From contig JAPLWX010000028.1 of assembly GCA_026396415.1 (NCBI GenBank), forward strand, positions 1,922 to 65,921: a stretch of 64,000 bases of DNA, in the 5' to 3' direction. The stretch comes from Candidatus Micrarchaeota archaeon. Its GTDB lineage: Archaea; Micrarchaeota; Micrarchaeia; Anstonellales; Anstonellaceae. The notes under the pieces were generated by a model. It made no database searches, was not told where the DNA came from, and worked only from the letters and a program-made list of their open reading frames with translations. The position numbers were made by a program, and so were the translations under genes. Shown here piece after piece: positions 1-64,000 of the stretch. Positions within the stretch are counted from its first letter, which is position 1. Each line of letters opens with the position of its first letter.

Positions 1-1
1 A

Positions 2-433
2 TTCGACGGGGCGGACCAGGTGGACCCGAAATTCAACCTCATAAAGGGGCTTGGCGGCGCGCTGGTGCGCGAGAAGATAGTGGATTACCGCGCGCGGCGA
101 TTCTACGTTTTGGTTGGCGAGAACAAGCTCGTCAAGGCGCTTTCCGGCATCGTGCCGGTTGAGGTAATACCCATGTCCGAGGAGCACGTGAGGCGCGAGC
201 TTGTGGGCATGGGCGCATCATCCGCGCCCACGCGAGTCGACGGGGGCAGGAAGTTCGTGTCTGACAACGGGAATTTCATACTGCATGCGGACTTCAAAAA
301 AATACCAGACCCATCTGCGCTGGAAAAGGGCATCATGCCGCTTCCCGGCGTGGTGGACAACGGGATTTTCACCTCGAGGAATGTTGCGGTCATTGTGGGA
401 AAGCAGGACGGCACAAGCAAATTGCTGGAGTAA
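2..433 (+). CDS. rpiA: ribose-5-phosphate isomerase A, 5'-truncated by window edge
   Basis: Translation has RpiA-like GGALVREKIV and DNGNFILH blocks. The ORF is in frame from the window start. Confidence 0.7.
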   Translation, partial: FDGADQVDPKFNLIKGLGGALVREKIVDYRARRFYVLVGENKLVKALSGIVPVEVIPMSEEHVRRELVGMGASSAPTRVDGGRKFVSDNGNFILHADFKKIPDPSALEKGIMPLPGVVDNGIFTSRNVAVIVGKQDGTSKLLE

Positions 434-437
434 TCAA

Positions 438-941
438 ATGCTTATTCTGCCCGAGAAGATGCGCGAAGGCGTGAGAAAGCCGTTCGGCACTGTTTTTGGC
501 GGAAGCACCGCCATGGAGGCCGCCAGGTTGGCAGCGCGCCCGCTTATCAGCGTGGGGGACCAGTGCGCAACGGACCTCATTGACGCAGGCATCGCGCCTG
601 ACATACTGATTTTCGACTTCAAGATAAAACGAGAGGAAATATCCGTTGGGATGAAGAAAAAGCTCGCCTTGCACGCCAAAAGCGCGTTTGTTGTGCTCTC
701 GGGCGCGGGCATGATATCCGACGAGCTTGAAATTGCCGTCCTGCGCGTGCTGGAGAACGGGAAAGGCGCGGTGATGGTGGCTGGCGAGGATGACCTGTCC
801 TCGCTTCTTGTGATGGCGCACGCAAAGCAGGGCACGCTTGTCTACGGCCAGCCCAACGAGGGCGCGGTCGTGGTGCCGCTTGGCGGGAAGGAAATAATGG
901 AGAAGGCGCGCGCCTTGCTTGGCAGGATGGAGAAAAAGTGA
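438..941 (+). CDS. DUF359/COG1909 protein, probable archaeal GTP-dependent dephospho-CoA kinase
   Basis: 168 aa with a VGD..ATDLIDAGI..DILIFDFKIKREE block typical of DUF359. Internal ATG taken as start, directly after the rpiA stop. Confidence 0.5.
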   Translation: MLILPEKMREGVRKPFGTVFGGSTAMEAARLAARPLISVGDQCATDLIDAGIAPDILIFDFKIKREEISVGMKKKLALHAKSAFVVLSGAGMISDELEIAVLRVLENGKGAVMVAGEDDLSSLLVMAHAKQGTLVYGQPNEGAVVVPLGGKEIMEKARALLGRMEKK

Positions 942-1022
942 CACAGCCCCGTGCAGGGGGGCTTTGGCGGGCTTGTGATGGCGCAGGCGTAAGCTTGAGG
1001 CGCCCTATCAATTGCCCCGTCC

Positions 1023-1571
1023 TTATTTTTTGACAGGTATTGTATCAAGGGAGAATGGTTTTTCGACGAACTGCGCATTCACATAGGCGATGGTGCGCAT
1101 CCCGTAGCCCAGGGACATTGCGACTATATCCTGCTTAGCCATATGGGCATCATTATCAACTGTAGAAAGAAAGCCAGATTCGCGTTTTTTGCCGTCGATG
1201 TTCGTTTGCAGGTCCTGGAAAGCGGTATTAACCTCGTTTACGCGGTCGAGCCAAAATTGCTTGTTCTTGGGACCCTTTTCCATGGCTAGCCCCCAGAAAG
1301 AATCGAAGACGACTTTCCGAAACTGATTGTACATTCCATACCCCATAGGGTCCCTCTTTTTATCTGCGGCTGTGGGCTCCCAGTGTATATTCGCATCAAG
1401 TTCCTTCATTTCCTTGGCAAATAGCTCAACGATGAGTTTCGCAAAGCCCACATTAGCTTTTTTACCCTCTTGCGCCTGCATCTGCTCTTTCGCTTTGTTT
1501 ATTTCCTTATATGCTGCTTCAATCCCTTTCGTTTTCCAAGCCTGTGTCTGCAAGACAAACATCGATACCAC
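1023..1571 (-). CDS. hypothetical protein (182 aa, Lys/Glu-rich)
   Basis: Clean ORF with an AT-rich TATA-like box (tttattataaaaa) upstream on its strand. No recognisable domain. Confidence 0.45.
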   Translation of the reverse strand: MVSMFVLQTQAWKTKGIEAAYKEINKAKEQMQAQEGKKANVGFAKLIVELFAKEMKELDANIHWEPTAADKKRDPMGYGMYNQFRKVVFDSFWGLAMEKGPKNKQFWLDRVNEVNTAFQDLQTNIDGKKRESGFLSTVDNDAHMAKQDIVAMSLGYGMRTIAYVNAQFVEKPFSLDTIPVKK

Positions 1572-1650
1572 CTTGTGTGAGAATATATGGCATCCAGTTT
1601 TTATAATAAATGGTCAAAACGCGGATTGCAGCGTGCCAGGCGCGCGGCGC

Positions 1651-4314
1651 TCAATACGACGTGGTGTCCGGCAGGAACCTCTTTTTCATTTCCTCGGCAA
1701 CAATCAGCACGGACGATGCGGCTGCGAGAAGCGCAAGGTCTCCCGCCGCGAGGGGCACGGTCTTGAAAACCTCCTCAAGGGGAGAGTAGTAGACGATGGC
1801 GAGCTGCAGCGCAACCGATACCGCGATGGCTGCGAGCAGGTAGGGGTTGCCGAAAAAGCGCGTGAATACGGAATGCTTGCCCGAGCGGCAGTTGAGCGAG
1901 TTTGCAAGCTGGAGGAAGACAAAAAGCGTGAACACCGCGGTGTACGACTTTTCCGGCGCAAACGACTGGTAGTAGGAGAATGCTGTGAATGCTATTGCCG
2001 CCATCAGGGCTCCCAGGAATAGGATGGATGTGATGAGGTTTTTGCCCAGGAACCTCTCCTTGGGGCTGCGGGGGGGGATGTCCATCTCGGTGTGCTTGGG
2101 GGGCTCGGCGCCAAGCGCGAGCGCGGGCGGGCCGTCCACCATGATGTTTATCCAGAGTATCTGGAGGGGAAAAAGGGGGATTGGAAGCCCGAGCGCAGGG
2201 GTGCCGAACATGAGGAGGAGCGCCGCCACGTTCGTGGAAATCTGGTAGCGCACAAATGACTTTATGTTGTTGAAAGTCGTCCTGCCATAGCGCACCGCAT
2301 GCATTATCGAGACAAAATTGTCGTCGGTAAGCACGATGTCGGACACTTCCTTTGTGACATCGGTGCCCGATATCCCCATCGCGATGCCTATGTCCGCCTT
2401 GCGGATGGCGGGCGCATCGTTCACCCCGTCCCCCGTGACCGCCACCACTTCGCCGCATTTCATGAACGCTGCCACTATCCTGTACTTCTGCTCGGGCGTC
2501 ACGCGGGCGAACACGGTGGAGGAATAAATCGCGCGGCGAAGCTCCTCATCCGACATTCCCTCGAGCTCGGCGCTGTCGTATGCCTTTTGCCCGGGAGAGA
2601 AAAGCCCGACCTTGGAGGCGATTGTGCATGCAGTGGGAAGCGAATCCCCGGTGAGCATCACCACCCGTATGCCCGCCGACTTGCAAAGGCCGATTGCGTG
2701 GGGCACCTCAAGGCGCGGCGGGTCCTCCATTGCCACGAGCCCGACAAGCACCAAGCCGCGCTCGGTATTCTGGGGCGTGTACTTTTCCTTCTTCCCCACA
2801 ATCCGGCAGGCAAGCGCAAGCGTGCGCATGCCGTCGTTGCCCATGGACTGCGCCTCGTCGGCCATTTTCCTGCGCCATTTGGGGGAGAAAGCCGCCTCGC
2901 CGCCCCTGAGCATGATCTTTTTGCAGTGCCGGAAGATTTGCTCCGGCGCTCCCTTCACGAACGCCATCCTTTTGTTGCCGTACAGGCGCACCGAGCTCAT
3001 CATCTTGCGGTCCGAGTCGAACGGGATTTCAGCCACCTGCCCGTGGGACGACCTTGCAGGCCGCTCGCCCCCGCAGCATGAAAACACCGCTGCAAGGAGC
3101 GCTGTTTCGGTGGGGTCGCCAGACAGCGCCTCCCCCCCGTTTTCCTCCAGGATGACTGCGTTGTTGCAAAGGGACATGACCTCGACTGCACGGCGGAAAA
3201 CAAGGTCGTTCTCGAACGTGGAGCGGGGAATGGAGCCGCTGCCTATGCCGTATGCCTTTTCGGCAAGCACGATTTCCTGCACTGCCATCCTGTTCTGCGT
3301 TATCGTGCCTGTCTTGTCGGTGCAGATGACGGTTGCAGAGCCCAAGGTCTCGACCGAGGCCATCTTGCGCACTATGGCGTTTTTCCGCGCCATCTTCTGG
3401 ACGCCGATGGCGAGCGTGATTGCAAGCACCGTGGGAAGCCCTTCGGGAATCACAGCCACTGCGAGCGTGACTGCCACCACGAACATGGACATGGCCGTCT
3501 CGCCGCGCCAAACGCCGATGGCAAAGAACAGCGCCGCAAGCGCGATGCCGGCATAGCCCAAATTTTTCGAAAGCCCGGACAGGTTCCTCTGGAGCACGGT
3601 CTCCTTGTCCTCGGCCTGCCCCACAAAACCCACGATTTTGCCGAACTCCGTGCGCATCCCGGTCTCCACCACTATGCCGCGGCAATGCCCGCGCACTATG
3701 ACGGTGCCTGAGAAAAGGAGATTTTTCCTCTCTGAAAGCACGGTGGCCTGCAAAAGGGCGCAAGGCTCCTTGGCGCTTGGCCGCGACTCGCCCGTGAGCA
3801 TGGACTGGTCGCATGCAAGGTTGGCGGACTCGAGGATTCGGATGTCCGCAGGCACGCGGCTGCCTTCCTCAAGCACCACCACGTCGCCGGGCACAAGCAA
3901 AGTCGACTCTATCAGCACGTCCTTTCCGGCGCGCACCGCCACGCACTTCTGCACCACCATGCGCTTGAGCGCCTCCATTGCCTTCTCAGCCTTATATTCC
4001 TGGAAAAAACCGAAGAACACCGCAAGCAGTATGGCGACCGTGATTGCCGTGCCATCGATGAGCTTCTTTGAGTCCACCGTCAGGCCAATCGCGAACGAGA
4101 TTGCCGCAGCGGCAATGAGCATGAGTATGGGAAGGGACTTGAACTGCTTCAGGAGCATGGCGTACCAGGGGTCGCGCTTCATGACGACCAGCTTGTTCTC
4201 CCCGGCTTGCCCAAGGCGTTCCCTTGCCTCGCCCTCATCCAATCCTGCATGCCCCGACCCCAGCTCGCGAAAGACAGCCTCAATCTGAAGGGAATGCCAT
4301 TTCTGCTGCTCCAT
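1651..4314 (-). CDS. P-type cation-transporting ATPase (P2/Ca2+-type)
   Basis: DKTGTIT phosphorylation motif, TGDGVNDAPA hinge motif and ten predicted TM segments. Start set at MEQQKWHSL, which fits the canonical P-type N-terminus. Confidence 0.9.
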   Translation of the reverse strand: MEQQKWHSLQIEAVFRELGSGHAGLDEGEARERLGQAGENKLVVMKRDPWYAMLLKQFKSLPILMLIAAAAISFAIGLTVDSKKLIDGTAITVAILLAVFFGFFQEYKAEKAMEALKRMVVQKCVAVRAGKDVLIESTLLVPGDVVVLEEGSRVPADIRILESANLACDQSMLTGESRPSAKEPCALLQATVLSERKNLLFSGTVIVRGHCRGIVVETGMRTEFGKIVGFVGQAEDKETVLQRNLSGLSKNLGYAGIALAALFFAIGVWRGETAMSMFVVAVTLAVAVIPEGLPTVLAITLAIGVQKMARKNAIVRKMASVETLGSATVICTDKTGTITQNRMAVQEIVLAEKAYGIGSGSIPRSTFENDLVFRRAVEVMSLCNNAVILEENGGEALSGDPTETALLAAVFSCCGGERPARSSHGQVAEIPFDSDRKMMSSVRLYGNKRMAFVKGAPEQIFRHCKKIMLRGGEAAFSPKWRRKMADEAQSMGNDGMRTLALACRIVGKKEKYTPQNTERGLVLVGLVAMEDPPRLEVPHAIGLCKSAGIRVVMLTGDSLPTACTIASKVGLFSPGQKAYDSAELEGMSDEELRRAIYSSTVFARVTPEQKYRIVAAFMKCGEVVAVTGDGVNDAPAIRKADIGIAMGISGTDVTKEVSDIVLTDDNFVSIMHAVRYGRTTFNNIKSFVRYQISTNVAALLLMFGTPALGLPIPLFPLQILWINIMVDGPPALALGAEPPKHTEMDIPPRSPKERFLGKNLITSILFLGALMAAIAFTAFSYYQSFAPEKSYTAVFTLFVFLQLANSLNCRSGKHSVFTRFFGNPYLLAAIAVSVALQLAIVYYSPLEEVFKTVPLAAGDLALLAAASSVLIVAEEMKKRFLPDTTSY

Positions 4315-4329
4315 GGAAGGAGAAAGGCA

Positions 4330-4480
4330 AAATAGGATTAAAAGGAGCAGTGACGAACCTCGGCCTGAAGGTCGAGGCTTCTGGAACAGAAGGGGGAGCC
4401 ACGCGCCTCGGTGCTCCTCCACTGCCTGAAGGCAAGTGGCTCCCGCACCGAGGTTCGTCAGTGGCTGCGCCATCACCGAT
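4330..4480 (-). promoter_or_regulatory. highly structured 5' leader of the P-type ATPase gene (nested inverted repeats)
   Basis: Outer stem of 13 bp (cagtgacgaacctcgg / ccgaggttcgtca), an inner 9-bp stem (gggagccac / gtggctccc) and three further small hairpins. TATA box (tatataaa) near 4515. Confidence 0.35.
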
Positions 4481-4555
4481 ACATGTTTGCCCGTGTGAAA
4501 AAACTATATAAATGGGGGCGGGCATAACACGCCATGGACATGGGAAGGTGAGAGG

Positions 4556-4972
4556 ATGGACGATAAGCCGGACTACAATGCCCTGATGAGGGATGACCTT
4601 TCTCCCGCAGACTGCACGGGAGGAAAAAAGAGGGCCTGGTCGCCAGGATGGACAAATGCGTTTGTAAAAGATTACCTGGGAAACTCGCCAATTGAAGCGC
4701 TGCCGCCGCTTCTTGAGACGATACGAAGGGAAAGGAAAGTGGAGCACAGGGGCTGTGAAATCACGTTTACGCGCAGTGCCAGGAAGGCGGCAGGGCTCAT
4801 CGGCGATTTTGCAGGCAGGGAAAAACGGCTGCCAAGCCTTGATGAGCTGGAAAGCTTTGCAAACGAAGCTGCAGCAAAAAACAGGATGCTGCGGTGCCGG
4901 AGGTTCAGAAGCGCGCTTGGCATTTCCCTGCCAAAACTGAAGCGGCAGGCGGCCGCAATCAAAAATCCGTGA
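4556..4972 (+). CDS. hypothetical protein (138 aa)
   Basis: ORF lies about 35 nt downstream of the tatataaa box. No domain recognised. Confidence 0.3.
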   Translation: MDDKPDYNALMRDDLSPADCTGGKKRAWSPGWTNAFVKDYLGNSPIEALPPLLETIRRERKVEHRGCEITFTRSARKAAGLIGDFAGREKRLPSLDELESFANEAAAKNRMLRCRRFRSALGISLPKLKRQAAAIKNP

Positions 4973-6527
4973 TTTTTTTCTGCTCCTCCTCCGCCTTCCT
5001 TTTTTTCTTTCCCTTATCGGCGCCTGAAGCGGCATTCGGCGACGGCAAGCCGGCATCACGAGCAGGCGCCTGCACTGAGGAATGCGCGAACTGCCTCTTC
5101 ATCCTCCCCACTATTTTTTTCATGTTCTCCTCCTTCTTCCTTGAAGAGTGCAAATGCCCCTCGTCGCGCGTGCCGACTGCCACCAGCACCACCACCTTCC
5201 CTGCGCGCAGCCTTCCTGCCCTGCCGCGCCGCTGTATCGAGCGGATTTCCGAAGGTATCGGCTCGAAGAAGACCACGGTGTCCACCGAAGGGATGTCAAG
5301 CCCTTCCTCGCCGATGGAGGTGGCTGCCATCACCGAGAATTCCCCGCGCGCGAACCTTTCTATCGTCCTTCGCTGCTCCTCCGCGGTGACGCCTTCCTTC
5401 TTGCCCACGAAGCGCTCCGCTGAAAACCCCTTGGCGCGGAGATACTCGACAATCGCCTTCACGGAGTCGCGGTATTGCGCAAACACCAGGGTTTTCTCGT
5501 TTGCAGCGGAGGGGGCGGAAAGGAGCTCGGCCAGTTTCTCCAGCTTGGGGTGCGCCTCGGCAGCCTCGCAAATCCTCACCGCCTCGGCAAAGCGCCTGTC
5601 GGCGAATATCCTGTGCCTTGCCTTGGTGTCCGGTCGCGCCTCCATCTTTTTCACATAGGAAAGGAAAGGCGCTGGGCCCTGCGTCTCGATGAGCTCCAGC
5701 ATGTGGCTTATGTTGAAGACCGAGGCATAGAAGGAAAGGGCGGTGTAGCGGCTTTTCTCGTTCATGCGCAGGATTTTTGCGCGAAGCTCGACGAGTGCCC
5801 GCTTGGAGCGGAAAGGCACATGCATGCCGAACGCGGACAGGCGCTCCGCAAGCTCGTGGAGCATCTCCTCGAGAAGGAGGCGCGCTGCGGTGAAGCTTTT
5901 TCCCAAAGGAACATGGATGTACGTGACATCGAGGGGCATCATGTAGGGCAGGACATCCGCGTCCTCCGCGGTGCGTATTTCTATGTTTTTTATGCCCAGC
6001 ACCCGCACTATCTCCTCAATCCTTGCCTTGTTGCCGCCCGGCGATGCAGTAAGCCCAAGAACCAGCGCGCCGGCTTTTGCGCATTCCGATGAGACGTATG
6101 TGTAGGCGTAACTCCCGACCGCGCGGTGCGCCTCGTCCACCACGCAGAGGGATATGCCGGCATCCGCCCTGCCTTTTTTCAGGTCGTTCTGGAGCGTCTG
6201 GGGGGTGGAGAAGCACGCTTTCCTCCTCCACATCTCCTCGCGCTTTTTCGGGGGGATTTCGCCGGTGATAAGCGCGGTGTCCTCCTCCGGGAAATTTGTC
6301 ATCTCCAAAAATGTCCTGTGGTGCTGGCGCACCAGGGGCTTGGTGGGGGCGAGGAAGACCGCACGCCCTTCCTGCAGCCTGCCTTCCATCACGAGGAATG
6401 CCACGAGGGTCTTTCCAAGCCCTGTGGGAAGCACCACTAAAGTGTTGCCGCGCGCAAGGGCCGAGGAGGCGATGGCGGACTGGTAGGCGCGGGGCACAAT
6501 GCCCTCGCGCAGGAATGATGGCGCCAT
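4959..6527 (-). CDS. Hef/FANCM-like DEAH-box helicase (helicase domain only)
   Basis: Motif I VLPTGLGKT, motif II VVDEAH, and motifs with C-terminal RecA-like domain signatures. 522 aa, so no ERCC4 nuclease domain. Lys-rich C-terminal tail. Confidence 0.75.
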   Translation of the reverse strand: MAPSFLREGIVPRAYQSAIASSALARGNTLVVLPTGLGKTLVAFLVMEGRLQEGRAVFLAPTKPLVRQHHRTFLEMTNFPEEDTALITGEIPPKKREEMWRRKACFSTPQTLQNDLKKGRADAGISLCVVDEAHRAVGSYAYTYVSSECAKAGALVLGLTASPGGNKARIEEIVRVLGIKNIEIRTAEDADVLPYMMPLDVTYIHVPLGKSFTAARLLLEEMLHELAERLSAFGMHVPFRSKRALVELRAKILRMNEKSRYTALSFYASVFNISHMLELIETQGPAPFLSYVKKMEARPDTKARHRIFADRRFAEAVRICEAAEAHPKLEKLAELLSAPSAANEKTLVFAQYRDSVKAIVEYLRAKGFSAERFVGKKEGVTAEEQRRTIERFARGEFSVMAATSIGEEGLDIPSVDTVVFFEPIPSEIRSIQRRGRAGRLRAGKVVVLVAVGTRDEGHLHSSRKKEENMKKIVGRMKRQFAHSSVQAPARDAGLPSPNAASGADKGKKKRKAEEEQKKITDF

Positions 6528-6659
6528 GGCAGGAAAATGGGGCGCAGGGTTTATTTACTTGAGGGGAGCAGTATGCCAGTGGCAGGCGGGCGCAATGCCC
6601 GCAAGGAAAAGCAGTGATGCACCGGCATGCTGTGCCGCCCTGCATCGATTGGTGATTGC

Positions 6660-6857
6660 ATGATACTTCCCAAAGCGCCTGTGGAAAAGCTGATTCGCGA
6701 GGCAGGCGCGCGCAGGGTGAGCGACGGCGCGGCTGTGGAGCTTGCCGAGGCGCTTGAGAAAATCGGCACTGACATTTCGGTGCGCGCGCTTAGGCTTGCA
6801 AAGCACGCTGGAAGGAAGACGGTCACTGCTGCGGACATCAAGCTGGCAAAGCCATAA
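6660..6857 (+). CDS. archaeal histone (HMf family)
   Basis: 66 aa. [48 protein letters not shown] matches the archaeal histone fold almost residue by residue. Confidence 0.85.
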
Positions 6858-6889
6858 CTTTCTTTTGACGCCCAACAAAGCGCGCCCTC

Positions 6890-6990
6890 TCGAAACAAAA
6901 GGCGAACAAAAACCGATGGAGAAAATCGAAGATTTTCGACAGATTTTGTTCGGAGCGCCGAACAAAAACCGAACTATTTATATTGACAAT
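6890..6990 (+). promoter_or_regulatory. operator-like repeats and TATA box upstream of 7007 gene
   Basis: Three copies of CGAACAAAA(ACCGA), one inverted copy TTTTGTTCG and the palindrome GAAAATCgaaGATTTTC. A tttatat box about 25 nt before the ATG. Confidence 0.4.
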
Positions 6991-7006
6991 TTCCGCAGGT
7001 TAAACC

Positions 7007-7819
7007 ATGAAAAAACCATTATCGCTTGTGCTGCTGCTCATGCTCGCGCTTCCGCTTGCCTACGCCACAAGTTCTGCCTCGTTTTCCACAGGCTCGGCAA
7101 GCCTGCCTGAAAATATCGAGATGAGCGGGCATTTTGGCAACTACACCCTTGTTGCATTTTCATCGGATGGCAAGGTGGCTGTTTCTGTTATTGGAGCGGA
7201 TGGGGGCCAAGCAGCGCTTGCCTCGGAAATCAATTGGCTGGTGCAAAACGAGAGGCTGCACACCACCTGCGACATTGGCGCAATGCCAACGCCAGCCAAA
7301 GGGCAGGAAGCATATTGCAATGCTGCCGGGGCTTGGGAAGGGGAGAGCGTAACAGTGCCAGCTCCGGCGCCTTCGCAGGACACCTGGGGAGGGAGGTCTG
7401 AGATGGCGATAGCCGGCGCGCCGACCGGCAAATCCTTGGAAGCCCCTTTGGCGCCAGCCGCTGCGCAGCAGGAGATTGGCACCGAGCAGGTACTGCAGCT
7501 GCTTGGCGCCTTCCTTGCCGTGCTTGTGGCATCATACCTGATATTGCAAAGCAGGCACGAGCCCATGCTTGACGCCGCTGCTGAAAAGCTCCTGGACAAC
7601 CCCACGCGCGCAGGCATAATGGAAGAGTTGTCCTCTGCAGACAAGATACCCACGGATATTTCCGCCAAGCTTGGCAAAAGCAAGGCATCGGTGGTTGAGC
7701 ATCTTGCAGCGCTGTCAGAGGCAGGGCTTGTGGAGCGCATTGCTCAGCCTGGCAAGAAGTTTGTCTTCTACAAGCTCACGCAGAAAGGCAGGCAGATGCT
7801 GCTGAGAAGGGCGGGCTGA
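7007..7819 (+). CDS. membrane-anchored protein with C-terminal winged-helix (ArsR/TrmB-like) DNA-binding domain
   Basis: N-terminal signal or TM segment, Ala-rich extracytoplasmic region, a second TM (LLGAFLAVLVASYLIL), then a wHTH (IMEELSSADKIPTDISAKLGKSKASVVEHLAALSEAGLVERI). Confidence 0.55.
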   Translation: MKKPLSLVLLLMLALPLAYATSSASFSTGSASLPENIEMSGHFGNYTLVAFSSDGKVAVSVIGADGGQAALASEINWLVQNERLHTTCDIGAMPTPAKGQEAYCNAAGAWEGESVTVPAPAPSQDTWGGRSEMAIAGAPTGKSLEAPLAPAAAQQEIGTEQVLQLLGAFLAVLVASYLILQSRHEPMLDAAAEKLLDNPTRAGIMEELSSADKIPTDISAKLGKSKASVVEHLAALSEAGLVERIAQPGKKFVFYKLTQKGRQMLLRRAG

Positions 7820-7829
7820 GGCGAGGCGC

Positions 7830-8066
7830 ATGGAAAACCTATCAATTTCGGTTGTCGTTTTTCCAGAAGGCAGAGGCTTCACTTCATGGTGTCCTAAGCT
7901 GGATGTCGCGTCGCAAGGCAAGACAATTCGCAATGCTCTTGATAACCTGAAAGAGGCGCTTGAGCTGCACCTTGAAAGCATGGGTGAAAAGGAGCTTGTA
8001 AAGCTTAGGGGAAAGCACTCGGAAGGGATATACACCACGACAATAAATATTCCTTTGCCATCCTGA
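7830..8066 (+). CDS. HicB-family (UPF0150) antitoxin-like protein
   Basis: 78 aa. The FPEGRGFTSWCPKLDVASQGKTIRNALDNLKEALELHLE pattern is typical of HicB. Confidence 0.55.
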   Translation: MENLSISVVVFPEGRGFTSWCPKLDVASQGKTIRNALDNLKEALELHLESMGEKELVKLRGKHSEGIYTTTINIPLPS

Positions 8067-8070
8067 TTTT

Positions 8071-8167
8071 TATAGCAAACCACGAAAGTAATTCGACAAA
8101 CCTGCATCTGTTTTCAGACGTGGTTTGCTAGGTAGCAGAGCCGAAAAACTTTGAGGCTCTGCCATAG
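8071..8167. mobile_element. MITE-like element copy 1 (TIR ctatagca...tgctatag)
   Basis: Contains tatagcaaaccacg...cgtggtttgcta and tagcagagccgaa...ctcggctctgccatag hairpins. Second copy at 37825-37975. Confidence 0.5.
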
Positions 8168-8980
8168 TTACCTATTCTTTCTTCTCCTGCGCTTCGCTTC
8201 CCTTATCACTGCGTGCGCTGCGCGGTGGAAATTTTCCCTCACTTTTGCTTCCCTCAATATGCGCAAGCCGTGCATGGTAATCCCTTTTTGGGTGGAAACC
8301 ATGCCCTCAATCTCAAGCGGGCGGATGCCCTTTTCCAGGACAAGCGCGCCTGCGCCTTCAGCCGCCTTTGCAGACAGTGCCAGCGCCTGAGAGTATGCCA
8401 GGCCGTGCCTTTCCCCCGCCTTTGCCATTCCCTCGATTGCCGCGAGGAAAAACGCCACGCCTGAGCTGTGGAGGAATGCGGTGTCCATGTCGCTCTCCTT
8501 TTTTGCCCGCATGAGAAGCCCGGTAGGCGCCAGCAGCGCCTCGATTTCATTGGCATCCATGTGCGACTCGGCAAAATACATCGTGGCGCCCTTGCCTATC
8601 TGCACCGCCAGGTTGGGCATGATAAGCGCCACGCGGCAGCTTCTCGGCACGCGCTTTTTGAAGTATGAAAGGGGAAGCCCGGCAACAACTGAGATTATGA
8701 GGGTTTCGCCAAGCTCTTTTCGTATTTCCTCCAGAAGCGCGGCAGTCGCGTCCGGCTTGACCGCGATTATGATGGCGTCCGCGCCCTCCACGGCCTCTTT
8801 CGCGGTTTTTGCCACGCCCGCGCCTGTCTTTCGCGCAAGCGCGGCCGCCTTTGCGTGCGAATGGTCGCACAGCATGAGGCTTGCCCCTTTCCCGCGCGCA
8901 GTCGCCCCGGAGGGCCCGCGGGCGATGCCCATTGCCAGCGCGCTCCCCATCTTGCCAACGCCCAGTATGCATACTTTCAT
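8168..8980 (-). CDS. proC: pyrroline-5-carboxylate reductase
   Basis: N-terminal ILGVGKMG NADP-binding motif. Length (270 aa) and conserved ProC core blocks. Confidence 0.85.
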   Translation of the reverse strand: MKVCILGVGKMGSALAMGIARGPSGATARGKGASLMLCDHSHAKAAALARKTGAGVAKTAKEAVEGADAIIIAVKPDATAALLEEIRKELGETLIISVVAGLPLSYFKKRVPRSCRVALIMPNLAVQIGKGATMYFAESHMDANEIEALLAPTGLLMRAKKESDMDTAFLHSSGVAFFLAAIEGMAKAGERHGLAYSQALALSAKAAEGAGALVLEKGIRPLEIEGMVSTQKGITMHGLRILREAKVRENFHRAAHAVIREAKRRRRKNR

Positions 8981-9175
8981 GCGCTTATTTTTCCCTTCAG
9001 GTTAATAATGGCTAGGCAGACGGAATTCGTCTTATTTTTTACATATTGCACGGATTTCGCCCTCTTTTTTCCCAAAAATGAGTTATTTAGCATGATTTTA
9101 CGGGGGCAAACCATTAAAAACCACCCGCAGCATAACATACTCCGCTGGCCAGAGAGAGGCAAGGAAGTTATACAC

Positions 9176-10150
9176 ATGAGTACGCTAAGGCATCAAAAGC
9201 AAACCATAAGCAAGCGAACGGGCAGAGAAAGCAATAGCAAATTCCGGCATGCGGCCAGGAAAACCGGCAGGTTCTTCGGCATGCTCTTCACAGGCGGGGC
9301 ATTGCTCACTGCTTTGAGCGGGCATACGCAGGACACCACCAGCGCGCCGGCCAGCAAGCCAACTGACAAGCGGTTTGAGATTACGATGGCAAACGCGGGC
9401 AAAGACCTGCCATTGGGTGCGAATGCCGCCAATACCTATGTCGTTCCCGCAAAAGACAGCCCCGACACGGTAGGAAACAGGATGGTAGCTGCGCGCGCGA
9501 AGCCAGCTGGTGGGAAGAATATGGAGCCGGGGCCTGATCCAAACCAAAAGTGGTGCGATGGGATAGAGATTGAGAACGGACAGATGATATTCAGGGGCAT
9601 TGAGAAGGATGGACGGCATGGGAGCGCAAGCATAGATATTAAGGCGTTTTTGGAAAAGTACGGTCTTTTCGATGCAACGACCAATAGCATAAAGTGGCAA
9701 CAGTTTAGAGTAATTAACGGAGAAAAAAAAGTATATTTTGTTGTTGAAGCGAACGGAATGTCGGTGCTGATAACCTCAAATCCAGATTTCGAAAAAGGGA
9801 ACGATACTTGGGGTAAAGCAGTATTTGCATCGGATGGAACGAAGATTTTTACACAGTTGGGTACGATGTTTGCGACTGATGATGGATCCATTGTTGCTAC
9901 TACTCCAACGACCCTTCTCATCATACAAACCGGAATTAATGGTAAGAAATTTGCACATACATACAAAGAAATGTTCAAGGAAGATGTTATTCTGAAAGCG
10001 CCCACATTTGAAAAAAGCGCAAAGGATGTTGTTGAAATGAGAGACGAAACGTTAGTTACCCCGCAAGGAAAAAAAGTAGTTATAACGATTCCTATCTATA
10101 ATTGGGATGGAATTTCTGCAGGTATAGATGAAAAGTTTACTAAGAATTAG
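9176..10150 (+). CDS. hypothetical membrane-anchored/secreted protein (low-GC island)
   Basis: Basic N-terminus, one TM (FFGMLFTGGALLTAL), then a Thr/Lys-rich soluble domain. Local GC is about 40% against about 60% in the rest of the window. Confidence 0.5.
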   Translation: MSTLRHQKQTISKRTGRESNSKFRHAARKTGRFFGMLFTGGALLTALSGHTQDTTSAPASKPTDKRFEITMANAGKDLPLGANAANTYVVPAKDSPDTVGNRMVAARAKPAGGKNMEPGPDPNQKWCDGIEIENGQMIFRGIEKDGRHGSASIDIKAFLEKYGLFDATTNSIKWQQFRVINGEKKVYFVVEANGMSVLITSNPDFEKGNDTWGKAVFASDGTKIFTQLGTMFATDDGSIVATTPTTLLIIQTGINGKKFAHTYKEMFKEDVILKAPTFEKSAKDVVEMRDETLVTPQGKKVVITIPIYNWDGISAGIDEKFTKN

Positions 10151-10161
10151 GGGTTGACGGC

Positions 10162-11004
10162 ATGGTTTTTGCAGAGTTGAATAACAATACAAAAACAACA
10201 AAAGCCGTGATAAATGAAGCGCCTGTGATAGAATCTCCAGTTCAAAAAGTTTCAACTGCAGTGACAGAAACGAATACAAACAGAAAGCTTGTCAAAGCAC
10301 TCCAGGCGTCTGGATTTGAAAACATAAAAATTAATTATAAGGATAAGGACAGAAAAGACGTTTCGCAGCCACCCCCAAATAGTTTTGTGGATTTGGCGGG
10401 TTTTAACAAACTAAAAGAATTCACTATTACTGCAAATATGAAGGATGAGAATGGAAATGTACACAATTGCAACATAAAAATTGCTAATGGTTTTGCCATG
10501 GTTGATGATGGTGGATCTCAACTTGTAGTAAGCAAAGGAAGTAATGCTTCATCGCGTGAATTGTTTAATTATATAGATAAGCAAGAAAAGATGGGAAATT
10601 TGAGCAAAAGTGATGTAAATAAAATAAAGACAGAATATGTAGAAAAAAATACTTTGTCGTGCTTGGACGAGTATTTACAAACGGACGCAAAGTTTCTATA
10701 TAGCTTTAACCAACAAAATATACCTGATAATAACACTCGAAACAAGGCAGATCAGTTGGTAAGAGACGGTAAGAAAAAAGAATATCTGGAATTGATAGAC
10801 AGCCTTGGCTTGCATGAAAAATTTATCGACTTTTTGAATCGAGAGATTCAGAACAAGGCTGGCGCAGGAGCAGTTTCCCCGTCCGATTTGCAGACTTCCT
10901 TTGTGCAGCAGGGCGTGCTGTCCGCGCAGGTCAACAGCGACTTGAACCTTGTCCAGGACAGGGAAAAGGACGCCGTCAAGAAGGGCGGCGGCGACACGGC
11001 TTGA
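10162..11004 (+). CDS. hypothetical protein (low-GC island, Asn/Lys-rich)
   Basis: 280-aa ORF contiguous with the previous gene. Atypical composition. No domain recognised. Confidence 0.45.
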   Translation: MVFAELNNNTKTTKAVINEAPVIESPVQKVSTAVTETNTNRKLVKALQASGFENIKINYKDKDRKDVSQPPPNSFVDLAGFNKLKEFTITANMKDENGNVHNCNIKIANGFAMVDDGGSQLVVSKGSNASSRELFNYIDKQEKMGNLSKSDVNKIKTEYVEKNTLSCLDEYLQTDAKFLYSFNQQNIPDNNTRNKADQLVRDGKKKEYLELIDSLGLHEKFIDFLNREIQNKAGAGAVSPSDLQTSFVQQGVLSAQVNSDLNLVQDREKDAVKKGGGDTA

Positions 11005-11052
11005 CCGTCCGCTCTTTCCATTTCCTATTTCATTATTCAGAGGAAGCAGGCT

Positions 11053-11649
11053 TTATTCGGCAAAATAGTCGAACCTCTGCCCAAACGTTATTGCCGCCAG
11101 AAGCGCGCCGCAAAAGAGCAGGAAAGATGCGCAGCTTGGGCAGAAGGGGACAAGCGCGAGCGCGGCAAAGAGGATTGTGAGCCTTTCAGCGCGCGGGAGG
11201 ATGCCGGGCTGGCGCGCGATTTTCTTCGCGTCCGCGACTTTGCGGTGGTCTGCATAAGCCGTGGCAAAACTCGTCATGCATGAGCCGAAGAACAGGAAGG
11301 AGATTATCCATGCTCCTGTTGGCAGGATGAACGGGGGAAGCGCGTAGAAGAAGAACGAGCAGGCAAAGAGGAACTCCACCAGCCTGTCAATCATGCCGTC
11401 TATGTAGGCGCCGCGCGCGGAAACCTCGTTCCTTGCGCGCGCAACCGCGCCGTCAATGGCGTCAGTGGCGCCTGACAGGATGAAAAAGAGAAGGGAAACG
11501 AGCGGCTGCTGCAAATAAGCGAAATAGAAGCCAATAAGCGCGAGAAGGAGCGCGCAGACCGTGATTTGGTTGGCCGAGAGCGGAAGGCAGGAGAAAAGAT
11601 TGCCCAACACTTTCTGGAAGCGCACGCCTATGCCTGTTTTCTTGAGCAT
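11053..11649 (-). CDS. CDP-alcohol phosphatidyltransferase (probable archaetidylinositol-phosphate synthase)
   Basis: DAIDGAVAR-x8-GAYIDGMID signature (D-G-x2-A-R...G-x3-D-x3-D). Six TM segments. Next to a myo-inositol-1-phosphate synthase gene. Confidence 0.75.
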   Translation of the reverse strand: MLKKTGIGVRFQKVLGNLFSCLPLSANQITVCALLLALIGFYFAYLQQPLVSLLFFILSGATDAIDGAVARARNEVSARGAYIDGMIDRLVEFLFACSFFFYALPPFILPTGAWIISFLFFGSCMTSFATAYADHRKVADAKKIARQPGILPRAERLTILFAALALVPFCPSCASFLLFCGALLAAITFGQRFDYFAE

Positions 11650-11651
11650 GA

Positions 11652-12983
11652 TTATTCCTTTCCGGTCCCCCAGTAGTCATAATATTCTATGCCAAGGTGC
11701 GTTATCATGCCCTCGCCCATCAGATACCTCAGCGTGTTCTTGAGCTTCATGTGCTGTATGAACAGGTCGTGCTCAGGGTAAAGCAAGGGGGCGTGCATGG
11801 GCGCCTTGAAGTAGAAGGAAAGCCACTCCTGCATGCCTCTCATGCCTGCGCGCTGCGCCAGGTCCATGAAAAGCGCCAGGTCAAGGACGATGGGCGCGGC
11901 AAGTATGCTGTCCTTGCACAGGAAGTTTATCTTCAGCTGCATGGGATAGCCCATCCAGCCGAATATGTCTATGTTGTCCCAACCCTCCTTGTCGTCGTTC
12001 TTTGGCGGGTAGTACTCTATCCTTACCTTGTGGTACATGCCCTTGTACAATTCAGGGTACATGCCGGGCTGGAATATGTACTCGAGGGACGATTTTTTGC
12101 TTATCTCCTTGCTCTTGAAGGAGCCTGCATCGTCAAGCACCAAGCCGTCGCGGTTGCCCAGGATGTTCGTGGAGAACCATCCGCGCACGCCCAGCATCCT
12201 GGCCTTGAACATGGGTGCAATCGCGGTTTTCACAAGCGTTTGCCCTGTCTTGAAGTCCTTTCCGGCTATGGGGACGCCTTTCTGCCTTGCAAGGTCAGCC
12301 AAGGCAGGGATGTCAAGCGTGAGCTGCGGCGAGCCATTTGTGTAGGGGACGCCTTCCATTATTGCAGCATATGCGTAAATCATGGAAGGGGAAATCATCG
12401 GGTGGCTTTCTGCAAGCCCCTTTTCAAATGCCTCGATACTTTCATGGACAGGCTGCTTTTCCATGTAGGATTCCGTGCTTGCGCACCAAACCACCACCAT
12501 TCTTGAGAGATTTTTCTCTTTTTTGAAGTTGCGGATATCCTCGCGCAGCTGGTTTGCAAGCTCAAGCTTATTTTTCCCAGTCTTTACGTTCGGCCCGTTG
12601 ATGTTCTTGATGAAGCTCTTGTCAAATACCGCCGTCATTGGCCTGATTTTCTCAAGCTCGTCCTTCACGATGTCGAGGTGCTCCTTGGAAAGCACGCCTG
12701 CCTTTATCGCAGCCTCATAGGCATTGTCAGGGAAGATGTCCCAGGCGGCAAATTCCAGGTCGGATAAATTGGCAAGCGGCACAAAATCCTTAATCAAAGG
12801 CGCGCGCTTCTCATCACGCTTGCCAAGCCTGATGGTCTGCATCTGCGTGAGGCTGCCTATGGGCAGGAGCTTTTTCTTCCTTGCAAGCATCACGCCTGCA
12901 ATGAATGTGGTGGAAACCGCGCCCAGCCCAGGAAGGAGGATGCCGAGCTTCCCGTTTGCGGGCTCTATCTTGATTTTTGCCAT
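11652..12983 (-). CDS. myo-inositol-1-phosphate synthase
   Basis: About 440 aa with conserved MIPS blocks (NGSPQ, LGNRDG, SYN..GDS-like regions). Forms an operon with the phosphatidyltransferase. Confidence 0.85.
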   Translation of the reverse strand: MAKIKIEPANGKLGILLPGLGAVSTTFIAGVMLARKKKLLPIGSLTQMQTIRLGKRDEKRAPLIKDFVPLANLSDLEFAAWDIFPDNAYEAAIKAGVLSKEHLDIVKDELEKIRPMTAVFDKSFIKNINGPNVKTGKNKLELANQLREDIRNFKKEKNLSRMVVVWCASTESYMEKQPVHESIEAFEKGLAESHPMISPSMIYAYAAIMEGVPYTNGSPQLTLDIPALADLARQKGVPIAGKDFKTGQTLVKTAIAPMFKARMLGVRGWFSTNILGNRDGLVLDDAGSFKSKEISKKSSLEYIFQPGMYPELYKGMYHKVRIEYYPPKNDDKEGWDNIDIFGWMGYPMQLKINFLCKDSILAAPIVLDLALFMDLAQRAGMRGMQEWLSFYFKAPMHAPLLYPEHDLFIQHMKLKNTLRYLMGEGMITHLGIEYYDYWGTGKE

Positions 12984-13058
12984 ATAACACACCCAGGTAA
13001 CTATTATATGAAATGTATAATAGTATAGAATTATAAGAATAGCGCTTGCGCTTGAAAT

Positions 13059-13508
13059 CTAGAGCCGTTTGAACATTCTGTAAGTCTTGCCCACGCCTTT
13101 GAAAAGGACTGGCTTGACCAAACGGTAGCCGTTCTTTTTGTAAAAGCCCACTGCATTGACCGCGGAGTGCGTCCTGATTGCCTTGAATTTTTTTCTTTTT
13201 GCAATGCGCTCCATCTCGCGGAGAAGGCGGGTTCCGACACCGCGGCCAATATAGGCAGGGTCAACGAAAAACGCGCCCAGCCAGCCGTCGTTGGACAGGT
13301 TTGCCGTCCCAATTATGTTGTTTTTTTCCTCGGCAACAATGATTGTGCAGTTTTTCGCCCTTTCCGCAAGCGCGCGGGGAAGGTTTCTTTTTCTGAGATG
13401 CGCTATAACCCGTGAAGAATAGTATTGTGAGCTGACTTGCTTGAGCGATTTGACTATGCATCTGCTTGTTTTCACTGCATCTTTGTCCTTGAATATGCGG
13501 ATTTTCAT
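13059..13508 (-). CDS. GNAT family N-acetyltransferase
   Basis: Acetyl-CoA-binding motif (G)xGxG: IGRGVGTRLL. GNAT-sized, about 150 aa from the MKIRIF start. Confidence 0.7.
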   Translation of the reverse strand: MKIRIFKDKDAVKTSRCIVKSLKQVSSQYYSSRVIAHLRKRNLPRALAERAKNCTIIVAEEKNNIIGTANLSNDGWLGAFFVDPAYIGRGVGTRLLREMERIAKRKKFKAIRTHSAVNAVGFYKKNGYRLVKPVLFKGVGKTYRMFKRL

Positions 13509-13655
13509 AGCATTTGGATTGGGTGACCCATCATTTTTAAACTCGCTTCGGCAGAAATGCTCTCGCAGGGATGGCAGTTGGAGCCGCTCTTGCGGCTGCC
13601 CGGCCATCCCAGGGCGACCTATTGCTTTTAATCCCCATATTGCAAGAACTGTCTC

Positions 13656-13768
13656 GCAGGGATGGCGGAGCCCGGTTTAACGCGCCAGACTCAAGATCTC
13701 CGCGCAAGTGCGCGGCATGCGTTATCTGGTGACTTAGGTCTTCGGGAGTTCGAATCTCCCTCCCTGCA
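13656..13768 (+). tRNA. tRNA-Leu(CAA) with ~28-nt intron after position 37
   Basis: Acceptor stem GCAGGGA/TCCCTGC, anticodon loop CTCAAGA, T arm GGGAG-TTCGAAT-CTCCC, long variable arm. The sequence atctccgcgcaagtgcgcggcatgcgtt splits the anticodon stem CCAGA/TCTGG. No CCA encoded. Confidence 0.65.
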
Positions 13769-13919
13769 CCTTGTATCATTCTATAGTTGTACCGCTGGAC
13801 TTCGACACGCCCCTAACCCAACTTAGTCAATTTACTGAGGTAAAAACGTGCCGAATTGTGCAGCAAGCTATAAATAGTACTTAACTCAGGACAGGGGGCT
13901 CACTCCGAGGTGAGCACCC

Positions 13920-15119
13920 ATGAACGAGTACGTTATGTACAAATCGCAAACCAACTTCGAGCAGGAGCTGGGAAGATTGAAGGCCTCGGCTTTGCCTGCG
14001 AAGGCCAAGACGCAAATCGAGAACTTCGCACGGATACGCCTTGCCAAAGGCTCGGGCAAGCTCCGCGTTGTGAAATGCATGTACTGCGTCCGGCTGCTTG
14101 CTCAGTGGCTCAACAAGGATTTTTCAAAGGCGACAAAGACCGACCTGATCCGGCTGGTCACCGATATTGACTCCAAAAACTATGCCGAATACACACGCTA
14201 CGATTTCAAAATTGTTTTGAAAATGTTCTACAAGTGGCTTCTTGGGAAAGACGAGGAATTTCCCAATGTCATCAAGTGGCTAAAGCCAAGGCTGAAAAAC
14301 GAAAAGCACAAACTACCAGAGGAATTATTGACAGTTGAGGAAGTGCAAAAGCTCGCCAACTCGACCACCAATCCACGCGACAAGGCGCTTATTTTGGCAT
14401 TATACGAGTCCGGCTGCCGCATTGGTGAGATGCTTTACCTCAAACTGAAGAACGTCCAGTTCGACAATTACGGAGTTGTGCTGATGGTGAACGGCAAGAC
14501 CGGAAGCCGAAGAGTCCGCATAATCGCAAGTGTTCAGGTTCTCGCCGCGTGGCTTCAGGAGCACCCGGACAAAGACAATCCGGATGCGCCTTTATGGCCT
14601 GCGAGATTGGCGAGATATCAGCCAGTGCCTTGCGCCTATCCCTCGATTCGCGCAATGCTCCGCAGGGCAAGCAAGGCAAGCGGCATAAGAAAACGTATTT
14701 ATCCGCATCTTTTCCGCCATTCAAGGGCAACCTCTTTGGCAAACAAACTGACAGAGGCGCAAATGAAAGAATATTTTGGCTGGACGCAAGGAAGCGAAAT
14801 GGCTGCCACCTACGTTCATTTGTCCGGTAGGGATGTTGACACTGCGCTTCTGCAATTGTATTCCATGAAGGACAAGCCGGTCGAAAAGGAGCCAAAACTA
14901 GACCTCAGAATCTGCTCCCGCTGCAAGGAAAAGAACTCGCCTACGCAGTCATTCTGCGGAAGGTGCGGCAACCCGTTTGACGAAAAGGTGCTCATCAGCG
15001 ACTACAACAAGCAGGGGAACGGAATAATGAACGTCCTGATGCAGGACCCGGAAGTGAAGGCGCTGCTCGTGAAAAAAGTATTCGCGATGGGGCTGGACAA
15101 GGAGCTGTTGGAGGAATAA
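13920..15119 (+). CDS. tyrosine recombinase/integrase (copy 1) with C-terminal zinc ribbon
   Basis: Catalytic R (CRIGE), HLFRHS (HxxR) and Y (ATYVHL). C-terminal CSRC-x11-CGRC zinc ribbon. Immediately downstream of the tRNA. Confidence 0.85.
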   Translation: MNEYVMYKSQTNFEQELGRLKASALPAKAKTQIENFARIRLAKGSGKLRVVKCMYCVRLLAQWLNKDFSKATKTDLIRLVTDIDSKNYAEYTRYDFKIVLKMFYKWLLGKDEEFPNVIKWLKPRLKNEKHKLPEELLTVEEVQKLANSTTNPRDKALILALYESGCRIGEMLYLKLKNVQFDNYGVVLMVNGKTGSRRVRIIASVQVLAAWLQEHPDKDNPDAPLWPARLARYQPVPCAYPSIRAMLRRASKASGIRKRIYPHLFRHSRATSLANKLTEAQMKEYFGWTQGSEMAATYVHLSGRDVDTALLQLYSMKDKPVEKEPKLDLRICSRCKEKNSPTQSFCGRCGNPFDEKVLISDYNKQGNGIMNVLMQDPEVKALLVKKVFAMGLDKELLEE

Positions 15120-15700
15120 TTTTTTTGCATTGGGCAGCCAGCCGAGCTGCTCAATCGTTTATAAAGAACTTTGAGCAGCTCAAACACCGTTCCTTGCGCT
15201 ATAATCGCTATCCAAACGTTGATATTTGAGCAGCTCGTACCTCCAGTATATCATTGCTGCGCAGCTGCTCAAAGCTGTTCAGTGAATCAGTCATACTGAA
15301 CAAATGACAACACAATATTCTCAGAAGAGCAAACCAATGAAGTAGGCTGTTCTGGCTGCTGGAACATGCATTTACGCTCAGTATTACGCTCAATTTTTGC
15401 TTGCCTTTTTGTTTTCTATGCGCAGCCAGGAATTACGCTCAGGTTTACGCTCAACGGAGTAAAATAAGCGCAGTAGCAGAGAAATACTATCTGGAGGCGA
15501 TTCGCTTAAATCAGGCGCAATTGGCGGCCAGAACTGGTGTTTAAGCGCAGAATAAGCGCAATCGCCACCGACTGCCGAGATTTTCGATGATGCAGAAAAA
15601 AGTAAGCGCAGATTAAGCGCAATGAATTTTCTGCGCACTTTTTGGAAATAAGCGCAGAGGGTGCGCAAAGGAAATTTTACAGAGAAAATGAATAGTTACA
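15120..15700. repeat. iteron-like repeat array 1 (GAGCAGCTC x4, TTACGCTCA x4, TAAGCGCA x6)
   Basis: Three families of 8-9 bp motifs, irregularly spaced, in a 580-bp non-coding region downstream of integrase 1. Confidence 0.6.
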
Positions 15701-15735
15701 CTAATAGTAGTCTAAAAAGGGTGAAAAATAAAAAA

Positions 15736-16221
15736 TTACTTGAACTTTGCGCGCTCCGGCTTTTTCTCCTCAGGTGGCATAAGCTGTCCAACATGATAGA
15801 ATGCGCGCATAATTTTTTCATCTAGAAATTGTCTGAAACTCTCCTGCTTGTTGTCTATTGCCCATCTTAGCTCGTTCTTGGGACCCGGAAATCCACCGGC
15901 ATCCTGAATAGGTATAACAATGCCATAGAGGTTCTCGAGCAACTCCTTGGTTGGCTTGGCATTTTTCAAGGAAGGGAGTATTTTCTCCCTGATCGTGCTT
16001 GCAAACACCCTATATATGCCCACATAGGCAGGATGTACATTTTTATCAGTGCCTAATGCTGTCATATCGACAAGTCGTTGCGTCACATCTGCTATCTCTT
16101 TTTTGAGGTTTGTCTCGGCTTTTTGCTTCTGTTCAAGCGCCTTTTGGCCTGGTTTGTCCTTGGCTGCTCCGATCATCGCCCCGCTTTTAGCCGGATCCGC
16201 CCAGTTTTGGAAAATCCACAT
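15736..16221 (-). CDS. hypothetical protein, integrative-element cargo (161 aa)
   Basis: The only ORF in element 1 apart from the integrase. No domain recognised. Confidence 0.45.
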   Translation of the reverse strand: MWIFQNWADPAKSGAMIGAAKDKPGQKALEQKQKAETNLKKEIADVTQRLVDMTALGTDKNVHPAYVGIYRVFASTIREKILPSLKNAKPTKELLENLYGIVIPIQDAGGFPGPKNELRWAIDNKQESFRQFLDEKIMRAFYHVGQLMPPEEKKPERAKFK

Positions 16222-16291
16222 AGTCTCGCCTCGGTCAAAATAGGGTGCAATCCTAATTTAAACCTTATCCCTATCCCCTAGTGGTTCCGGT

Positions 16292-16345
16292 CAGACTCTA
16301 GCATCATCCTTGAGTTGCTCCCCCTGCATCTTGTATCATGCACTA
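16292..16345. repeat. att-like direct repeat (copy B)
   Basis: cagactctagcatcatccttgagttgctccccctgcatcttgtatcatgcacta. Near-identical to copy C. The 3' part matches the tRNA-Leu 3' end. Confidence 0.65.
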
Positions 16346-16585
16346 GTCTTATCGCTATCTTTCGTCAATGCACGTCTATTCCTGCGTCAATCTGCAACTA
16401 GCATAGTAGGCACAATAATGCCAAATTACGCACGAACTATAATGAGGCCCCTGCCAAAACAATAATGGCATGAAAAAGAAGCATCTTGCTGCCCTCGTCA
16501 ATGCCCTAACTCCTCCTCGTTGCGTGTCTCGCCTAGGTTTATATAGAAGGTCAAGCAGGACAGGGGGCTCACTCCGAGGTTAAGG

Positions 16586-17728
16586 TTGAAGAACTCGCCC
16601 TTGCCTGCGAAAGCCAAAACACAGATTGAGAACTTCGCACGGATGCGCCTTGCCAAGGGCTCCGGCAAGCTCCGTGTTGTCAAGTGCATGTACTGTGTTC
16701 GCCTGCTCGCTCAGTGGCTCAACAAGGATTTTTCAAAGGCGACAAAGACCGACCTCATACGGCTGGTTACAGATATCGACTCCAAAAACTATGCTGAATA
16801 CACACGCTACGACTTCAAAATAGTCCTCAACATGTTCTATAAATGGCTTCTCGGAAAAGATGAGGAATTTCCCAAGGTCATCAAGTGGCTCAAGCCAAGG
16901 CTGAAGAACGAAAAGCACAAACTGCCGGAAGAATTGCTGACCGTTGAGGAAGTGCAAAAGCTCGCCAATTCCACCACCAATCCACGCGACAAGGCGCTTA
17001 TTTTGGCATTATACGAGTCAGGATGCCGCATAGGTGAAATGCTATACCTCAAACTGAAGAACGTCCAGTTCGACAATTACGGAGTTGTATTGATGGTGAA
17101 CGGCAAGACCGGCAGCCGGAGAGTCCGCATAATCGCAAGCGTTCAGGTTCTTGCCGCATGGCTGCAGGAGCATCCGGACAAAGACAACCCGGATGCTCCA
17201 TTATGGCCTGCGAGATTGGCGAGATACCAGCCAGTGCCTTGTGCCTATCCCTCAATACTCGCAATGCTTCGCAGGGCAAGCAAGGCAAGCGGCATAAGGA
17301 AACGCATTTATCCGCATCTTTTCCGCCATTCAAGGGCAACCTCTTTGGCAAACAAGCTGACAGAGGCGCAAATGAAAGAATACTTCGGTTGGACGCAAGG
17401 AAGCGAGATGGCTACAACTTATGTTCACCTCTCAGGGCGAGATGTGGACACCGCTCTTCTGCAATTGTATTCCATGAAGGACAAGCCGATTGAGAAAGAG
17501 CCAAAGCTCGACCTTCGAATCTGCTCACGCTGCAAGGAAAAGAACTCGCCAACGCAATCCTTCTGCGGAAGGTGCGGCAACCCGTTTGACGAAAAGGTGC
17601 TCATCAGCGACTACAACAAACAGGGGAACGGAATAATGAACGTCCTGATGCAGGACCCGGAGGTGAAGGCGCTTCTGGTCAAGAAGGTCTTTGCGATGGG
17701 GTTGGATAAGGAATTGCTGGAGGAATGA
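16586..17728 (+). CDS. tyrosine integrase (copy 2, N-terminally truncated, possible TTG start or pseudogene)
   Basis: More than 95% identical to copy 1 from AKAKTQIENF onward. The first ~22 codons are replaced by unrelated sequence. No in-frame ATG. The ORF track starts at TTG. Confidence 0.7.
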   Translation: MKNSPLPAKAKTQIENFARMRLAKGSGKLRVVKCMYCVRLLAQWLNKDFSKATKTDLIRLVTDIDSKNYAEYTRYDFKIVLNMFYKWLLGKDEEFPKVIKWLKPRLKNEKHKLPEELLTVEEVQKLANSTTNPRDKALILALYESGCRIGEMLYLKLKNVQFDNYGVVLMVNGKTGSRRVRIIASVQVLAAWLQEHPDKDNPDAPLWPARLARYQPVPCAYPSILAMLRRASKASGIRKRIYPHLFRHSRATSLANKLTEAQMKEYFGWTQGSEMATTYVHLSGRDVDTALLQLYSMKDKPIEKEPKLDLRICSRCKEKNSPTQSFCGRCGNPFDEKVLISDYNKQGNGIMNVLMQDPEVKALLVKKVFAMGLDKELLEE

Positions 17729-17734
17729 TTTCTT

Positions 17735-18440
17735 TTCTTTTGGGCATTGAACAGCTAGCCGAGCTGCGCAATCGTATATAAACATCTTTGCGCAGCTCAA
17801 ACGTTGTTTCTCACGCGATAAACGCTATCCAAACGTTGTTCTTTGCGCAGCTTTCTTCTCCAGAGTATACATGCGTGCAAGCTGCGCAATAGCTGCGCAA
17901 GGAATGAGTGCAATAAGAATAAGACAGCACAATATTCTCAGAAGAGCAAAACAATGAAGTAGGCTGTTCTGGCTGCTGGAACTAGCAATTACGCTCTGTA
18001 TTACGCTCAATTTTTGCTTAGCTAATCGCGTTTCTTGTCGCAGCCAGAGATTACGCTCAAGTTTACGCTCAACGGTGTAAAATAAGCGAGGTAGCAGACA
18101 AATACTCTCAGGAGGCGATTCGCTTAATTTCATAGGAATCGGACGCCAGAACGGGCGTTTAAGCGCAGAATAAGCGCAATGCCCACTGACTGTCAAGTTT
18201 CTCTAGCTCGCAGAAAAATTAAGCGCAGATTAAGCGCAACGAAAACAGGCAGACTCACAGATACTAGCAGGCAAATATTATCTGGGAACGAAACACGCGA
18301 TTTAAGCGCAATTGGCAGCCAGAACAAGAGTTTAAGCGCAAAATAAGCGCAATCGCCACCGACTGTCAGGGTTTTCAATGATGCAGAAAAAAGTAAGCGC
18401 AGGAGTAAGCGCAATGAATTTTCTGCGCATTTTTTGGAAA
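17735..18440. repeat. iteron-like repeat array 2 (GCGCAGCT, TTACGCTCA, TAAGCGCA families)
   Basis: Same architecture as array 1 with more TAAGCGCA copies (at least 10). Downstream of integrase 2. Confidence 0.6.
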
Positions 18441-18451
18441 GCTCTTTGGCG

Positions 18452-18820
18452 TCAAAATGACTGCTCTGTTTTTTCTGATTTTGGCTGCGCGAGTATGCCC
18501 TCAATTTCCTTATGCACCTGTTGCCGCAATTTGAAGGTGTTTCCCATCATCACATAGCCCTGCCAGCCCGAGTTGGATAGGAGTATCCTGCTTTGCTCGA
18601 TTTCGCCTGCCGCGTATTTTGACCTGAAAAGCTCAAGCCTGCCAAGAACCCGGCGCACGTTGCTTTTCTTGAGTATGCGGAAATGGTAGAATGCCCTGAA
18701 ACCAAGGAGCGGCACGCCAATCTGTTTTTCACCTCGCTCTGGGTAGGGGATTTTGCCGTCGTTTGTGGTGCGGATGGATTCGAATACCTGAAAGCCGAAC
18801 ATCACCGGCAGCGATTGCAC
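18452..18820 (-). CDS. hypothetical protein, element cargo (122 aa)
   Basis: ORF co-directional with the next gene. No domain recognised. Confidence 0.35.
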   Translation of the reverse strand: MQSLPVMFGFQVFESIRTTNDGKIPYPERGEKQIGVPLLGFRAFYHFRILKKSNVRRVLGRLELFRSKYAAGEIEQSRILLSNSGWQGYVMMGNTFKLRQQVHKEIEGILAQPKSEKTEQSF

Positions 18821-18834
18821 GCCGGGAGGGCAAT

Positions 18835-19962
18835 TTAGTGCTTGTTAGCCTTGAGGTCGCTCGCCTGCTGCGGGCTTATCCTGCGCAGAACCCTTCCATT
18901 GGGTGTGATGATAGTTTTGCCTTCGGAGATTATTTGTTCTGGTTTTATGCCTGCTGATTCGCTTGTGAAAAAGGGGGTGCCAGCCGGCTTTTCCTCAATG
19001 GTAAGCTTCCGTTTGATCTTGGGCAAGAGAAAGATATTTGCAACTGCATCCGCGTGGTCTTTTTCAGCCCATATGGTTTCACGGGTGGAAATGCAATAAC
19101 CATACTCAAAGTTGCTTATTGCATTAATGAGATGGTGGGGGCTTTTGAAATAGAGACTGAAAGCCGGATGATTGGGAGGCAGATTAATTTCCATGCCAGG
19201 AACCTCAATCAGTAGCACGTTTTTTGCAAATTTCTTGATATCACGCAGCCTGCCCTGGATCTCCCCCATGGCCTCGACCAGGTTAAACCTGAGTTGAGTT
19301 GCAATATCACTGGCAAACCGGCGCTCATTTTCGTCGAGTTCTTTGTTGTATTCCCTGATCGACTCGAAGTTCATTGAAGTAAAATACTGGATTAGGATGG
19401 GTGTGTTGGCGAGTCGTTTGAACTCCGAAAGAGGGAAGAAGTCATCTGGGGCTAAGCTGTTCATTGCATGGACTTCCATCACATAGGTCGATGTTTTACC
19501 GTTGTATTTTGCAAAAATGTCGCTTATCTGCCTTACGCGCTGAAGGTAATCCCAGATGCCCAATGCGCAGCCGCAGGCTTTGTTCGAGTCGGCAAGTTCC
19601 CCTGCCGAGATTTTTTTGCGGATTGACCAACCGATTTCCATTCCATCGTCATTTTGCATCTGTTCTGTTTTCACGCCCATCCGTTCCAGCTTTTCTGCAA
19701 GCGCCCGCTGGAATGGCAAGGTGGTTGGATGCTCACTTGTATGCGGCGATAACAGCACTACTCTTGATGGCTTGGATGGCATAGTGAGGCGTCTGACGAG
19801 TGGAATATCCTTGAACACTGGTTCGCGTATTCTAAGAGTCTGGCGCAATTCAAACCCTAAACTCATGTTATAAAAAGTGTATGCAAGGGTATTTAAAGCT
19901 TTCATCAGGTAGCTCAAGCCAGGGGGCGAAGCCACCTCAAACCCCAAACTCCCCGGTCTCAA
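18835..19962 (-). CDS. hypothetical protein, element cargo (~375 aa)
   Basis: Long ORF in the lower-GC element. No confident domain assignment. Confidence 0.45.
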   Translation of the reverse strand: MRPGSLGFEVASPPGLSYLMKALNTLAYTFYNMSLGFELRQTLRIREPVFKDIPLVRRLTMPSKPSRVVLLSPHTSEHPTTLPFQRALAEKLERMGVKTEQMQNDDGMEIGWSIRKKISAGELADSNKACGCALGIWDYLQRVRQISDIFAKYNGKTSTYVMEVHAMNSLAPDDFFPLSEFKRLANTPILIQYFTSMNFESIREYNKELDENERRFASDIATQLRFNLVEAMGEIQGRLRDIKKFAKNVLLIEVPGMEINLPPNHPAFSLYFKSPHHLINAISNFEYGYCISTRETIWAEKDHADAVANIFLLPKIKRKLTIEEKPAGTPFFTSESAGIKPEQIISEGKTIITPNGRVLRRISPQQASDLKANKH

Positions 19963-20040
19963 TCCACTTCGCCTTCACGAGCTCAAAAGAAGGCTGGCTG
20001 AGAGAGAACGCCGGGAACTCTGATGCCGCTCAGCCTCTAG

Positions 20041-20094
20041 CATCATCCTTGAGTTGCTCCCCCTGCATCTTGTATCATGCACTAATCCTGCCGC
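20041..20094. repeat. att-like direct repeat (copy C)
   Basis: Identical to copy B over 48 nt. Followed by a remnant of the integrase-upstream region (ctaactctccctcgttgcgtgtct) and a TAAGCGCA iteron. Confidence 0.65.
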
Positions 20095-20228
20095 TGCATT
20101 TCACAGCCCCTCGCCTGTCCTCCGTCAAGCCCCTAACTCTCCCTCGTTGCGTGTCTGTATTAACGGGCGAAGTTTCCTTAGGCTGCCCATGTCTTCTAAA
20201 ATGCAGAAAAGATTAAGCGCAATTGCTT

Positions 20229-22031
20229 TCAGTTGAAAATCTGCCTGTTTGCCCCTATCGGCGTGCCTTTGCATCTGATATAGCTTGGGACAATCACTTC
20301 GCCATTTTTGTAAATGACGGAGTTTCTCATCCCCTCGATGCTGGCAGGGAAAAAGCCGTTTTTTAAGTTGAAAACCGCGCCGGTTATGTCCCCGGCTGCC
20401 CCGACCACTATCGTCCCGGGCGATTTTTCAGAAGTCATGTCCACAATGTTTGCCTTGCCTTTCTCATTCTTGCCGCCAAAGGAGCAGCCATAGTATATTG
20501 CGAATTTTGCGCCAGCAGTGAGTTTTCCAACGTAATACTGGTCTTTCTTTTCATTGGCATCCACCCTCGTGTCGCTTGGGCTTGCGGGATAAAACTCTGA
20601 GCCGATGATGCTTTTGCTTCCCACCCGGATGCTGCTGTCCTTTTTCCCTTCAATGGGCTTGACAGCCTTGTTGTTGGTCTCCACGTGCGTTTCGCCAAAA
20701 AGTGAGGAATTCAGCGCCATGTCGCCAGGTTCGCCATGGCCTGCATAAATCATGCCAAAGCCCCTTTTGGCAAGGTTGCCCCCTTCGTTGGCCTCCACAG
20801 CGTCCCTTATCACCCCAAATTGGGGCACAGAGCCAGCCTCGAAAACATACAGCTTGTAATGCTTTGAAAGTTCAAACAGCGTATCCTGGAGGTTCCTGAA
20901 TGTATCCGAAGCGCCCATCAAGCCCATAAGGCTTTCCGAGTTGCCGGCTCCACCCCGTGGCAGCACGACAATAAGGACATCCTTTCCGGAATTATAGGAC
21001 GGGTCCTCATAGTTCTTGATAAGCTCGTCAACCAGCCTCATGTCGCCCTGTTTCCATAGCCTGTCCGCATTTGCTATCCCGAAGTACCTATGCAGCTTGA
21101 GGAATTTGTCCAGCGTCTCAGGCTTGGTGTCAGGCAAGCCACGGTAAAGCAGATTTTCCAGGTAGCGCAGCGGCTCCTTCTCACCCTGTTCAATTATCTT
21201 GGCCAGGAAATCCGCTTCGACCTTGAGGGTTTCCAGCTTTTCCCCTATTGGCTTGTCCCGGGATAGTATCCTGAGGCTCCAGAAAGCTTCGTATGATGGA
21301 TTCTGCTCAAGCTGCGATGCCGAAAATCCGAACTTGAATATGTCCTCTATTGTTTTATTTTGCAGGTCATCCCTTCCTTCTTCATGGGCATTTCCAAGAA
21401 AGTAATCGAGCGTTTTGAGCAGGCTTAGCGCATGGCTGGGCTCGACTTTGCTGGTTCCAGCATCATACAATGCGCGCTCCTGCGCAAGGATGGAAACGTA
21501 CTTATCGAGTATTTTGGTCCTGAGGCCGGAATTCTCTGGGCGGAGGAGGAAGTCGGAATTTTCCAATTCCTCTGTGAAGAAGGTAAAATCGCCAATATCT
21601 GGGTTTTTCAGATGGCGAGCTGCGGCTGTTCCTGCAAAAACAAGTTCCTTGAAAAGAGCGATTTTTTCAGGCGCCTTCATTTTTTCAAATGCGCCCTCCT
21701 TGTTCCCCAGCCACCCGTAAAAGTCATCGCCAAGGCTGCTGACCAACAGCCCAAGCCCATCTTGTGTGTTCCGAGGGTTCTTTTGGAAAGTGAGGCCTTC
21801 GGTTGCCACGGTTGCATCGGAAAGGATAAGGAGGAAATTTTCATAGGCGGAATTGCCCATGTCACGCTTTACCCTATCCAGCACGGCGATTGCGCGTTCG
21901 TCCCCTTTTAGCACATCGCGCAGCATCCCGTCGATTTCTTCAGCCTTTTCATGAGGATCCGCCTTATCCGAAATAATCGCAGGGATGCTGTATGGAACGC
22001 CCTCCAGGCCTTGCTTGTCATTATCTGCCAT
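20229..22031 (-). CDS. hypothetical protein with C-terminal clan-CD-peptidase-like (caspase/gingipain/CHAT-like) His-Gly/Cys dyad
   Basis: About 600 aa. C-terminal blocks LIVVLPRGGAGN, MIYAGHGEPGD and AIYYGCSFGG follow the hydrophobic-x4 + HG and hydrophobic-x4 + C arrangement of clan CD proteases. The N-terminal ~400 aa are helical with unknown function. Confidence 0.45.
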   Translation of the reverse strand: MADNDKQGLEGVPYSIPAIISDKADPHEKAEEIDGMLRDVLKGDERAIAVLDRVKRDMGNSAYENFLLILSDATVATEGLTFQKNPRNTQDGLGLLVSSLGDDFYGWLGNKEGAFEKMKAPEKIALFKELVFAGTAAARHLKNPDIGDFTFFTEELENSDFLLRPENSGLRTKILDKYVSILAQERALYDAGTSKVEPSHALSLLKTLDYFLGNAHEEGRDDLQNKTIEDIFKFGFSASQLEQNPSYEAFWSLRILSRDKPIGEKLETLKVEADFLAKIIEQGEKEPLRYLENLLYRGLPDTKPETLDKFLKLHRYFGIANADRLWKQGDMRLVDELIKNYEDPSYNSGKDVLIVVLPRGGAGNSESLMGLMGASDTFRNLQDTLFELSKHYKLYVFEAGSVPQFGVIRDAVEANEGGNLAKRGFGMIYAGHGEPGDMALNSSLFGETHVETNNKAVKPIEGKKDSSIRVGSKSIIGSEFYPASPSDTRVDANEKKDQYYVGKLTAGAKFAIYYGCSFGGKNEKGKANIVDMTSEKSPGTIVVGAAGDITGAVFNLKNGFFPASIEGMRNSVIYKNGEVIVPSYIRCKGTPIGANRQIFN

Positions 22032-22212
22032 ATGCCTCCATTGCTTATTCTTCAAAAACCCTTTAAATGCACATCTTTCCAGCGCCATTTCATCATTGAA
22101 ATGGATAAGCGCACTTCTGCGGATTGAGCCTGGCGAAATCTTGCATGATACTATGGTTGCACCGCCGCCTTTTGCAGGTTTCCGGATTTTGCCAGCCGAT
22201 CGTCAGCCTCTA

Positions 22213-22246
22213 GCATCATCCTTGGGTTGCCCCTGCACTTTTTGTC
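22213..22246. repeat. att-like direct repeat (copy D, degenerate), distal boundary of element array
   Basis: cagcctctagcatcatccttgggttgcccctgcac lies immediately after the ubiA-family gene stop. Confidence 0.55.
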
Positions 22247-22250
22247 CTCT

Positions 22251-23105
22251 TTAAAGCAGGCTCGCCGCATATCCGAGCAGCCCCACGCCAAGCGCGAGGA
22301 GGGAGGATTTGCGCAGTGAGATTAGGGTGGCGCTGTCTTTCTCAGTTGCGCGCGCGGCAACGTAAGCCATTGCTGCAAAGGAGAGCGCGGTGATGATGAT
22401 TAAGCCCAGCGAGAGGATGTTTGTGCGGAGCCCAAGCGCAAAAGGCGAAAGCGACAGGGGCACGAGCGCCGCGTAGAGGAGCGCGGCAAAGAGGAGGGAA
22501 TTTTTCTTCCCGATGACAACAGGCAATGTGCGCGCGTTCCTGTGCAAGACATCGCCTTCCATGTCCTCTGCTGACTTGATGATTTCCCTGCCAAGCCCAG
22601 CCACAAATGCCACGAGCGCGATTGCCCAAATCTGCGGGTAAAGCGCGGGCGCGACCACGAGGTTCCCGAAAAGGAATGGGATTGCCATGGAGGCTGCGAT
22701 GTACATGTTTCCCACGAGCAACAGCTCCTTAAGCTTGAAGTTGTAGGCAATCGAGAGGAAGGCGAATATGATGGTGATGCAAAGCGCGGCAGGGGGAAGG
22801 GGAAGCGCGGCTGCGATGCCTATGATATAGCAAGATGCGGCTGCGATTAGAGCGTGGCTGGGCTTGATTTCACCGCTTGCAATAGGCCTGTCCCCCCTCT
22901 TGTTCGCCTTGTCGGTTTTCACGTCAAAGCAATCGTTGAGCGCAAAGCTGCCCATTTCTATGAAGACAGGCACTGCAAGGGAGCAAAGCAGCAGCGGGAG
23001 GGCAGGGAGCGCGCCTGACAGGAGCTCGCCCAGCAATACCGCCACGGCTAGCAGGAGCGCGTGCTCGATGCGGAAGAGCCGGAGATACGCGGATATTGCC
23101 TTCAT
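22251..23105 (-). CDS. UbiA-family prenyltransferase, probable digeranylgeranylglyceryl phosphate synthase
   Basis: NDCFDVKTDKAN (NDxxDxxxD) motif. Eight or nine TM segments. 284 aa, typical of archaeal DGGGPS. Confidence 0.75.
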   Translation of the reverse strand: MKAISAYLRLFRIEHALLLAVAVLLGELLSGALPALPLLLCSLAVPVFIEMGSFALNDCFDVKTDKANKRGDRPIASGEIKPSHALIAAASCYIIGIAAALPLPPAALCITIIFAFLSIAYNFKLKELLLVGNMYIAASMAIPFLFGNLVVAPALYPQIWAIALVAFVAGLGREIIKSAEDMEGDVLHRNARTLPVVIGKKNSLLFAALLYAALVPLSLSPFALGLRTNILSLGLIIITALSFAAMAYVAARATEKDSATLISLRKSSLLALGVGLLGYAASLL

Positions 23106-23263
23106 GGAAATGGTTGCGAGAGGGAGGTTTAAAAGGTGTATTTTCCATCTCTTCCACGTGAGAGGATATGGACATATTTCACATAGGTTTGCCTAGGACA
23201 TTTTTGGGCGTGAAAAATTCCGGCGGGAATTTTTCAGAAGTGGAGCCCAGAGGCTCCACTAAG

Positions 23264-24085
23264 ATGCCGAATGACGGGAAGACGGCGCGCTACGTGGTGC
23301 TCTCCTCGCCCTACGAGGGAACGGTGTCATACGGCACGGGCACGAAAAACGGGCCGCATGCCATTATCGAGGCTTCGCGCCAGGTGGAGACATATGACAT
23401 CGAGCTTGCGCGCGATTTTGAGGGGTGCGGCATTTACACCGCGGACGAGCTCGAGGTGAGCCATGCCTCGCCCGAGAAGAACTGCGGGTACGTTCAGGAG
23501 GCAGTGGAGGAAGTGCTCAAGGCGGGCAAGGTGCCCATTCTGCTTGGCGGGGAGCACTCAGTCTCGGTGGGCGCCTTCAGCGCAATTGCTGCGAGTGGGA
23601 AGGCAAAGGACGTTTCAGTGCTGCATTTGGATGCGCACGCGGACATGAGGGACGAGTACGAGGGGACGAAATTCAACCATGCCTGCGTGATGAGAAGGTG
23701 CCGCGAGAAGCTGCATGCCGTCTCTGTTGGAGTGAGGAGCTACTCGCTTGAAGAAGCGCAGGAAATTAAAAGGCAGAAGTGCGGCATTTTCGGCGTGGAG
23801 TTTAACGAGGGCGACGTGCTGAAGAAGCTTCGCAAGGATGTTTACATTTCAATTGATTTGGACGCGTTTGACCCGTCCGAATGTCCTGCTGTGGGGACGC
23901 CTGAGCCTGGCGGCTTGAGGTGGAAGCAAGTTACTTCGCTTTTGAGAAAGGTATGCGAACAGAGGCGCATAATAGGCTTTGACGTGGTGGAGCTCGCCCC
24001 GATACCAGGGCAGCATGTGTCAGACTTTTTGGCAGCAAGGCTCGTTTACAAGCTGATTTGCTACATTGAGGCGAATAGGAAGTGA
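23264..24085 (+). CDS. speB: agmatinase/ureohydrolase family protein
   Basis: GGEHS, DAHADM and SIDLDAFDP manganese-binding motifs of the arginase/agmatinase fold. An upstream in-frame ATG at 23168 is also possible. Confidence 0.8.
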   Translation: MPNDGKTARYVVLSSPYEGTVSYGTGTKNGPHAIIEASRQVETYDIELARDFEGCGIYTADELEVSHASPEKNCGYVQEAVEEVLKAGKVPILLGGEHSVSVGAFSAIAASGKAKDVSVLHLDAHADMRDEYEGTKFNHACVMRRCREKLHAVSVGVRSYSLEEAQEIKRQKCGIFGVEFNEGDVLKKLRKDVYISIDLDAFDPSECPAVGTPEPGGLRWKQVTSLLRKVCEQRRIIGFDVVELAPIPGQHVSDFLAARLVYKLICYIEANRK

Positions 24086-24090
24086 CGCGG

Positions 24091-25368
24091 ATGGCAAACG
24101 AAACGAAAACTTCGGCAATTTCAGGCTTTTACAAGCTAACACGCAGCGAAAGGATTGGCAAGGTGGCGCGGTTTTCAGCATTGACAGAGGAGCAGAAAAG
24201 GCAACTGGCATCTGACTCGCCTCTTGGCTTCGAGGTGGCGTCAAGGATGGCGGAAAACGCGCTTGGCCTTCATGCCATGCCGCTTTGCGTTGCAACGAAC
24301 TTTTTGGTGAATGGGAAGGAAGTGCTGGTGCCCATGGCAATCGAGGAGCCCTCGGTCGTCGCGGCAGCAAGCAATGGCGCGAAGCTTTGCAGGGACAGCG
24401 GCGGGTTTTTCGCGGTTGCGGACGCCCCAATCATGGTGGGGCAGGTCCAGATTGTGGGCGCCAATGACGCGCAAAAGGCGGTGCGCGAACTCAACTCGAA
24501 AAAGGCAGGGATAATCAGTGCCGCCGAGCCTTTCGCCGCGGGCATTGCGAAGTACGGGGGCGGCATAATGGGCTTTTCCGCGCGCGCGCTGCCCACGGAA
24601 AGGGGGGAAATGGCGATCGCCGAGTTTGACATCGACGTGCGCGACTCCATGGGCGCAAACACGGTGAATACCATATTGGAGGGCGTGGCGCCTAAAATTG
24701 AGGAAATATCCGGAGGGAAAGTGCGCCTCAGGATACTCTCAAATCTTGCAGTGAAGCGGCTGGTGAAGGCAAGGGCAGTCTGGAAGCGAGGCACCATCGG
24801 AGCGGACTGCGTGGAGGGCGTGCTTGACGGCTGGGCATTTGCAGACGCCGACATTTACCGCGCATGCACGCACAACAAGGGGATAATGAACGGCATTGAT
24901 GCGGTTGCAGTGGCAACCGGCAATGACTGGCGCGCCGTCGAGGCAGGGGCGCACGCATTTGCCGCTGCAGGCGGAAGGTACCGCCCGCTCACCCGCTTCA
25001 AGAAGCTTGCAAACGGGGATTTGGAAGGGGAGATTGAGCTTCCCATGGCAGTGGGCATTGTGGGAGGGGCGACCCGCTCGCTCCCCTCTGCGCAGGCTGC
25101 GCTTGCCATATTGGGGGTGAAAACCTCGCAGGAGCTTGCGTGCGTGATGGCATCAGCCGGCCTCGCGCAGAATTTTGCCGCGCTGCGCGCGCTGTCCACA
25201 GAAGGGATACAGCGCGGCCATATGGAGCTCCATGCGAAAAATCTGGCGATTGCATCAGGCGCGAGCGGAGAGGAGTCCGACAGGGTGGCTGCGCGCATGA
25301 TCGGGGAAAATGATATTTCTGCGAAAAAAGCGGCAGAGCTTTTGGAAAAGGAAAGAAGGAAAAAGTAG
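24091..25368 (+). CDS. hmgA: 3-hydroxy-3-methylglutaryl-CoA reductase (class I)
   Basis: EEPSVVAAASN, DSMGANTVN and GTIGADCV blocks. About 425 aa. Confidence 0.9.
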   Translation: MANETKTSAISGFYKLTRSERIGKVARFSALTEEQKRQLASDSPLGFEVASRMAENALGLHAMPLCVATNFLVNGKEVLVPMAIEEPSVVAAASNGAKLCRDSGGFFAVADAPIMVGQVQIVGANDAQKAVRELNSKKAGIISAAEPFAAGIAKYGGGIMGFSARALPTERGEMAIAEFDIDVRDSMGANTVNTILEGVAPKIEEISGGKVRLRILSNLAVKRLVKARAVWKRGTIGADCVEGVLDGWAFADADIYRACTHNKGIMNGIDAVAVATGNDWRAVEAGAHAFAAAGGRYRPLTRFKKLANGDLEGEIELPMAVGIVGGATRSLPSAQAALAILGVKTSQELACVMASAGLAQNFAALRALSTEGIQRGHMELHAKNLAIASGASGEESDRVAARMIGENDISAKKAAELLEKERRKK

Positions 25369-27162
25369 GTGCTTGCGATGAAATTTGATACCAGGGAAAT
25401 TGTTGCGATTCTCATTGTTTTTCTCCTGCCCCTGGGACTGGGGCAGTATGTGGCAAAGGCAACGCTTCCCGAGTATGGCGCGGCTGTGCAGATAAAGGAG
25501 GCGCTGACGGGGACAATTGGCTCGCAGCTCGAGTGCGCTGGCACGCAGGCGGAATGCATCGCCAAATCGCATGCGCTGCACATCGCAGCGGCGTCTTCGC
25601 TTGAGAAAGCGCATGCGGCGCTCCTAGGAATGCCTGCCGCATCCACGCAGGCAATCATCGGCTTCCTGCTGATTTTTTCCCCCCTGCTTTTTGCCCTCAG
25701 CTCCGTGCTGCTCTACCTTGCGTGCAGGGAGATGGCGTACAAGAAAACGGAGTCGGTGTTCGCGGTCCTTCTCTTCGCCCTTTCTTCCACGGTGGCGCTT
25801 GCCTTCCTGCCAGGAGTCTACGGGAGCGGCCAGCTCGCAGTTTTCCTTTTTGCCGCGTCATTGCTGCCGTTTGCCATGTTCGTGCACAAGCCGGACAGGA
25901 AGGCAATGCTCGCGGTGGCGGCGCTTTTGGGGTTTGGCGCAGGCTATGTGAACGCCTCATTTGCGCTTGCAGGCATTGCGATGGCAGTGGCGTTCGCATT
26001 TGCCCACCACAAGAAGAAGGAGGGGAAAAACTACCTGGCAATGCTTGGCGTGCTGGCGCTGGTTTTTGCAGCCGCGGGCTTGCTGTCCCCTGACAAATCC
26101 CTGCTTGCATTCTCTGCGGACAGCCTGTCGCAGGCTGCGGACGGCATGCCGTTCCTAATCGCTGGCGCCGCGGTCTGCCTCGGGCTTTTCTTTTTCGGCA
26201 GGCGCGATTCTGAATATTTCGCCTTGCTCGCGCTTGCGCTGGCGCTTTCCGGCTTTTCGCCCCTTGCAGCGGCCATCCTCCTGGTTTTCCCTGTTGCAGA
26301 GGGAGCCACCAAGCTCATGGAGGACGTTTCAAAAGGGGCAAAGCTTGCAGCCCTGTTTGCCTGCGCTTTTTTCATGGTATTCGGGCTTGTTTATGGGAAC
26401 CTGTCCATCTACCCCGCGCTTGGCGCGGCTTTGATGCTGGGCGTGCTTGCGCCGCTCTGCCTGCACCTTTACAGCTACAATGCGCGCGCCATTTTTTCGG
26501 TGATGGGGGCGGGGTTGCTGCTGCTCTCCGTTTTCTTTGCGCTATTCATCCAGATGCCCCCGCAAAAGCAGGGCTACCCGGATTACACCGACCCTGCGCT
26601 GGCTGCTGCGCTTTCCTACCTTTCAGGCAGCGGCGCACAGGGACTGGCAACGCTTGAGCGGGCGGATGCGCTCTCATTCTACCTTCCGGGCGTGCCGCGC
26701 GAGCCGGCTGCAAATGTCGAGGGGCTGCTGCTTTCCGGCAATGCGAGCGGGAAGCCCGGCACGTATATCCTGCTGTCCCTGCCCACGCTCGAGGCGCTTT
26801 CGCAAAAAGGCGGGTTTGAAGTCTACTACTATGCGCGGAATTACACCAACGGAGGGGCAACCTATGCGCTTTTCGTCTCGCAGGGGGGAAGGCTGATTTC
26901 CCGCGAGCTTGCAAGCGGGGGGAAATTTGCGCTCAAGGACGGCGTGGTGCTTGACAGCTATGGTAGGTATTATGCGCCGGTCCCGCTTCCGCGCATGGTG
27001 ATGCTCGACAGCTCCAAGCCGATAAGCGACAAGGCAAACAGGATGCTGCTGCTCGATGAAGGGGGCATGCCGCCGCACCTGGTGAGCATCTATTCCGGCA
27101 TGGACAGCCGCGTGGCGCTTGCAAAGGAATTTGCGGGAGTGTCGGTTTACAGGGTGAACTGA
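25369..27162 (+). CDS. polytopic membrane protein with C-terminal soluble domain (possible GT-C-fold glycosyltransferase)
   Basis: About 11 TM helices followed by a ~200-aa extracytoplasmic domain. Sits at the head of the glycosylation locus. No WWDYG motif. Confidence 0.5.
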   Translation: MLAMKFDTREIVAILIVFLLPLGLGQYVAKATLPEYGAAVQIKEALTGTIGSQLECAGTQAECIAKSHALHIAAASSLEKAHAALLGMPAASTQAIIGFLLIFSPLLFALSSVLLYLACREMAYKKTESVFAVLLFALSSTVALAFLPGVYGSGQLAVFLFAASLLPFAMFVHKPDRKAMLAVAALLGFGAGYVNASFALAGIAMAVAFAFAHHKKKEGKNYLAMLGVLALVFAAAGLLSPDKSLLAFSADSLSQAADGMPFLIAGAAVCLGLFFFGRRDSEYFALLALALALSGFSPLAAAILLVFPVAEGATKLMEDVSKGAKLAALFACAFFMVFGLVYGNLSIYPALGAALMLGVLAPLCLHLYSYNARAIFSVMGAGLLLLSVFFALFIQMPPQKQGYPDYTDPALAAALSYLSGSGAQGLATLERADALSFYLPGVPREPAANVEGLLLSGNASGKPGTYILLSLPTLEALSQKGGFEVYYYARNYTNGGATYALFVSQGGRLISRELASGGKFALKDGVVLDSYGRYYAPVPLPRMVMLDSSKPISDKANRMLLLDEGGMPPHLVSIYSGMDSRVALAKEFAGVSVYRVN

Positions 27163-28154
27163 TGGCGGACATTGCATTCCTTGCGGCGATATTGGTGACT
27201 GCGTACTGCCTCACATCGTTTGCCATGCCGGCAGTGATAAGGAAGATGAAGGCGGCCGGGATTGTCGGGCATGACGTCAACAAGCCAGGCAGGCCGGAAG
27301 TTGCGGAAATGGGCGGGCTGGGCATCGTCATGGGCGTGGTAGGCGCGCTCCTGCTTGCCATGGCAATGCACACCTTTTTCGGCTATTCGCTCAACCTCAA
27401 CGAGATAATGGCTGCGATGCTCACCATGGCGATAATAGCGCTCATCGGGATATTCGACGACCTGTTCGACATGAGGAAGGACGTGAAGACGCTCCTGCCC
27501 ATGGTTGCCGCGCTCCCGCTCGTGGCGCTGGCTGCGGCAGGAAGCACCGCTGTAACGCTTCCGTTCATAGGCCCGTTCGACTTTGGCATCTTCTACATCA
27601 TTGTGCTTATCCCCCTCGGGGTCACGGCGGCTGCAAACCTGACAAACATGCTTGCAGGCTTCAATGGCATGGAAGCCGGGATGGGCTGCGTGATGTTCGC
27701 GTGCGTGGCGCTTCTCGCAGCGGCGAACGGCTCGACCGAGATGGGGCTGATTTCCGTCGCAATGCTTGGCGCATTGCTGGCATTCATGCGCTTCAACTGG
27801 TATCCAGCCAAGGTGTTTATCGGCGACATCGGGACCCTTCTTATCGGAGGCGCGCTTGCAGCCGCTGTGATTGTGGGCAACCTGGAGTCTGCCGGCGCGA
27901 TATTGGTGATCCCTTGCCTTTTTGATTTTGCCATAAAGGCTTACCATGGGTTCCCAAGCACGGGCTGGTGGGGCGAGTGCGGCAAGGACGGAAAGCTCCG
28001 CCCGTATGAAGGCAAGGTGCGCGGGCTTTGCCAGCTTGTGATGAAGCTGTCCGGAGGCATAAGCGAGCGGGGCCTCGTGCTGCTGTTCATCGCAGCGGAA
28101 GTGTTATTTGCCTTGCTTGCGATTCTCCTGTATGGGAGGGGCATTTTCCCCTGA
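27162..28154 (+). CDS. aglH: UDP-GlcNAc:dolichyl-phosphate GlcNAc-1-phosphate transferase (GT4 MraY/WecA/GPT family)
   Basis: DDLFD and NLTNMLAGFNGMEAG motifs. Ten TM segments. Start overlaps the upstream stop (TGATG). Confidence 0.85.
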   Translation: MADIAFLAAILVTAYCLTSFAMPAVIRKMKAAGIVGHDVNKPGRPEVAEMGGLGIVMGVVGALLLAMAMHTFFGYSLNLNEIMAAMLTMAIIALIGIFDDLFDMRKDVKTLLPMVAALPLVALAAAGSTAVTLPFIGPFDFGIFYIIVLIPLGVTAAANLTNMLAGFNGMEAGMGCVMFACVALLAAANGSTEMGLISVAMLGALLAFMRFNWYPAKVFIGDIGTLLIGGALAAAVIVGNLESAGAILVIPCLFDFAIKAYHGFPSTGWWGECGKDGKLRPYEGKVRGLCQLVMKLSGGISERGLVLLFIAAEVLFALLAILLYGRGIFP

Positions 28155-28166
28155 GGCGGCGGATGA

Positions 28167-29111
28167 TTGCTCGGAGTTGATGTTGTGATTGTGGTGACTG
28201 GCGGCTCGGGCTTTATCGGGGCGCACCTTTGCGAGAGGCTGCTTGACGACGGGTACGGCGTGAGGGTGGTGGACATTGTGCCGCCGAAAAGCGGAACGAA
28301 GGCGGAATTTGCAAGGGTCAGCGTGCTTGATGCGGCCCGCCTCACGAAAATACTTTCAGGCGCAGAGGGAGTGGTGCACCTTGCGGCGCTTATCGATGTC
28401 TCTGCGTCGGTCTCAGACCCGTTTTCCGACTTTTCGGTGAATGCGGCAGGCACCATGAACGTGCTGGAGGCCGCAAGGCACGCCGGCGTGAAAAAATTGG
28501 CGTTTGCCTCCTCCGCCGCGGTGTATGGCGAGCCTGTGAGGCTGCCAGTGGACGAGGAGCACCCGACCGCCCCGCTTTCGCCCTACGGCGCGGCGAAGCT
28601 TGCCGCCGAGAGGTATGTGCTCCTGTACAACTCGCTTTACGGCATGGAAAACACCGCGCTTCGGCTTTTCAACGTCTACGGCGAGGGGCAGAACGCGTCC
28701 AGCCCGTATTCCGGAGTGATTACGAAATTCGCAAATGCCATATCGGAAGGCAGCCGGCCCATGATTTTCGGCGACGGCGAGCAGACGCGCGACTTCGTGC
28801 ATGTTGATGACGTATGCGATGCGTTCGTGCGCGCCATAGAGGGGCAGGGGTGCAGCTCGCCCCTCAACATCGCATCCGGCGTGGAAACCTCGGTGCGCGA
28901 GCTCCTTGAGACGATGTGCGGGATATGCGGCGCCGACTTCTCCCCCACATACATGCCTGAGCGGAAGGGCGAAATCGCGCGCTCGGTTGCAGACATAAAG
29001 CTTGCAAGGAAGAGAATCGGGTACGCCCCGAGGATGGCGCTTTCGCAGGGGCTGCGCGAGCTATTGGAGGCAAAGGGCGGCGCGCGCTCCATATTCAGGC
29101 CAAAGAAGTAA
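28167..29111 (+). CDS. NAD-dependent nucleotide-sugar epimerase/dehydratase (GalE/WbpP-like)
   Basis: TGGSGFIGAH Rossmann motif and YGAAK catalytic YxxxK. Confidence 0.8.
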   Translation: MLGVDVVIVVTGGSGFIGAHLCERLLDDGYGVRVVDIVPPKSGTKAEFARVSVLDAARLTKILSGAEGVVHLAALIDVSASVSDPFSDFSVNAAGTMNVLEAARHAGVKKLAFASSAAVYGEPVRLPVDEEHPTAPLSPYGAAKLAAERYVLLYNSLYGMENTALRLFNVYGEGQNASSPYSGVITKFANAISEGSRPMIFGDGEQTRDFVHVDDVCDAFVRAIEGQGCSSPLNIASGVETSVRELLETMCGICGADFSPTYMPERKGEIARSVADIKLARKRIGYAPRMALSQGLRELLEAKGGARSIFRPKK

Positions 29112-29125
29112 CTGCGTAGCGCGCC

Positions 29126-30169
29126 CTACTTTTCTGAAAGTGCCTGCCTTGTTGCCTTTTTCACCATTTCGGAGTCATAGAAGAATTGGGCGATTGCGCG
29201 GCGGAACAGCGTTTCGTCTTTTATTGGCTGGTGGTCGACAGTTTCGAATTTGCGCATTTCAAGCACGCCCTCGGGAGGATAGCAGTATGATTCTGCATCC
29301 TGGGGGCTCCGCTCCTGTTCAGCCGCCATTTTCACCGCGGAAATTGCGCCCCTGACAAACTCTTCCAGGTTGCGCCTTACAATGAGCTCTGCCTCGCGGT
29401 CGCCAGTGGGGAAGGTCCGGCGGTAATAGGTGCCATCCACCGTGGCAAAGCCGGCTGCCATCTGCGGTTCGGTGTGGAATGAGGGGGCTGCAGCGGCATT
29501 TTTCATCTCGCTGTACTCGCGCGAGGCCTGCCCCACCACCTCTCCTGCAAAGCTTGCATCGCGGAAGAACTGGCGCACCATCATGCCGAATGCAAAATTG
29601 TCCTGCATGGGCTTCCCTTCCGTGGTTTCGAAAAGAGAGGCATTGAATGCGCCTTTTTCAGTGCAAAGCCCCTGTATCAGTGTAAGCCCGCGGTTGCAGG
29701 CAGTCATCGTGGTGTCTTCCGGCTTGTAGACGCCATCAGAAAGGGCTTCGAATGTAATCCTCCGAACCTCGCGAACCATGTTTTCAAGGTTGTCTCCGTG
29801 GCGGAGCAGCACCTCCTGCGCCCTGCCCTTGCCTTCCTCGTGCGCGCGCGTGTAAGTCGTGCCATCAACAGTAACATTGATGGTGGGAAGCTCGGGGCGC
29901 TCACGAGAGACTACTTTCTGCCCTTTTTTGTTTGCAGGCACAATGCGCTTCTTTTTTGGCTTGTGGCGCCAGCGCTTGCCTTTCTGCTCGGAGTTGAACG
30001 CAAGGTCGAATCTCGCCTTTTCCCCGCGCTTGAGCTTGATGGTGGTGGCAATGCCCTCCGGCTCGGGGGATGCCACATCGGAAACATTTTTCCTTTCATC
30101 CGCTTTTTTGATTTTCCTTGTTTGGAGCATCATTTCAATCACCTGCCGCCCGAGTTGATGCAGGCGCAC
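29126..30169 (-). CDS. hypothetical protein with strongly basic N-terminal region
   Basis: 347-aa ORF. The N-terminal ~100 aa are K/R-rich. No domain recognised. Confidence 0.4.
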   Translation of the reverse strand: MRLHQLGRQVIEMMLQTRKIKKADERKNVSDVASPEPEGIATTIKLKRGEKARFDLAFNSEQKGKRWRHKPKKKRIVPANKKGQKVVSRERPELPTINVTVDGTTYTRAHEEGKGRAQEVLLRHGDNLENMVREVRRITFEALSDGVYKPEDTTMTACNRGLTLIQGLCTEKGAFNASLFETTEGKPMQDNFAFGMMVRQFFRDASFAGEVVGQASREYSEMKNAAAAPSFHTEPQMAAGFATVDGTYYRRTFPTGDREAELIVRRNLEEFVRGAISAVKMAAEQERSPQDAESYCYPPEGVLEMRKFETVDHQPIKDETLFRRAIAQFFYDSEMVKKATRQALSEK

Positions 30170-30178
30170 GGAAAAGCC

Positions 30179-30886
30179 CTACTTCATCCCAAGCGCGAGG
30201 TCTATCACGCTTATGTACTGGTTGATGCTCTCGTAGTCAGTGGTGCGCCCGATGTCGAGCCAGTAGTCAGTGAAGGCAAAGCCTCCTATCTTCTGGCCTG
30301 ATTCGAGCAGGCGCGGGAATACGTCGTTGGCAAAATCCTCGCCGGGCTTTATGTGCTTGAAGATTTCCGGCTCAAAGACGTAAACGCCCGCATTCACGTA
30401 ATTCTCGACGATTGGCTTTTCGCGGAAGCGCTCGATGTTGCCGCTGGCGTCAAGGTCGGCGACGCCGTACTCGAGCGGCACGCCTTTCTTGTTGAGCGCT
30501 ATTGTGGCGATGTTGCCGCTTTTCCTGTGCGCCGCTACAACCGCGGCAATGTCCAGGCTGGAGAGGTGGTCGCCCATCATCACGATGAATGCGCCGTCCA
30601 TCTTTTCCTCGAGGGGCAGTATGGAGCCGGCCGTGCCCATCTCGCTTTTCTCTATCGAGTAGCGGAGCTTCATGCCCAGCTGCTTACCGTCCTTGAAATA
30701 GCCCTCGATCTGCTCATGCAGGTAGCCAACAGCAAGGTATGCCTCGGAAACGCCGGCGCGCTTAAGCGCGGTGAGGACGTATTGCAGCAGCGGCTTTTTG
30801 CCAAGCGGCAGCATGGGCTTGGGTATGGTGTAGGTGTAGGGGCGCAATCTTGTGCCTTTCCCTCCGCAGAGTACTATTGCCTTCAT
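30179..30886 (-). CDS. sugar-1-phosphate nucleotidyltransferase
   Basis: MKAIVLCGGKGTRLRPYT N-terminal NTP-transferase signature. Confidence 0.8.
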   Translation of the reverse strand: MKAIVLCGGKGTRLRPYTYTIPKPMLPLGKKPLLQYVLTALKRAGVSEAYLAVGYLHEQIEGYFKDGKQLGMKLRYSIEKSEMGTAGSILPLEEKMDGAFIVMMGDHLSSLDIAAVVAAHRKSGNIATIALNKKGVPLEYGVADLDASGNIERFREKPIVENYVNAGVYVFEPEIFKHIKPGEDFANDVFPRLLESGQKIGGFAFTDYWLDIGRTTDYESINQYISVIDLALGMK

Positions 30887-30908
30887 AAAATCCCTCCAAA
30901 ATGCCATG

Positions 30909-31406
30909 TCACCGGAATGAGATTGCCTGCACGTCAAGCGAGCGCAGCTCCTCCACTGCCTTGCGGGGCAGCCTGCCCTCCACCACCACCATCATTTTCG
31001 GCTCTGGATACAGGTCAGGGTCGTCGGTGATTATCTGCCTTATGCCAACCTTGTGCCGCGCAAGCACGGACGCCACCTTCGCGGTCAGCCCCACGGTGTT
31101 GGGGTCGGCGTCAATCTCTATTACGTCGTGCCCGAAATGCTTTGCAGCGCGCGAGACGTTTGAGATGGGGAAGAGCGAGGAGAATACCGCAAATAGCTTC
31201 GGGTCGTCGGCAATCTCGCGGGCGGTCTCGATGACCACGCGCCTGTCCACGCCCATCGCCCTGCCCATTTTTGCAGGCGCAAGCTCTATGCTGTCGCAGT
31301 AGAGCCTTCCCTCGCCGTCCACGCGCACGCCGATTCTAAGCATGGCCGAAACCACCCGCAGCTTGGCGCGCTGCCCGGCGAAGCGTTCCTCAAGATATTG
31401 GAGCAT
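30909..31406 (-). CDS. conserved hypothetical protein (possible ACT-domain regulator, COG2150-like)
   Basis: About 165 aa, typical archaeal small conserved protein. Assignment is tentative. Confidence 0.4.
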   Translation of the reverse strand: MLQYLEERFAGQRAKLRVVSAMLRIGVRVDGEGRLYCDSIELAPAKMGRAMGVDRRVVIETAREIADDPKLFAVFSSLFPISNVSRAAKHFGHDVIEIDADPNTVGLTAKVASVLARHKVGIRQIITDDPDLYPEPKMMVVVEGRLPRKAVEELRSLDVQAISFR

Positions 31407-31781
31407 ATGTACAATATTGCACAAAAATGTTTAAAAAGGTTCATCATTACAAAGAAGCCCGCGGCGATACGATGGGTATGGGACAGGGAACGAAAAGCCA
31501 GGGCGGCGAACTTTCGCCCGCGGCCACGCATGGGCGCAGGAGCACGGAAGGGAGGCAGGGCGTGTTTAATGGAAATAAATGCATAGCCGAAGGGATTGGG
31601 CACAAGGAAACAGGGGCGCAGGGAAAGACGCCCCTTGCCCTTTGGCTGCAATGGGGAGCGGCAATCGCCGCCTGAGATTGGGAGCGACCATTACCCGAGG
31701 ATGAACGTGCCGCGGCAGGGCGGGAGGGCCAGGTTCGAGGAATTGCCGCCTTTTTCCCGCGGGTTTTGCTAGGGCTGGCAG

Positions 31782-32690
31782 TCAGGCAAGGAACCCCGAG
31801 ATGGGGCCGAAAAGGAAGAGCAGGGGCAGGCTCGCCAGCGTAGTAGCCACCGTGGCCTCGGCAACAAGGGCGGCATCCAGCGAGAACTCGCGCGCTATCA
31901 CGAAATTTGTCACGGCAACCGGCATCAGGGCTTCCAGGAACGAAAGCTGCAGGACATACCCCCTCATTCCGAACAGGAAGGCAAGGCAGAGCATGACGAG
32001 CGGGAAGAACGCCATTTTTGCAAGGAACAGCGCCGCAACCTGCGCCATCTTTTGCCCCAGCTTTTTCCCGTACAAAAACGCGCCCATTGCAAAGAGTGCA
32101 AGCGGCACCGTGGTTGCGCCGACAAGCGAGAGCGTGTCGGACAGGATGGATGGCAGGGCAATGCCGGAAATGGAAACCAGGGCGCCAATCACGCACGAGT
32201 AAAGCACGGTGTTGCCCAGGAGCTTGCGGAAGGAAAACTCGTGCCTGCCCTTGCCTGACATGATGCCGAGAAGCAGCAGCCCCACGGTGAATATGATGAA
32301 ATTGTAGGCAAAGGCTATCACGGCCGCGTCAGCGATTGCAGGCTCCCCGAAATACGCCTGCGCGGCAGGAAACCCCATGAACACCACGTTCCCGAAAAAC
32401 GAGCAGAGAAGGAGGGCTGATGCAAATTTCCCCTTCACGATGCCTGCGTAGTACAGGGCGCACACCGCGATGATGGAAACCGCGATTGCAGCCCCGTTGA
32501 GGAGGATGAGGGAAAGATGCTGCCCGGAAAGCGAAGTGGTTGCAAGCTTGACGAGTATGAGGCACGGCATGGAAACGTAATAGACAAAGCCGCTCAGCTC
32601 CTTTTCCGCCCCCTCGCCGAGAAGCGAGAAATGGCGGGCAATGAACCCGAGCGCGATCATTGCAACAAGGACTAGGATGGGTTCGAGCAT
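31782..32690 (-). CDS. AEC (auxin efflux carrier) family membrane transporter
   Basis: About 300 aa with ten TM segments and AEC-like N- and C-terminal repeats. Start overlaps the upstream stop (ATGA). Confidence 0.65.
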   Translation of the reverse strand: MLEPILVLVAMIALGFIARHFSLLGEGAEKELSGFVYYVSMPCLILVKLATTSLSGQHLSLILLNGAAIAVSIIAVCALYYAGIVKGKFASALLLCSFFGNVVFMGFPAAQAYFGEPAIADAAVIAFAYNFIIFTVGLLLLGIMSGKGRHEFSFRKLLGNTVLYSCVIGALVSISGIALPSILSDTLSLVGATTVPLALFAMGAFLYGKKLGQKMAQVAALFLAKMAFFPLVMLCLAFLFGMRGYVLQLSFLEALMPVAVTNFVIAREFSLDAALVAEATVATTLASLPLLFLFGPISGFLA

Positions 32691-33826
32691 CAGCTTTTCA
32701 CCTTTTTCTCCCAGCGCTCCATTTTCCCCTCGAATTTTTCCAGGATGTCGAAAATGCGCTGGGATGTTTTCCCGTCGCCGTATGGATTCTTGGCAGCGCG
32801 CATCCTTTCCGCCGCGCCTTTTTCGAACAGCACCCTGCTCACCTCGCGCATTATGCCCTCCTTTTCGCACCCCACGCACAAGTTGGCGCCGGAAGACACG
32901 CTTTCAGGGCGGTCGGTGACATATCGGAGGGTAAGGCACGGGATGTGCAGCGCGCTGCATTCCTCCTGCATCCCCCCTGAGTCGGTGAGGACCAGGTCCG
33001 ATTCCAGCATGAGGCGAAGCGCGTCCGTGTATTTGGGAAGGCAGGGCACCCATTGTATGTGCTTTGCTTTCCTTATCCGCTCGATGTAGCCGCCCTTTTC
33101 AGCCGTCATTTGCGTGGATGGAAGCACGGAGCAGAAGAAATTCACCTCGTCCATGCCAAGGAGGGACTCGAATATGCCTGACATGCGCGCCTTGGAAAGC
33201 ATGTTCTCCTGACGGTGGCATGACCAGAAGACGAACGGCTTTTTCACATTGAACTTTTCGGCTATCCTGCTTTTCTGCCTTGCAAGCGCAGCATGCTGGA
33301 GCGCGGCATCCACCACGGTGTTGCCCACCACGAACAGGCGCTCTGCAGGCACGTGCTCGGACATTAGGTCGGATGCGTTCTTTCCGGTTGCGGCAAAAAA
33401 AAGCGCGGAGCAGGCGTCCGACGTCTTGGTGCATATCTGCTCAGGGTAAGGCTCCCAGGAGTAGGTGCGCAACCCCGCCTCCACATGCCCGACCGGGACA
33501 AGGGAAAGCGCGGCGGCCTGGGAGAAGAACATCGCGGTGAACGTGTCGCCGTGAGTGAGCACGATGTCCGGCTTTTCCTTCCTGCAGATTTTCTCGAATT
33601 CCACAAGTATCCTTGCGCCCATCTCGCATGAGCTGCCCTTTGCCCCGATGTCGTAGTCCGGGCGCGGGATCTCCAGGTCGTCGAAAAGGCCGTGGTAGAG
33701 GTTGTCGTCGTAGTGCTGGCCGCTCCACACCACGATGTTTTTGTGCCCGCGGCGCAGGCCCTCCTTTATGAGGGGCGCCATCTTTATGGCGCAGGCGCGG
33801 CTGCCGAATGCATGGATTATCTTCAT
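32690..33826 (-). CDS. wecB: UDP-N-acetylglucosamine 2-epimerase (non-hydrolysing)
   Basis: Conserved WecB blocks (HVEAGLRT, LVLTDSGG, QEE) over 378 aa. Confidence 0.85.
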   Translation of the reverse strand: MKIIHAFGSRACAIKMAPLIKEGLRRGHKNIVVWSGQHYDDNLYHGLFDDLEIPRPDYDIGAKGSSCEMGARILVEFEKICRKEKPDIVLTHGDTFTAMFFSQAAALSLVPVGHVEAGLRTYSWEPYPEQICTKTSDACSALFFAATGKNASDLMSEHVPAERLFVVGNTVVDAALQHAALARQKSRIAEKFNVKKPFVFWSCHRQENMLSKARMSGIFESLLGMDEVNFFCSVLPSTQMTAEKGGYIERIRKAKHIQWVPCLPKYTDALRLMLESDLVLTDSGGMQEECSALHIPCLTLRYVTDRPESVSSGANLCVGCEKEGIMREVSRVLFEKGAAERMRAAKNPYGDGKTSQRIFDILEKFEGKMERWEKKVKS

Positions 33827-33916
33827 CGAATCTTCCCCATAATTTGTCCTATGATAGGCTTAAATTGGTTGGTCATGCCCAAGGGCGGCGCAGTCCCGCC
33901 AGGCGCCTGGCGCCGC

Positions 33917-35284
33917 TTATGCCTTCCCCGCCGCCTCACGCACGATTTCCGCGTATTCCTCCATCAGGCCCTCGGCGCGCTTTTTCGTTTTCCCCTCTGC
34001 AAACACGCGCATGCAGTCCTCGGTGCCCGATGCGCGCGCAATCACCCATCCGTCGTCAAAGTCGCAGCGCACGCCATCCGCCAGCGTGAGGCGGGCGCCG
34101 CTCCCCCTGGCATGCGCCTTCGCCGCGTTTAGCCCGGCTGCCTTTGCCTGCGCTCCTTTTGCCTCTATTTTTGTCTTGCTGTTGAAGTATTCGGGCAGTT
34201 CCGAGACAAGCTCGGAAAGCGGCGTGCGGCACGCCATTTCGCATATCTTTGCAGATGCGAACAGCCCGTCCTTGGCAAGCGAGAAGCGCGGCCAGATGAT
34301 GCCGCCCACCTCCTCCCCGCCCGAGACTGCGCGCGCGCCAAGGGCTGCCATTTTTTCGGACAGGTACGGCGCGCCGACCGCGGTGTAAACTGTTTTTGCC
34401 CCAAGCGCAGCGCATGCTTCCTCCACGCACCTGCTTGTCGCGACCGTGGTGACAATGAGCTTTTCCTTCTGCTTCTTGGCCTCGCGGCACGCCTGCACGG
34501 CCGAGATTGCAAATCCCTTGTCGCCCACTATCCAGCTGCCTTTTTCATCCACGAAAACCACGCGGTCCGAGTCGCCGTCCCAGGCAACCCCCAGGTCGCA
34601 GCCCTCCGCCTTCACTGTTTTGGCAAGCTGCTGCACATTCGCCTCGGTCGGCTCGGATGGCCTGCCGGGGAAATTGCCGTCGATGCTTTCATTCAGCGCA
34701 AACACTTCGCAGCCAAGGGAAGAGAACACCCCTTGCGAAAGCGCCGATGTCCCATTGCCAAAATCAAGGGCAATTCGCAGATGGCGCTTCCTTATTTTTG
34801 CCGCAGCCACGCCGCCTTGCACTGCGCGCGCATGCACGGCAGCTGCTTCGGGAATCGGGCGCGCTTTCCCGACGGATTGCCAGCCGGCCAGGCAGTAGGT
34901 CCTTGCAAGCGCGGTCTGCCCGATAAGCTCGCCGCGCTCGCGGCTGACCGCCACGCCTTCCCCGTCCACGAACTTCAGCGCGTTCCATTCCGGCGCATTG
35001 TGCGAGGCTGTCACTATCACCAGGCCGCCTGCCTTCTGCTGCGCAAGGGTGAACTCGGCAACAGGCGATGATGCCAGCCCGATATCCAGCACGTCCTTTC
35101 CCGCAGCCATTATTCCCGACGCAGCGGCTGAATGCAGCATTGGGGAGGTGAGGCGCATGTCGCGCGCAAGCACGATTGCCTGCCCTTTGCTCCAGCTGGC
35201 AAATGATGCGCACAGGCCGAATGCAAGCGCGGGCGTGAGGGCATCCAGCCTTCCGCGCACGCCGTTGGTTCCGAAAAGCGCCAT
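33917..35284 (-). CDS. phosphoglucosamine/phosphomanno-mutase (alpha-D-phosphohexomutase family)
   Basis: TASHNAPEWN active-site serine motif, GDGDSDR metal-binding loop and GTNGVRG N-terminus. Confidence 0.85.
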   Translation of the reverse strand: MALFGTNGVRGRLDALTPALAFGLCASFASWSKGQAIVLARDMRLTSPMLHSAAASGIMAAGKDVLDIGLASSPVAEFTLAQQKAGGLVIVTASHNAPEWNALKFVDGEGVAVSRERGELIGQTALARTYCLAGWQSVGKARPIPEAAAVHARAVQGGVAAAKIRKRHLRIALDFGNGTSALSQGVFSSLGCEVFALNESIDGNFPGRPSEPTEANVQQLAKTVKAEGCDLGVAWDGDSDRVVFVDEKGSWIVGDKGFAISAVQACREAKKQKEKLIVTTVATSRCVEEACAALGAKTVYTAVGAPYLSEKMAALGARAVSGGEEVGGIIWPRFSLAKDGLFASAKICEMACRTPLSELVSELPEYFNSKTKIEAKGAQAKAAGLNAAKAHARGSGARLTLADGVRCDFDDGWVIARASGTEDCMRVFAEGKTKKRAEGLMEEYAEIVREAAGKA

Positions 35285-35356
35285 CAAACCACCAAAGGCA
35301 GGCATCCGCCCCTGCCAGCCGTTTTTGTACCGAACAATGCCATAAAAACGCCAGAT

Positions 35357-36997
35357 TCAATCTTCCACGCCATAAGATGCTATCTTTTCCGCAATTGATA
35401 TCGCCCCCTGCGGCAGGTGCGCCTTGCCTGCGGCAGAATACAGCAGGTCAATGTCCTCGCGTTTGAAGGTGCGCAGAAGCAGCGCCACAACGCCGAACAG
35501 GGCAAGCCCCACGCAGCCCATGATGCCGAGAAGCGCGAGATAGGAGAATTTGTAGGCATAAAGCGCGATTTCGCCAGTGCCGATTGCAGGTATGCCAGAG
35601 GCGAGCAGGGCTGCGGATGGCTTGAGGAGCATTATTGCCGCAAAGGCAACTGCGCCGGCAATGAAGAGCTTGTAGATTTCGAGCGGGGTTTTGTAGTCAA
35701 GGTATTGCCTGCCATAGCGCTCAAACATCAGCGCCGAAAGCAGGAATGCCGCTGCGGAGGCGAATGCCGCGCCTTCCATGCCAAAGCCGGGTATCAGGAG
35801 GATGTTCAGTATGACATTTGCGATGCCCACCACAATGGCGACATTGAGCTCGAGGCGCACCAGGCGCATGCCTGCAAGTGCAAGCGTTATCGGATAGATG
35901 ATGGTGGAGAACATGAGGCCCAATATGAAAATCGCCATTGCATTGCCTCCTGAGCGGTACGGGCTTCCGTAGAAAACGGACAGCATCTCACCTGCAAATG
36001 CCATGGTGGCAAGCGCTATCGGGATGGTGATGAACAGTATCCAGCGCTGCGAAGTCTGCACCACCTTCCTCATGGTGGCGTGGTCGTCCTTGCCTGCGAG
36101 GCGGGAAATCACTGGAAGGAAAATGCTGCCGAATGCGCTGGGGAATACCATTATGGTCAGCGCAAGCTGGGTGGCAATCGAGTAAATTGCGACCGTCTCT
36201 ATCGATGTCGCCGGGTTGCCAAAATAGCCCAGAAGCATGCGGTCGGTGGAGGATATGAGCGCCCAGAATGATCCGACGATGGTGAGGGTTATGCCGAAGG
36301 GAAGAATGTCGTGCATCAGTTCCGAGTTGGAAAGCGGCCCGCCCTCTTTGAAATCGTGGCCCTCCATGCTGCGCAGAAGAATCGGCACGCTCAATAAGAG
36401 GGCTGCCAGGAAGGAAAGGGCAAAAGCCGCAGAAAGCGTGAACAGCGTGGCCCCATAAAAGCTGAAAAGCAGGAGGGTGAAAGCGAGCTTTGTTATGTTT
36501 TGCACGTTGCTGAGGAACTGGCACGATTTTATGTCGCCCCTGCCCTGGAGGTAGCTGGCGGGCACCTTGGATAGGTTTTCGAAGACCACGTATGCGGCAA
36601 GCAGGCGCAGCCCCTCTGCGAGGGCTGCGTTTTGATAGAACGCGCCTATGGGGTCGGCATATATGAAAAGCGCGGCTGAAAGCGCCGCGCCCAGCACCAG
36701 CTCCACTGCAAAACTTATCTTCAGGAGGGAGAGCGCCTTGCCGCCCTGCTTTTTTGCCTCGTAAAACGGGATGTAGCGCTGCAGCGCGGCAGGGAGCCCC
36801 AGGTCGCGCCAGAAGCCGACCACGCCTATCACCGAAAGCGCAAGGTAAAACAGCCCGACGTTCTCCTGGGAGAACGCGCGCGCCACGTAGATGGCATAGG
36901 CAAACGAGACCAGCTTGAGCAGGAGCGTGCCCACCAAGCCCCAGAAGCTGCCCCATGCAACCTCGTGGGAATGCTTGGCCGCATTATCATCTTCCAT
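35357..36997 (-). CDS. oligosaccharide flippase (MOP superfamily, Wzx/AglR-like)
   Basis: About 545 aa with 14 predicted TM segments and polysaccharide-biosynthesis-protein architecture. Confidence 0.75.
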   Translation of the reverse strand: MEDDNAAKHSHEVAWGSFWGLVGTLLLKLVSFAYAIYVARAFSQENVGLFYLALSVIGVVGFWRDLGLPAALQRYIPFYEAKKQGGKALSLLKISFAVELVLGAALSAALFIYADPIGAFYQNAALAEGLRLLAAYVVFENLSKVPASYLQGRGDIKSCQFLSNVQNITKLAFTLLLFSFYGATLFTLSAAFALSFLAALLLSVPILLRSMEGHDFKEGGPLSNSELMHDILPFGITLTIVGSFWALISSTDRMLLGYFGNPATSIETVAIYSIATQLALTIMVFPSAFGSIFLPVISRLAGKDDHATMRKVVQTSQRWILFITIPIALATMAFAGEMLSVFYGSPYRSGGNAMAIFILGLMFSTIIYPITLALAGMRLVRLELNVAIVVGIANVILNILLIPGFGMEGAAFASAAAFLLSALMFERYGRQYLDYKTPLEIYKLFIAGAVAFAAIMLLKPSAALLASGIPAIGTGEIALYAYKFSYLALLGIMGCVGLALFGVVALLLRTFKREDIDLLYSAAGKAHLPQGAISIAEKIASYGVED

Positions 36998-37058
36998 GGC
37001 GCTTGAATGTGCAGGATACTTATAAAATGGTATTTGGAGTGAATGACTGCGTGTTTGC

Positions 37059-37784
37059 ATGGAGCAGGACCCATCGGAGCTGACCGCCATAGTGCTTGCC
37101 GGGGGCCTAGGCACGCGGCTGCGCCCCATCACAGAGAAGGTGCCCAAGCCGCTGGTGATGGTGAAAGGCAGGCCTTTCCTGGATTACCTGCTGGAAAAAA
37201 TCGCGCGCATGGGGCTGAGGAGGTGCGTGCTGCTGGTCGGCTACAAGGGAGGGATGATTGAGGATTATTGCGGGGGCGGGAAAAAGTGGGGGCTGAAGAT
37301 ATCATACTCCCATGAGAAGGAGCAGCTGGGCACAGGCGGGGCGCTGGTGAATGCCGTTGCACACCTGCACTCTGCGGCGCTGGTGCTCAACGGAGACAGC
37401 TACCTGGACATTGACGCGCGCGCATTCTATGCATTCCACTGCAAGAGAGGGGCGCTGGCAACGGTCTATGCCATGCAGGGCGCGCTTGAGGCGCGCGGCG
37501 AGGTGGTGGCGGACGAGGCAGGCTGCGTGGAGGCGTTCCGCGAAAAGCAAGGGAGCGGCTTCGGGCTCTTCAACACCGGCGCGTACATCATCGAGAAGCA
37601 GGCTGTGGAATTCCTTGCGCAGCAGGTGGAGGAAGGCGCGCTTCCCGCCGCATTTTCCATGGAGCGCGACGGCTTTCCGCTTTTTGTGAAGAAAGGCTGG
37701 CTGTTTGCCCATGTCGGCACGGGGAAGTTTTTGGACATAGGCACATTCAAGTCGCTTGAGGAGGCGGGGGAAATGCTGCCGTAG
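37059..37784 (+). CDS. sugar-1-phosphate nucleotidyltransferase (heptose-1-P guanylyltransferase-like)
   Basis: IVLAGGLGTRLRPIT signature. 241-aa short form typical of HddC/GMPP-like enzymes. Confidence 0.7.
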   Translation: MEQDPSELTAIVLAGGLGTRLRPITEKVPKPLVMVKGRPFLDYLLEKIARMGLRRCVLLVGYKGGMIEDYCGGGKKWGLKISYSHEKEQLGTGGALVNAVAHLHSAALVLNGDSYLDIDARAFYAFHCKRGALATVYAMQGALEARGEVVADEAGCVEAFREKQGSGFGLFNTGAYIIEKQAVEFLAQQVEEGALPAAFSMERDGFPLFVKKGWLFAHVGTGKFLDIGTFKSLEEAGEMLP

Positions 37785-37824
37785 TGATGCTTGAACCGGA
37801 CTCGTGGAGGAGGTGCCTGCTAAT

Positions 37825-37975
37825 TATAGCAAACCACGAAAGTTCTTCAGCATCGCCCGAAGGGCGATGTCTGATGCAAAATGCAACGGCATTTTGCACA
37901 TCGACAATCCTGCTTCGGATTGCAGACGTGGTTTGGCATGTAGTAGAGCCGAATTGCTTTTCGGCTCTGCTATAG
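37825..37975. mobile_element. MITE-like element copy 2
   Basis: Same termini and hairpin modules as copy 1, with a ~75-nt internal insertion. Confidence 0.5.
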
Positions 37976-38018
37976 TTGAATGATTTATGCCCTGGCTTTC
38001 CCTTGTTGCGCTGCGAGC

Positions 38019-39368
38019 CTAGCCTGGGCCGCCCTCTTTCAAGGCAGCTGATGCAAAGTTCCGAAGCATCTTCTCCGAGTTGCCCGCCTTGGGAGGATAA
38101 TCGCCGGCTGCCAATATCCTCAGCTGGGAAAACGCCACCATGAAAGGGAAGAGCGGGAGGGTGGCAAGCAACAGAGCTGTGCCTGCGAGAAGATGGATTG
38201 GATGCTTGCCCCAGCAATAGTGCTTTCCCTTGTAGCGGACAGGCTTTATGAACATAAGATACGGGATGAAAAAACTGTACTTCTCGATGAAAGCCCCTGT
38301 TGGCGCAAAATAGTCGCCAGGGGCAAAAAGCAGCCCGAGGAACATGCCGATATGAGAAACCCTCCGCCGTATCTTTGCCAAAGTCCCGATATTTCCCTTC
38401 CATTTCTCCAAATAAATCACAGCCGCGCCACTCCCTTGCCCGATGCCAAGCACGGTTCCCTTCGCGCCCGCATCCACACTTGCTTCCGGGATGGCAAAGG
38501 AGAGGCGGTCGTACCTTTTGCCAAGGTCCATCAAGCAGCCATCCAGCATGACGCCAAACAGTGTGGGGCTTGCCATGGAGGAGAAAATGAAAGAATAGCA
38601 GTAGTTGTAAATCATCCTGCCAGCGGAAAGCAGCGCATCCTTGGCCCGCAAGCAGGTGATTGCCCGGTATAAAGCCAAGTTGTGTATGGCGAACCCTGCC
38701 CTGTAATAATAGAGGAATTTCGGCCCGCCGGATGCAACTTCGAACAGCACCATGCTCAGGTAGGGATGGCGCGTTTTTTGGCCTTTTCCCATGAACAGCA
38801 TGCCGTCGGCTTCCAGCCTGGCCTGGTAGTCCATGTCCTCGGCGCCCTTGAAGAACATGGCGTATTCGAATCCTGATTTCTCAAAAACCTTGCGCGGGAC
38901 CGTGCCATACCTGTTTATGCAGTAAACTTCTTTCTTGCCATCCTCGTTCGAAAGCGGCAGGACCGCCTTGCCCTCCCTGCGCGCGGTTTCCACGAGCGCG
39001 CCCAGGAAATCATCCGAGCAGGGGAAGCAGTCAACGTCCGCGTTTGCCACGAATTCATAGCCAAGAAAATAGCCGAGCATCTGGCCGATTGAAAAACTCC
39101 CGGACGAGCCGAGCGGCGCCCTCTCGCGGTAATTGATGATGTTGAGGCCTGGCGGGATGGCTGAGGGGGCATGCCCGAGTATGAGGACGTCAAACCCTTT
39201 TTTCTTCTGCCTTGAGAGGATTGCGAGATGCTCGGACAGCAGCCGTGTGTCGGTGCCGCACGGGATGATTATGACCGCTTCGTTTTCCTTTTCCCCGGAA
39301 ATGTGGCAGACTAGCCGTTCCAACTGTACACGAAGCCCATCCACCAAAACCACCAATGCCAAAGACAA
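38019..39368 (-). CDS. GT-A-like glycosyltransferase with C-terminal membrane region (paralog 1 of 3)
   Basis: N-terminal IIIPCG..DT, ADVDC (DXD-like) and GAEDMDYQ blocks, then hydrophobic C-terminal segments. Paralogous to 47945-48913 and, more distantly, 39388-40758. Confidence 0.55.
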   Translation of the reverse strand: MSLALVVLVDGLRVQLERLVCHISGEKENEAVIIIPCGTDTRLLSEHLAILSRQKKKGFDVLILGHAPSAIPPGLNIINYRERAPLGSSGSFSIGQMLGYFLGYEFVANADVDCFPCSDDFLGALVETARREGKAVLPLSNEDGKKEVYCINRYGTVPRKVFEKSGFEYAMFFKGAEDMDYQARLEADGMLFMGKGQKTRHPYLSMVLFEVASGGPKFLYYYRAGFAIHNLALYRAITCLRAKDALLSAGRMIYNYCYSFIFSSMASPTLFGVMLDGCLMDLGKRYDRLSFAIPEASVDAGAKGTVLGIGQGSGAAVIYLEKWKGNIGTLAKIRRRVSHIGMFLGLLFAPGDYFAPTGAFIEKYSFFIPYLMFIKPVRYKGKHYCWGKHPIHLLAGTALLLATLPLFPFMVAFSQLRILAAGDYPPKAGNSEKMLRNFASAALKEGGPG

Positions 39369-39387
39369 ACGGATGGAAGTGATTTAA

Positions 39388-40758
39388 ATGAATGGCAAGC
39401 AGACCTATTGCCCGTCAGGTGGGAATATGGAACTGGAGTTTGAGGATTTGGGCGGCTTTTACCGCACACCGCCGGCTTTGGAGGACTTGGTTTTCGAGGC
39501 AAAGGACCAGCGGCGCGGGAAGCGCGAGTTGCTCATAATCGTCCCATCCTACCATGACCACTACCGGCTCGGCAAGTTTTTGGCATGCATGAAAAGGCAG
39601 ACCTTCGGCGGCTTTGATGTCGCGGTGATATTGGCGAAGGACGACGAATTCGTCGATGCTTTGGGGCTGACGCTTTGCCAGGTCAAGCGGAATGTGGATG
39701 CCGGGTTTGCAGGCGCGGTTTACCTGGGCCAGCTCCTGGCGCTGGAAGGGGGCTACAAATACTACCTTTTTACCGACGTGGACAGGGTGCCGCATGATGA
39801 AGGCGTTCTCCAGCTGCTTTATGACACCGCGGAAAAGAAACAGGCGGATTTTGTCTATGGCAACAACATCCTGAAGGGGTATTATTTTGACTCTGGCGGC
39901 TTTTTCGAATTCAAGAACCCCCATGTGACAAAGTCGAACTGCGTCTTCGGGCTGATAAGGACCTCCACGCTGGAAAGGACCGGGCTTTACGCCCTGCCGC
40001 TGTATCTTGGCTATGAGGACGTCGAGTTCGAATACCGCCTTAGGAAGGCGATAGGCGCCCAAGCCTACCTTGGCAGGACAATCTATGAACGCTACTGCTC
40101 TTCTGCAAAAAACGCTTTCCTGAAGAACTTCAGGAACGGCAGGATGGACAATCTCTATGGCTACCCTACCATGGTGTGCCTTTTCAACAGCCCGCAGACC
40201 ATATGCCACCTTGGCTTTTTTACAAAGGTGAACATGGTCTTCCTCGTCCTTCTGGTGCAGAAGTTTTCCGCGCTGCGCATACCGGGCCTTTCGAGGCTTG
40301 AGGAAAACGCAAGGAGAGGCACGCTGGTAAAGACGCACGCAACGGGGGTTTCGGATGAGATAACGACGACGAGGGCGGAAACGGGCATTGTCGAGGATTA
40401 TGGGAACCACATAGCCCATGCCACGGTGGAAAACTCTGCCCGCATACTGTCGGCGATCTTTTCCCATTCAGTTGGCTACAAAACGTCCAGCTATTCGCCA
40501 TTGTTCGATTTTTTCATACACGACACATTCTATGTTTTTGATGAAGGGCAGAAAGCCACGCTGCTTTTCGAATGGAAGCGCAAGCCGGGCCTGGCTGCAA
40601 AATTGCTCGCCTTTTCTTCTGCGCTCATTGACGCCGCAGCCGTGCTTCTCAGGTCCCAGTATCTTGATGCCATTGGCGGCAAAAGCATGTTCGACCGGTA
40701 CGGAGAAGGCAGGGTCGGGGAAACCATGGCCAAAGCGAGGGGCAAGGGCGGCCAATGA
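39388..40758 (+). CDS. GT-A-like glycosyltransferase (paralog 2 of 3, divergent)
   Basis: LLIIVPSY, TDVDR and GYEDVEFEYRL blocks in the same order as the paralogs. Confidence 0.5.
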   Translation: MNGKQTYCPSGGNMELEFEDLGGFYRTPPALEDLVFEAKDQRRGKRELLIIVPSYHDHYRLGKFLACMKRQTFGGFDVAVILAKDDEFVDALGLTLCQVKRNVDAGFAGAVYLGQLLALEGGYKYYLFTDVDRVPHDEGVLQLLYDTAEKKQADFVYGNNILKGYYFDSGGFFEFKNPHVTKSNCVFGLIRTSTLERTGLYALPLYLGYEDVEFEYRLRKAIGAQAYLGRTIYERYCSSAKNAFLKNFRNGRMDNLYGYPTMVCLFNSPQTICHLGFFTKVNMVFLVLLVQKFSALRIPGLSRLEENARRGTLVKTHATGVSDEITTTRAETGIVEDYGNHIAHATVENSARILSAIFSHSVGYKTSSYSPLFDFFIHDTFYVFDEGQKATLLFEWKRKPGLAAKLLAFSSALIDAAAVLLRSQYLDAIGGKSMFDRYGEGRVGETMAKARGKGGQ

Positions 40759-40849
40759 GTTTCCAGTTGCAAAGGATGCCCGGCACGGCTGCAGCGCCCG
40801 CCAGGCATATCATATTAAATTCCATTTCCAATAGGGGCATGAGGTCATT

Positions 40850-41758
40850 ATGAACAAGCGCGCTCTGATTTACGGCATTTCCGGCCAGGACGGCTCCTAC
40901 CTGAGCGAGCTGCTGCTTTCCAAAGGCTATGAGGTGGCCGGCACAGTGCGCAACCATGGGAAGGAAACGCTGCCGCCTGTTTCCAGCAAGGCAAAAATCT
41001 ACCGCGCCGACCTAGCAGCAAAGCCTGCGGGTTTTCTCCGCCCCATTGATGATTTTGAGCCCGATGAGGTTTACAACCTGGCAGGGATCCATCTGCAGCA
41101 CATCACCAGTCAAAACGCCCGGCTTGCGGAAAAAGTGAATGCCGCCGCCCCGGAATCGATGCTTGCCCATATCCATAGCCACTGCGCAATGGCGAAATTC
41201 TTCCAGGCATCTTCTGCATATGTATTTGGCGACAAGGCCGGCCGCGTGGATGAAAGCACATGCCCTGCCCCAAATTCCGTCTACGCCAGGACCAAGCTTG
41301 CGGCGCAGCAAAGCGTCCTGCGCTATCGCCTGCTGGGCATGTTTGCGGCAGCAGGCATACTTTTCAACCACGAATCTCCGCTCCGCAGCGAGGATTTCGT
41401 GACCAGGAAAATCTCAGCGTACGTGGCAAGGGAGAAACTTGGGCTCAATGGCGGCAAGGCGCTGATGCTCGGCAACCTGGACGCAAAGCGCGATTGGGGG
41501 TTTGCAGGGGACTATGTGGAAGCGATGTGGCTCATGCTGCAGCAGAAGCAGCCGGATGATTATGTCATTGCAACCGGCGAGCCGCACAGCGTGCGCGAAT
41601 TCTGCCAGGAGAAAAGCATGTCCGCTCCGACCCCGCCCTTGTCCGGCCCGAGTCGGGCTTCATGCTCGCAGATGCAAGCAAAGCGCGGGAAAAGCTTGGC
41701 TGGAAGCCCAGGATGGGATTTTCCGGCCTGGTCCGGCTCCTGGTGGATACTGATATAA
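40850..41758 (+). CDS. divergent GDP-mannose-4,6-dehydratase-like enzyme (C-terminus out of frame)
   Basis: IYGISGQDGSYL, NHESPLRSE and [11 protein letters not shown] blocks. After CQE the conserved GMD C-terminus ([19 protein letters not shown]) continues in the -1 frame. Confidence 0.55.
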   Translation: MNKRALIYGISGQDGSYLSELLLSKGYEVAGTVRNHGKETLPPVSSKAKIYRADLAAKPAGFLRPIDDFEPDEVYNLAGIHLQHITSQNARLAEKVNAAAPESMLAHIHSHCAMAKFFQASSAYVFGDKAGRVDESTCPAPNSVYARTKLAAQQSVLRYRLLGMFAAAGILFNHESPLRSEDFVTRKISAYVAREKLGLNGGKALMLGNLDAKRDWGFAGDYVEAMWLMLQQKQPDDYVIATGEPHSVREFCQEKSMSAPTPPLSGPSRASCSQMQAKRGKSLAGSPGWDFPAWSGSWWILI

Positions 41759-41789
41759 AAAGGCTTGGTAGGAAAAATGACGGTTGTGA

Positions 41790-42683
<894 letters not shown>

Positions 42684-42753
42684 AGCTTGCGCGCATGATG
42701 GTGGATGCCGACATGTCCCATATAAAAAAGCTCCATAATATCTAAAACGTCAG

Positions 42754-44058
42754 ATGATGGTGGATACTGTGCAAAATGAAAAAATTCAACCGGTCAGGAA
42801 GATAACCTCGTGCCGCGTATGCGGCAATGCCAGCCTGGTCCCCATACTTTCGCTTGGCGACCAATACGTCTCGAATTTCGTGGCCTCTGAATCGGAACAG
42901 GGGGAAAAAATCCCGCTGAACATAGTCCTTTGCGAGGAAAAGAGCGGAGGATGCGGCCTTCTGCAGCTTGAGCACACCACGCCCCCCGACATAATGTATG
43001 CGCATTACTGGTATCTTTCCGGGATAAACGAGTCCATGAAAGTTGCGCTCGCAGACATAACCAAATGCGTGGAGGCCATGATTCCTCTCCAGGCAGGGGA
43101 CATGGTGCTGGACATTGGCTGCAACGACGGCACCCTTTTGCGCAGCTACACGAAAAAAGGGATAAAGCTGGTGGGCATTGACCCCGCCAAGAACCTGCCC
43201 AAGTACTCGTCGGTCGGCACCACCAAGATACTCAACGACTATTTTTCCGCGCGCACCGTGCAGAGGCATTTCCCAGGCGAAAAGGCGCGCGTGGTGACTG
43301 CCATTGCCATGTTTTATGACCTGGATGACCCGAATGGATTTGTAGCGGATGTTGCCGGCATATTGAGACAGGACGGCATTTTCGTGGTACAGATGAGCTA
43401 CCTGCCATTGATGCTGGAGACCAATGCGTTCGACAACATCTGCCACGAGCACCTGGAGTATTATTCCTTGGCTTCGCTTGGCAACCTGCTTGCAAGGCAC
43501 GGCTTGGAAATATTCGACATGTCCCAAAACGACGTCAACGGCGGAAGCTTCCGCGTCTATTGTCGCTTTGCGGGAAGCGCGGTGCCGCAGCCGCCTGGCG
43601 CCAAGCAGAGGCTTGCGGAATTCGTGCGCAGGGAAAGGGAAATGGGGCTGTCAGGCAGGAAGCCCTACGAGGATTTTTCATCCCGCGTGCAGGCCATCAG
43701 GGAAAAGACGGTCGCGTTCATCAAAAAGGAGCGGGCAGGCGGCAAGAGGATATTTGTCTACGGCGCCTCCACCAAGGGGAACACGCTGCTCCAGACTTTT
43801 GGGCTGGACCACAAAACGATCGAGGCTGCCGCAGAGCGGAACCCGGACAAGTACGGGAAGAAGACAATCGGCACGCTGATACCCATAATTTCAGAGGACG
43901 AGGCGCGGAAGCTCAAGCCCGATTATTTCCTGGTCCTTCCCTGGCACTTCATCAGCTCGTTCGTAAAGCGCGAAAGGGGCTATCTTTCCTCGGGCGGCAA
44001 ATTCATCGTGCCCCTGCCGGAGTTCAGGATAATCGGCTCGGCAGATGAGATGGGCTGA
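42754..44058 (+). CDS. NDP-hexose C-methyltransferase (TylCIII-like, zinc ribbon + MTase + C-MT C-terminal domain)
   Basis: N-terminal CRVCG..C..C zinc-binding module, DIGCNDGTLL SAM motif, and a C-terminal domain as in the Methyltransf_13/14 family. Confidence 0.7.
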   Translation: MMVDTVQNEKIQPVRKITSCRVCGNASLVPILSLGDQYVSNFVASESEQGEKIPLNIVLCEEKSGGCGLLQLEHTTPPDIMYAHYWYLSGINESMKVALADITKCVEAMIPLQAGDMVLDIGCNDGTLLRSYTKKGIKLVGIDPAKNLPKYSSVGTTKILNDYFSARTVQRHFPGEKARVVTAIAMFYDLDDPNGFVADVAGILRQDGIFVVQMSYLPLMLETNAFDNICHEHLEYYSLASLGNLLARHGLEIFDMSQNDVNGGSFRVYCRFAGSAVPQPPGAKQRLAEFVRREREMGLSGRKPYEDFSSRVQAIREKTVAFIKKERAGGKRIFVYGASTKGNTLLQTFGLDHKTIEAAAERNPDKYGKKTIGTLIPIISEDEARKLKPDYFLVLPWHFISSFVKRERGYLSSGGKFIVPLPEFRIIGSADEMG

Positions 44059-44198
44059 GTTGCTTTCCTATGGGACGGGCATTGCAGGCCAAAAAGAGGA
44101 ACGCGCCCAACGGCGATTCGCGGGCCCGCCTGCCGGATTTGGCGGGTGCCGACCAGCATTCTTAAAAGGATGGAAGAGCACCATTTGGAAAAGATTAT

Positions 44199-45368
44199 AT
44201 GGGCAAGGAGAAGATTCTTTTCATCTGCACGAGCATGCCTACGAGGCTCGGCGGCGTGCGAAGGCTCTACAACAACATGCTGTTTTTCTCGAAAAAATAT
44301 GAAATCCATTTCGCAAAGCTGACGCTTGACAATGCAAAGGCAGTGGCAGAAATCAAAATGCCCTCGTGGATAAACTTCGTGGAAGTGGCGCCTGGGAAAG
44401 TGCCTTTTGACCCCGAGATGGCGTGCCTGGTCCCGCCAGCCTGGAATGAATACAGGAGTGCCGGCGGCTGTGAAAAAAAGCTGCAGGAGTACATCGATAA
44501 GAACGGCATTGCCATTGTGTTCTGCCACTCGATAACGCTCTCGTTTGCGCTGCGGGGGCTGAAAGCAAAGGTAAAGATTGCGGATATTGTTGATTCTGTC
44601 CTGAATTATTACAAGACAAAGGACAATGCATGCCCGACAATCACATCCAAATTGCTCTATTTTTCCCAATCGGCATTGTACAGGCGGCTTGAAAAAATAA
44701 TAGACCGGGATTACGACCTGGTGCTTTTCTGCTCTGAAATAGACAGGCGGGAAAGCCTGATACCAAAAAACAAGACGTGCCTCTTGGATGTCATTTACAT
44801 ATCCGACTTGGAAAATGAGGAAAAGCAGGGGCCCAAAAACACCGGGGCCAGGCCCATCGACGTGGCAATCATGGGAAGATGGGAGCACCCGCCAAACCGG
44901 GATGGGCTTGCCCGCGTGGCAAAACAGCTCGGGAAAATCAATGGCAACATCAGGATTATCGGCCCGAACCTCCCCCAAAGGCTGCAGCTTCCGCCAAATG
45001 TGGAAAGGGTTGGGTTCGTGGATGACATTGAGGATACCCTGTCGAATTCCAAGGTGTGCCTTGTGCCGGTATGGTACGGCCCAGGCCTGCAGAACAAGGT
45101 GTTTGACGCATTGAAATGTGGGTGCATCATCGTATCGACCCCGCACACGAGAATACAGATGGAGGCGAATGGATTCCGCTCTGAATCGATCATATACACT
45201 GATGACATGGCAGGCGCCGTCAACACAGCACTGCAGAATTATGGGAATGAGGGCGCTGGCGGGATGTACAGGATATATTCGGAATGGGAAAAAATCTCGC
45301 GGAAAAACAAGATGGAATATTCGCAAAAGCTCGAGCGGATCCTGCAAAGCAAAGGCACGGACCCCTAG
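44199..45368 (+). CDS. glycosyltransferase (GT-B fold, GT4-like)
   Basis: C-terminal Glycos_transf_1-like region (VWYGPGLQNKVFDALKCGCIIVST). Confidence 0.55.
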   Translation: MGKEKILFICTSMPTRLGGVRRLYNNMLFFSKKYEIHFAKLTLDNAKAVAEIKMPSWINFVEVAPGKVPFDPEMACLVPPAWNEYRSAGGCEKKLQEYIDKNGIAIVFCHSITLSFALRGLKAKVKIADIVDSVLNYYKTKDNACPTITSKLLYFSQSALYRRLEKIIDRDYDLVLFCSEIDRRESLIPKNKTCLLDVIYISDLENEEKQGPKNTGARPIDVAIMGRWEHPPNRDGLARVAKQLGKINGNIRIIGPNLPQRLQLPPNVERVGFVDDIEDTLSNSKVCLVPVWYGPGLQNKVFDALKCGCIIVSTPHTRIQMEANGFRSESIIYTDDMAGAVNTALQNYGNEGAGGMYRIYSEWEKISRKNKMEYSQKLERILQSKGTDP

Positions 45369-45431
45369 GCCATTGCCAGGCGTTTCCCGCTTAGGGATTT
45401 AATCTGCTGGAAAAGCCCGTGGTGAAAAACG

Positions 45432-46109
45432 ATGAAAAACAAACTGGCTGGATGGGCGGCTTCAATAAGGAACCTGTGGATGATGCGCCAGCTGAACGCC
45501 GCCCGTTTTGGCGAGATACTCAACGAGGCGACGATTTACGGGACTCCGGAAGCGGGAAGGGTGCATTTCAATGGCAGGCTGGCGACATTCGCATTCTTGG
45601 GCAGGAAACTGACGCTGAGAGAGGGCGAAGTCGAGCTCGTCGAGGTATTCTTCCATGACATCTATGGCAGGCTCGATGTGAAAGGCAAAACAGTAATCGA
45701 TGCCGGCTGCGGGGTCGGAGACACTCCGATAGTATTTTCCCTGCGGGGGGCAAACCATGTCATAGGATACGACGCGAATGAAAAGAGAATAGAAACGGCA
45801 AAGTGGAACGTTGGCAGGAATTGCATCAAAAACACGGATCTTTCATGCAGGTTCATCAAAAGCCTTGCGGAGCTGCCATTCGGCGAAGCCCTGAAGATTG
45901 ATATCGAAGGGGGAGAACATGAAATATTCAGAGAGGCAGAAGATCGGGACATATTGAAGTTCGATGAGATAATAATGGAATGCCATGGCGGATACAATGA
46001 TATCGAAGGCAGGCTGCGAGGGCTGGGGTATGAAACGGAAATATACAATCCGACCTTCAACGGCAGGAACGTGATGCTATATGCAAAAAAGGCAGGTGGA
46101 AAAAGATGA
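45432..46109 (+). CDS. FkbM-family methyltransferase
   Basis: VIDAGCGVGDT and LKIDIEGGEHEIF motifs characteristic of the FkbM domain. Confidence 0.7.
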   Translation: MKNKLAGWAASIRNLWMMRQLNAARFGEILNEATIYGTPEAGRVHFNGRLATFAFLGRKLTLREGEVELVEVFFHDIYGRLDVKGKTVIDAGCGVGDTPIVFSLRGANHVIGYDANEKRIETAKWNVGRNCIKNTDLSCRFIKSLAELPFGEALKIDIEGGEHEIFREAEDRDILKFDEIIMECHGGYNDIEGRLRGLGYETEIYNPTFNGRNVMLYAKKAGGKR

Positions 46110-46828
46110 AAGCGGACTACAAGGATTACTTCAAGATGACGCTTGGCGGCTTCAACCTCAAGGACTACGTATATTTTGAATCCGAATATGCTTTCCGCCA
46201 CCATTTTGACCGCACCCAGCCGCCAGGGGCATTGCTGGATTTCGGGGGCAGGATAGGCGAGAAGACGCGCCGCATTGGGAACGTGGTGGTGTGTGAGGTC
46301 GATGGCTCCGCGAGGAGGTGGATGTCGGAGCATGGCGTGAAGCACGTCGCATCAATCGACAAGGTGGAGAACGGCTCTGTCGGAACCGTATACGCGTCCC
46401 ACGTCCTGGAGCATCTCGAAAATCCAATGGAGTTCTTGTTCAAGTTCAACGCAAAACTGGGGCGCAAAGGCAGGCTGATAATTGTCGTGCCGGCCGAAGT
46501 GCAGTCCTTGGAGCCGAAAGCCCCCATCGTGGACCCTAACGGGCATATCCAGTGCTGGAACTTCGCCACGCTGATGACCTCGCTCGACCGCGCCGGGTTC
46601 AAGGTTGTGAAATGGCGGTACAACGTATTCATATGGACGCTGAAGCTGTCCAGGATGCAAAACCGCAAGCTCATGCTGCGCCTGATGGACCTGGAGGAGG
46701 CTTTGTCCAGGCGGCGGTCGTATCGTTTCATGCTCTTCTCGCTTTACTATTGGCTAAGGCCGTTCAGCAGGTTATTGCCGTGGATGGACCCGAGGCTCGA
46801 GCTGCTTGCGGTCGCGGAAAAAAAGTGA
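46106..46828 (+). CDS. class I SAM-dependent methyltransferase
   Basis: LLDFGGRIG glycine-rich motif and ASHVLEHLENP (Methyltransf_11-like). Overlaps the upstream stop by 4 nt. Confidence 0.55.
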   Translation: MKADYKDYFKMTLGGFNLKDYVYFESEYAFRHHFDRTQPPGALLDFGGRIGEKTRRIGNVVVCEVDGSARRWMSEHGVKHVASIDKVENGSVGTVYASHVLEHLENPMEFLFKFNAKLGRKGRLIIVVPAEVQSLEPKAPIVDPNGHIQCWNFATLMTSLDRAGFKVVKWRYNVFIWTLKLSRMQNRKLMLRLMDLEEALSRRRSYRFMLFSLYYWLRPFSRLLPWMDPRLELLAVAEKK

Positions 46829-46899
46829 ATGCGCGCGGAAACCAACGACGCTGGAAAATTACCGGCGGTTGGCTGCATTTCGGCTGTTTTAAAAGCAAT

Positions 46900-47934
46900 A
46901 TGGGGGATATGGCTATCATGATGGTCAATATCGTCTACCCTGGGCAGAGGGGCAGCAATCTGGAAGCCGCCCTGGCATTCCATGAAATATCCGGCAGCCT
47001 TGGAATTGAAAACCAGCTTATCCTTTCTTCGGACCTGGCGCGGAAGGGCAAAGCCAGGGAGATTTATCCGGAAGCCAAGTTTTTCAATTTCCTTTCCATT
47101 TCCGGCGTGTCCGACCTGAAAAGGGAATTATCAGGCTCCCCTGCCTTCTTTACCATGGTGTCCCCGAAGCTCATGCCGCTTTATCTCTCCGCCACAGGCA
47201 AAAAAATCCTGTATTTCCACGCCACGTATGATTATTCTTTCTCGCGGCCTTCTTTCAAGGATGCGGCGCTTGAAAAAATGTCGGAATTTCTCATGAAAAG
47301 GTCGGATCTGGTGCTTGCAACCCAGTACCCCCTGGCATGGCAGATACGCATGAGGCTCGGAATCAAGGCGGAGGTGCTGCCCCATCCGTCGTATTCTGCC
47401 ATCAGGAAAGGCTTTTTTGAAGAGTCGCAGCGCGTCGGGCTGCCTTTCAAGGATTATTTCCTGTCCTTTGGCGGGCTTGACAGGGCGTCAAAAGGCAATG
47501 ATGTGCTTCTTGAGGCAGTCAAGGGCACAGAAATCCCCATCGTGCTTGCAGGCAAGGCAAATGCGGACCATTCCGGCTCCAAAAACATCGCCCACTTGAA
47601 CCGCTGGGTGAGCGACGCGGAATTGTTCTGGCTTGTGGAGAATTCAAGGGCGGTTGTGCTTCCTTATCTCACATCCTCCCAGTTTTCAGGATGCCTCGCG
47701 CTCGCATACAGGTTTGGAAAGCCGGTGGTTGCGCCATTTTGCAATTCATTCCAGAAATATGTCGAGGATGGGAAGACAGGCGTGCTGTTCGAGCAGGGGA
47801 ACCACCACGACCTTAGGGAAAAGCTCCGGGAATTTGATTCTTGGATCCACTGTTCCGAAAGTTCATTGGTTAAGCTTGAAAAAAGAATGGATGCATCCTG
47901 CGCCTCGAAGTTCCAGGAAATCCTCGGCGCTTAG
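46900..47934 (+). CDS. glycosyltransferase family 4 (GT-B)
   Basis: C-terminal Glycos_transf_1 motif block (GCLALAYRFGKPVVAP...EDGKTGVL). A longer upstream ORF extension lacks GT features. Confidence 0.65.
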   Translation: MGDMAIMMVNIVYPGQRGSNLEAALAFHEISGSLGIENQLILSSDLARKGKAREIYPEAKFFNFLSISGVSDLKRELSGSPAFFTMVSPKLMPLYLSATGKKILYFHATYDYSFSRPSFKDAALEKMSEFLMKRSDLVLATQYPLAWQIRMRLGIKAEVLPHPSYSAIRKGFFEESQRVGLPFKDYFLSFGGLDRASKGNDVLLEAVKGTEIPIVLAGKANADHSGSKNIAHLNRWVSDAELFWLVENSRAVVLPYLTSSQFSGCLALAYRFGKPVVAPFCNSFQKYVEDGKTGVLFEQGNHHDLREKLREFDSWIHCSESSLVKLEKRMDASCASKFQEILGA

Positions 47935-47944
47935 ATGGCATGTG

Positions 47945-48913
47945 TCAAATCCCTATTTCACCAAGATTTTCAGGAGTAGGCATCCGCCTTTTTTCAATCG
48001 AGCGCATGGTTGAGGCGGCATCGAGCATGGTGAGCGGGATTGACAACACTGCGACCAATGCAGCCGCAATGCCAGGCCTTGCGTTCTTATGGGCCTTTAT
48101 ATCGGTTTCTGAAAACTCCTGCAGCCTCACTGTCTTTGCAAGCGCCCTGTCGCCAAGCATGATTGCGAAGGTGTTGTAGTAGCAGAACCATGCAAAAAAC
48201 CGCGCGTAAGAGAACGCGTCATATTGCCATGAGATTGAGAAGGCAAGCATCAGGCCCCTCAGGTATGGATAGTATTTCTTGGGGTTTTTGAGCTTCTCCG
48301 TTATGCCCATCCCGATTTTTTCATGAACCACGTTCCCGCCCCGGTACACCATGGCTTGCCGGTAATGCCTCAGCCTGTTTGAGAATTCCCAGTCCTCCCC
48401 GCCCCTGCGCGTATAAGGTATTTCAAACCCGATTTTTTCAAAAACCGCCCTTGGGAAAACGCCCCACTGGTTCACCACAAAATAATTGCCGTCGGGCTTT
48501 TTCTCCCGCGGGGCTTTTGAGAGGGGCATGACCGCCATGCCCGTCCGCCTTGCGAGCTTTATCATTTCATCCAGCGTCTTTTTGGAGTCGAGGAATGCGT
48601 CAAGGTCGGCCACCACGATGATCTCGTATCCCAGGCGGTATGACAGTGCCTGGCCCGCAAAAAAGCAGCCCGAGGTGCCAAGCGGGATTTTTTCAAAGCA
48701 GCAAAGCGCGGAAAGCCCGGTTTTCCTGGCCGCAAGCCCCTTGCGGAAAAGGAAGACGAAGTCCGCCTCCTTGTCGATGCCGAGCTTTTTTACATGGGCT
48801 AAGAACGCCTCGAGCTGCCCCAGGTCGCCGACCGGGCTGAAAATCACAACGCTGCGCCTGCCTTGCCTCGCGTCCGCAAAGCCGTCCAGCAGGCCGAACC
48901 CGTCCAAGCTCAT
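47945..48913 (-). CDS. GT-A-like glycosyltransferase (paralog 3 of 3)
   Basis: PLGTSGCFFAGQ, ADLDAF and GGEDWEF blocks align with 38019-39368. Start ATGA overlaps the stop of the upstream gene. Confidence 0.55.
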   Translation of the reverse strand: MSLDGFGLLDGFADARQGRRSVVIFSPVGDLGQLEAFLAHVKKLGIDKEADFVFLFRKGLAARKTGLSALCCFEKIPLGTSGCFFAGQALSYRLGYEIIVVADLDAFLDSKKTLDEMIKLARRTGMAVMPLSKAPREKKPDGNYFVVNQWGVFPRAVFEKIGFEIPYTRRGGEDWEFSNRLRHYRQAMVYRGGNVVHEKIGMGITEKLKNPKKYYPYLRGLMLAFSISWQYDAFSYARFFAWFCYYNTFAIMLGDRALAKTVRLQEFSETDIKAHKNARPGIAAALVAVLSIPLTMLDAASTMRSIEKRRMPTPENLGEIGI

Positions 48914-49689
48914 TGTTTCCCCCGTTTCCATTCTTCCGCAAATGCGCGAACCGTTTCCTCGGACGACATGACATTGGTTTCGCGCTCCAGCTTTTCCGTC
49001 GATATGTCAAACAGCGCCTTTTCCTTGCCGGAGGACGACAGCTTCACGCCGGCAATTTTTGCAAATTCTGAAAGCTCAAGCGCACCCCTGCCAGCCACGT
49101 TGTAAGCCTCGCCCCATTTCCCTTTCCCGCAAAGGTGCATTGCGATCCGCGCCACCTCGCGCGTGCCCATGAAGTGCAATCGCGATTTTTCGGAAAGGAA
49201 GAGCCTGCCGCCGTGCAATATGTCGTACGCCGGCCCCTTTGTCATGTTCCTGCCCACCATGCCCGCCAGCCTGAGTATCATCCAGCTTTTTGCGTGTTTC
49301 CTTGCAGCAAGCTCGCCGCAGTATTTCGAGAACCCGTAGTTGGAAAGGGAGGAGGGGGATATCACCGCGTCTTCGCGGGTTGCCGCCCTGCTTGACTTGT
49401 CATTGTACACTTCAACCGTGGAGAGGTGCACATAATGCCTGCATGGGATGCCTTGCAAAAAGCCCACGGTCGATGCGGCATTCATTTCGAAGTCCGCCTC
49501 GGGGTCCTCATCGGCCAGCCTCTTGCTGGAGTTGCCGTCCGCGTTTATCAGAATGTCGAATTCCGTGCCCTTCAAGCCGGCATGGCCCGCCCTGCCGATC
49601 CCGACTACCTCATGCTGCCCGCCGGCTGAGAAAACTTCGTAAAATGCCGAGCCCACAAATCCCTTGTAGCCTATTATGCCCACTTTCAT
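48910..49689 (-). CDS. NAD(P)-dependent sugar epimerase/reductase (short-chain, RmlD-like)
   Basis: MKVGIIGYKGFVG Rossmann N-terminus and YGFSK (YxxxK). Confidence 0.6.
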   Translation of the reverse strand: MKVGIIGYKGFVGSAFYEVFSAGGQHEVVGIGRAGHAGLKGTEFDILINADGNSSKRLADEDPEADFEMNAASTVGFLQGIPCRHYVHLSTVEVYNDKSSRAATREDAVISPSSLSNYGFSKYCGELAARKHAKSWMILRLAGMVGRNMTKGPAYDILHGGRLFLSEKSRLHFMGTREVARIAMHLCGKGKWGEAYNVAGRGALELSEFAKIAGVKLSSSGKEKALFDISTEKLERETNVMSSEETVRAFAEEWKRGKQ

Positions 49690-49705
49690 GTAAACCCCGC
49701 CTGTT

Positions 49706-50665
49706 CTAGAGCCGCGCCTTGCCCTGGTTGGCCGCAAACCAATCGTAAGTTTTCCGTATCCCTTCCTTCAGCCCGACCCTGGGATTGAACCCCAGTATCC
49801 TGCGCATGCGCTTGGTGTCAAACACCTTGGCCATGTGCCCGTCGGGCTTGGACGAGTCCCACGCGATTTTGCCCTCGAAGCCGACCGCTTCCGCGACGGC
49901 CTCCGCCGTTTCCCGGATGCTAACGCCCACACCCGATGAAACGTTTATCGGAAGCTCCTCGTGGTGCTTATCAAGCGCGAGCACGAATGCGTCCGCAACG
50001 TCATCCACATATACAAAATCGCGCACGGGCTTTCCGCTCCCCCAAACCTCGACTTGCTTGTCGCCCCTCTCTTTTGCGAAATGGAAGCGGCGCATCAGGC
50101 CAGGTATGACGTGCGAGTTTTTCTCTGAAAAATTGTCATGGGGGCCGTATGCATTGCCGGGTATAAGCGACACCCAGTCCAGGCCATGCTGCCTCCGGTA
50201 GGCAACAAGCTGCAGGTGGTTCGCAGCCTTTCCAAGCGAATAGAACATGGCGTTCTCGTCAGGCAGCCCCCCTTCCCTGAACAGGTATTCCTCCTTTATG
50301 GGGTTGGGGGCGTTCTTGCCAAATGAGCAGCCGCAGAAAGAATAGATGAGGCGCTTCACCCCTGCACGCCGCGCCTCCTCCAGGAAAATGGTGTTCATGC
50401 CCATGTTCTGGTAGATGAATTCGCCGGGGTAGGCTTTGTTCGCCATTATGCCGCCCACGCGCGCAGCGAGGTGGATGACCGTGTCCGCCTGCACGTCGCG
50501 GAAAAGCGCGCGCACCCTTGCCTGCTCGAGCAGGTCGTAATCAAGCCTCGAAGGCGCGATTGTTTCGTGCCCCGCCTTCTTTAGCCGGGGCAGAAGCGCC
50601 GTTCCAATAAAGCCGTTTGCACCGGTCACAAGCACTCTCATGTTCCCCGCCTTCCCCGGCATCAT
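49706..50665 (-). CDS. fcl: GDP-L-fucose synthase (GDP-4-keto-6-deoxymannose 3,5-epimerase/4-reductase)
   Basis: VLVTGANGFIG, YSLGKAANH, VWGSGKPVRDFVYVDD and SKPDG blocks. Alternative start at 50641 (MRVLVTG). Confidence 0.8.
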   Translation of the reverse strand: MMPGKAGNMRVLVTGANGFIGTALLPRLKKAGHETIAPSRLDYDLLEQARVRALFRDVQADTVIHLAARVGGIMANKAYPGEFIYQNMGMNTIFLEEARRAGVKRLIYSFCGCSFGKNAPNPIKEEYLFREGGLPDENAMFYSLGKAANHLQLVAYRRQHGLDWVSLIPGNAYGPHDNFSEKNSHVIPGLMRRFHFAKERGDKQVEVWGSGKPVRDFVYVDDVADAFVLALDKHHEELPINVSSGVGVSIRETAEAVAEAVGFEGKIAWDSSKPDGHMAKVFDTKRMRRILGFNPRVGLKEGIRKTYDWFAANQGKARL

Positions 50666-51618
50666 CAGTAATTCTTGAACCTGTAATCCCTGAATGCCTC
50701 GTATCCCCTTGCCAGCTCGTCAATGCCCGCCTCGAGCGTGTACTTGAATGTGAAGCCTGTCGAAAGCACGCGCGCATTCGACACCACGTAGTTCCTCTTG
50801 TCCGGGTCCTGCCCTATCTCTGCGTGGAAAATGTTGAGCCCCGGCACGCGCTTTTTTATGAGCAGGCAGAGGCCCTCCTTGGAGATGTTGTAGTCCGGGT
50901 GCCCAAGGTTGTATGTCCTGTTTTTCATGGCCTCCCAGTTCACCATTGCCCAGAGGAACGCCCTTGATGCGTCGCGCACATGGAGGAAATTGCGCTTGAA
51001 CTTCCGCTCGAAAAGTATGATGGACTTCTCCTTCACCGCCTTGTAGACGAAGTCGTTCACCAAAAGGTCAGTCCTCATGCGCTGGGAAAAGCCGAACAGC
51101 GTGGCAAGCCTGAAGCATATCGAGTCGCCTGCGGCAGACACTGCATTTTCAGCAGCCACCTTGCTCCTGCCATACGTGGAAATGGGGTTCAGGGGGGAAT
51201 CCTCGGTGCACTCGCTTTTCCCGTCAGTGATTCCGTATCCTGAGTTGGTGGTCGGGAAAATGATCTTCTGCCCTTTCTTGCGGTGCTTCAGGAGGGAGCC
51301 TATTGCGCCGTTGTTTATCATCCATGTTATCTCTGGCTTCTGTTCCGAGACCGGAAAGCCCACGACTGCGGCCAGCGGGAATATGAAATCATATTTGCCT
51401 TCTGAAAGGAGCTTTTCCATGAACTTTTCGGATGTCACGTCCCCGAATATGAACGTCAGCTTCCCGCTGTAGAACAGGTTGAAGAGGGTACTTTGCGAGT
51501 AGGAAAGGTTGTCGACAACGGTGACTTCAAAACCCCTGTCGATCAGCATCTCGGTGAGCACCGAGCCGAAATAGCCAGAGCCGCCTGTGATGAGCACCTT
51601 GGTGCCTTTTTCCGCCAT
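50665..51618 (-). CDS. NAD-dependent nucleotide-sugar epimerase/dehydratase
   Basis: VLITGGSGYFG Rossmann motif, TNSGYG and YGRSK catalytic motifs. Confidence 0.7.
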   Translation of the reverse strand: MAEKGTKVLITGGSGYFGSVLTEMLIDRGFEVTVVDNLSYSQSTLFNLFYSGKLTFIFGDVTSEKFMEKLLSEGKYDFIFPLAAVVGFPVSEQKPEITWMINNGAIGSLLKHRKKGQKIIFPTTNSGYGITDGKSECTEDSPLNPISTYGRSKVAAENAVSAAGDSICFRLATLFGFSQRMRTDLLVNDFVYKAVKEKSIILFERKFKRNFLHVRDASRAFLWAMVNWEAMKNRTYNLGHPDYNISKEGLCLLIKKRVPGLNIFHAEIGQDPDKRNYVVSNARVLSTGFTFKYTLEAGIDELARGYEAFRDYRFKNY

Positions 51619-51727
51619 GAAGGAAAGCTTCTTCTCAACCTCGCCTGAAAACTCCGGTATCATGCCACACACCCGTGATGGTTTTCTGCCCTGAACCTAT
51701 AAAAAGGCTCTTTCCCCTATATTCTGC

Positions 51728-52765
51728 ATGGAAAAAGTTGCGATAAAGGCGCGCGCGCCTTCGCGCATAGGCATCGGCGGGGGCGGAAGCGACCTTCCGG
51801 CATTCTTCGAGCTTTACGGCGGGGCCGTGCTCAATGTCGCGATCAATTTATACTCCTACACCAAGATGACGCCCAACGGCCAGGGGCACACGCACGTAGT
51901 TTCGCATGACTGGAACATAGTGCGCGACATCGATGACACCGTCCCGGAGTTTGAGGCAAATGCCGCAAACAATGTCGACATGGTAAAAGCCGCCATGCAG
52001 ACCGCCGGGCTTTCGCCGAAAGCCGGCTATGAGCTCATCATCCATTCCATGAGCCCGAAAAATTCCGGGCTTGCCGGCTCTTCCGCGCTCCTCGTCTCGC
52101 TCCTGGCGGCAATGTCGAACGCGTCGGGCAAGCCGATGATGGACCGCGACAGTTTTGCAAAGGCGGCATACCACACCGAGCGCGTGCTTCTTAAGAGGCC
52201 GGGCGGCTACCAGGACCAGTATGCTGCCGTGTTCGGCGGATTCAACTTTATAGAATTCAAGAAAAGCAAGATAAACATCTACCCGCTGCGCCTTGAGGAG
52301 GACCTGGTGTCCGAATGGCATTCATCCATGATGCTTTTCGAGACGCCCCACAAGCGCCAGGGCGACGCCCACAACATCGAGCGCAGGAAGGAGGATGATG
52401 TCAGGAGCGGCGGGGAGAGCGTGGAATACCTCAGGAAAATACGGGACTATTCATATGGGATGCGCGACGCGCTCATCTGCGGCGACACGCGCTCGCTTGG
52501 CGAGTTATTGCACCTGTCGTGGCTCGAGAAGAAAAAGCTCCCGGGCGTTTCCTTCCCCGAGATCGAGAAGCTCTATGATGTGGCGAAGGAAAACGGCGCG
52601 TATGGCGGCAAGCTCTCGGGCGCAGGCGGCGGGGGCTTCCTGTTCGTGGTTTCAGACATGGCGGACCGCAAGCGCATCATGAATGCGATGGAAAAAAACG
52701 GGGCAAGGCTCGTGAATTTCGACTTTGACTTCGAGGGGATGGTTTCTTGGAGAACGGCCTATTGA
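51728..52765 (+). CDS. hddA: GHMP sugar kinase, D-glycero-D-manno-heptose 7-phosphate kinase-like
   Basis: [15 protein letters not shown]-terminus and [19 protein letters not shown]-binding motif, as in HddA-type kinases. Confidence 0.75.
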
Positions 52766-53325
52766 GGGAAGCGGCAGGGGCGCACATCGAGGCGATGAAA
52801 AAGCTGCAGTCGGATGCGGCGCTTGGCATGGCTGCGGAAAAGCTCGCCTCGAAAACTGCGCACGCCTTCAAGAACGGCGGCAAGCTGCTCGTTTTCGGCA
52901 ATGGCGGCTCCGCTGCCGATGCGCAGCACATGGCCGCCGAGTTTGTCGGCAGGTACTTGAAAGAGCGGCGCGCCCTCCCTGCGATTGCGCTCACCGCAAA
53001 CACGTCCGCCCTCACTGCAATCGGCAACGACTATGGCTTTGAACGGGTGTTCGCGCGCCAGGTTTCGGCGCTTGCGGGAAAGAATGACGTTGTGGTGGGC
53101 ATTTCCACCAGCGGGAATTCGCCAAACGTCATCCTCGCGCTTGAAGCCGCAAAGGCAAATGGGGCATTCACTGCTGCGCTGGTGGGCGGCAAGGCATGCA
53201 GGATGGACAGTGCCGCGGACCTCGTCCTCAAAGCGCCCTCCGAGAGCACGCCGCGCATACAGGAAATGCACATCCTCATCATCCACACGGTCTGCGGAAT
53301 GGTCGAAACCGAACTTTTTGGATGA
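52747..53325 (+). CDS. gmhA: phosphoheptose (sedoheptulose-7-phosphate) isomerase, SIS domain
   Basis: [14 protein letters not shown] and [10 protein letters not shown] blocks. 192 aa. Confidence 0.85.
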
Positions 53326-53344
53326 AGCGCCGGGGGACCCCAAG

Positions 53345-54343
53345 ATGAACATCCTATATTTCGTGCACACCTGCGGGGAGAGGAACGGGATTGCCAATCA
53401 TGTGCTCAGCATCACCAGGGCCCTTCCCGCCGGCATGAAGGCGCGCGTGATTGGCGGCAGGGGCGCCTCGCTCCCGCTTTTCTCCTCCCTGCGTTTCCCG
53501 GCCGGCGAATTTTTGGAGGCGCTCATGTCCGATTTTGACATAATCCACGTGCACGGCTATGGAAATTTCTACTCGTTTTTCGGCGCGCTTGTTTCCCTGC
53601 TGCGGAGGAAGCCCCTTGTATGGACGATACATGGCTATCCGCGCATCACCGGCGCGCGCAGGCTCTTCTACCTTATCTACCGCTTCGCAATGGCCCCGTT
53701 CATCTTTTGGCGGGCAGGCAGGATAATCAGCGTTTCGGGAGACATCCTTCCCATCCTGGAAAAGGAGACAAAAAAGCCAGTCACCGTCCTCCCAAACGGG
53801 GTCGACCTGGATTTTTTCAAGCCAGCTGGCAGCTACGCGCAAGCCAAGTGCGCGTGCTACGTCGGCAGGCTGGACCCCGACAAGGGCGCCATGCGCATGC
53901 TGGAATGCTGCTCGTTGCCCCTTCTTTTCATAGGCCCGGACGAAGGCGGCACGCGCGCAAAGCTGGCGGAGCAGGCAAGGCGGATGGGAAGGCGGGCTGA
54001 ATTCACGGAATGCGAATTCGAGAAAATGCCCGCCCAGTACGAACGATGCCGCTATGTGTTCCTTCCGTCAAAATATGAGGGTTTCCCTCTCACCCTCCTG
54101 GAATCGGTTGCAATGGAGCGCCCATTCGCCTCAAGCGATGTCGGGGAGGTGAAAGCGGTTCTCTCCACCCTGTTTGAAAAGCCTGAACGCTATCTGCTGC
54201 GCGGGGGCATCCAGGAAAAAGTCTCCGAGCTTGAGAAATCCAGCCTGCAAGGCGAGATGCACAAGGCAAGGAAAAAAGCGGCTGTCTACTCGTGGAAAAG
54301 CGTGGCGCAAAAAACAGCGGCAATCTACTCGGAAATCGCATAA
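53345..54343 (+). CDS. glycosyltransferase family 4 (GT-B)
   Basis: SKYEGFPLTLLESVAMERP Glycos_transf_1 signature. An upstream ORF extension encodes low-complexity R/S-rich sequence. Confidence 0.7.
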   Translation: MNILYFVHTCGERNGIANHVLSITRALPAGMKARVIGGRGASLPLFSSLRFPAGEFLEALMSDFDIIHVHGYGNFYSFFGALVSLLRRKPLVWTIHGYPRITGARRLFYLIYRFAMAPFIFWRAGRIISVSGDILPILEKETKKPVTVLPNGVDLDFFKPAGSYAQAKCACYVGRLDPDKGAMRMLECCSLPLLFIGPDEGGTRAKLAEQARRMGRRAEFTECEFEKMPAQYERCRYVFLPSKYEGFPLTLLESVAMERPFASSDVGEVKAVLSTLFEKPERYLLRGGIQEKVSELEKSSLQGEMHKARKKAAVYSWKSVAQKTAAIYSEIA

Positions 54344-54456
54344 AGCCGGCCCCAACGCCTTTATGATGGCAGCCGATGCCCCGGCTCTATCCATCAGGGG
54401 GCGAAGGCGCTTGGGAATTAACGACGGCTGCCAGATGACAACAGGATATTTAAAGA

Positions 54457-55272
54457 ATGGGAATGCAACAAGGCACCATGGAAATCCCATTGCCGGAAGG
54501 CATAAGGCAGGCGGCAAGAAGCCAGTATCGGCAAAGGGGCATTTTTTACACGCTTGCCAGGAGCGTGCTTGAGCCGAAGTACCCGTTCCTGTGGGCGCAC
54601 AACCAGATGTGGCTTGCACGCGCAAAAGTGAACAACGCCAGGCTATACCATTTTGTCGGCGACAGCCATACAACGCCATTCGAATTCCAGAAGAGCATGG
54701 TCGTGCACCATATAGGCAGGGCAACTGCACATAACCTTGTCAAGGACAATAGCAGCTCAGACTCAAAAAAACTCTTTTGGAAGGTCCTTTCCGGCATTGA
54801 CAGGAAAAGGGATATTGTAGTCGTGGTTTTTGGCGAGATAGACTGCAGGATACATATCTACTACCAGTTCAAGAAAAACCTGGAAAAAATACCCATCGAG
54901 GAGCTGATGGAAAGGACAATTGGAAATTATTTATCCGTCCTGAAGCAGGCAAGGGAAAAAGGGTACATGCTGGCCGTCCTTGGGATGCCCCCGGCATCTG
55001 CGCAGGAAAACTCCTACAAATACCCTTTTTATGGCGACGCCAGGACAAGGAGCCATATAAGCAGGAAATTCAACGCGATGCTTGCCAAAGCGTGCAGGGA
55101 AAACGGTTTCCCTTTCATAGACGTCTACTCTGCAAGCGAAGATGGGAACGGCTTCATACGGAAGGAATTTGCAAGGGACGAGGTCCACCTGAATGAGATG
55201 ATTGTGCCGGTGGTCAGGGTGCAGCTTGAAAAAATAGGGCAAACGGGAAAAGGAAGGGGCGGCAGCCCTTGA
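54457..55272 (+). CDS. SGNH/GDSL-like hydrolase family protein
   Basis: FVGDSHT (GDS-H block I) and DEVHLN (DxxH block V) in the expected order. Assignment is tentative. Confidence 0.45.
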   Translation: MGMQQGTMEIPLPEGIRQAARSQYRQRGIFYTLARSVLEPKYPFLWAHNQMWLARAKVNNARLYHFVGDSHTTPFEFQKSMVVHHIGRATAHNLVKDNSSSDSKKLFWKVLSGIDRKRDIVVVVFGEIDCRIHIYYQFKKNLEKIPIEELMERTIGNYLSVLKQAREKGYMLAVLGMPPASAQENSYKYPFYGDARTRSHISRKFNAMLAKACRENGFPFIDVYSASEDGNGFIRKEFARDEVHLNEMIVPVVRVQLEKIGQTGKGRGGSP

Positions 55273-55362
55273 GGATAGCCCCGTCGCTTGGGCCTGCGGC
55301 AATCCCCGGCAGCAGGGGATTTCGCGCATCGGGCGCAGTATTTTAAGCATTGGATTTCGGAT

Positions 55363-56157
55363 ATGCTCATGGAGAATTCCACCAAGGTCGTAATACTTTG
55401 CGGGGGGGAAGGCACGCGCATGCGCGAGGAGACCGAGTACGTTCCAAAGCCCATGGTGAAAATCGGCGGGATGCCCATCCTTTGGCACATAATGAAGATC
55501 TATTCTGCGCAGGGCTATAGCAACTTCGTGATCTGCCTCGGCTATAAGGGGGACATGATAAAGCAGTTCTTCCTCAACCACGAGCTCATGCAGAACGACG
55601 TTACAATCAACCTCGGGGATAGGGGGCTGGATGTTGTCCACAAGGGAAGCGGCTCCGAGGACTGGGCCATAACCTTTGCTGACACCGGGCTCAAGGCGCA
55701 GACAGGCGCCAGAATCAAGAGGATCGAGAAATACATAGATGGTGACCATTTCCTTGCCACATACGGCGACGGGGTTTCAGACATAAACCTGGCAAAAGAG
55801 CTGGAATTCCACAAAATGATGGGGGTCACCGCCACCCTTGCGGGAGTATCGCCCTACTCCAAATTCGGGATAGTCAAGTCCAACTCGCAGGGCCTGGTCG
55901 AAAAGTTTGTTGAAAAGCCCATGCTTTACGACTATGTCAATGGCGGCTACTACATATTCAATCGCAATATCTTCGACTTCCTGCAGGCGGACGAGTCATG
56001 CATCCTTGAGACAAGGCCTTTCAACGCCCTTGTCGAGAAAAGGCAGATGGCAATGTACCGGCATGACGGCTTTTGGCACTGCATGGACACGTACAAGGAC
56101 TATCTTGAGCTGAACGGGATATGGGACAGCGGCGCGCGCCCTTGGAAAATCCAGTAG
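55363..56157 (+). CDS. rfbF: glucose-1-phosphate cytidylyltransferase
   Basis: VILCGGEGTRMREETEYVPKPMV and GFWHCMDTYKD blocks diagnostic of RfbF/DdhA. Confidence 0.8.
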   Translation: MLMENSTKVVILCGGEGTRMREETEYVPKPMVKIGGMPILWHIMKIYSAQGYSNFVICLGYKGDMIKQFFLNHELMQNDVTINLGDRGLDVVHKGSGSEDWAITFADTGLKAQTGARIKRIEKYIDGDHFLATYGDGVSDINLAKELEFHKMMGVTATLAGVSPYSKFGIVKSNSQGLVEKFVEKPMLYDYVNGGYYIFNRNIFDFLQADESCILETRPFNALVEKRQMAMYRHDGFWHCMDTYKDYLELNGIWDSGARPWKIQ

Positions 56158-56179
56158 GGCACGGGCTGCAAAAGAGGGG

Positions 56180-57058
56180 ATGCGAATCAGGATGCTTTTG
56201 CTGGGCGCAAGCGGGGTAGTCGGCTTTCACGCGGCTTCTGAACTGAGGGCGCATGGCCATGAGGTCACCACGGTATCGCGCAATTCGCCATCGGTCGACT
56301 TCAGGGCGGATGTCACTGAGCCGGGCGAGCTTGGGCGCATCGTTGAAAAGGCCAGTCCGGAAGTGGTGATAAACGCGATAAAGCCATCGATGTCGGTTGA
56401 TGACATGGAAGCCGGGCGCAGCCTGGCATACGAAGTAAACACATTGCTCCCCGAGCGCCTGGCAAGGCTGCAGATGGCAATGGGGTTTGTTTTGGTGCAC
56501 ATGAGCAGCGACGGGGTTTATGAGGGAAAGGAGGGGGAGACATACGGTGAGGAATCAATACCGTACCCCCAGAATTTCTACACATTCACAAAGGCGCTTG
56601 CGGAAGAGAGGGTAAGGTGCCTTGCGAAGCGCCATCTCATACTCCGCACCGAGGGCGTGTTCGGCTTTGATGAAAGGCATGCCAATTTCTACATGAGGAT
56701 GAAGGATGCCTGCCTTGACAGGAAAGAGTTCCCTGCGGCCATCGACCAGTTCTCGCAGCCCATATACGGCGGGGAGCTTGCCAGGCTGATGAGGCTCTTG
56801 ATTGAAAAAGGGTGCAATGGCACCTACAACGCAGTCGGGCCGGAGTATGTTTCACGCTTCGGCCTGGCGCACAGGCTGCAAGGCGCCATGGGATGGGACT
56901 GTGCGGTTTCGCAGTCTTTCTCGGCTGGCAGGGGGATGAGGATGGGCAGATTCCTGCGCGTGAGCACAGCCAAGATAGAGGCCGCGGTTGGCAGGATCAA
57001 ATCGCTTGAAAGCCAGATCGCGGACCTTAAGAGGTGGGAAAATAAAAACAGTGATTGA
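56180..57058 (+). CDS. NAD(P)-dependent sugar 4-reductase (RmlD-like)
   Basis: LLLGASGVVG Rossmann N-terminus and YTFTK (YxxxK). RmlD substrate-binding-domain architecture. Confidence 0.65.
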   Translation: MRIRMLLLGASGVVGFHAASELRAHGHEVTTVSRNSPSVDFRADVTEPGELGRIVEKASPEVVINAIKPSMSVDDMEAGRSLAYEVNTLLPERLARLQMAMGFVLVHMSSDGVYEGKEGETYGEESIPYPQNFYTFTKALAEERVRCLAKRHLILRTEGVFGFDERHANFYMRMKDACLDRKEFPAAIDQFSQPIYGGELARLMRLLIEKGCNGTYNAVGPEYVSRFGLAHRLQGAMGWDCAVSQSFSAGRGMRMGRFLRVSTAKIEAAVGRIKSLESQIADLKRWENKNSD

Positions 57059-57569
57059 AATCCTGCCCCTGGAGGGCGCGCTGAAGCTGAGCCAGTTCTT
57101 CGCATCCGACGAGAGGGGGGGCATCCTGAAGGCTGCAGAGGCAGAGCTATTGGAGAGGCTCGGCTTTAGCATAACCGAAGTCCTGTTCTCAACCAACAGG
57201 AAAGGCGCGCTCCGCGGGATGCACTACCAGGACCCGTCCCCGCAGGCAAAAATCGTCTTTTGCATTTCCGGCAGGGTGTTTGACGTCATTGCTGACCTGA
57301 GGCCTGGCTCGAGAACGCACAGGAAATGGCTTGGCATCGAGCTTAGCAAAGAGAACAGGACGGGAATTTACGCCCCAAAAGGCTTTGCGCACGGGTTCCT
57401 GTCCCTTGAGGAAAACAGCACCCTGGCATACCTGATAGACGGGAAGGTGGAGCCGGAAAGCGAGCGCGGCATAAGGTACGACGACCCTGCGCTTGGCATA
57501 GCATGGCCAGTCTTGGGGATAAAGCCGGTCCTCAGCAAAAGAGACAGGGGATTTGCCCTGCTGGAATGA
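57051..57569 (+). CDS. NDP-4-keto-6-deoxy-sugar 3,5-epimerase (RmlC-like cupin)
   Basis: RGMHYQ, GIYAPKGFAHGF and IRYDDPALGIAWP blocks. GTG start overlaps the upstream stop. Confidence 0.7.
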   Translation: MIEILPLEGALKLSQFFASDERGGILKAAEAELLERLGFSITEVLFSTNRKGALRGMHYQDPSPQAKIVFCISGRVFDVIADLRPGSRTHRKWLGIELSKENRTGIYAPKGFAHGFLSLEENSTLAYLIDGKVEPESERGIRYDDPALGIAWPVLGIKPVLSKRDRGFALLE

Positions 57570-57582
57570 GCGCGATTGCCAT

Positions 57583-58869
57583 TCAGGCTATCCTTGGCCT
57601 GGGCACAGGCAGTATGAACTTGCCGCCCGATTGCTTGAAAGATGCCTGCTGCGCCATGATTTCGTCGGCCATGTTCCAGGCGAGTATGAGCAGGTAGTCC
57701 ACCTTGCTTTCGTCCAGCTTTTCCGGACCATAAACCATGATATGCGTCCCGGGGGTATAGTGGTTCTGCTTGTACGGGCTCCTGTCCACTGCATACTCCA
57801 CAAGGTCCGCCCCTATCTTGCAATAGTTCAAAAGCGTGTTCCCCTTGGCAGGCGCCCCGTAAATGGCAATCTTCTTGCCCCCTTTCTTCAGGCCCCGGAG
57901 GAGCGCGAGAAGCTCGGCCCGAAGCGTTCCGACATCGGATGCAAACTTGTCATAGGCTTCGTTCCCATAAAGGCCAAGCCTTTTTTCCTCATCGAGCATG
58001 CCGCCTATCTTCCCGCTGCTGGCTTTCCGCGGCCCGCCTTTCTTCTGGGCATATATGCGCAGTGTACCCCCGTGCACCGCCTGCTTCTTCACGTCAAAGA
58101 GCTCCATGCCCGACTGGCCAAACAGCCTGATTATCGGCTTGAGGGAGAAATAGGAAAGGTGCTCATGGTAAATGGTATCGAACTCAAGATGGCTGTAAAG
58201 GTCTGCCAGGTAGGGGAATTCCGCTATGAAAACCCCGTCGTCCGCAAGAAGCGATGACACGCCCGTCACAAAATCCTTGAGATCCGGGACATGGGCGAGC
58301 ACGTTGTTTGCGATCACCACCTTTGCCGGGCCTTCGGATGCCCTGATTTTCCTTGCGCAGCCCGAGTTGAAAAAGTCATTGAGGGTCCTGACCCCGGACT
58401 CGTTTGCCTTGAGGGCGATGTTTGTAGCCGGCTCGACCCCGAGTATCCGCACATCCTTGCCCAGCATGTTCCGAAGCAGGACGCCGTCGTTGCTCGCTAT
58501 TTCCACCACGAGGCTGCCTTTGCCTGCGAAATCGGCCAGCACCTCGGAAGCCAGCATTGCAAAATGGCCCCTCATTGTTGCAGATGTGGATGAAAAGTAG
58601 ATATAGTCCTTGAACATGACTTCGGGCGGAACGACGTAGTTCAGCTGCACCAGCCCGCATTCATTGCACAGGCAAACGTCCAGCGGGTATGATGGCTCGG
58701 GGTCGCCTATCCTTTCGGGCTTTATGAAGCTGTTCGCAAGCGGGGTCGGCCCGAGGCGCAAAAATACGTGAAGCTTGCCGCTTCCGCAAATCCGGCAGGC
58801 AGTAATGTTAGGCACTCCATCCCCTCCACACCAGGCGGCATTCCCCAAGGGCAGGTAACCTTTGCGCAT
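57583..58869 (-). CDS. NDP-hexose C-methyltransferase (TylCIII-like), second paralog
   Basis: CRICG..CNEC zinc ribbon, VVEIASNDGVLL SAM motif and a C-MT C-terminal domain. Paralog of 42754-44058. Confidence 0.7.
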   Translation of the reverse strand: MRKGYLPLGNAAWCGGDGVPNITACRICGSGKLHVFLRLGPTPLANSFIKPERIGDPEPSYPLDVCLCNECGLVQLNYVVPPEVMFKDYIYFSSTSATMRGHFAMLASEVLADFAGKGSLVVEIASNDGVLLRNMLGKDVRILGVEPATNIALKANESGVRTLNDFFNSGCARKIRASEGPAKVVIANNVLAHVPDLKDFVTGVSSLLADDGVFIAEFPYLADLYSHLEFDTIYHEHLSYFSLKPIIRLFGQSGMELFDVKKQAVHGGTLRIYAQKKGGPRKASSGKIGGMLDEEKRLGLYGNEAYDKFASDVGTLRAELLALLRGLKKGGKKIAIYGAPAKGNTLLNYCKIGADLVEYAVDRSPYKQNHYTPGTHIMVYGPEKLDESKVDYLLILAWNMADEIMAQQASFKQSGGKFILPVPRPRIA

Positions 58870-58882
58870 TCCCGGCGCATTT

Positions 58883-58900
58883 AAACTATTCTGATAGTTT
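58883..58900. promoter_or_regulatory. palindrome AAACTATTCTGATAGTTT in divergent promoter
   Basis: Perfect 7-bp arms flanked by TATA-like boxes (tttaaac / ttttatat), between divergently transcribed genes. Confidence 0.35.
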
Positions 58901-58958
58901 TATATTGGTTCCATCATCTTAAACGGGCTAGCTTTTCTCGGCAGCACGCATCCGGGGG

Positions 58959-60005
58959 ATGAACAACATGCGCATCTTGGTGACTGGGAACCTGGGATAC
59001 AACGGGCCGGCAGTGGTCAGGCGCCTGCGCGAGGGGAACGCGTTTGTTGCCGGCTTCGACTCGAATTATTACCCTGACTTGCTGTTCAGCGAGGACGGAT
59101 TCGCGCCCGATGAGCAGGCGTACGGAGACATACGGCAGATCCCGGAAACCTGCCTGGACGGCATGGATGCCGTAGTGCACCTGGCTGGGCTTTCGAACGA
59201 CGCCCTTGGCGAAATCAGCCCCGCACTGACCCAAAAAATAAATTTTGAGGCGACCGTGCGGCTCGCCAGGATGGCAAAAAGCGCAGGGTGCCGCCGGTTC
59301 GTGTTCGCCTCGTCATGCAGCGTCTATGGCGTGTCCGACCCGTCGTCCTTCGCAACAGAGGAAAGCGGGCTGAACCCGCTTACCGAATACGCCAAGGCAA
59401 AGGTGCTTGCCGAAAAGGAGATAACCGCGCTGGCGGGCGATTCTTTTAGCACCGTGAACATGCGCAATGCCACAATGCACGGCTCGGCGCCCAGGATCAG
59501 GCTGGACCTTGTCCTCAACAACCTGGTGGCTGGCGCATACCTGTTCAACAAGGTCAAGATACTCAGCGACGGCACGCCCTGGAGGCCGCTTTTGAGCGTG
59601 GACGACTTTGCAAGGTTCGCAGGCATGTTCGCGACAAGGGGCTCGAAGGAAGCTGTCTATAACGTAGGTTTTGATGCCGAGAATTTCCGCGTCAGGGAAC
59701 TTGGCGAGATGATTTCCGACGCGACGGGGGCCGCCCTGGATATAAATCCAAGCAAGACACCGGACGAGCGCAGCTACCGTGTCAGCTTTTCAAGGCTTCG
59801 GGCGGAATCCGGAGTCGGCACCCCTGTTTTGGGGGTGAAAGAATCCATAAAGCGGATGTGGGAAGTTTTCGACGAGAACGGGCTGACCGAGGAGGACTTC
59901 AAGTCGAGCAGGTATTTCCGCATACGGAAGCTGCGCGAGCTCATGGCAGCAGGCCTGCTTGACGGGCAGCTTTTATGGGCCGGCAAGGCAGAACGGCAGG
60001 GCTGA
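58959..60005 (+). CDS. NAD-dependent nucleotide-sugar epimerase/dehydratase
   Basis: ILVTGNLGYNG Rossmann motif and YAKAK (YxxxK). 348 aa. Confidence 0.7.
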   Translation: MNNMRILVTGNLGYNGPAVVRRLREGNAFVAGFDSNYYPDLLFSEDGFAPDEQAYGDIRQIPETCLDGMDAVVHLAGLSNDALGEISPALTQKINFEATVRLARMAKSAGCRRFVFASSCSVYGVSDPSSFATEESGLNPLTEYAKAKVLAEKEITALAGDSFSTVNMRNATMHGSAPRIRLDLVLNNLVAGAYLFNKVKILSDGTPWRPLLSVDDFARFAGMFATRGSKEAVYNVGFDAENFRVRELGEMISDATGAALDINPSKTPDERSYRVSFSRLRAESGVGTPVLGVKESIKRMWEVFDENGLTEEDFKSSRYFRIRKLRELMAAGLLDGQLLWAGKAERQG

Positions 60006-60013
60006 CGCAGGCA

Positions 60014-63000
60014 TCACCATTGCTTGTCAACGGTGGCAGGGTCCACCCACCCTGCCTTGTTGCCCGTGAAGTTCTGCATGCGGTATATCTTGACCTCGCC
60101 ATTCTTGCTCTTGTAGACCAGGTCAAAGCCCGGAAGCGCCCCAAGGTAGAATGCCTTGTAGAGGTTGGAGCGGTAGAAATCGGTCTTCGCATCTTCCATG
60201 CCGTCCACCAGGGTGCCGTTGGGGCCCAGCCAGACCTTCTGGTTGTCATAGACTATTTCGGCGTAGGTCATGTCGGACTGCTCGTCGATGGTTCGGAGGA
60301 ACCCCTTGGAGAGCACAAGGTCGCCGTTTGCATCCTTCCTGTCAACATAGTAGGTTGCCGAGATTTTCTCGCCTGTCGAAAGCGTGGCGTCGCCCACGCA
60401 GTAGGCGGGCTTGGACGGGTCGATGGCATCCTTGCCAAGCCTGTAGGCATAAACGCCCGTCCTCTGCTGGCTCTCGGAAATCACGCAGGTATTGGCTGCT
60501 GTCTGGACGCGCGGCACGGCTATCCTTTCAGGGGAGTGCTCGTATTCGCATTCCGAAGCGCCTGGCTGCTCGCTGACCGAGGTGGCTCCCTCATGCACGC
60601 AGCCCAGGTAATTCAGCGCACCGTACTTGCCCCCGAACAGGCTCCCGCTCGCGATGAGCTCCTGGTCGAAAAGCGCGTATCTGCTGTCAAAATAGTTCAT
60701 GCTGTCGATCAGGTCCTGCGTGCTCCCCACGATATAGTCATGCGCCACGCGGCCTATCATGCCGCGCGATGCATGCTCGTTCCTGAGCACGGTTTTCTTG
60801 TCCGCAAAGTAATTGGTCCAGTGGCCATAGTCCCACCACGAGGTGACGCGGTCGGACGAGTCAAGGTTCTTCCCCATCCATTCCATGGAGTCGATCCAGT
60901 AGTCCGCAAGCCTGTTGCATCGGAACCTGGCCGAAGTCACCGCCTCGGACGAGCGCTGCTGCGCCGCGGTGTCGTTTGCAGCAGGGAACATCTCGCCTGC
61001 CTTCATCTGGGACAGCCAGCATACGCTGTCATCGAACTGGTTGTTCATGCTGCCGGAGAAATTCGCATAGGCGCCTGCGTCGCAAAGGGGCTGCATCTGG
61101 CTGTATGGCACGCCTTTCGCGCGCAAATCCTCGCAGAGCTTGGAAACCACGGGCGCCATTGCCACGGGGTTGTCCTGGTAGCGCGGCTCAAGCGACTTTA
61201 TGGCGAAGATGTAGGCATATGGGACAGGGCCTGCCGCCTGCTCGTATACCACGAGGAGGAGCAGGAAGGCAAATGCCGCAGGCGCGTACTTTCCAGCCGA
61301 GGGCAGCTTCATTTTTCCCGACAGCCAGCAAAAAAGCCGCTCAACCTCGGCGAATGCCACGGCTGCGGCAACCGCTATCATCATGCCGGCAAATATGGTG
61401 TACTTCATCTTGTTCACCCCGACGTATAGCACCGGCATGGTGATGATGAGGAGAAGAAGCGGTATGGACGGGATTTCGCGGTCCTCCGCCCTGCGGGAAA
61501 AATGCCTAAGCGCCAAGCCAACCATGGAGATGACCAGGAATACAAAAAGCAATGAATCGTCCTTGGTGGACGTGGCCTGGGACAGCCCTGCAAATGAGCT
61601 GAATATGATGTCGAGAAGGCCGAAAAAGGCGTTGCCAGCAAGGGTGAAAACGGCGGACAACAAGGAAAGCGCGCCATACATCACGTTTGCGAGGATTCCG
61701 AGCCCGGTTGCGTTCGCGTCGATATGGTTCTTCGGGACAAGCGCAAGGAAGCCGGCATCGCCTTCAAACGAGGTGCCGGCCACGCTCTGCTCCGCGATGG
61801 TGCGCTCAAGCGCGGTATTGAAGTCGGCCGCACCAACATAGCTTGAAACCGTATCTTTCACAAGCCCGCCAACCGGAGTCAAAAAAACCAGCAGAAGCGC
61901 GGCAAATATGCCCGCGCCGATGGCTGCATAGCGCTTGCTTTCGCTCCAGCCCAGGCTGGAGAGATACCACATGGCAAATGCAAACGCCACTCCGCCAAGC
62001 GCCATGAGCACGGGACCGTAAACCAGGGAGCCTAAGAGGGCGTTTCCATATGCGCCGTTAAGCAGCGTGCCTAGGAAAAAGCCCCCGGCCGCGAAGGCTA
62101 GCGCCACTACAAAGTCGCCGCTTTCCTTGCCGCGCCAGAAGTAGTCAAGCGACTGCAGGATGGCAAGCCCTGCAAGCGGCAGGGCAAGCACAGGAGTGAA
62201 GTTCGAGCTTAGTATTGCGGTGAAGAAGCCAAATGCGGATATGATGCCAAGCGCCTGGTTTTTCTTGGCAAGCGAGATGGCCAGGAGGCCCATGGACATG
62301 AACAGCATCATATTGCCGACCGGCGCCGCCTCATTGACTCCCGCGGACATCTTGTAGATTGTGATGGGGAGGAATGCGAGAAGGAACGCCACGAAGACGC
62401 CATACCGCCTGCCATAAAGCGAGGAGACCAGCAGGTAGGCACCGAAGGACACGAATGCTGCGGAGATGGGAGGGAGCCAGGAAGAGGTGGTGAACAGCAG
62501 GTAGTTGTTGTACTCGCCCCCGTTGGTGTAAATGGAGTACCATTCGGCCTCAAGGTATTTCTTGAGCGGCTGGCCGCGGTGGGTTGCCTGCACTTCAGGC
62601 CACCAGGCAGTGTCATCAGTGGGCGGCTCGACACCGTCCCGGATTATCTGCCCTGTCCCATAGACGTAGAAATACGGGTCGAGCTCAGAATACATCGGCG
62701 AGTAGGGTTGTATCCTTATCCAAAAAGCAAGGAACATTGCAAGAAGGAGAAGCGCCGGGACAGCAAGGGCGATGGCGCGCTCTTTCGTGATGATTTGGCG
62801 GTCAATCTTGGGGAGATTGGGGGCTGGGAGCTTGAACGCCCCGCTGCGCACGCCAATGAAAAGCCCTGCAGCGGCGATTATGAAAATATCGGCGAAAACG
62901 AGGAAAAGGGAAAATTTTATCCCGGCAAGGGACTCGATGAAAAGCAATATCGGGACTGCAAACAGCCCTATGAAAAAGGACAGCAGCAGCTTTTCCATGG

Positions 63001-63118
63001 CGCCAAAATCTGTTTTTTTCAGAAGAGGCCAGCCGATGGCAACGCCGGGGATGATTGCGGATAGGAATACGATCAGTGAAAAATACAGCGCGTCGAATGT
63101 GAATGCCACCATCGTCAA
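60014..63118 (-). CDS. aglB: archaeal oligosaccharyltransferase AglB (STT3 homolog)
   Basis: WWDYGHW (WWDYG) motif. 13 N-terminal TM segments, a large C-terminal soluble domain and DxD-like loops. 1034 aa. Confidence 0.9.
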   Translation of the reverse strand: MTMVAFTFDALYFSLIVFLSAIIPGVAIGWPLLKKTDFGAMEKLLLSFFIGLFAVPILLFIESLAGIKFSLFLVFADIFIIAAAGLFIGVRSGAFKLPAPNLPKIDRQIITKERAIALAVPALLLLAMFLAFWIRIQPYSPMYSELDPYFYVYGTGQIIRDGVEPPTDDTAWWPEVQATHRGQPLKKYLEAEWYSIYTNGGEYNNYLLFTTSSWLPPISAAFVSFGAYLLVSSLYGRRYGVFVAFLLAFLPITIYKMSAGVNEAAPVGNMMLFMSMGLLAISLAKKNQALGIISAFGFFTAILSSNFTPVLALPLAGLAILQSLDYFWRGKESGDFVVALAFAAGGFFLGTLLNGAYGNALLGSLVYGPVLMALGGVAFAFAMWYLSSLGWSESKRYAAIGAGIFAALLLVFLTPVGGLVKDTVSSYVGAADFNTALERTIAEQSVAGTSFEGDAGFLALVPKNHIDANATGLGILANVMYGALSLLSAVFTLAGNAFFGLLDIIFSSFAGLSQATSTKDDSLLFVFLVISMVGLALRHFSRRAEDREIPSIPLLLLIITMPVLYVGVNKMKYTIFAGMMIAVAAAVAFAEVERLFCWLSGKMKLPSAGKYAPAAFAFLLLLVVYEQAAGPVPYAYIFAIKSLEPRYQDNPVAMAPVVSKLCEDLRAKGVPYSQMQPLCDAGAYANFSGSMNNQFDDSVCWLSQMKAGEMFPAANDTAAQQRSSEAVTSARFRCNRLADYWIDSMEWMGKNLDSSDRVTSWWDYGHWTNYFADKKTVLRNEHASRGMIGRVAHDYIVGSTQDLIDSMNYFDSRYALFDQELIASGSLFGGKYGALNYLGCVHEGATSVSEQPGASECEYEHSPERIAVPRVQTAANTCVISESQQRTGVYAYRLGKDAIDPSKPAYCVGDATLSTGEKISATYYVDRKDANGDLVLSKGFLRTIDEQSDMTYAEIVYDNQKVWLGPNGTLVDGMEDAKTDFYRSNLYKAFYLGALPGFDLVYKSKNGEVKIYRMQNFTGNKAGWVDPATVDKQW

Positions 63119-63253
63119 AACCTCCAGATTGTAATAGGTTTTGGCGATATTTTGTTCGCAAACAAAACCATGAATTTACCCCCTGACTTGCAGCCTCCCA
63201 GCCGCGGACGTCTTTAGACCCCATTCGCTTATAAAAACCTACTCCGCGCGGGA

Positions 63254-64000
63254 ATGTGCATGCCAGATGTGCACATAGTGGGAGGCGGGCCATCAGGCCT
63301 GTTTGCCGGCATTGCAGCGCTGCGCAGCGGCAAAAGCGCGCTTGTAAGCGAGGAGCACTGGAAGGTGGGCGAGCCAGAGGCATGCTCAGGGCTCATTTCC
63401 AAATCCGGCCTGGAGGCGCTTCGCGCGCTTTCGGGCGTTGATTATTCCCGCGCCAGGATAAACGGCATCAATTCCGCCAGGATTGTCTGCGGCACGGAAG
63501 AGTTTGGCATTTCGCCCAGGGAAGAAACCGCAGTGCTCGTTTCCCGCCAGGAGTTCGACTCGCTTGCCGCGGAAAAGTTCGAGCAGGAAGGCGGCGAGCT
63601 GGAGCTGGGAAAGAAAGTCACGCGCGAGTTTGAGGCAGACTGCGTGATTGGCGCCGACGGGCCTGCCTCGCTTGTGGCATCGCGCTTTGGCTTCCCGAAA
63701 ATCCGTTCCTATGTGGCAAGCATGCAAGGCGATTTTGCCTATGAGTGCGAGGATGCGCACTGCGCCACGCTTTTCCTGTCCTCGCGCGATTTTCCCGGAT
63801 TTTTCGGCTGGGTGATACCGAAAAATGAAAGCGAGGCGAAAATAGGCGCGGGAGTGTCGCTGCCGCGCCACCATCCGATTGCATATTACAGGCGGTTCCT
63901 TGCCAGGCTTGGCGTGTCGGGGAAGCCCTCGCATGAGTTTGCCGCAGTCATACCGACAACGGTGCGCGCAAAGACTGCAATGAGGATAGGAAAGCAAAAT
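63254..64000 (+). CDS. geranylgeranyl reductase family flavoprotein, 3'-truncated by window edge
   Basis: VHIVGGGPSGLFAGIAAL FAD-binding GxGxxG and GWVIP motifs. The ORF runs off the window end. Confidence 0.75.
   Translation, partial: MCMPDVHIVGGGPSGLFAGIAALRSGKSALVSEEHWKVGEPEACSGLISKSGLEALRALSGVDYSRARINGINSARIVCGTEEFGISPREETAVLVSRQEFDSLAAEKFEQEGGELELGKKVTREFEADCVIGADGPASLVASRFGFPKIRSYVASMQGDFAYECEDAHCATLFLSSRDFPGFFGWVIPKNESEAKIGAGVSLPRHHPIAYYRRFLARLGVSGKPSHEFAAVIPTTVRAKTAMRIGKQN

Follow-up and report, generated by a model that had tools for sequence, protein, structure and literature searches.

The stretch of DNA analysed here (the window, 64 kb) carries heptose-activation genes in one locus with an AglB oligosaccharyltransferase, and the question it raises is which sugar the locus makes and to what that sugar is attached. 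A sequence-only reading had assigned the DNA to an archaeon and predicted an N-glycan or S-layer glycan with heptose or 6-deoxyheptose. The archaeal source is borne out: the window's NCBI proteins are MCX6771182-204, from a Candidatus Micrarchaeota MAG (DPANN), and archaeal lipid genes are present, with HMG-CoA reductase, a UbiA-family prenyltransferase (possibly DGGGP synthase) and inositol-phosphate lipid genes all lying within the window.

Extent and gene content of the locus

Open reading frames and Pfam and NCBIfam searches place each gene named in the sequence-only reading, including the C-methyltransferases, O-methyltransferases and SGNH hydrolase, at the coordinates it gave or a few codons off, and the Pfam and NCBIfam families match the names at family level (Table 1). 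The locus already starts at about 25.4-27.2 kb, ahead of 37059, in a stretch that holds an AglH-like GPT, WecB, a GlmM-like mutase, a second NTP-transferase and Wzx. This archaeon probably has its main locus for lipid-linked glycans and protein glycosylation in the interval from 25.4 to 63.1 kb.

Table 1. Features of the locus, with window coordinates, strand and best supporting match
Coordinates	Strand	Feature	Evidence
27162..28154	+	AglH/WecA-like polyprenyl-phosphate HexNAc-1-P transferase	PF00953 119 bits; weak WecA/MraY NCBIfam matches
28167..29111	+	GalE-like SDR epimerase	Pfam Epimerase 211 bits; TIGR01179 174 bits, below cut-off
30179..30937	-	Second sugar-1-P nucleotidyltransferase, ManC-like	NF052502 177 bits, HddC model 136.5 bits; both below cut-offs
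32690..33826	-	UDP-GlcNAc 2-epimerase (WecB)	TIGR00236 290 bits (cut-off 210)
33917..35305	-	Archaeal GlmM-like phosphohexose mutase	TIGR03990 425 bits (cut-off 439); four PGM/PMM domains
35357..36997	-	Wzx/MOP-family flippase (AglR-like)	PF01943, PF13440, MurJ
37059..37784	+	HddC-like heptose-1-P nucleotidyltransferase (synteny-based)	Best PDB match Y. pseudotuberculosis 6JQ8/5XHW, 98 bits
38019..39368	-	Divergent GT2-like glycosyltransferase, paralogue 1, C-terminal TM segment	Motifs
39388..40758	+	Divergent GT2-like glycosyltransferase, paralogue 2	Faint PF00535 match, E=0.027
40850..41799	+	GMD paralogue #1, frameshifted after 41611	TIGR01472 216 bits (cut-off 415)
41796..42745	+	GDP-mannose 4,6-dehydratase GMD#2	TIGR01472 418 bits (cut-off 415)
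42754..44058	+	TylCIII/TcaB9-type NDP-4-keto-sugar C-methyltransferase 1	PF08421, PF13489, PF08484
44199..45368	+	GT-B glycosyltransferase (Glyco_trans_1_4)	Pfam 43.6 bits
45432..46109	+	FkbM-family methyltransferase	TIGR01444 38.4 bits (cut-off 37.7); PF05050
46106..46828	+	Class I SAM methyltransferase (Methyltransf_23)	PF13489 44 bits
46918..47934	+	GT-B glycosyltransferase (Glycos_transf_1)	Pfam
47945..48913	-	Divergent GT2-like glycosyltransferase, paralogue 3, conserved core	Orthologues in relatives
48910..49689	-	Short (259 aa) extended-SDR, conserved core	Weak Epimerase and RmlD matches
49706..50665	-	GDP-L-fucose-synthase-like 3,5-epimerase/4-reductase (Fcl-like), conserved core	NF047922 309 bits (cut-off 500)
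50665..51663	-	Cj1427-type GDP-heptose C4-dehydrogenase homologue, conserved core	PDB 6VO6/6VO8, 299.6 bits, E=3e-88
51728..52765	+	HddA-type D-glycero-D-manno-heptose-7-P kinase (GHMP)	NF049969 best NCBIfam family, 213 bits
52747..53325	+	GmhA sedoheptulose-7-P isomerase	TIGR00441 195 bits (cut-off 209)
53345..54343	+	GT4 glycosyltransferase, adjoins gmhA	PF13439, PF00534
54478..55272	+	GDSL/SGNH hydrolase or acyltransferase	PF13472 35 bits (cut-off 32.9)
55369..56157	+	Glucose-1-P cytidylyltransferase	TIGR02623 288 bits (cut-off 300)
56180..57058	+	RmlD-like 4-keto reductase, not canonical RmlD	TIGR01214 139 bits (cut-off 224)
57051..57569	+	RmlC-like cupin 3,5-epimerase, not canonical RmlC	TIGR01221 138 bits (cut-off 156)
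57583..58869	-	TylCIII/TcaB9-type C-methyltransferase 2	PF08421 86 bits, PF08484 188 bits
58968..60005	+	Extended SDR (SDR348), distantly Cj1427-like	Best PDB match 6VO6, 77 bits
60014..63112	-	AglB oligosaccharyltransferase, divergent	PF21436 24 bits (cut-off 23); TIGR04154 E=3e-10

The AglH-like gene, predicted to encode the initiating enzyme, has orthologues adjoining the heptose module in two related loci (L012 and L015). Beside it (25369-27162) lies the gene of a conserved, polytopic membrane protein that has no family assignment. Wzx is 546 aa long as called in an independent contig, and the GT-B enzyme at 46918-47934 is 338 aa as called in contig L001. GT2-like paralogue 1 has no Pfam match; its family shows invariant DxD and GGED motifs, and 12 of 42 members match PF00535. 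Paralogue 2 has a 54% orthologue in L020.

Heptose activation

Heptose identity holds for three of the four activation enzymes, namely GmhA, the HddA-type kinase and the HddC-like nucleotidyltransferase; the fourth, GmhB, is absent from the 64 kb. NCBI (PGAP) names the first D-sedoheptulose 7-phosphate isomerase. The four best PDB matches of the kinase are all heptose kinases (3K85, 4N3O and 4USK/4USM, 153-180 bits), with the next PDB family at 65 bits; fucokinase trails the heptose-7-P kinases by more than 85 bits. Kinase and gmhA reading frames share a 19-nt overlap, and the two genes overlap in all relatives too.

HddC and ManC are not separable by sequence, and the guanylyltransferase is not assignable on that ground: the second nucleotidyltransferase, at 30179-30937, outscores the one at 37059-37784 on ManC and HddC models alike. 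We picked the latter as HddC-like only on synteny and on the GmhB fusion in relatives, where GmhB either adjoins its orthologue (L013) or is fused with it (L012 and L020, with the CxH...CxC GmhB motif); identity to these NTP-transferases is 49-53%. The gene at 30179-30937 is not orthologous to the fused form, and is a candidate source of GDP-mannose. No GmhB/HAD phosphatase was found anywhere in the 64-kb window, nor any GmhB of the same MAG among the best 120 GmhB-like matches; the HAD profile brings up proteins annotated by JGI and NCBI as heptose-1,7-bisphosphate phosphatase. The proposed D-glycero-D-manno-heptose nucleotide route is encoded as far as GmhA and the HddA-type kinase go, but is incomplete within the window, with its guanylyltransferase assigned by synteny.

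A conserved core with a Cj1427-type dehydrogenase

The most informative gene of the locus, missing from the sequence-only reading, is the SDR at 50665-51663, which is 46% identical over 312 aa, its full length, to PDB 6VO6, a structure we take to be C. jejuni Cj1427, a GDP-heptose C4-dehydrogenase. Huddleston et al. reportedly presented 6VO6 as Cj1427 in 2020. Orthologues (75-84% identity) occur in all eight Micrarchaeota comparison loci, whose kinases are 72-89% identical. The adjoining Fcl-like enzyme matches E. coli GFS (228 bits) and the 350-aa "GDP-L-fucose synthase" 7M13 (162 bits), presumably C. jejuni Cj1428; its orthologues are 67-83% identical in seven of the eight loci and 31% in the eighth, the truncated L016. 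The short SDR gave no useful PDB match and has orthologues at 52-75% in seven loci. Next to it in L012 and L017-L020 lie 52-55% orthologues of GT2-like paralogue 3, a family of just 111 representatives among 1.84 billion proteins. The GT4 enzyme, a putative heptosyltransferase, is conserved beside gmhA (58-81% orthologues in five loci).

This core of GT2-like, short SDR, Fcl-like, Cj1427-like, HddA, GmhA, GT4, HddC-like and Wzx genes is largely kept across the eight loci: HddA accompanies the Cj1427-like gene in every one, Wzx adjoins the HddC-like gene in all relatives, and in eight independent Micrarchaeota loci the kinase-gmhA pair is accompanied by the same three SDR genes, more than chance would give. 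HddA and GmhA turn up again in MAGs of Nitrosopumilaceae (Nitrososphaerota) and Thermoplasmatota, in most cases together with a GmhB-like HAD; among these a single locus (L027) has clear Cj1427- and Fcl-like genes. Because the Cj1427-type gene lies beside the heptose genes in a conserved module, a non-deoxy, C4-oxidised and epimerised heptose is favoured over 6-deoxyheptose. Cj1427-type enzymes lead to non-deoxy heptose epimers (PMC10680097), by a pathway whose logic has been described (PMC10680097, PMC7949155).

The GMD genes and the 6-deoxyheptose alternative

The earlier emphasis lay on 6-deoxyheptose. On such a reading it would be the main product, with the GMD-like enzymes acting as GDP-heptose 4,6-dehydratases (DmhA/WcbK/DdahA type) and the Fcl-, RmlC- and RmlD-like enzymes finishing the sugar. 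Two GMD-family genes do lie in the locus, with the cupin and both reductases at hand; the heptose 4,6-dehydratases that have been characterised are homologous to GMD, and theirs is the commoner route in C. jejuni, ahead of C4-dehydrogenation (PMC10680097). Both genes, however, are interrupted in this assembly, where each has lost about 10-12 codons and changes frame after "REFCQE". GMD#1, whose top PDB matches are all GMDs, carries a Tyr where the catalytic Glu would be (SSAYVFG), and its C-terminus lies in another frame, ending in an ATGA overlap with GMD#2. GMD#2 lacks about 12 codons (frameshift at 42575), probably an assembly artefact; in the independent contig L001 the in-frame sequence immediately upstream of the junction is W-E-K-H-V. 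It exceeds the GDP-mannose dehydratase equivalog cut-off, matches the intact 329-aa P0121 at 90% identity and GMDs of other Micrarchaeota at 80-90%, and reads as an ordinary GDP-mannose dehydratase. C-methyltransferase 1, directly 3' of it, is its operon partner, not the heptose genes. None of the eight relatives has a GMD within 10 kb either side of the heptose genes, whereas the Cj1427-like gene is always there. With that gene conserved and GMD#2 of the GDP-mannose type, we regard 6-deoxyheptose as the weaker reading and an unlikely main product.

Peripheral decoration genes

The cytidylyltransferase has 63-69% orthologues in L013, L015 and L019. The CDP-glucose, RmlC- and RmlD-like genes proposed earlier are present, but NCBIfam and PDB comparison gave no recognisable CDP-glucose 4,6-dehydratase in the locus, and the RmlC- and RmlD-like products score below equivalog cut-offs. 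Neither RmlA nor RmlB was found in the locus. RmlC-like enzymes serve as the heptose epimerases of C. jejuni (PMC7949155). Both C-methyltransferases have the Methyltransf_13/23/14 architecture, and the second shares 38-40% identity with a C-methyltransferase that L016, L017 and L019 carry within their heptose operons. No NCBIfam model comes near its cut-off for the SDR at 58968-60005; its SSCSVYG motif indicates that it is not a dehydratase.

AglB and the acceptor of the glycan

AglB is real but divergent: it has the motifs WWDYG (residue 761) and DPYF (residue 147) and about 14 hydrophobic/TM segments, matches STT3/AglB structures around WWDYG only, and is "hypothetical protein" NTX79_04065 in NCBI. 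It closes the locus, as had been claimed, but its link to the heptose module is adjacency in this one genome: the module recurs in eight related Micrarchaeota loci, and in none of the eight does an AglB lie within 10 kb of it.

That spacing would suit a product of another kind, with AglB nearby by coincidence: a polysaccharide or lipoglycan resembling a capsule or LPS, either secreted or anchored to a lipid, that might for instance serve in host attachment. Wzx flippases and GPTs serve O-antigen- and EPS-type pathways too, and the membrane protein encoded beside the GPT gene may function as a polymerase, a ligase or a GT-C enzyme. We nonetheless think such a product improbable: AglB directly adjoins the sugar genes in this genome, nothing in the window was recognisable as a Wzy, Wzz, ABC-transporter or export gene, and the combination of AglH-like, Wzx-like and AglB genes is the one canonical for N-glycosylation in archaea (reviewed in PMC11407970). 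The one cultivated Micrarchaeon considered has a glycosylated S-layer protein, and wall-polymer or LPS synthesis genes were not found in it (bioRxiv 10.1101/2021.04.28.441871).

It is very improbable that the kinase and SIS protein act on another sugar phosphate and that the NTP-transferase is ManC or RmlA-like: all three score below strict NCBIfam equivalog cut-offs (HddA 213 bits against 600, HddC 127 against 300, GmhA 195 against 209) and the kinase is a "hypothetical protein" in NCBI, but GmhA falls just 14 bits short of its trusted cut-off and has its PGAP name, heptokinases are the top-ranked family and top four structures for the kinase, the kinase/gmhA overlap is general, two genomes carry the NTP-transferase and a GmhB-type phosphatase as one fusion protein, and the adjoining SDR resembles what we take to be the GDP-heptose-specific Cj1427.

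Proposed pathway and archaeal precedents

From family-level gene identities, orthology and synteny we infer nucleotide specificity, sugar stereochemistry, C-methyltransferase substrates and AglB as the final acceptor step. Sedoheptulose-7-P would be isomerised by GmhA, phosphorylated at C1 by the HddA-type GHMP kinase and freed of its 7-phosphate by a GmhB-type phosphatase unlinked in this sub-lineage. After nucleotide activation, the Cj1427-type enzyme would oxidise C4 without 6-deoxygenation, the Fcl-like epimerase/reductase and short SDR would set the final stereochemistry, and the neighbouring GT4 would transfer the heptose to a polyprenyl-linked glycan started by the AglH-like enzyme and flipped by Wzx. 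AglB would then, most probably, pass the glycan to S-layer or other surface proteins.

Around this heptose core there is a strain-variable periphery: a GDP-mannose branch in which GMD#2, C-methyltransferase 1 and possibly the Glu-less GMD#1 as reductase would yield a 6-deoxy-3-C-methyl-hexose; a CDP-glucose-linked decoration set (RmlC-like, RmlD-like, SDR348 and C-methyltransferase 2); and further decoration by two methyltransferases and the SGNH O-acyl enzyme. We give the explanation as a whole a fair probability; the sub-cut-off scores of HddA, HddC, Fcl and GMD#1 count against it.

The claim that no described archaeal agl pathway has this combination is only partly true. The N-glycan of Thermoplasma acidophilum contains D-glycero-D-galacto-heptose, and in 2013 an Iplasma cluster for heptose, fucose and rhamnose was reported next to genes for S-layer glycosylation. 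A Campylobacter-like pathway for an activated seven-carbon sugar, conserved in Micrarchaeota, would be an interesting yet unsurprising addition to archaeal glycan diversity.

A predicted GDP-heptose pathway of the Cj1427 type

The locus fits best among the agl-type glycan loci, a known class of which it is a DPANN member. All of its enzyme families are known ones, their functions here being genome-level predictions, and it holds a putative homologue of the Cj1427 pathway by which Campylobacter modifies GDP-heptose, together with branched-sugar and methylation accessories that vary. All genes named in the sequence-only reading are present in the window, as judged by ORF, Pfam and NCBIfam checks; its interpretation, an N-glycan or S-layer glycan with heptose or 6-deoxyheptose and C-methyl-branched sugars, was borne out in part only. 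The key gene, which that reading missed, encodes an SDR that matches PDB 6VO6/6VO8 at 299.6 bits (E=3e-88, 46% identity over 312 aa; next structure 74 bits). This homology marks it as a putative Cj1427-type GDP-heptose C4-dehydrogenase, distinct from GalE, RmlB and GMD. From the entry's molecule name, we take 6VO6 to be C. jejuni Cj1427.

Cj1427 oxidizes C4 without dehydration, its tightly bound NADH being recycled by alpha-ketoglutarate, to give GDP-D-glycero-4-keto-D-lyxo-heptose (PMC10680097), and this 4-keto product is converted to D-glycero-heptose epimers by epimerases and Fcl-family reductases (PMC10680097; PMC7949155). In the window, the Fcl-like gene directly adjoins that of the Cj1427-like SDR and is followed by a short SDR of 259 aa. 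The Fcl-like protein departs from the C. jejuni model in being closer to the bifunctional E. coli GFS (228 bits) than to 7M13 (162 bits), a 350-aa "GDP-L-fucose synthase" that is presumably Cj1428.

The sequence-only reading had assembled a heptose nucleotide pathway from GmhA, a GHMP kinase and a guanylyltransferase-like enzyme; the first two stand, the third is a candidate by context and not by sequence, and GmhB is missing within the window. GmhA, of the SIS family, scores 195 bits on TIGR00441, 14 below the trusted cut-off of 209, and 193 bits on NF010546; PGAP names the product sedoheptulose-7-P isomerase, the putative function we adopt. Its gene overlaps the kinase gene by 19 nt, as in relatives L012-L015. 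The kinase has GHMP N and C domains in Pfam and is a distant HddA member, its top NCBIfam family being HddA (213 bits against an equivalog cut-off of 600). Its four best PDB matches are the heptose-7-P kinases 3K85, 4N3O, 4USK and 4USM (153-180 bits), with fucokinase next at 65 bits, which is consistent with a GHMP-family heptose-7-P C1 kinase (HddA). An ADP-heptose route was rejected because the kinase is of this GHMP/HddA type and not of the PfkB type of HldE/HldA.

By sequence alone, the HddC-like protein could be either HddC or ManC/GMPPB. In the PDB it is most similar to HddC of Y. pseudotuberculosis (98 bits), with human GMPPB at 88 bits; on the NCBIfam HddC model it reaches 127 bits, the cut-off being 300; and a paralogue in the window outscores it on both the ManC and HddC models. 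It is, however, 49-53% identical to the NTP-transferase that adjoins a GmhB-type HAD in L013 and is fused to one in L012 and L020, and this orthology supports a putative heptose-1-P guanylyltransferase (HddC) role. The fusion proteins bear DRDGVIN and CPH...CxCRKP motifs, and the HAD profile retrieves proteins named heptose-1,7-bisphosphate phosphatase by JGI and NCBI. In L013, HddC and GmhB are encoded by separate neighbouring genes.

GmhB was sought in several ways. A six-frame scan of the window for the HAD motif (DxDG[TVS]) gave one implausible match only, tblastn of the 64-kb window with the relatives' GmhB gave none, and a profile search of 5.8 billion proteins gave no GmhB tagged to this MAG among the 120 matches listed. 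GmhB is adjacent or fused in L012, L013 and L020, and was not found within +/-10 kb of the heptose module in the closest relatives, L015-L019. Because it is absent both from the window and from these neighbourhoods, GmhB in the window's sub-lineage must either be unlinked from the module, the arrangement seen in C. jejuni, or have been replaced.

Features of the window and of related loci (positions in nucleotides; L numbers denote Micrarchaeota relatives' loci)
Feature	Positions	Strand	Remarks
myo-Inositol-1-phosphate synthase gene, then CDP-alcohol phosphatidyltransferase gene	11053-12992	-	At edge of low-GC region
Tandem repeat region	13866-19100		Two copies of a ~2.6-kb unit, inside low-GC stretch at ~10-22 kb
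Tyrosine recombinases	13920-15119; 16586-17728		One per copy; double-zinc-ribbon tail
Polytopic membrane protein	25369-27162	+	597 aa; ~12 TM segments; C-terminal soluble domain ~190 aa
NTP-transferase paralogue	30179-30937		
Wzx flippase	35357-36997		
HddC-like	37059-37784		
GT2-like paralogues	38019-39368; 39388-40758; 47945-48913		
Co-directional run	40850-47934		GMD#1, GMD#2, C-methyltransferase 1, GT, two methyltransferases, second GT
GMD#1	40850-41799		
GMD#2	41796-42745		
146-nt tract shared by the GMD genes	41466-41611; 42430-42575		
C-methyltransferase 1	42754-44058		
Short SDR	48910-49689		
Fcl-like	49706-50665		
Cj1427-like SDR	50665-51663		
Kinase (HddA-like)	51728-52765		
GmhA	52747-53325		
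GT4	53345-54343		
C-methyltransferase 2	57583-58869		
SDR348	58968-60005		
AglB	60014-63112		
HddC-GmhB fusion, L012 (Ca. Anstonella stagnisolia)	12627-13937	-	436 aa
HddC-GmhB fusion, L020 (other Micrarchaeota MAG)	12603-13913	-	436 aa
Heptose operon, L017	5857-9962	-	Kinase 87% identical; Cj1427-like, extra Fcl/GME-like SDR, C-methyltransferase, Fcl-like, short SDR, GT2-like
Accessory sugar genes, L015	1112-4866		Cytidylyltransferase-type NTP-transferase, then N-formyltransferase, DegT aminotransferase, split transketolase-like pair (N and C halves)

Conservation of the module

Eight Micrarchaeota loci, with kinases 72-89% identical to that of the window, formed the comparison set. A recurrent gene set is seen across them, though not each gene in each locus: GT2-like, short SDR, Fcl-like and Cj1427-like genes; divergently HddA, GmhA and GT4; then HddC-like and Wzx. 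Cj1427-like homologues (72-84% identical to the window enzyme) occur in all eight, and the neighbourhood often includes an AglH-like GPT, PGM or WecB. About 70 further 90%-identity kinase clusters, at no less than 60% identity, come from Micrarchaeota or lack an organism name. HddA and GmhA are also found in Nitrosopumilaceae and Thermoplasmatota MAGs, mostly with a GmhB-like HAD; in one locus from Nitrosopumilaceae, L027, Cj1427-like (48%) and Fcl-like (41%) genes are clear as well. The genome-collection scan with the kinase yielded 12 loci; since it relies on exact peptide patterns, prevalence is a minimal estimate.

The remainder of the locus is more variable. Within +/-10 kb of the relatives' modules we did not find the GMDs, C-methyltransferase 1, the two GT-B, the two methyltransferases, the GDSL gene, the RmlC-like and RmlD-like genes, SDR348 or AglB. 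In the window, these genes make up a 3' extension and an insertion of ~11 kb that separates HddC from the core (37.8-48.9 kb). Relatives have accessory genes of their own, and those of L015 (see table) suggest formamido- or two-carbon-branched sugars.

Accessory sugar branches

GMD#2 scores 418 bits on TIGR01472, against an equivalog cut-off of 415, and carries SSSE...YxxxK; both score and catalytic Ser/Thr-Glu-Tyr-Lys are those of a putative GDP-mannose 4,6-dehydratase. GMD#1 falls short on both counts, with 216 bits on the same model and SSAYVFG where GMDs have S(T/S)SE, so that Tyr replaces the catalytic Glu. The role of this Glu is known from E. coli and human GMD, and GMD#1 may be a reductase-type paralogue or decaying.

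Neither copy has an uninterrupted frame of ~320-340 codons, and both align to GMD profiles only to position ~262 of 342. Relative to P0121, an intact 329-aa GMD that is 90% identical, GMD#2 lacks ~12 residues after REFCQE and continues past the lesion in another frame to a normal C-terminus at 42745. In GMD#1, ~10 residues are missing, the frame also changes after the lesion, and the end at 41799 forms an ATGA overlap with the GMD#2 start. Each lesion lies directly after ...GAATTCTGCCAGGAG, with about 31-38 nt missing if it is an artefact. A tract of 146 nt, 99% identical between the two genes, ends exactly at the lesion in both; outside it they are 70-78% identical, a pattern that indicates gene conversion or assembly collapse. 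Logan contig L001 agrees with the window at 100% identity over 20,191 nt. It begins with TGGGAAAAGCAT, 12 nt ahead of the GMD#2 junction, and this sequence with the next bases encodes W-E-K-H-V in the correct GMD#2 frame; this 12-nt end is the only independent sequence bearing on the lesion. An in-frame reading so close before the junction makes an assembly artefact at a repeat the probable cause of the GMD#2 lesion. Exact look-ups of both GMD ORFs and of the upstream GT2-like ORF returned no record.

The two TylCIII-type C-methyltransferases of the sequence-only reading hold. Enzyme 1 scores 48 bits on PF08421, 65 on the SAM methyltransferase domain and 156 on PF08484, and enzyme 2 scores 86, 47 and 188 bits, respectively, so that both have the TylCIII/TcaB9-type architecture (N-terminal zinc-binding, class I SAM and C-terminal PF08484 domains) and the corresponding putative function. 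In Coxiella burnetii, the route to virenose, a sugar of bacterial LPS, uses GMD and a TylCIII-like C-3 methyltransferase. Here, too, a GMD gene is directly followed by one for a TylCIII-type C-methyltransferase, and by analogy the co-directional run beginning with the GMDs suggests a GDP-6-deoxy-3-C-methyl-hexose branch, with GMD#2 and C-methyltransferase 1 as its candidate enzymes. Unlike the Coxiella LPS route, this one has uncertain reductase/epimerase partners.

A second possible role for C-methylation involves the heptose itself. Relatives L016 and L019 carry the same C-methyltransferase as L017, between the C4-dehydrogenase and Fcl-like genes, and it is 38-40% identical to C-methyltransferase 2 of the window; this operon placement suggests C-methylation of a 4-keto-heptose in the relatives. 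Because the relatives' gene lies inside the heptose operon and the window keeps two such genes, we raise the idea, which we consider unlikely on present evidence, that Micrarchaeota and some other archaea make heptose epimers by the Cj1427 route, C-methylate them and display them on AglB-dependent N-glycans. We know of no description of branched-chain heptoses as a sugar class.

For CDP sugars, the claim was of a CDP-glucose pyrophosphorylase alongside RmlC- and RmlD-like enzymes. All three are present, the glucose-1-P cytidylyltransferase convincingly (288 bits against 300), and a CDP-glucose 4,6-dehydratase was not detected: no window protein exceeds 72 bits on TIGR02622, and the window lacks an orthologue of the 362-aa SDR, putatively such a dehydratase, that stands beside the cytidylyltransferase in L013. 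SDR348 was rejected for this role because its SSCSVYG, an epimerase/dehydrogenase-type motif, lacks the dehydratase acid/base pair, as was the Cj1427-like SDR (TTNSGYG) for the same lack. The window thus has no recognizable dehydratase beside its cytidylyltransferase, as CDP-6-deoxyhexose synthesis of the Ddh/Asc type would have. Nor does it hold a dTDP-L-rhamnose pathway (RmlABCD): RmlA and RmlB are absent from the window, and the RmlC-like (138 against 156 bits) and RmlD-like (139 against 224 bits) proteins are both under their equivalog cut-offs. Given these scores and absences, the two enzymes probably act on other 4-keto sugars, as GDP- or CDP-linked intermediates. The heptose epimerases of C. 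jejuni are RmlC-like cupins (PMC7949155).

Glycosyltransferases and AglB

Seven transferases were identified in the locus: three GT2-like, the GT4, two GT-B and the GPT. The GT2-like proteins are paralogues in which the DxD and GGED motifs are invariant and the C-terminus has a membrane segment. None has a Pfam match, and no Pfam model covers the Micrarchaeota members. The family is of narrow distribution, with only 111 representatives (50% clustering) among 1.84 billion proteins, and has members in L012, L015 and L017-L020. When distant members were scanned against Pfam, 12/42 matched Glycos_transf_2, and we therefore place the three paralogues as putative divergent GT2 enzymes. For the 47945-48913 protein, a profile search against PDB sequences found no match and a single-sequence AlphaFold model was useless (pLDDT 34.5).

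AglB, 1032 aa and annotated as hypothetical, has ~14 hydrophobic segments in residues 1-632, the acidic EL1 motif ELDPYF at residue 147 and WWDYG at residue 761. It scores 24.0 bits on PF21436 against a cut-off of 23 and 39 bits on TIGR04154 against 450, and it matches solved STT3/AglB only in the C-terminal part around WWDYG (E ~1e-3). On motifs and topology, it is a very divergent but credible oligosaccharyltransferase. The sequence-only reading had the locus end in aglB; the gene itself is there, and its synteny with the module did not appear within +/-10 kb in relatives. What ties AglB to the sugar genes is its position beside them, a feature of this genome only.

Extent of the locus and source population

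The glycosylation locus is larger than first read and starts at ~25.4-27.2 kb. Ahead of the HddC-like gene lie, in order, genes for a polytopic membrane protein, an AglH/WecA-like phosphoglycosyltransferase, a GalE-like SDR, a second NTP-transferase, WecB, a GlmM-like mutase and the Wzx flippase. The polytopic protein has no Pfam match and could be a GT-C enzyme, polymerase or ligase. In L015, a no-Pfam gene of like size (580 aa) occupies the same slot between HMG-CoA reductase and the AglH-like GPT, a match in position and size only.

Archaeal lipid genes lie upstream of the locus: HMG-CoA reductase, a UbiA prenyltransferase, and myo-inositol-1-P synthase with a CDP-alcohol transferase, the last two being an archaetidylinositol-type lipid head-group pair. 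Near this pair, the tandem repeat region has blocks 76-94% identical, arrays of a TAAGCGCA(N)TAAGCGCAA motif and a GC content of 47-51%, against ~57% elsewhere; it may be an integrated mobile element or elements. A tRNA scan of the window found zero tRNA genes.

The kinase is identical to the NCBI "hypothetical protein NTX79_04020" of a Candidatus Micrarchaeota MAG, and ten further window proteins map to MCX6771182-MCX6771204 of the same contig. Independent Logan contigs, from several sequencing runs, match the window at 100% identity for up to 20 kb, so the sequence represents a real population. Logan contigs from four different runs stop exactly at 37854, ~70 nt past the HddC-like gene, and two others read through this position. 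The Logan contigs retrieved leave most of 37.9-42.6 kb uncovered, one reaching only 38353. The contig ends and the coverage gap point to strain heterogeneity or repeats in an inserted accessory region.

Comparison with known systems

Our observations are closest to the capsule module of C. jejuni NCTC 11168, whose genes we take to be Cj1423 (HddC), Cj1424 (GmhA), Cj1425 (HddA), Cj1427 (C4-dehydrogenase), Cj1430 (epimerase) and Cj1428 (reductase), with GmhB unlinked. The enzyme families and their logical order are the same, an Fcl-family reductase is adjacent, and the lack of GmhB in the window parallels its unlinked position in C. jejuni. The second-best structure for the window kinase, 4N3O, is a "Putative D-glycero-D-manno-heptose 7-phosphate kinase" that is presumably Cj1425. 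Cj1423, Cj1425 and Cj1427 are mentioned in PMC10680097. Unlike the C. jejuni module, this one belongs to an archaeon and sits among Wzx, AglH and AglB instead of Kps capsule genes; its conserved core has no cupin epimerase and adds a short SDR and a GT2-like protein, and Micrarchaeota relatives have HddC-GmhB fusions or an inserted C-methyltransferase. The bacterial S-layer glycoprotein glycan system described in 2001 (as cited in PMC3750248, refs 31-33) shares the four-enzyme logic of GmhA, HddA, GmhB and HddC and differs in its O-linkage, in its unmodified heptose and in having no C4-dehydrogenase or Fcl-like pair.

Among archaea, the N-glycan of Thermoplasma acidophilum contains D-glycero-D-galacto-heptose (Vinogradov et al. 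2012, as related in PMC11407970 and PMC12448462); the former, a 2024 review of archaeal N-glycosylation, records a heptose isomer. As predicted for the present locus, this is an archaeal Asn-linked glycan with a non-deoxy D-glycero-heptose epimer. The T. acidophilum glycan is known by its structure and the present case by its genes, and the stereochemistry predicted here from an Fcl-type 3,5-epimerase/4-reductase need not be galacto-D. Our literature search found no assigned pathway for the Thermoplasma heptose, known since 2012; Thermoplasmatota MAGs have HddA and GmhA homologues, with a GmhB homologue in 1/2 loci. "Iplasma", a Thermoplasmatales relative from AMD, has genes for heptose (described as ADP-heptose), GDP-fucose and dTDP-rhamnose near S-layer glycosylation genes (Yelton et al. 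2013, PMC3750248). Both are archaeal glycosylation loci with genome-predicted heptose and 6-deoxyhexose synthesis; the window differs in its GHMP (HddA-type) kinase, that is, an alpha-anomer/GDP route, and in its Cj1427-like and C-methyltransferase genes.

According to a survey that covered 303 complete archaeal genomes, Archaea lack most "rare group" sugars, a group that appears to include the GDP-heptoses (PMC7725333). Among the papers searched, we found none tying Micrarchaeota or DPANN to GDP-heptose, or hddA and gmhA to archaea.

Implications for Micrarchaeota

The conserved gene set is a concrete candidate route to heptose in archaeal surface glycans, and the locus is a useful lead for the genetics of such glycans. 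Work on the Cj1427-type route has so far concerned the capsules of Campylobacter, and the homologues reported here would widen its spread. The surface glycan is likely to form the DPANN-host interface. Cultivated Ca. Micrarchaeum harzensis, an acidophile, has a glycosylated S-layer, and its nucleotide-sugar synthesis was not found; it is thought to be host-dependent for nucleotide sugars (bioRxiv 10.1101/2021.04.28.441871). By contrast, at least some genome-reduced DPANN archaea are predicted here to devote ~38 kb to nucleotide sugars of their own, and, should the C-methylated heptose reading prove true, some DPANN symbionts would make their own nucleotide sugars.

What the first reader, a model, noticed from the sequence alone, without database searches (positions are those of the whole stretch)
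42754..44058. Two TylCIII-like NDP-hexose C-methyltransferase paralogs
Proteins 42754-44058 and 57583-58869 both have an N-terminal Cys4 zinc ribbon, a class-I SAM fold and the C-terminal C-methyltransferase domain. Sugar C-methylation gives branched-chain sugars, which are typical of antibiotic deoxysugars and rare bacterial glycans. Two copies next to an OST gene suggest C-branched sugars in an archaeal glycan.
Basis: partly seen in the sequence, partly recalled or inferred. Interest (0 to 1): 0.65.

Follow-up and report, generated by a model that had tools for sequence, protein, structure and literature searches.

The report
Two sugar C-methyltransferase genes, two pathways
A DPANN archaeon (Micrarchaeota) carries two distantly related genes of the enzyme family that adds a methyl branch to a carbon of an activated sugar; one sits in a GDP-mannose pathway and the other in a CDP-glucose pathway, inside a surface-glycan gene island, so the cell probably makes rare C-branched sugars, though no experiment shows this.

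Summary
Both ORFs exist: MT1 at 42754-44058 (+) and MT2 at 57583-58869 (minus strand; likely start 58815). Both have the Cys4 zinc domain, a class I SAM fold and the PF08484 C-terminal domain, and both align end to end with the solved sugar 3-C-methyltransferases MtmC, TcaB9 and KijD1.

They are not recent duplicates (33% identity).
- **MT2** is canonical. It is about 42% identical to MtmC and TcaB9 and keeps all five residues that were mutated in TcaB9. It lies beside a glucose-1-phosphate cytidylyltransferase-like gene, an RmlC-like epimerase and an RmlD-like reductase, one gene away from an AglB oligosaccharyltransferase.
- **MT1** belongs to a large clade for which I found no characterised member, common in DPANN archaea and CPR bacteria. 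In this clade TcaB9 His181 is always Asp and Tyr222 is usually Cys, while the Glu224/His225 pair is kept. [quoted passage not shown] Relatives sit next to GMD orthologues in 15 of 80 loci, and 11 of the 149 closest cluster representatives are fused to GMD-family domains.

Best reading: two separate NDP-4-keto-6-deoxyhexose C-methylation pathways feeding a surface glycan.

Caveats: there is no biochemistry, both GMD-family genes are frame-disrupted in this assembly, and no CDP-glucose dehydratase is identified. This is a new member of a known kind, of moderate interest.

The parts
42754..44058 (+). MT1: TylCIII/TcaB9-superfamily methyltransferase of the divergent 'Asp-for-His181' clade. Key residues: zinc C20/C23/C60/C67; SAM motif DIGCNDG at 120-126; D189 (= TcaB9 H181); C230 (= Y222); E232/H233 (= E224/H225).
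57583..58869 (-). MT2: canonical NDP-hexose 3-C-methyltransferase-like protein; the true start is probably GTG at 58815 (410 aa). Key residues (428-aa numbering): zinc C25/C28/C68/C71; H193, Y234, E236, H237, the equivalents of TcaB9 H181, Y222, E224 and H225; the Y76 equivalent is also conserved.
41796..42745 (+). [quoted passage not shown] The reading frame breaks at about 42575 in this assembly. In the correct downstream frame the stop is at 42743-42745, 8 nt before MT1.
   Evidence: Pfam 1.1e-118; NCBIfam TIGR01472 418 bits, above its cut-off of 415; frame analysis.
40850..41758 (+). GMD paralogue lacking the dehydratase Glu (SSAYVFG). It is the candidate GDP-4-keto-6-deoxyhexose 4-reductase (Rmd-like). 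Its 3' end is also out of frame after the shared 146-nt block.
44199..45368 (+). GT1-type glycosyltransferase directly downstream of MT1; candidate transferase for the MT1 product.
   Evidence: The same MT-then-GT1 arrangement occurs in L002, L003 and L004, and a GT1 is the +1 gene in 13 of 78 loci.
45432..46828 (+). Two small class I methyltransferases (45432-46109 and 46106-46828), possibly O-methylating the sugar or the glycan.
46918..47934 (+). Second GT1 glycosyltransferase. The start is taken from the independent gene call (338 aa).
55288..56157 (+). Glucose-1-phosphate cytidylyltransferase-like enzyme. The profile match starts at residue 33, so the true start is near 55381.
   Evidence: TIGR02623 287.7 bits, just under its cut-off of 300; 45-69% identical homologues next to MT2-type genes in L085-L087.
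56180..57058 (+). RmlD-like NDP-4-ketohexose reductase (motif SSDGVY...YTFTK).
56988..57569 (+). RmlC-like 3,5- (or 5-) epimerase, convergent with MT2 (13-nt gap). The true start is probably near 57060.
   Evidence: Two MT2-type proteins carry a PF00908 domain as a fusion (P0198, P0231).
58959..60005 (+). SDR between MT2 and AglB (motif ASSCSVYG...YAKAK), epimerase/reductase-like. Orthologues follow the cytidylyltransferase in L086 and lie near MT2-type genes in L087.
48910..49737 (-). Short SDR with a T-x-E motif (STVEVY...YGFSK); a weak candidate for the unidentified 4,6-dehydratase of the CDP branch.
   Evidence: A 58% identical orthologue is in L086.
49706..50665 (-). GDP-L-fucose synthase-like epimerase/reductase; an alternative finishing enzyme for the GDP branch.
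   Evidence: NF047922 309 bits, below its cut-off of 500. Homologues lie near MT1-type genes in 11 loci.
60014..63118 (-). AglB-type oligosaccharyltransferase: WWDYG at aa 761 (60824-60838) and about 15 hydrophobic segments.
33917..37784 (.). Supply and export genes of the island: phosphomannomutase (33917-35305, -), Wzx/MurJ-type flippase (35357-37147, -), and a mannose-1-phosphate guanylyltransferase-like nucleotidyltransferase (37059-37784, +).

Best explanation
The window carries two different NDP-4-keto-6-deoxyhexose C-methyltransferases. They serve two separate nucleotide-sugar pathways within one archaeal (Micrarchaeota) glycosylation island.

**MT2 (canonical)**
- It most likely uses the TcaB9/TylC3 mechanism. 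This mechanism is from my knowledge of those enzymes, not tested here: the His of the Glu-His pair removes the C3 proton next to the 4-keto group, and the resulting enolate attacks the methyl group of SAM.
- The likely substrate is CDP-4-keto-6-deoxyglucose.
- The RmlC-like epimerase and RmlD-like reductase would then finish a CDP-6-deoxy-3-C-methyl-L-hexose.
- This mirrors the last three steps of L-mycarose synthesis (methyltransferase, 5-epimerase, 4-reductase) without 2-deoxygenation.

**MT1 (divergent clade)**
- It most likely methylates GDP-4-keto-6-deoxy-D-mannose made by the GMD gene directly upstream. C3 is the more likely position; C5 is not excluded.
- The GMD paralogue that lacks the dehydratase Glu, or the Fcl-like enzyme, then reduces C4.
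- The product would be a GDP-6-deoxy-3-C-methylhexose of the evalose/virenose type.
- The adjacent GT1 transfers it, and the two small methyltransferases may add O-methyl groups.

**Shown**: domain architecture, fold, residue conservation, gene neighbourhoods and fusions.
**Inferred**: substrates, carbon position, stereochemistry and the final glycan acceptor.
For: **Family membership**
- Pfam finds all three domains in both proteins.
- Both align end to end with solved enzymes. MT2 scores E 1.7e-104 to MtmC and 1.5e-95 to TcaB9. MT1 scores 6.1e-62 and 3e-42.
- The AlphaFold model of MT1 (pLDDT 94.3, pTM 0.91) superposes on MtmC, KijD1 and TcaB9 at TM 0.85-0.94 and rmsd 2.0-2.6 A. The next hits cover only the methyltransferase core, with TMq about 0.3.

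**Residues**
- The zinc Cys4, Tyr76, Glu224 and His225 are invariant in both subfamilies.
- MT2-type proteins also keep His181 and Tyr222 in 112 of 112 sequences.

**MT1 and the GDP-mannose branch**
- Rmd-like gene, GMD, MT1 and GT1 are co-directional, with gaps of 37 nt, 8 nt and 140 nt.
- GMD orthologues (at least 45% identical) lie within 8 kb of MT1-type genes in 24 of 80 genome loci. In 15 loci they are directly adjacent and co-oriented.
- Among the 149 closest 50%-cluster representatives, 11 are fused to a GMD-family domain. Nine of those keep the dehydratase S/T-x-E motif. One further representative is fused to a GT1 and one to a nucleotidyltransferase.
- Fusion to the enzyme that makes the 4-keto sugar is what a C-methyltransferase needing an enolisable ketone would predict.

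**MT2 and the CDP-glucose branch**
- The cytidylyltransferase-like, RmlD-like and RmlC-like genes are adjacent to it.
- The same module surrounds MT2-type genes in L085, L086 and L087. L085 includes an SDR with an STDK motif, which I recall as the CDP-glucose 4,6-dehydratase signature.
- Two MT2-type proteins are fused to an RmlC-like domain.

**Setting and precedent**
- The island is archaeal and holds AglB, a flippase, a GT4 phosphosugar transferase and many glycosyltransferases.
- A GMD plus TylCIII-like pathway has been proposed in silico for Coxiella virenose (PMC3539893).
Against: - No member of the MT1 clade is characterised, as far as I could find.
- MT1 lacks two of the five TcaB9 residues that were chosen for mutagenesis, and other lining motifs differ as well: ExPYL becomes QMSYL, VHGG becomes VNGG, AWN becomes PWH. 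A different regiochemistry or even a different acceptor atom cannot be excluded.
- Both GMD-family genes upstream of MT1 lose their reading frame in this assembly, and neither product is on record. If that is real, the GDP branch would be dead in this organism.
- No SDR in the window carries a recognisable CDP-glucose 4,6-dehydratase motif.
- The cytidylyltransferase, RmlC-like and RmlD-like proteins all score below their NCBIfam equivalog cut-offs, so the nucleotide carrier of the MT2 branch is not certain.
- GMD is absent within 8 kb of most MT1-type genes: 28 of the 43 loci with full flanks have none.
- Nothing links the products to AglB except position.
Confidence: 0.6

Rival explanations
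1. MT1-type enzymes are not C-methyltransferases. The His181-to-Asp and Tyr222-to-Cys changes mark a switch to another reaction on a GDP-sugar, for example O-methylation, with Asp acting as a base or as a metal ligand.
For: Asp replaces His181 in 116 of 116 clade members. Cys replaces Tyr222 in 104 of 116, and Ser, Val or Gly in the rest. Several other active-site-region motifs are clade-specific. I found no characterised member. A GT1 and small methyltransferases are frequent neighbours, as in methylated-polysaccharide loci.
Against: The Glu-His pair, Tyr76 and the whole fold are retained. Adjacency and fusion to GMD-type 4,6-dehydratases tie the enzyme to the 4-keto intermediate; an O-methyltransferase has no particular need for that intermediate. 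Every solved structure that matches over the full length is a sugar 3-C-methyltransferase.
Confidence: 0.17
2. The enzymes do make C-methyl sugars, but these go into a glycoconjugate other than an AglB-dependent N-glycan: a lipid-linked polysaccharide, an O-glycan or a capsule-like polymer.
For: MT1 is 16 kb from AglB and has its own GT1 and methyltransferase genes. The same MT1-type and MT2-type modules occur in CPR and other bacteria that have no AglB. The island also encodes a Wzx-like flippase and a 12-segment membrane protein of unknown function.
Against: MT2 is one gene away from AglB. The island also holds a GT4 phosphosugar transferase typical of the first step of archaeal N-glycan assembly.
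Confidence: 0.35
3. The GDP branch is a decaying remnant. GMD and its paralogue are true pseudogenes homogenised by gene conversion, and MT1 has no substrate in this organism.
For: A 146-nt block is 99% identical between the two genes while the rest is 70-78% identical, and both genes lose their frame immediately after it. Neither ORF product is on record.
Against: An independent assembly (Logan, SRR20698651) breaks 9 nt upstream of the junction and reads an in-frame [14 protein letters not shown] there. This pattern suggests a repeat-induced assembly error. MT1 itself is intact and under obvious constraint, with every family-invariant residue present.
Confidence: 0.2

Closest known systems
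TcaB9 (Micromonospora chalcea), KijD1 (Actinomadura kijaniata), MtmC (Streptomyces argillaceus) and, by extension, TylC3/EryBIII: dTDP-4-keto-sugar 3-C-methyltransferases of antibiotic deoxysugar pathways
   Same: The three-domain architecture, the Cys4 zinc site and the Glu-His pair are shared. Similarity runs over the full length in both sequence and fold. MT2 also keeps His181, Tyr222 and Tyr76 and is about 42% identical to MtmC and TcaB9.
   Different: The host is an archaeon and the setting is a surface-glycan island, not a secondary-metabolite cluster. No 2,3-dehydratase or 3-ketoreductase genes are nearby, so the sugars would keep their 2-OH. The likely carriers are CDP (MT2) and GDP (MT1) rather than dTDP. 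MT1 has Asp and Cys in place of His181 and Tyr222 and is only 27-31% identical.
Proposed GDP-virenose pathway of Coxiella burnetii (GMD CBU_0689 plus TylCIII-like CBU_0691; PMC3539893)
   Same: A GMD gene lies beside a TylCIII-family methyltransferase in a surface-polysaccharide locus. The predicted product is a 6-deoxy-3-C-methylhexose made from GDP-mannose.
   Different: CBU_0691 is reported as 42-44% identical to TylCIII, EryBIII and AviG1, which suggests the canonical type, whereas MT1 belongs to the Asp-for-His clade. The Coxiella pathway is itself only an in-silico proposal.
Late steps of L-mycarose synthesis (TylC3 methyltransferase, TylK 5-epimerase, TylC2 4-ketoreductase); from my own knowledge of the pathway
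   Same: The MT2 module combines the same three enzyme types: C-methyltransferase, RmlC-like epimerase and RmlD-like reductase. Some homologues fuse the methyltransferase and the epimerase.
   Different: The nucleotidyltransferase is cytidylyl-type, and no 2-deoxygenation genes are present. CDP-vinelose (6-deoxy-3-C-methyl-2-O-methyl-L-talose) of Azotobacter, which I cite from memory, may be the nearer chemical analogue.

Membership tests
TylCIII/TcaB9-type NDP-hexose C-methyltransferases | Three-domain architecture: PF08421 zinc domain, class I SAM methyltransferase domain and PF08484 C-terminal domain, aligned over the full length | tested here: met
   Both proteins: Pfam; alignments covering residues 7-416 and 10-415 of MtmC; MT1 model at TM 0.85-0.94 to MtmC, KijD1 and TcaB9.
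TylCIII/TcaB9-type NDP-hexose C-methyltransferases | Four zinc-binding cysteines | tested here: met
   Invariant in both subfamilies. MT1 uses C20/C23/C60/C67, with Cx6C as the second pair. MT2 uses C25/C28/C68/C71. Metal binding itself was not tested.
TylCIII/TcaB9-type NDP-hexose C-methyltransferases | Glu224/His225 pair (the proposed catalytic base, from my recollection of the TcaB9 work) and Tyr76 | tested here: met
   Invariant in 116 MT1-type and 112 MT2-type sequences. The PDB entry titles confirm that these residues were the ones mutated.
TylCIII/TcaB9-type NDP-hexose C-methyltransferases | His181 and Tyr222 of the sugar pocket | tested here: not met
   Met for MT2 (H193, Y234). Not met for MT1, which has D189 and C230. 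Across the MT1 clade, Asp is present in 116 of 116 sequences and Cys in 104 of 116. MT1 is therefore filed in the superfamily but not in the canonical subfamily.
TylCIII/TcaB9-type NDP-hexose C-methyltransferases | A source of NDP-4-keto-6-deoxyhexose (a 4,6-dehydratase) in the same pathway | tested here: inconclusive
   MT1: a GMD lies directly upstream, with adjacency and fusions in relatives, but the gene is frame-disrupted here. MT2: no recognisable CDP-glucose 4,6-dehydratase in the window, although one is present in the homologous module of L085.
TylCIII/TcaB9-type NDP-hexose C-methyltransferases | SAM-dependent methyl transfer to a carbon of the sugar | not testable with these tools
   This needs an enzyme assay with MS or NMR of the product.
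AglB/STT3 oligosaccharyltransferase (the neighbouring gene 60014-63118) | WWDXG motif after a multi-span membrane domain | tested here: met
   WWDYG at aa 761 and about 15 hydrophobic segments. Profile matches are weak: PF21436 at 24 bits and TIGR04154 at 39 bits, far below its cut-off.

The most novel reading that the evidence does not exclude
MT1 represents a large GMD-coupled clade of sugar methyltransferases with no characterised member that I could find. It has Asp in place of the His181 found in the studied enzymes. The clade is spread through DPANN archaea and CPR bacteria and is often invaded by inteins. It would make a GDP-linked C-branched 6-deoxyhexose not yet described in Archaea, possibly by a modified mechanism or at a different carbon. 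C-branched sugars would then be a common surface feature of these ultra-small organisms rather than a rarity of antibiotics and a few LPS types.
Probability: 0.4. Interest if true: 0.6.

Novelty: new member of a known kind. Interest (0 to 1): 0.42.

Why it matters
3-C-methyl sugars are regarded as uncommon outside antibiotic deoxysugars; a recent NMR review singles out 3-C-methyl-mannose of Helicobacter pylori as a rarity (PMC9912281). My single literature search found no report of one in an archaeal glycan.

The data here give a concrete, cheap test. Two soluble enzymes can be assayed with substrates that are easy to make: GDP-mannose plus GMD, and CDP- or dTDP-4-keto-6-deoxyglucose.

The MT1 clade is the more useful lead.
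- The superfamily holds thousands of sequences: 2,964 clusters at 50% identity with E <= 1e-30.
- MT1-type genes are common in DPANN and CPR genomes: 371 hits among species-representative genomes.
- Characterising one member would annotate many genes at once.
- It would also show whether the Asp-for-His change alters the chemistry.

This matters for annotation and glycobiology. It does not overturn anything.

Tried and rejected
- **NCBIfam**: it has no model for either methyltransferase. MT1 gave only sub-threshold generic methyltransferase hits, and MT2 gave none.
- **Primary TcaB9 papers**: I could not open them by DOI, PMID or a guessed PMC id. The roles of His181, Tyr222 and His225 therefore rest on my memory plus the PDB entry titles.
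the accessible papers give no function for it, and I had no sequence to align, so it was dropped.
- **Pseudomonas PA5457/PA5459**: I checked these as a possible example of a GMD-linked O-methyltransferase of this family. They are described as WbdD-like small methyltransferases and are not relevant.
- **Pfam-name literature search**: nothing useful.
- **tRNA and Rfam scans of the window**: empty.
- **Independent contig across the GMD junction**: exact-product look-ups for the Rmd-like ORF, the GMD ORF and the upstream ORF all found nothing.
- **SDR 58959-60005 as the CDP-glucose 4,6-dehydratase**: considered because of its position in L086, but set aside because its ASSCSVYG motif looks like an epimerase/reductase.
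- **Recent duplication of the two methyltransferases**: rejected on identity and tree position.
Full report
**1. The observation**

Both ORFs exist at the stated coordinates.
- MT1 is 42754-44058 on the + strand, 434 aa.
- MT2 is 57583-58869 on the minus strand, a 428-aa ORF.
- The identical NCBI protein for MT2 and almost all its homologues are about 410 aa. A GTG at 58815 follows a GGAGG-like site, so 57583-58815 is the more likely gene.
- Pfam finds the zinc domain PF08421, a class I methyltransferase domain and PF08484 in both proteins. E-values range from 1e-12 to 1e-56, all above the curated cut-offs.
- There is no third copy in the window.

**2. What the proteins are**

Against all PDB sequences, both align over nearly their whole length with MtmC (4rv9), TcaB9 (3ndi and its mutants) and KijD1 (5t64). 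All three are sugar 3-C-methyltransferases.
- MT2 scores E 1.7e-104 to MtmC and 1.5e-95 to TcaB9. MT1 scores 6.1e-62 and 3e-42.
- An AlphaFold model of MT1, built on a 57-sequence alignment, is confident (pLDDT 94.3, pTM 0.91).
- It superposes on those three enzymes at TM 0.85-0.94.
- All other PDB hits cover only the methyltransferase core, with TMq about 0.3.
- One caution, from my recollection of the TcaB9 structure papers, which I could not open: the PF08484 domain is the NDP-sugar-binding domain. On that reading its presence shows an NDP-sugar substrate rather than C-methylation as such.

**3. Two subfamilies, not a duplication**

| Comparison | Identity |
|---|---|
| MT1 vs MT2 | 33% |
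| MT2 vs MtmC / TcaB9 | about 42% |
| MT2 vs its listed database relatives (at or above 50% cluster distance) | 49-67% |
| MT1 vs MtmC / TcaB9 | 31% / 27% |
| MT1 vs its own relatives | 56-84% |

- In a neighbour-joining tree, MT2 and its relatives group with MtmC and TcaB9, while the MT1 clade sits on a long separate branch.
- The residue numbering was anchored on PDB 4e2w, whose sequence reads LCNIP and whose title says 'H181N'.
- The zinc Cys4, Tyr76, Glu224 and His225 are invariant in 116 MT1-type and 112 MT2-type sequences.
- His181 and Tyr222 are kept in all MT2-type sequences.
- In the MT1 clade, His181 is Asp in 116 of 116 sequences, and Tyr222 is Cys in 104 of 116 (Ser, Val or Gly in the rest).
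- Other motifs also differ by clade: ExPYL becomes QMSYL, VHGG becomes VNGG, AWN becomes PWH, and D-T/S-x-P-x-KQ becomes ERNPDK(W/Y).

**4. Context of MT1**

The order on the + strand is:
1. a GMD paralogue (40850-41758),
2. GMD (41796-42745),
3. MT1,
4. a GT1 (44199-45368),
5. two small methyltransferases,
6. a second GT1.

Gaps around MT1 are short.
- GMD passes the NCBIfam equivalog cut-off even though it is truncated (418 bits against 415).
- The paralogue scores 216 bits and lacks the dehydratase Glu (SSAYVFG against SSSEQFG). That fits a 4-reductase of the Rmd type.

Comparison with 80 genome loci that carry MT1-type genes:
- All are MAGs, mostly DPANN archaea, CPR bacteria and Planctomycetia.
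- 24 have a GMD orthologue (at least 45% identical) within 8 kb.
- 15 of those are directly adjacent and co-oriented.
- Several have the GMD-plus-paralogue pair.
- An SDR of some kind is present in 53 of 78 loci, and a GT1 in 44.

The strongest link comes from gene fusions.
- Among the 149 nearest 50%-identity cluster representatives, 11 are fused to a GDP_Man_Dehyd-family domain.
- Nine of those keep the S/T-x-E dehydratase motif and two lack it.
- One further representative is fused to a GT1 and one to a nucleotidyltransferase.
- An enzyme that must enolise a 4-keto sugar is expected to be coupled to the 4,6-dehydratase that makes it.

**5. Context of MT2**

MT2 is convergent with an RmlC-like gene (13-nt gap). 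Upstream of that lie an RmlD-like reductase and a nucleotidyltransferase whose best match is glucose-1-phosphate cytidylyltransferase (TIGR02623, 287.7 bits against a cut-off of 300).
- The same set surrounds MT2-type genes in three unrelated contigs, L085-L087. The cytidylyltransferase there is 45-69% identical to the window's.
- L085 also has an SDR with the STDK motif, which I recall as the CDP-glucose 4,6-dehydratase signature.
- Two MT2-type proteins are fused to an RmlC-like domain.
- The window itself has no SDR with that dehydratase motif.
- The SDR at 58959-60005, whose orthologue follows the cytidylyltransferase in L086, looks like an epimerase or reductase.
- The short SDR at 48910-49737 has a T-x-E motif. 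It is only a weak candidate for the dehydratase.

**6. Organism and island**

The identical proteins are deposited as 'Candidatus Micrarchaeota archaeon', on an 89,492-bp contig.

Archaeal markers and island genes in the window:
- HMG-CoA reductase.
- A geranylgeranylglycerol-phosphate geranylgeranyltransferase-like prenyltransferase.
- An AglB-type OST: WWDYG at aa 761, about 15 hydrophobic segments, and weak STT3/AglB profile hits.
- From about 27 kb to 63 kb: a GT4 phosphosugar transferase, a UDP-GlcNAc 2-epimerase, a phosphomannomutase, a flippase, three nucleotidyltransferases, eight SDRs (counting GMD, its paralogue and the RmlD-like reductase), a GHMP sugar kinase and several glycosyltransferases.

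MT2 is one gene away from AglB. MT1 is 16 kb away.

**7. Most likely mechanism**

*MT2.*
- With all probed residues conserved, the TcaB9/TylC3 mechanism is the default. This is from my knowledge of those enzymes: His225 abstracts H3, the enolate is held in the pocket, and C3 attacks SAM.
- Epimerisation and 4-reduction would then give a CDP-6-deoxy-3-C-methyl-L-hexose.

*MT1.*
- The Glu-His pair is present, so the same chemistry on GDP-4-keto-6-deoxy-D-mannose is the best guess. Reduction by the Glu-less GMD paralogue or by the Fcl-like enzyme at 49706-50665 would follow.
- The Asp and Cys replacements may adapt the pocket to a sugar that keeps its axial 2-OH and to a GDP carrier. They could also signal a different position (C5) or a different acceptor atom.
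- I put about 0.75 on C-methylation of a GDP-4-keto sugar by MT1 and about 0.85 on C-methylation by MT2.
- I put 0.6 on the whole two-pathway picture.

**8. Caveats**

- A 146-nt block (41466-41611 and 42430-42575) is 99% identical between the GMD paralogue and GMD, although the rest of the two genes is 70-78% identical. Both genes leave their reading frame right after it.
- Compared with normal GMDs (from my knowledge of their length), some tens of codons also seem to be missing.
- An independent Logan assembly ends 9 nt upstream of the junction and reads an in-frame [14 protein letters not shown] there.
- Neither ORF product is on record.
- I read this as a repeat-induced assembly error, but real pseudogenes homogenised by gene conversion are not excluded.
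- No biochemical data exist for either protein or, as far as I could find, for any MT1-type protein.

**9. Comparison with what is known, and novelty**

- MT2 is a new archaeal member of the canonical family, set in a mycarose-like late-step module but with a CDP-type activating enzyme.
- MT1 works like the same family but fails one membership feature (His181/Tyr222). I file it in the superfamily, in a clade with no characterised member that I could find.
- The nearest published idea is the in-silico GMD plus TylCIII-like route to virenose in Coxiella (PMC3539893). There the methyltransferase is reported as 42-44% identical to TylCIII, which suggests the canonical type.
- 3-C-methyl sugars are described as uncommon (PMC9912281), and a literature search for one in an archaeal N-glycan found nothing.
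- Overall this is a new member of a known kind, with a moderately interesting sub-clade attached. Interest is 0.42.

**10. Dead ends**

See 'tried and rejected': the TcaB9 papers were inaccessible, no function was found for Cj1420, PA5457/PA5459 proved irrelevant, NCBIfam has no model, the RNA scans were empty, and no independent contig across the GMD junction could be found.

Noticed in passing
window 41466-41611 and 42430-42575: A 146-nt block is 99% identical between the GMD paralogue and GMD, while the rest of the two genes is 70-78% identical. Both genes lose their reading frame immediately after the block, and an independent Logan contig ends 9 nt upstream of the junction. This is either an assembly chimera or gene conversion with pseudogenisation.
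   Followed up: partly
related proteins P0245, P0280, P0297, P0308 (Pfam-confirmed) and P0287, P0305, P0315, P0324, P0325, P0344, P0374, P0380, P0385 (split alignments only): Many MT1-type homologues are interrupted by inserts of 150-400 aa. Pfam identifies intein splicing and/or LAGLIDADG domains in four of the six tested. The insertion points differ, at roughly MT1 residues 87, 120, 170, 220-236 and 346. Several of these fall in or beside conserved motifs: HYWY, the SAM motif DIGCNDG, the FDNICHEH catalytic motif and YGASTKGNT.
   Followed up: partly
window 13920-15119 and 16586-17728: Two paralogous tyrosine recombinases (Phage_integrase plus a double zinc ribbon) lie in a stretch of lower G+C (0.47-0.49, against 0.55-0.61 elsewhere). 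This may be an integrated mobile element.
   Followed up: no
window 38019-39368 (-), 39388-40758 (+), 47945-48931 (-): Three mutually related proteins have no Pfam or NCBIfam match. Each has an N-terminal stretch resembling a GT-A glycosyltransferase start (for example LLIIVPSYHD) and one or two C-terminal hydrophobic segments. Orthologues 52-59% identical sit next to an MT2-type gene in L086.
   Followed up: partly
window 25369-27162 (+): A 597-aa protein with about 12 hydrophobic segments and no family match lies directly upstream of the GT4 phosphosugar transferase. It may be an unrecognised membrane glycosyltransferase or polymerase.
   Followed up: no
window 51728-52765 (+): A GHMP kinase whose best match is D-glycero-D-manno-heptose 7-phosphate kinase HddA (213 bits, far below the cut-off of 600). 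This hints at a further sugar-1-phosphate or heptose branch in the island.
   Followed up: no
window 11053-12992 (-): A myo-inositol-1-phosphate synthase lies next to a CDP-alcohol phosphatidyltransferase. By my reading this gene pair would make an inositol phospholipid.
   Followed up: no
L044 and L061 (Saccharibacteria MAGs); L043 (Iainarchaeum MAG): Other genomes also carry an MT1-type and an MT2-type gene within 3 kb of each other (L044, L061), or two MT1-type genes in tandem (L043). The pairing seen in this window is therefore not unique.
   Followed up: partly
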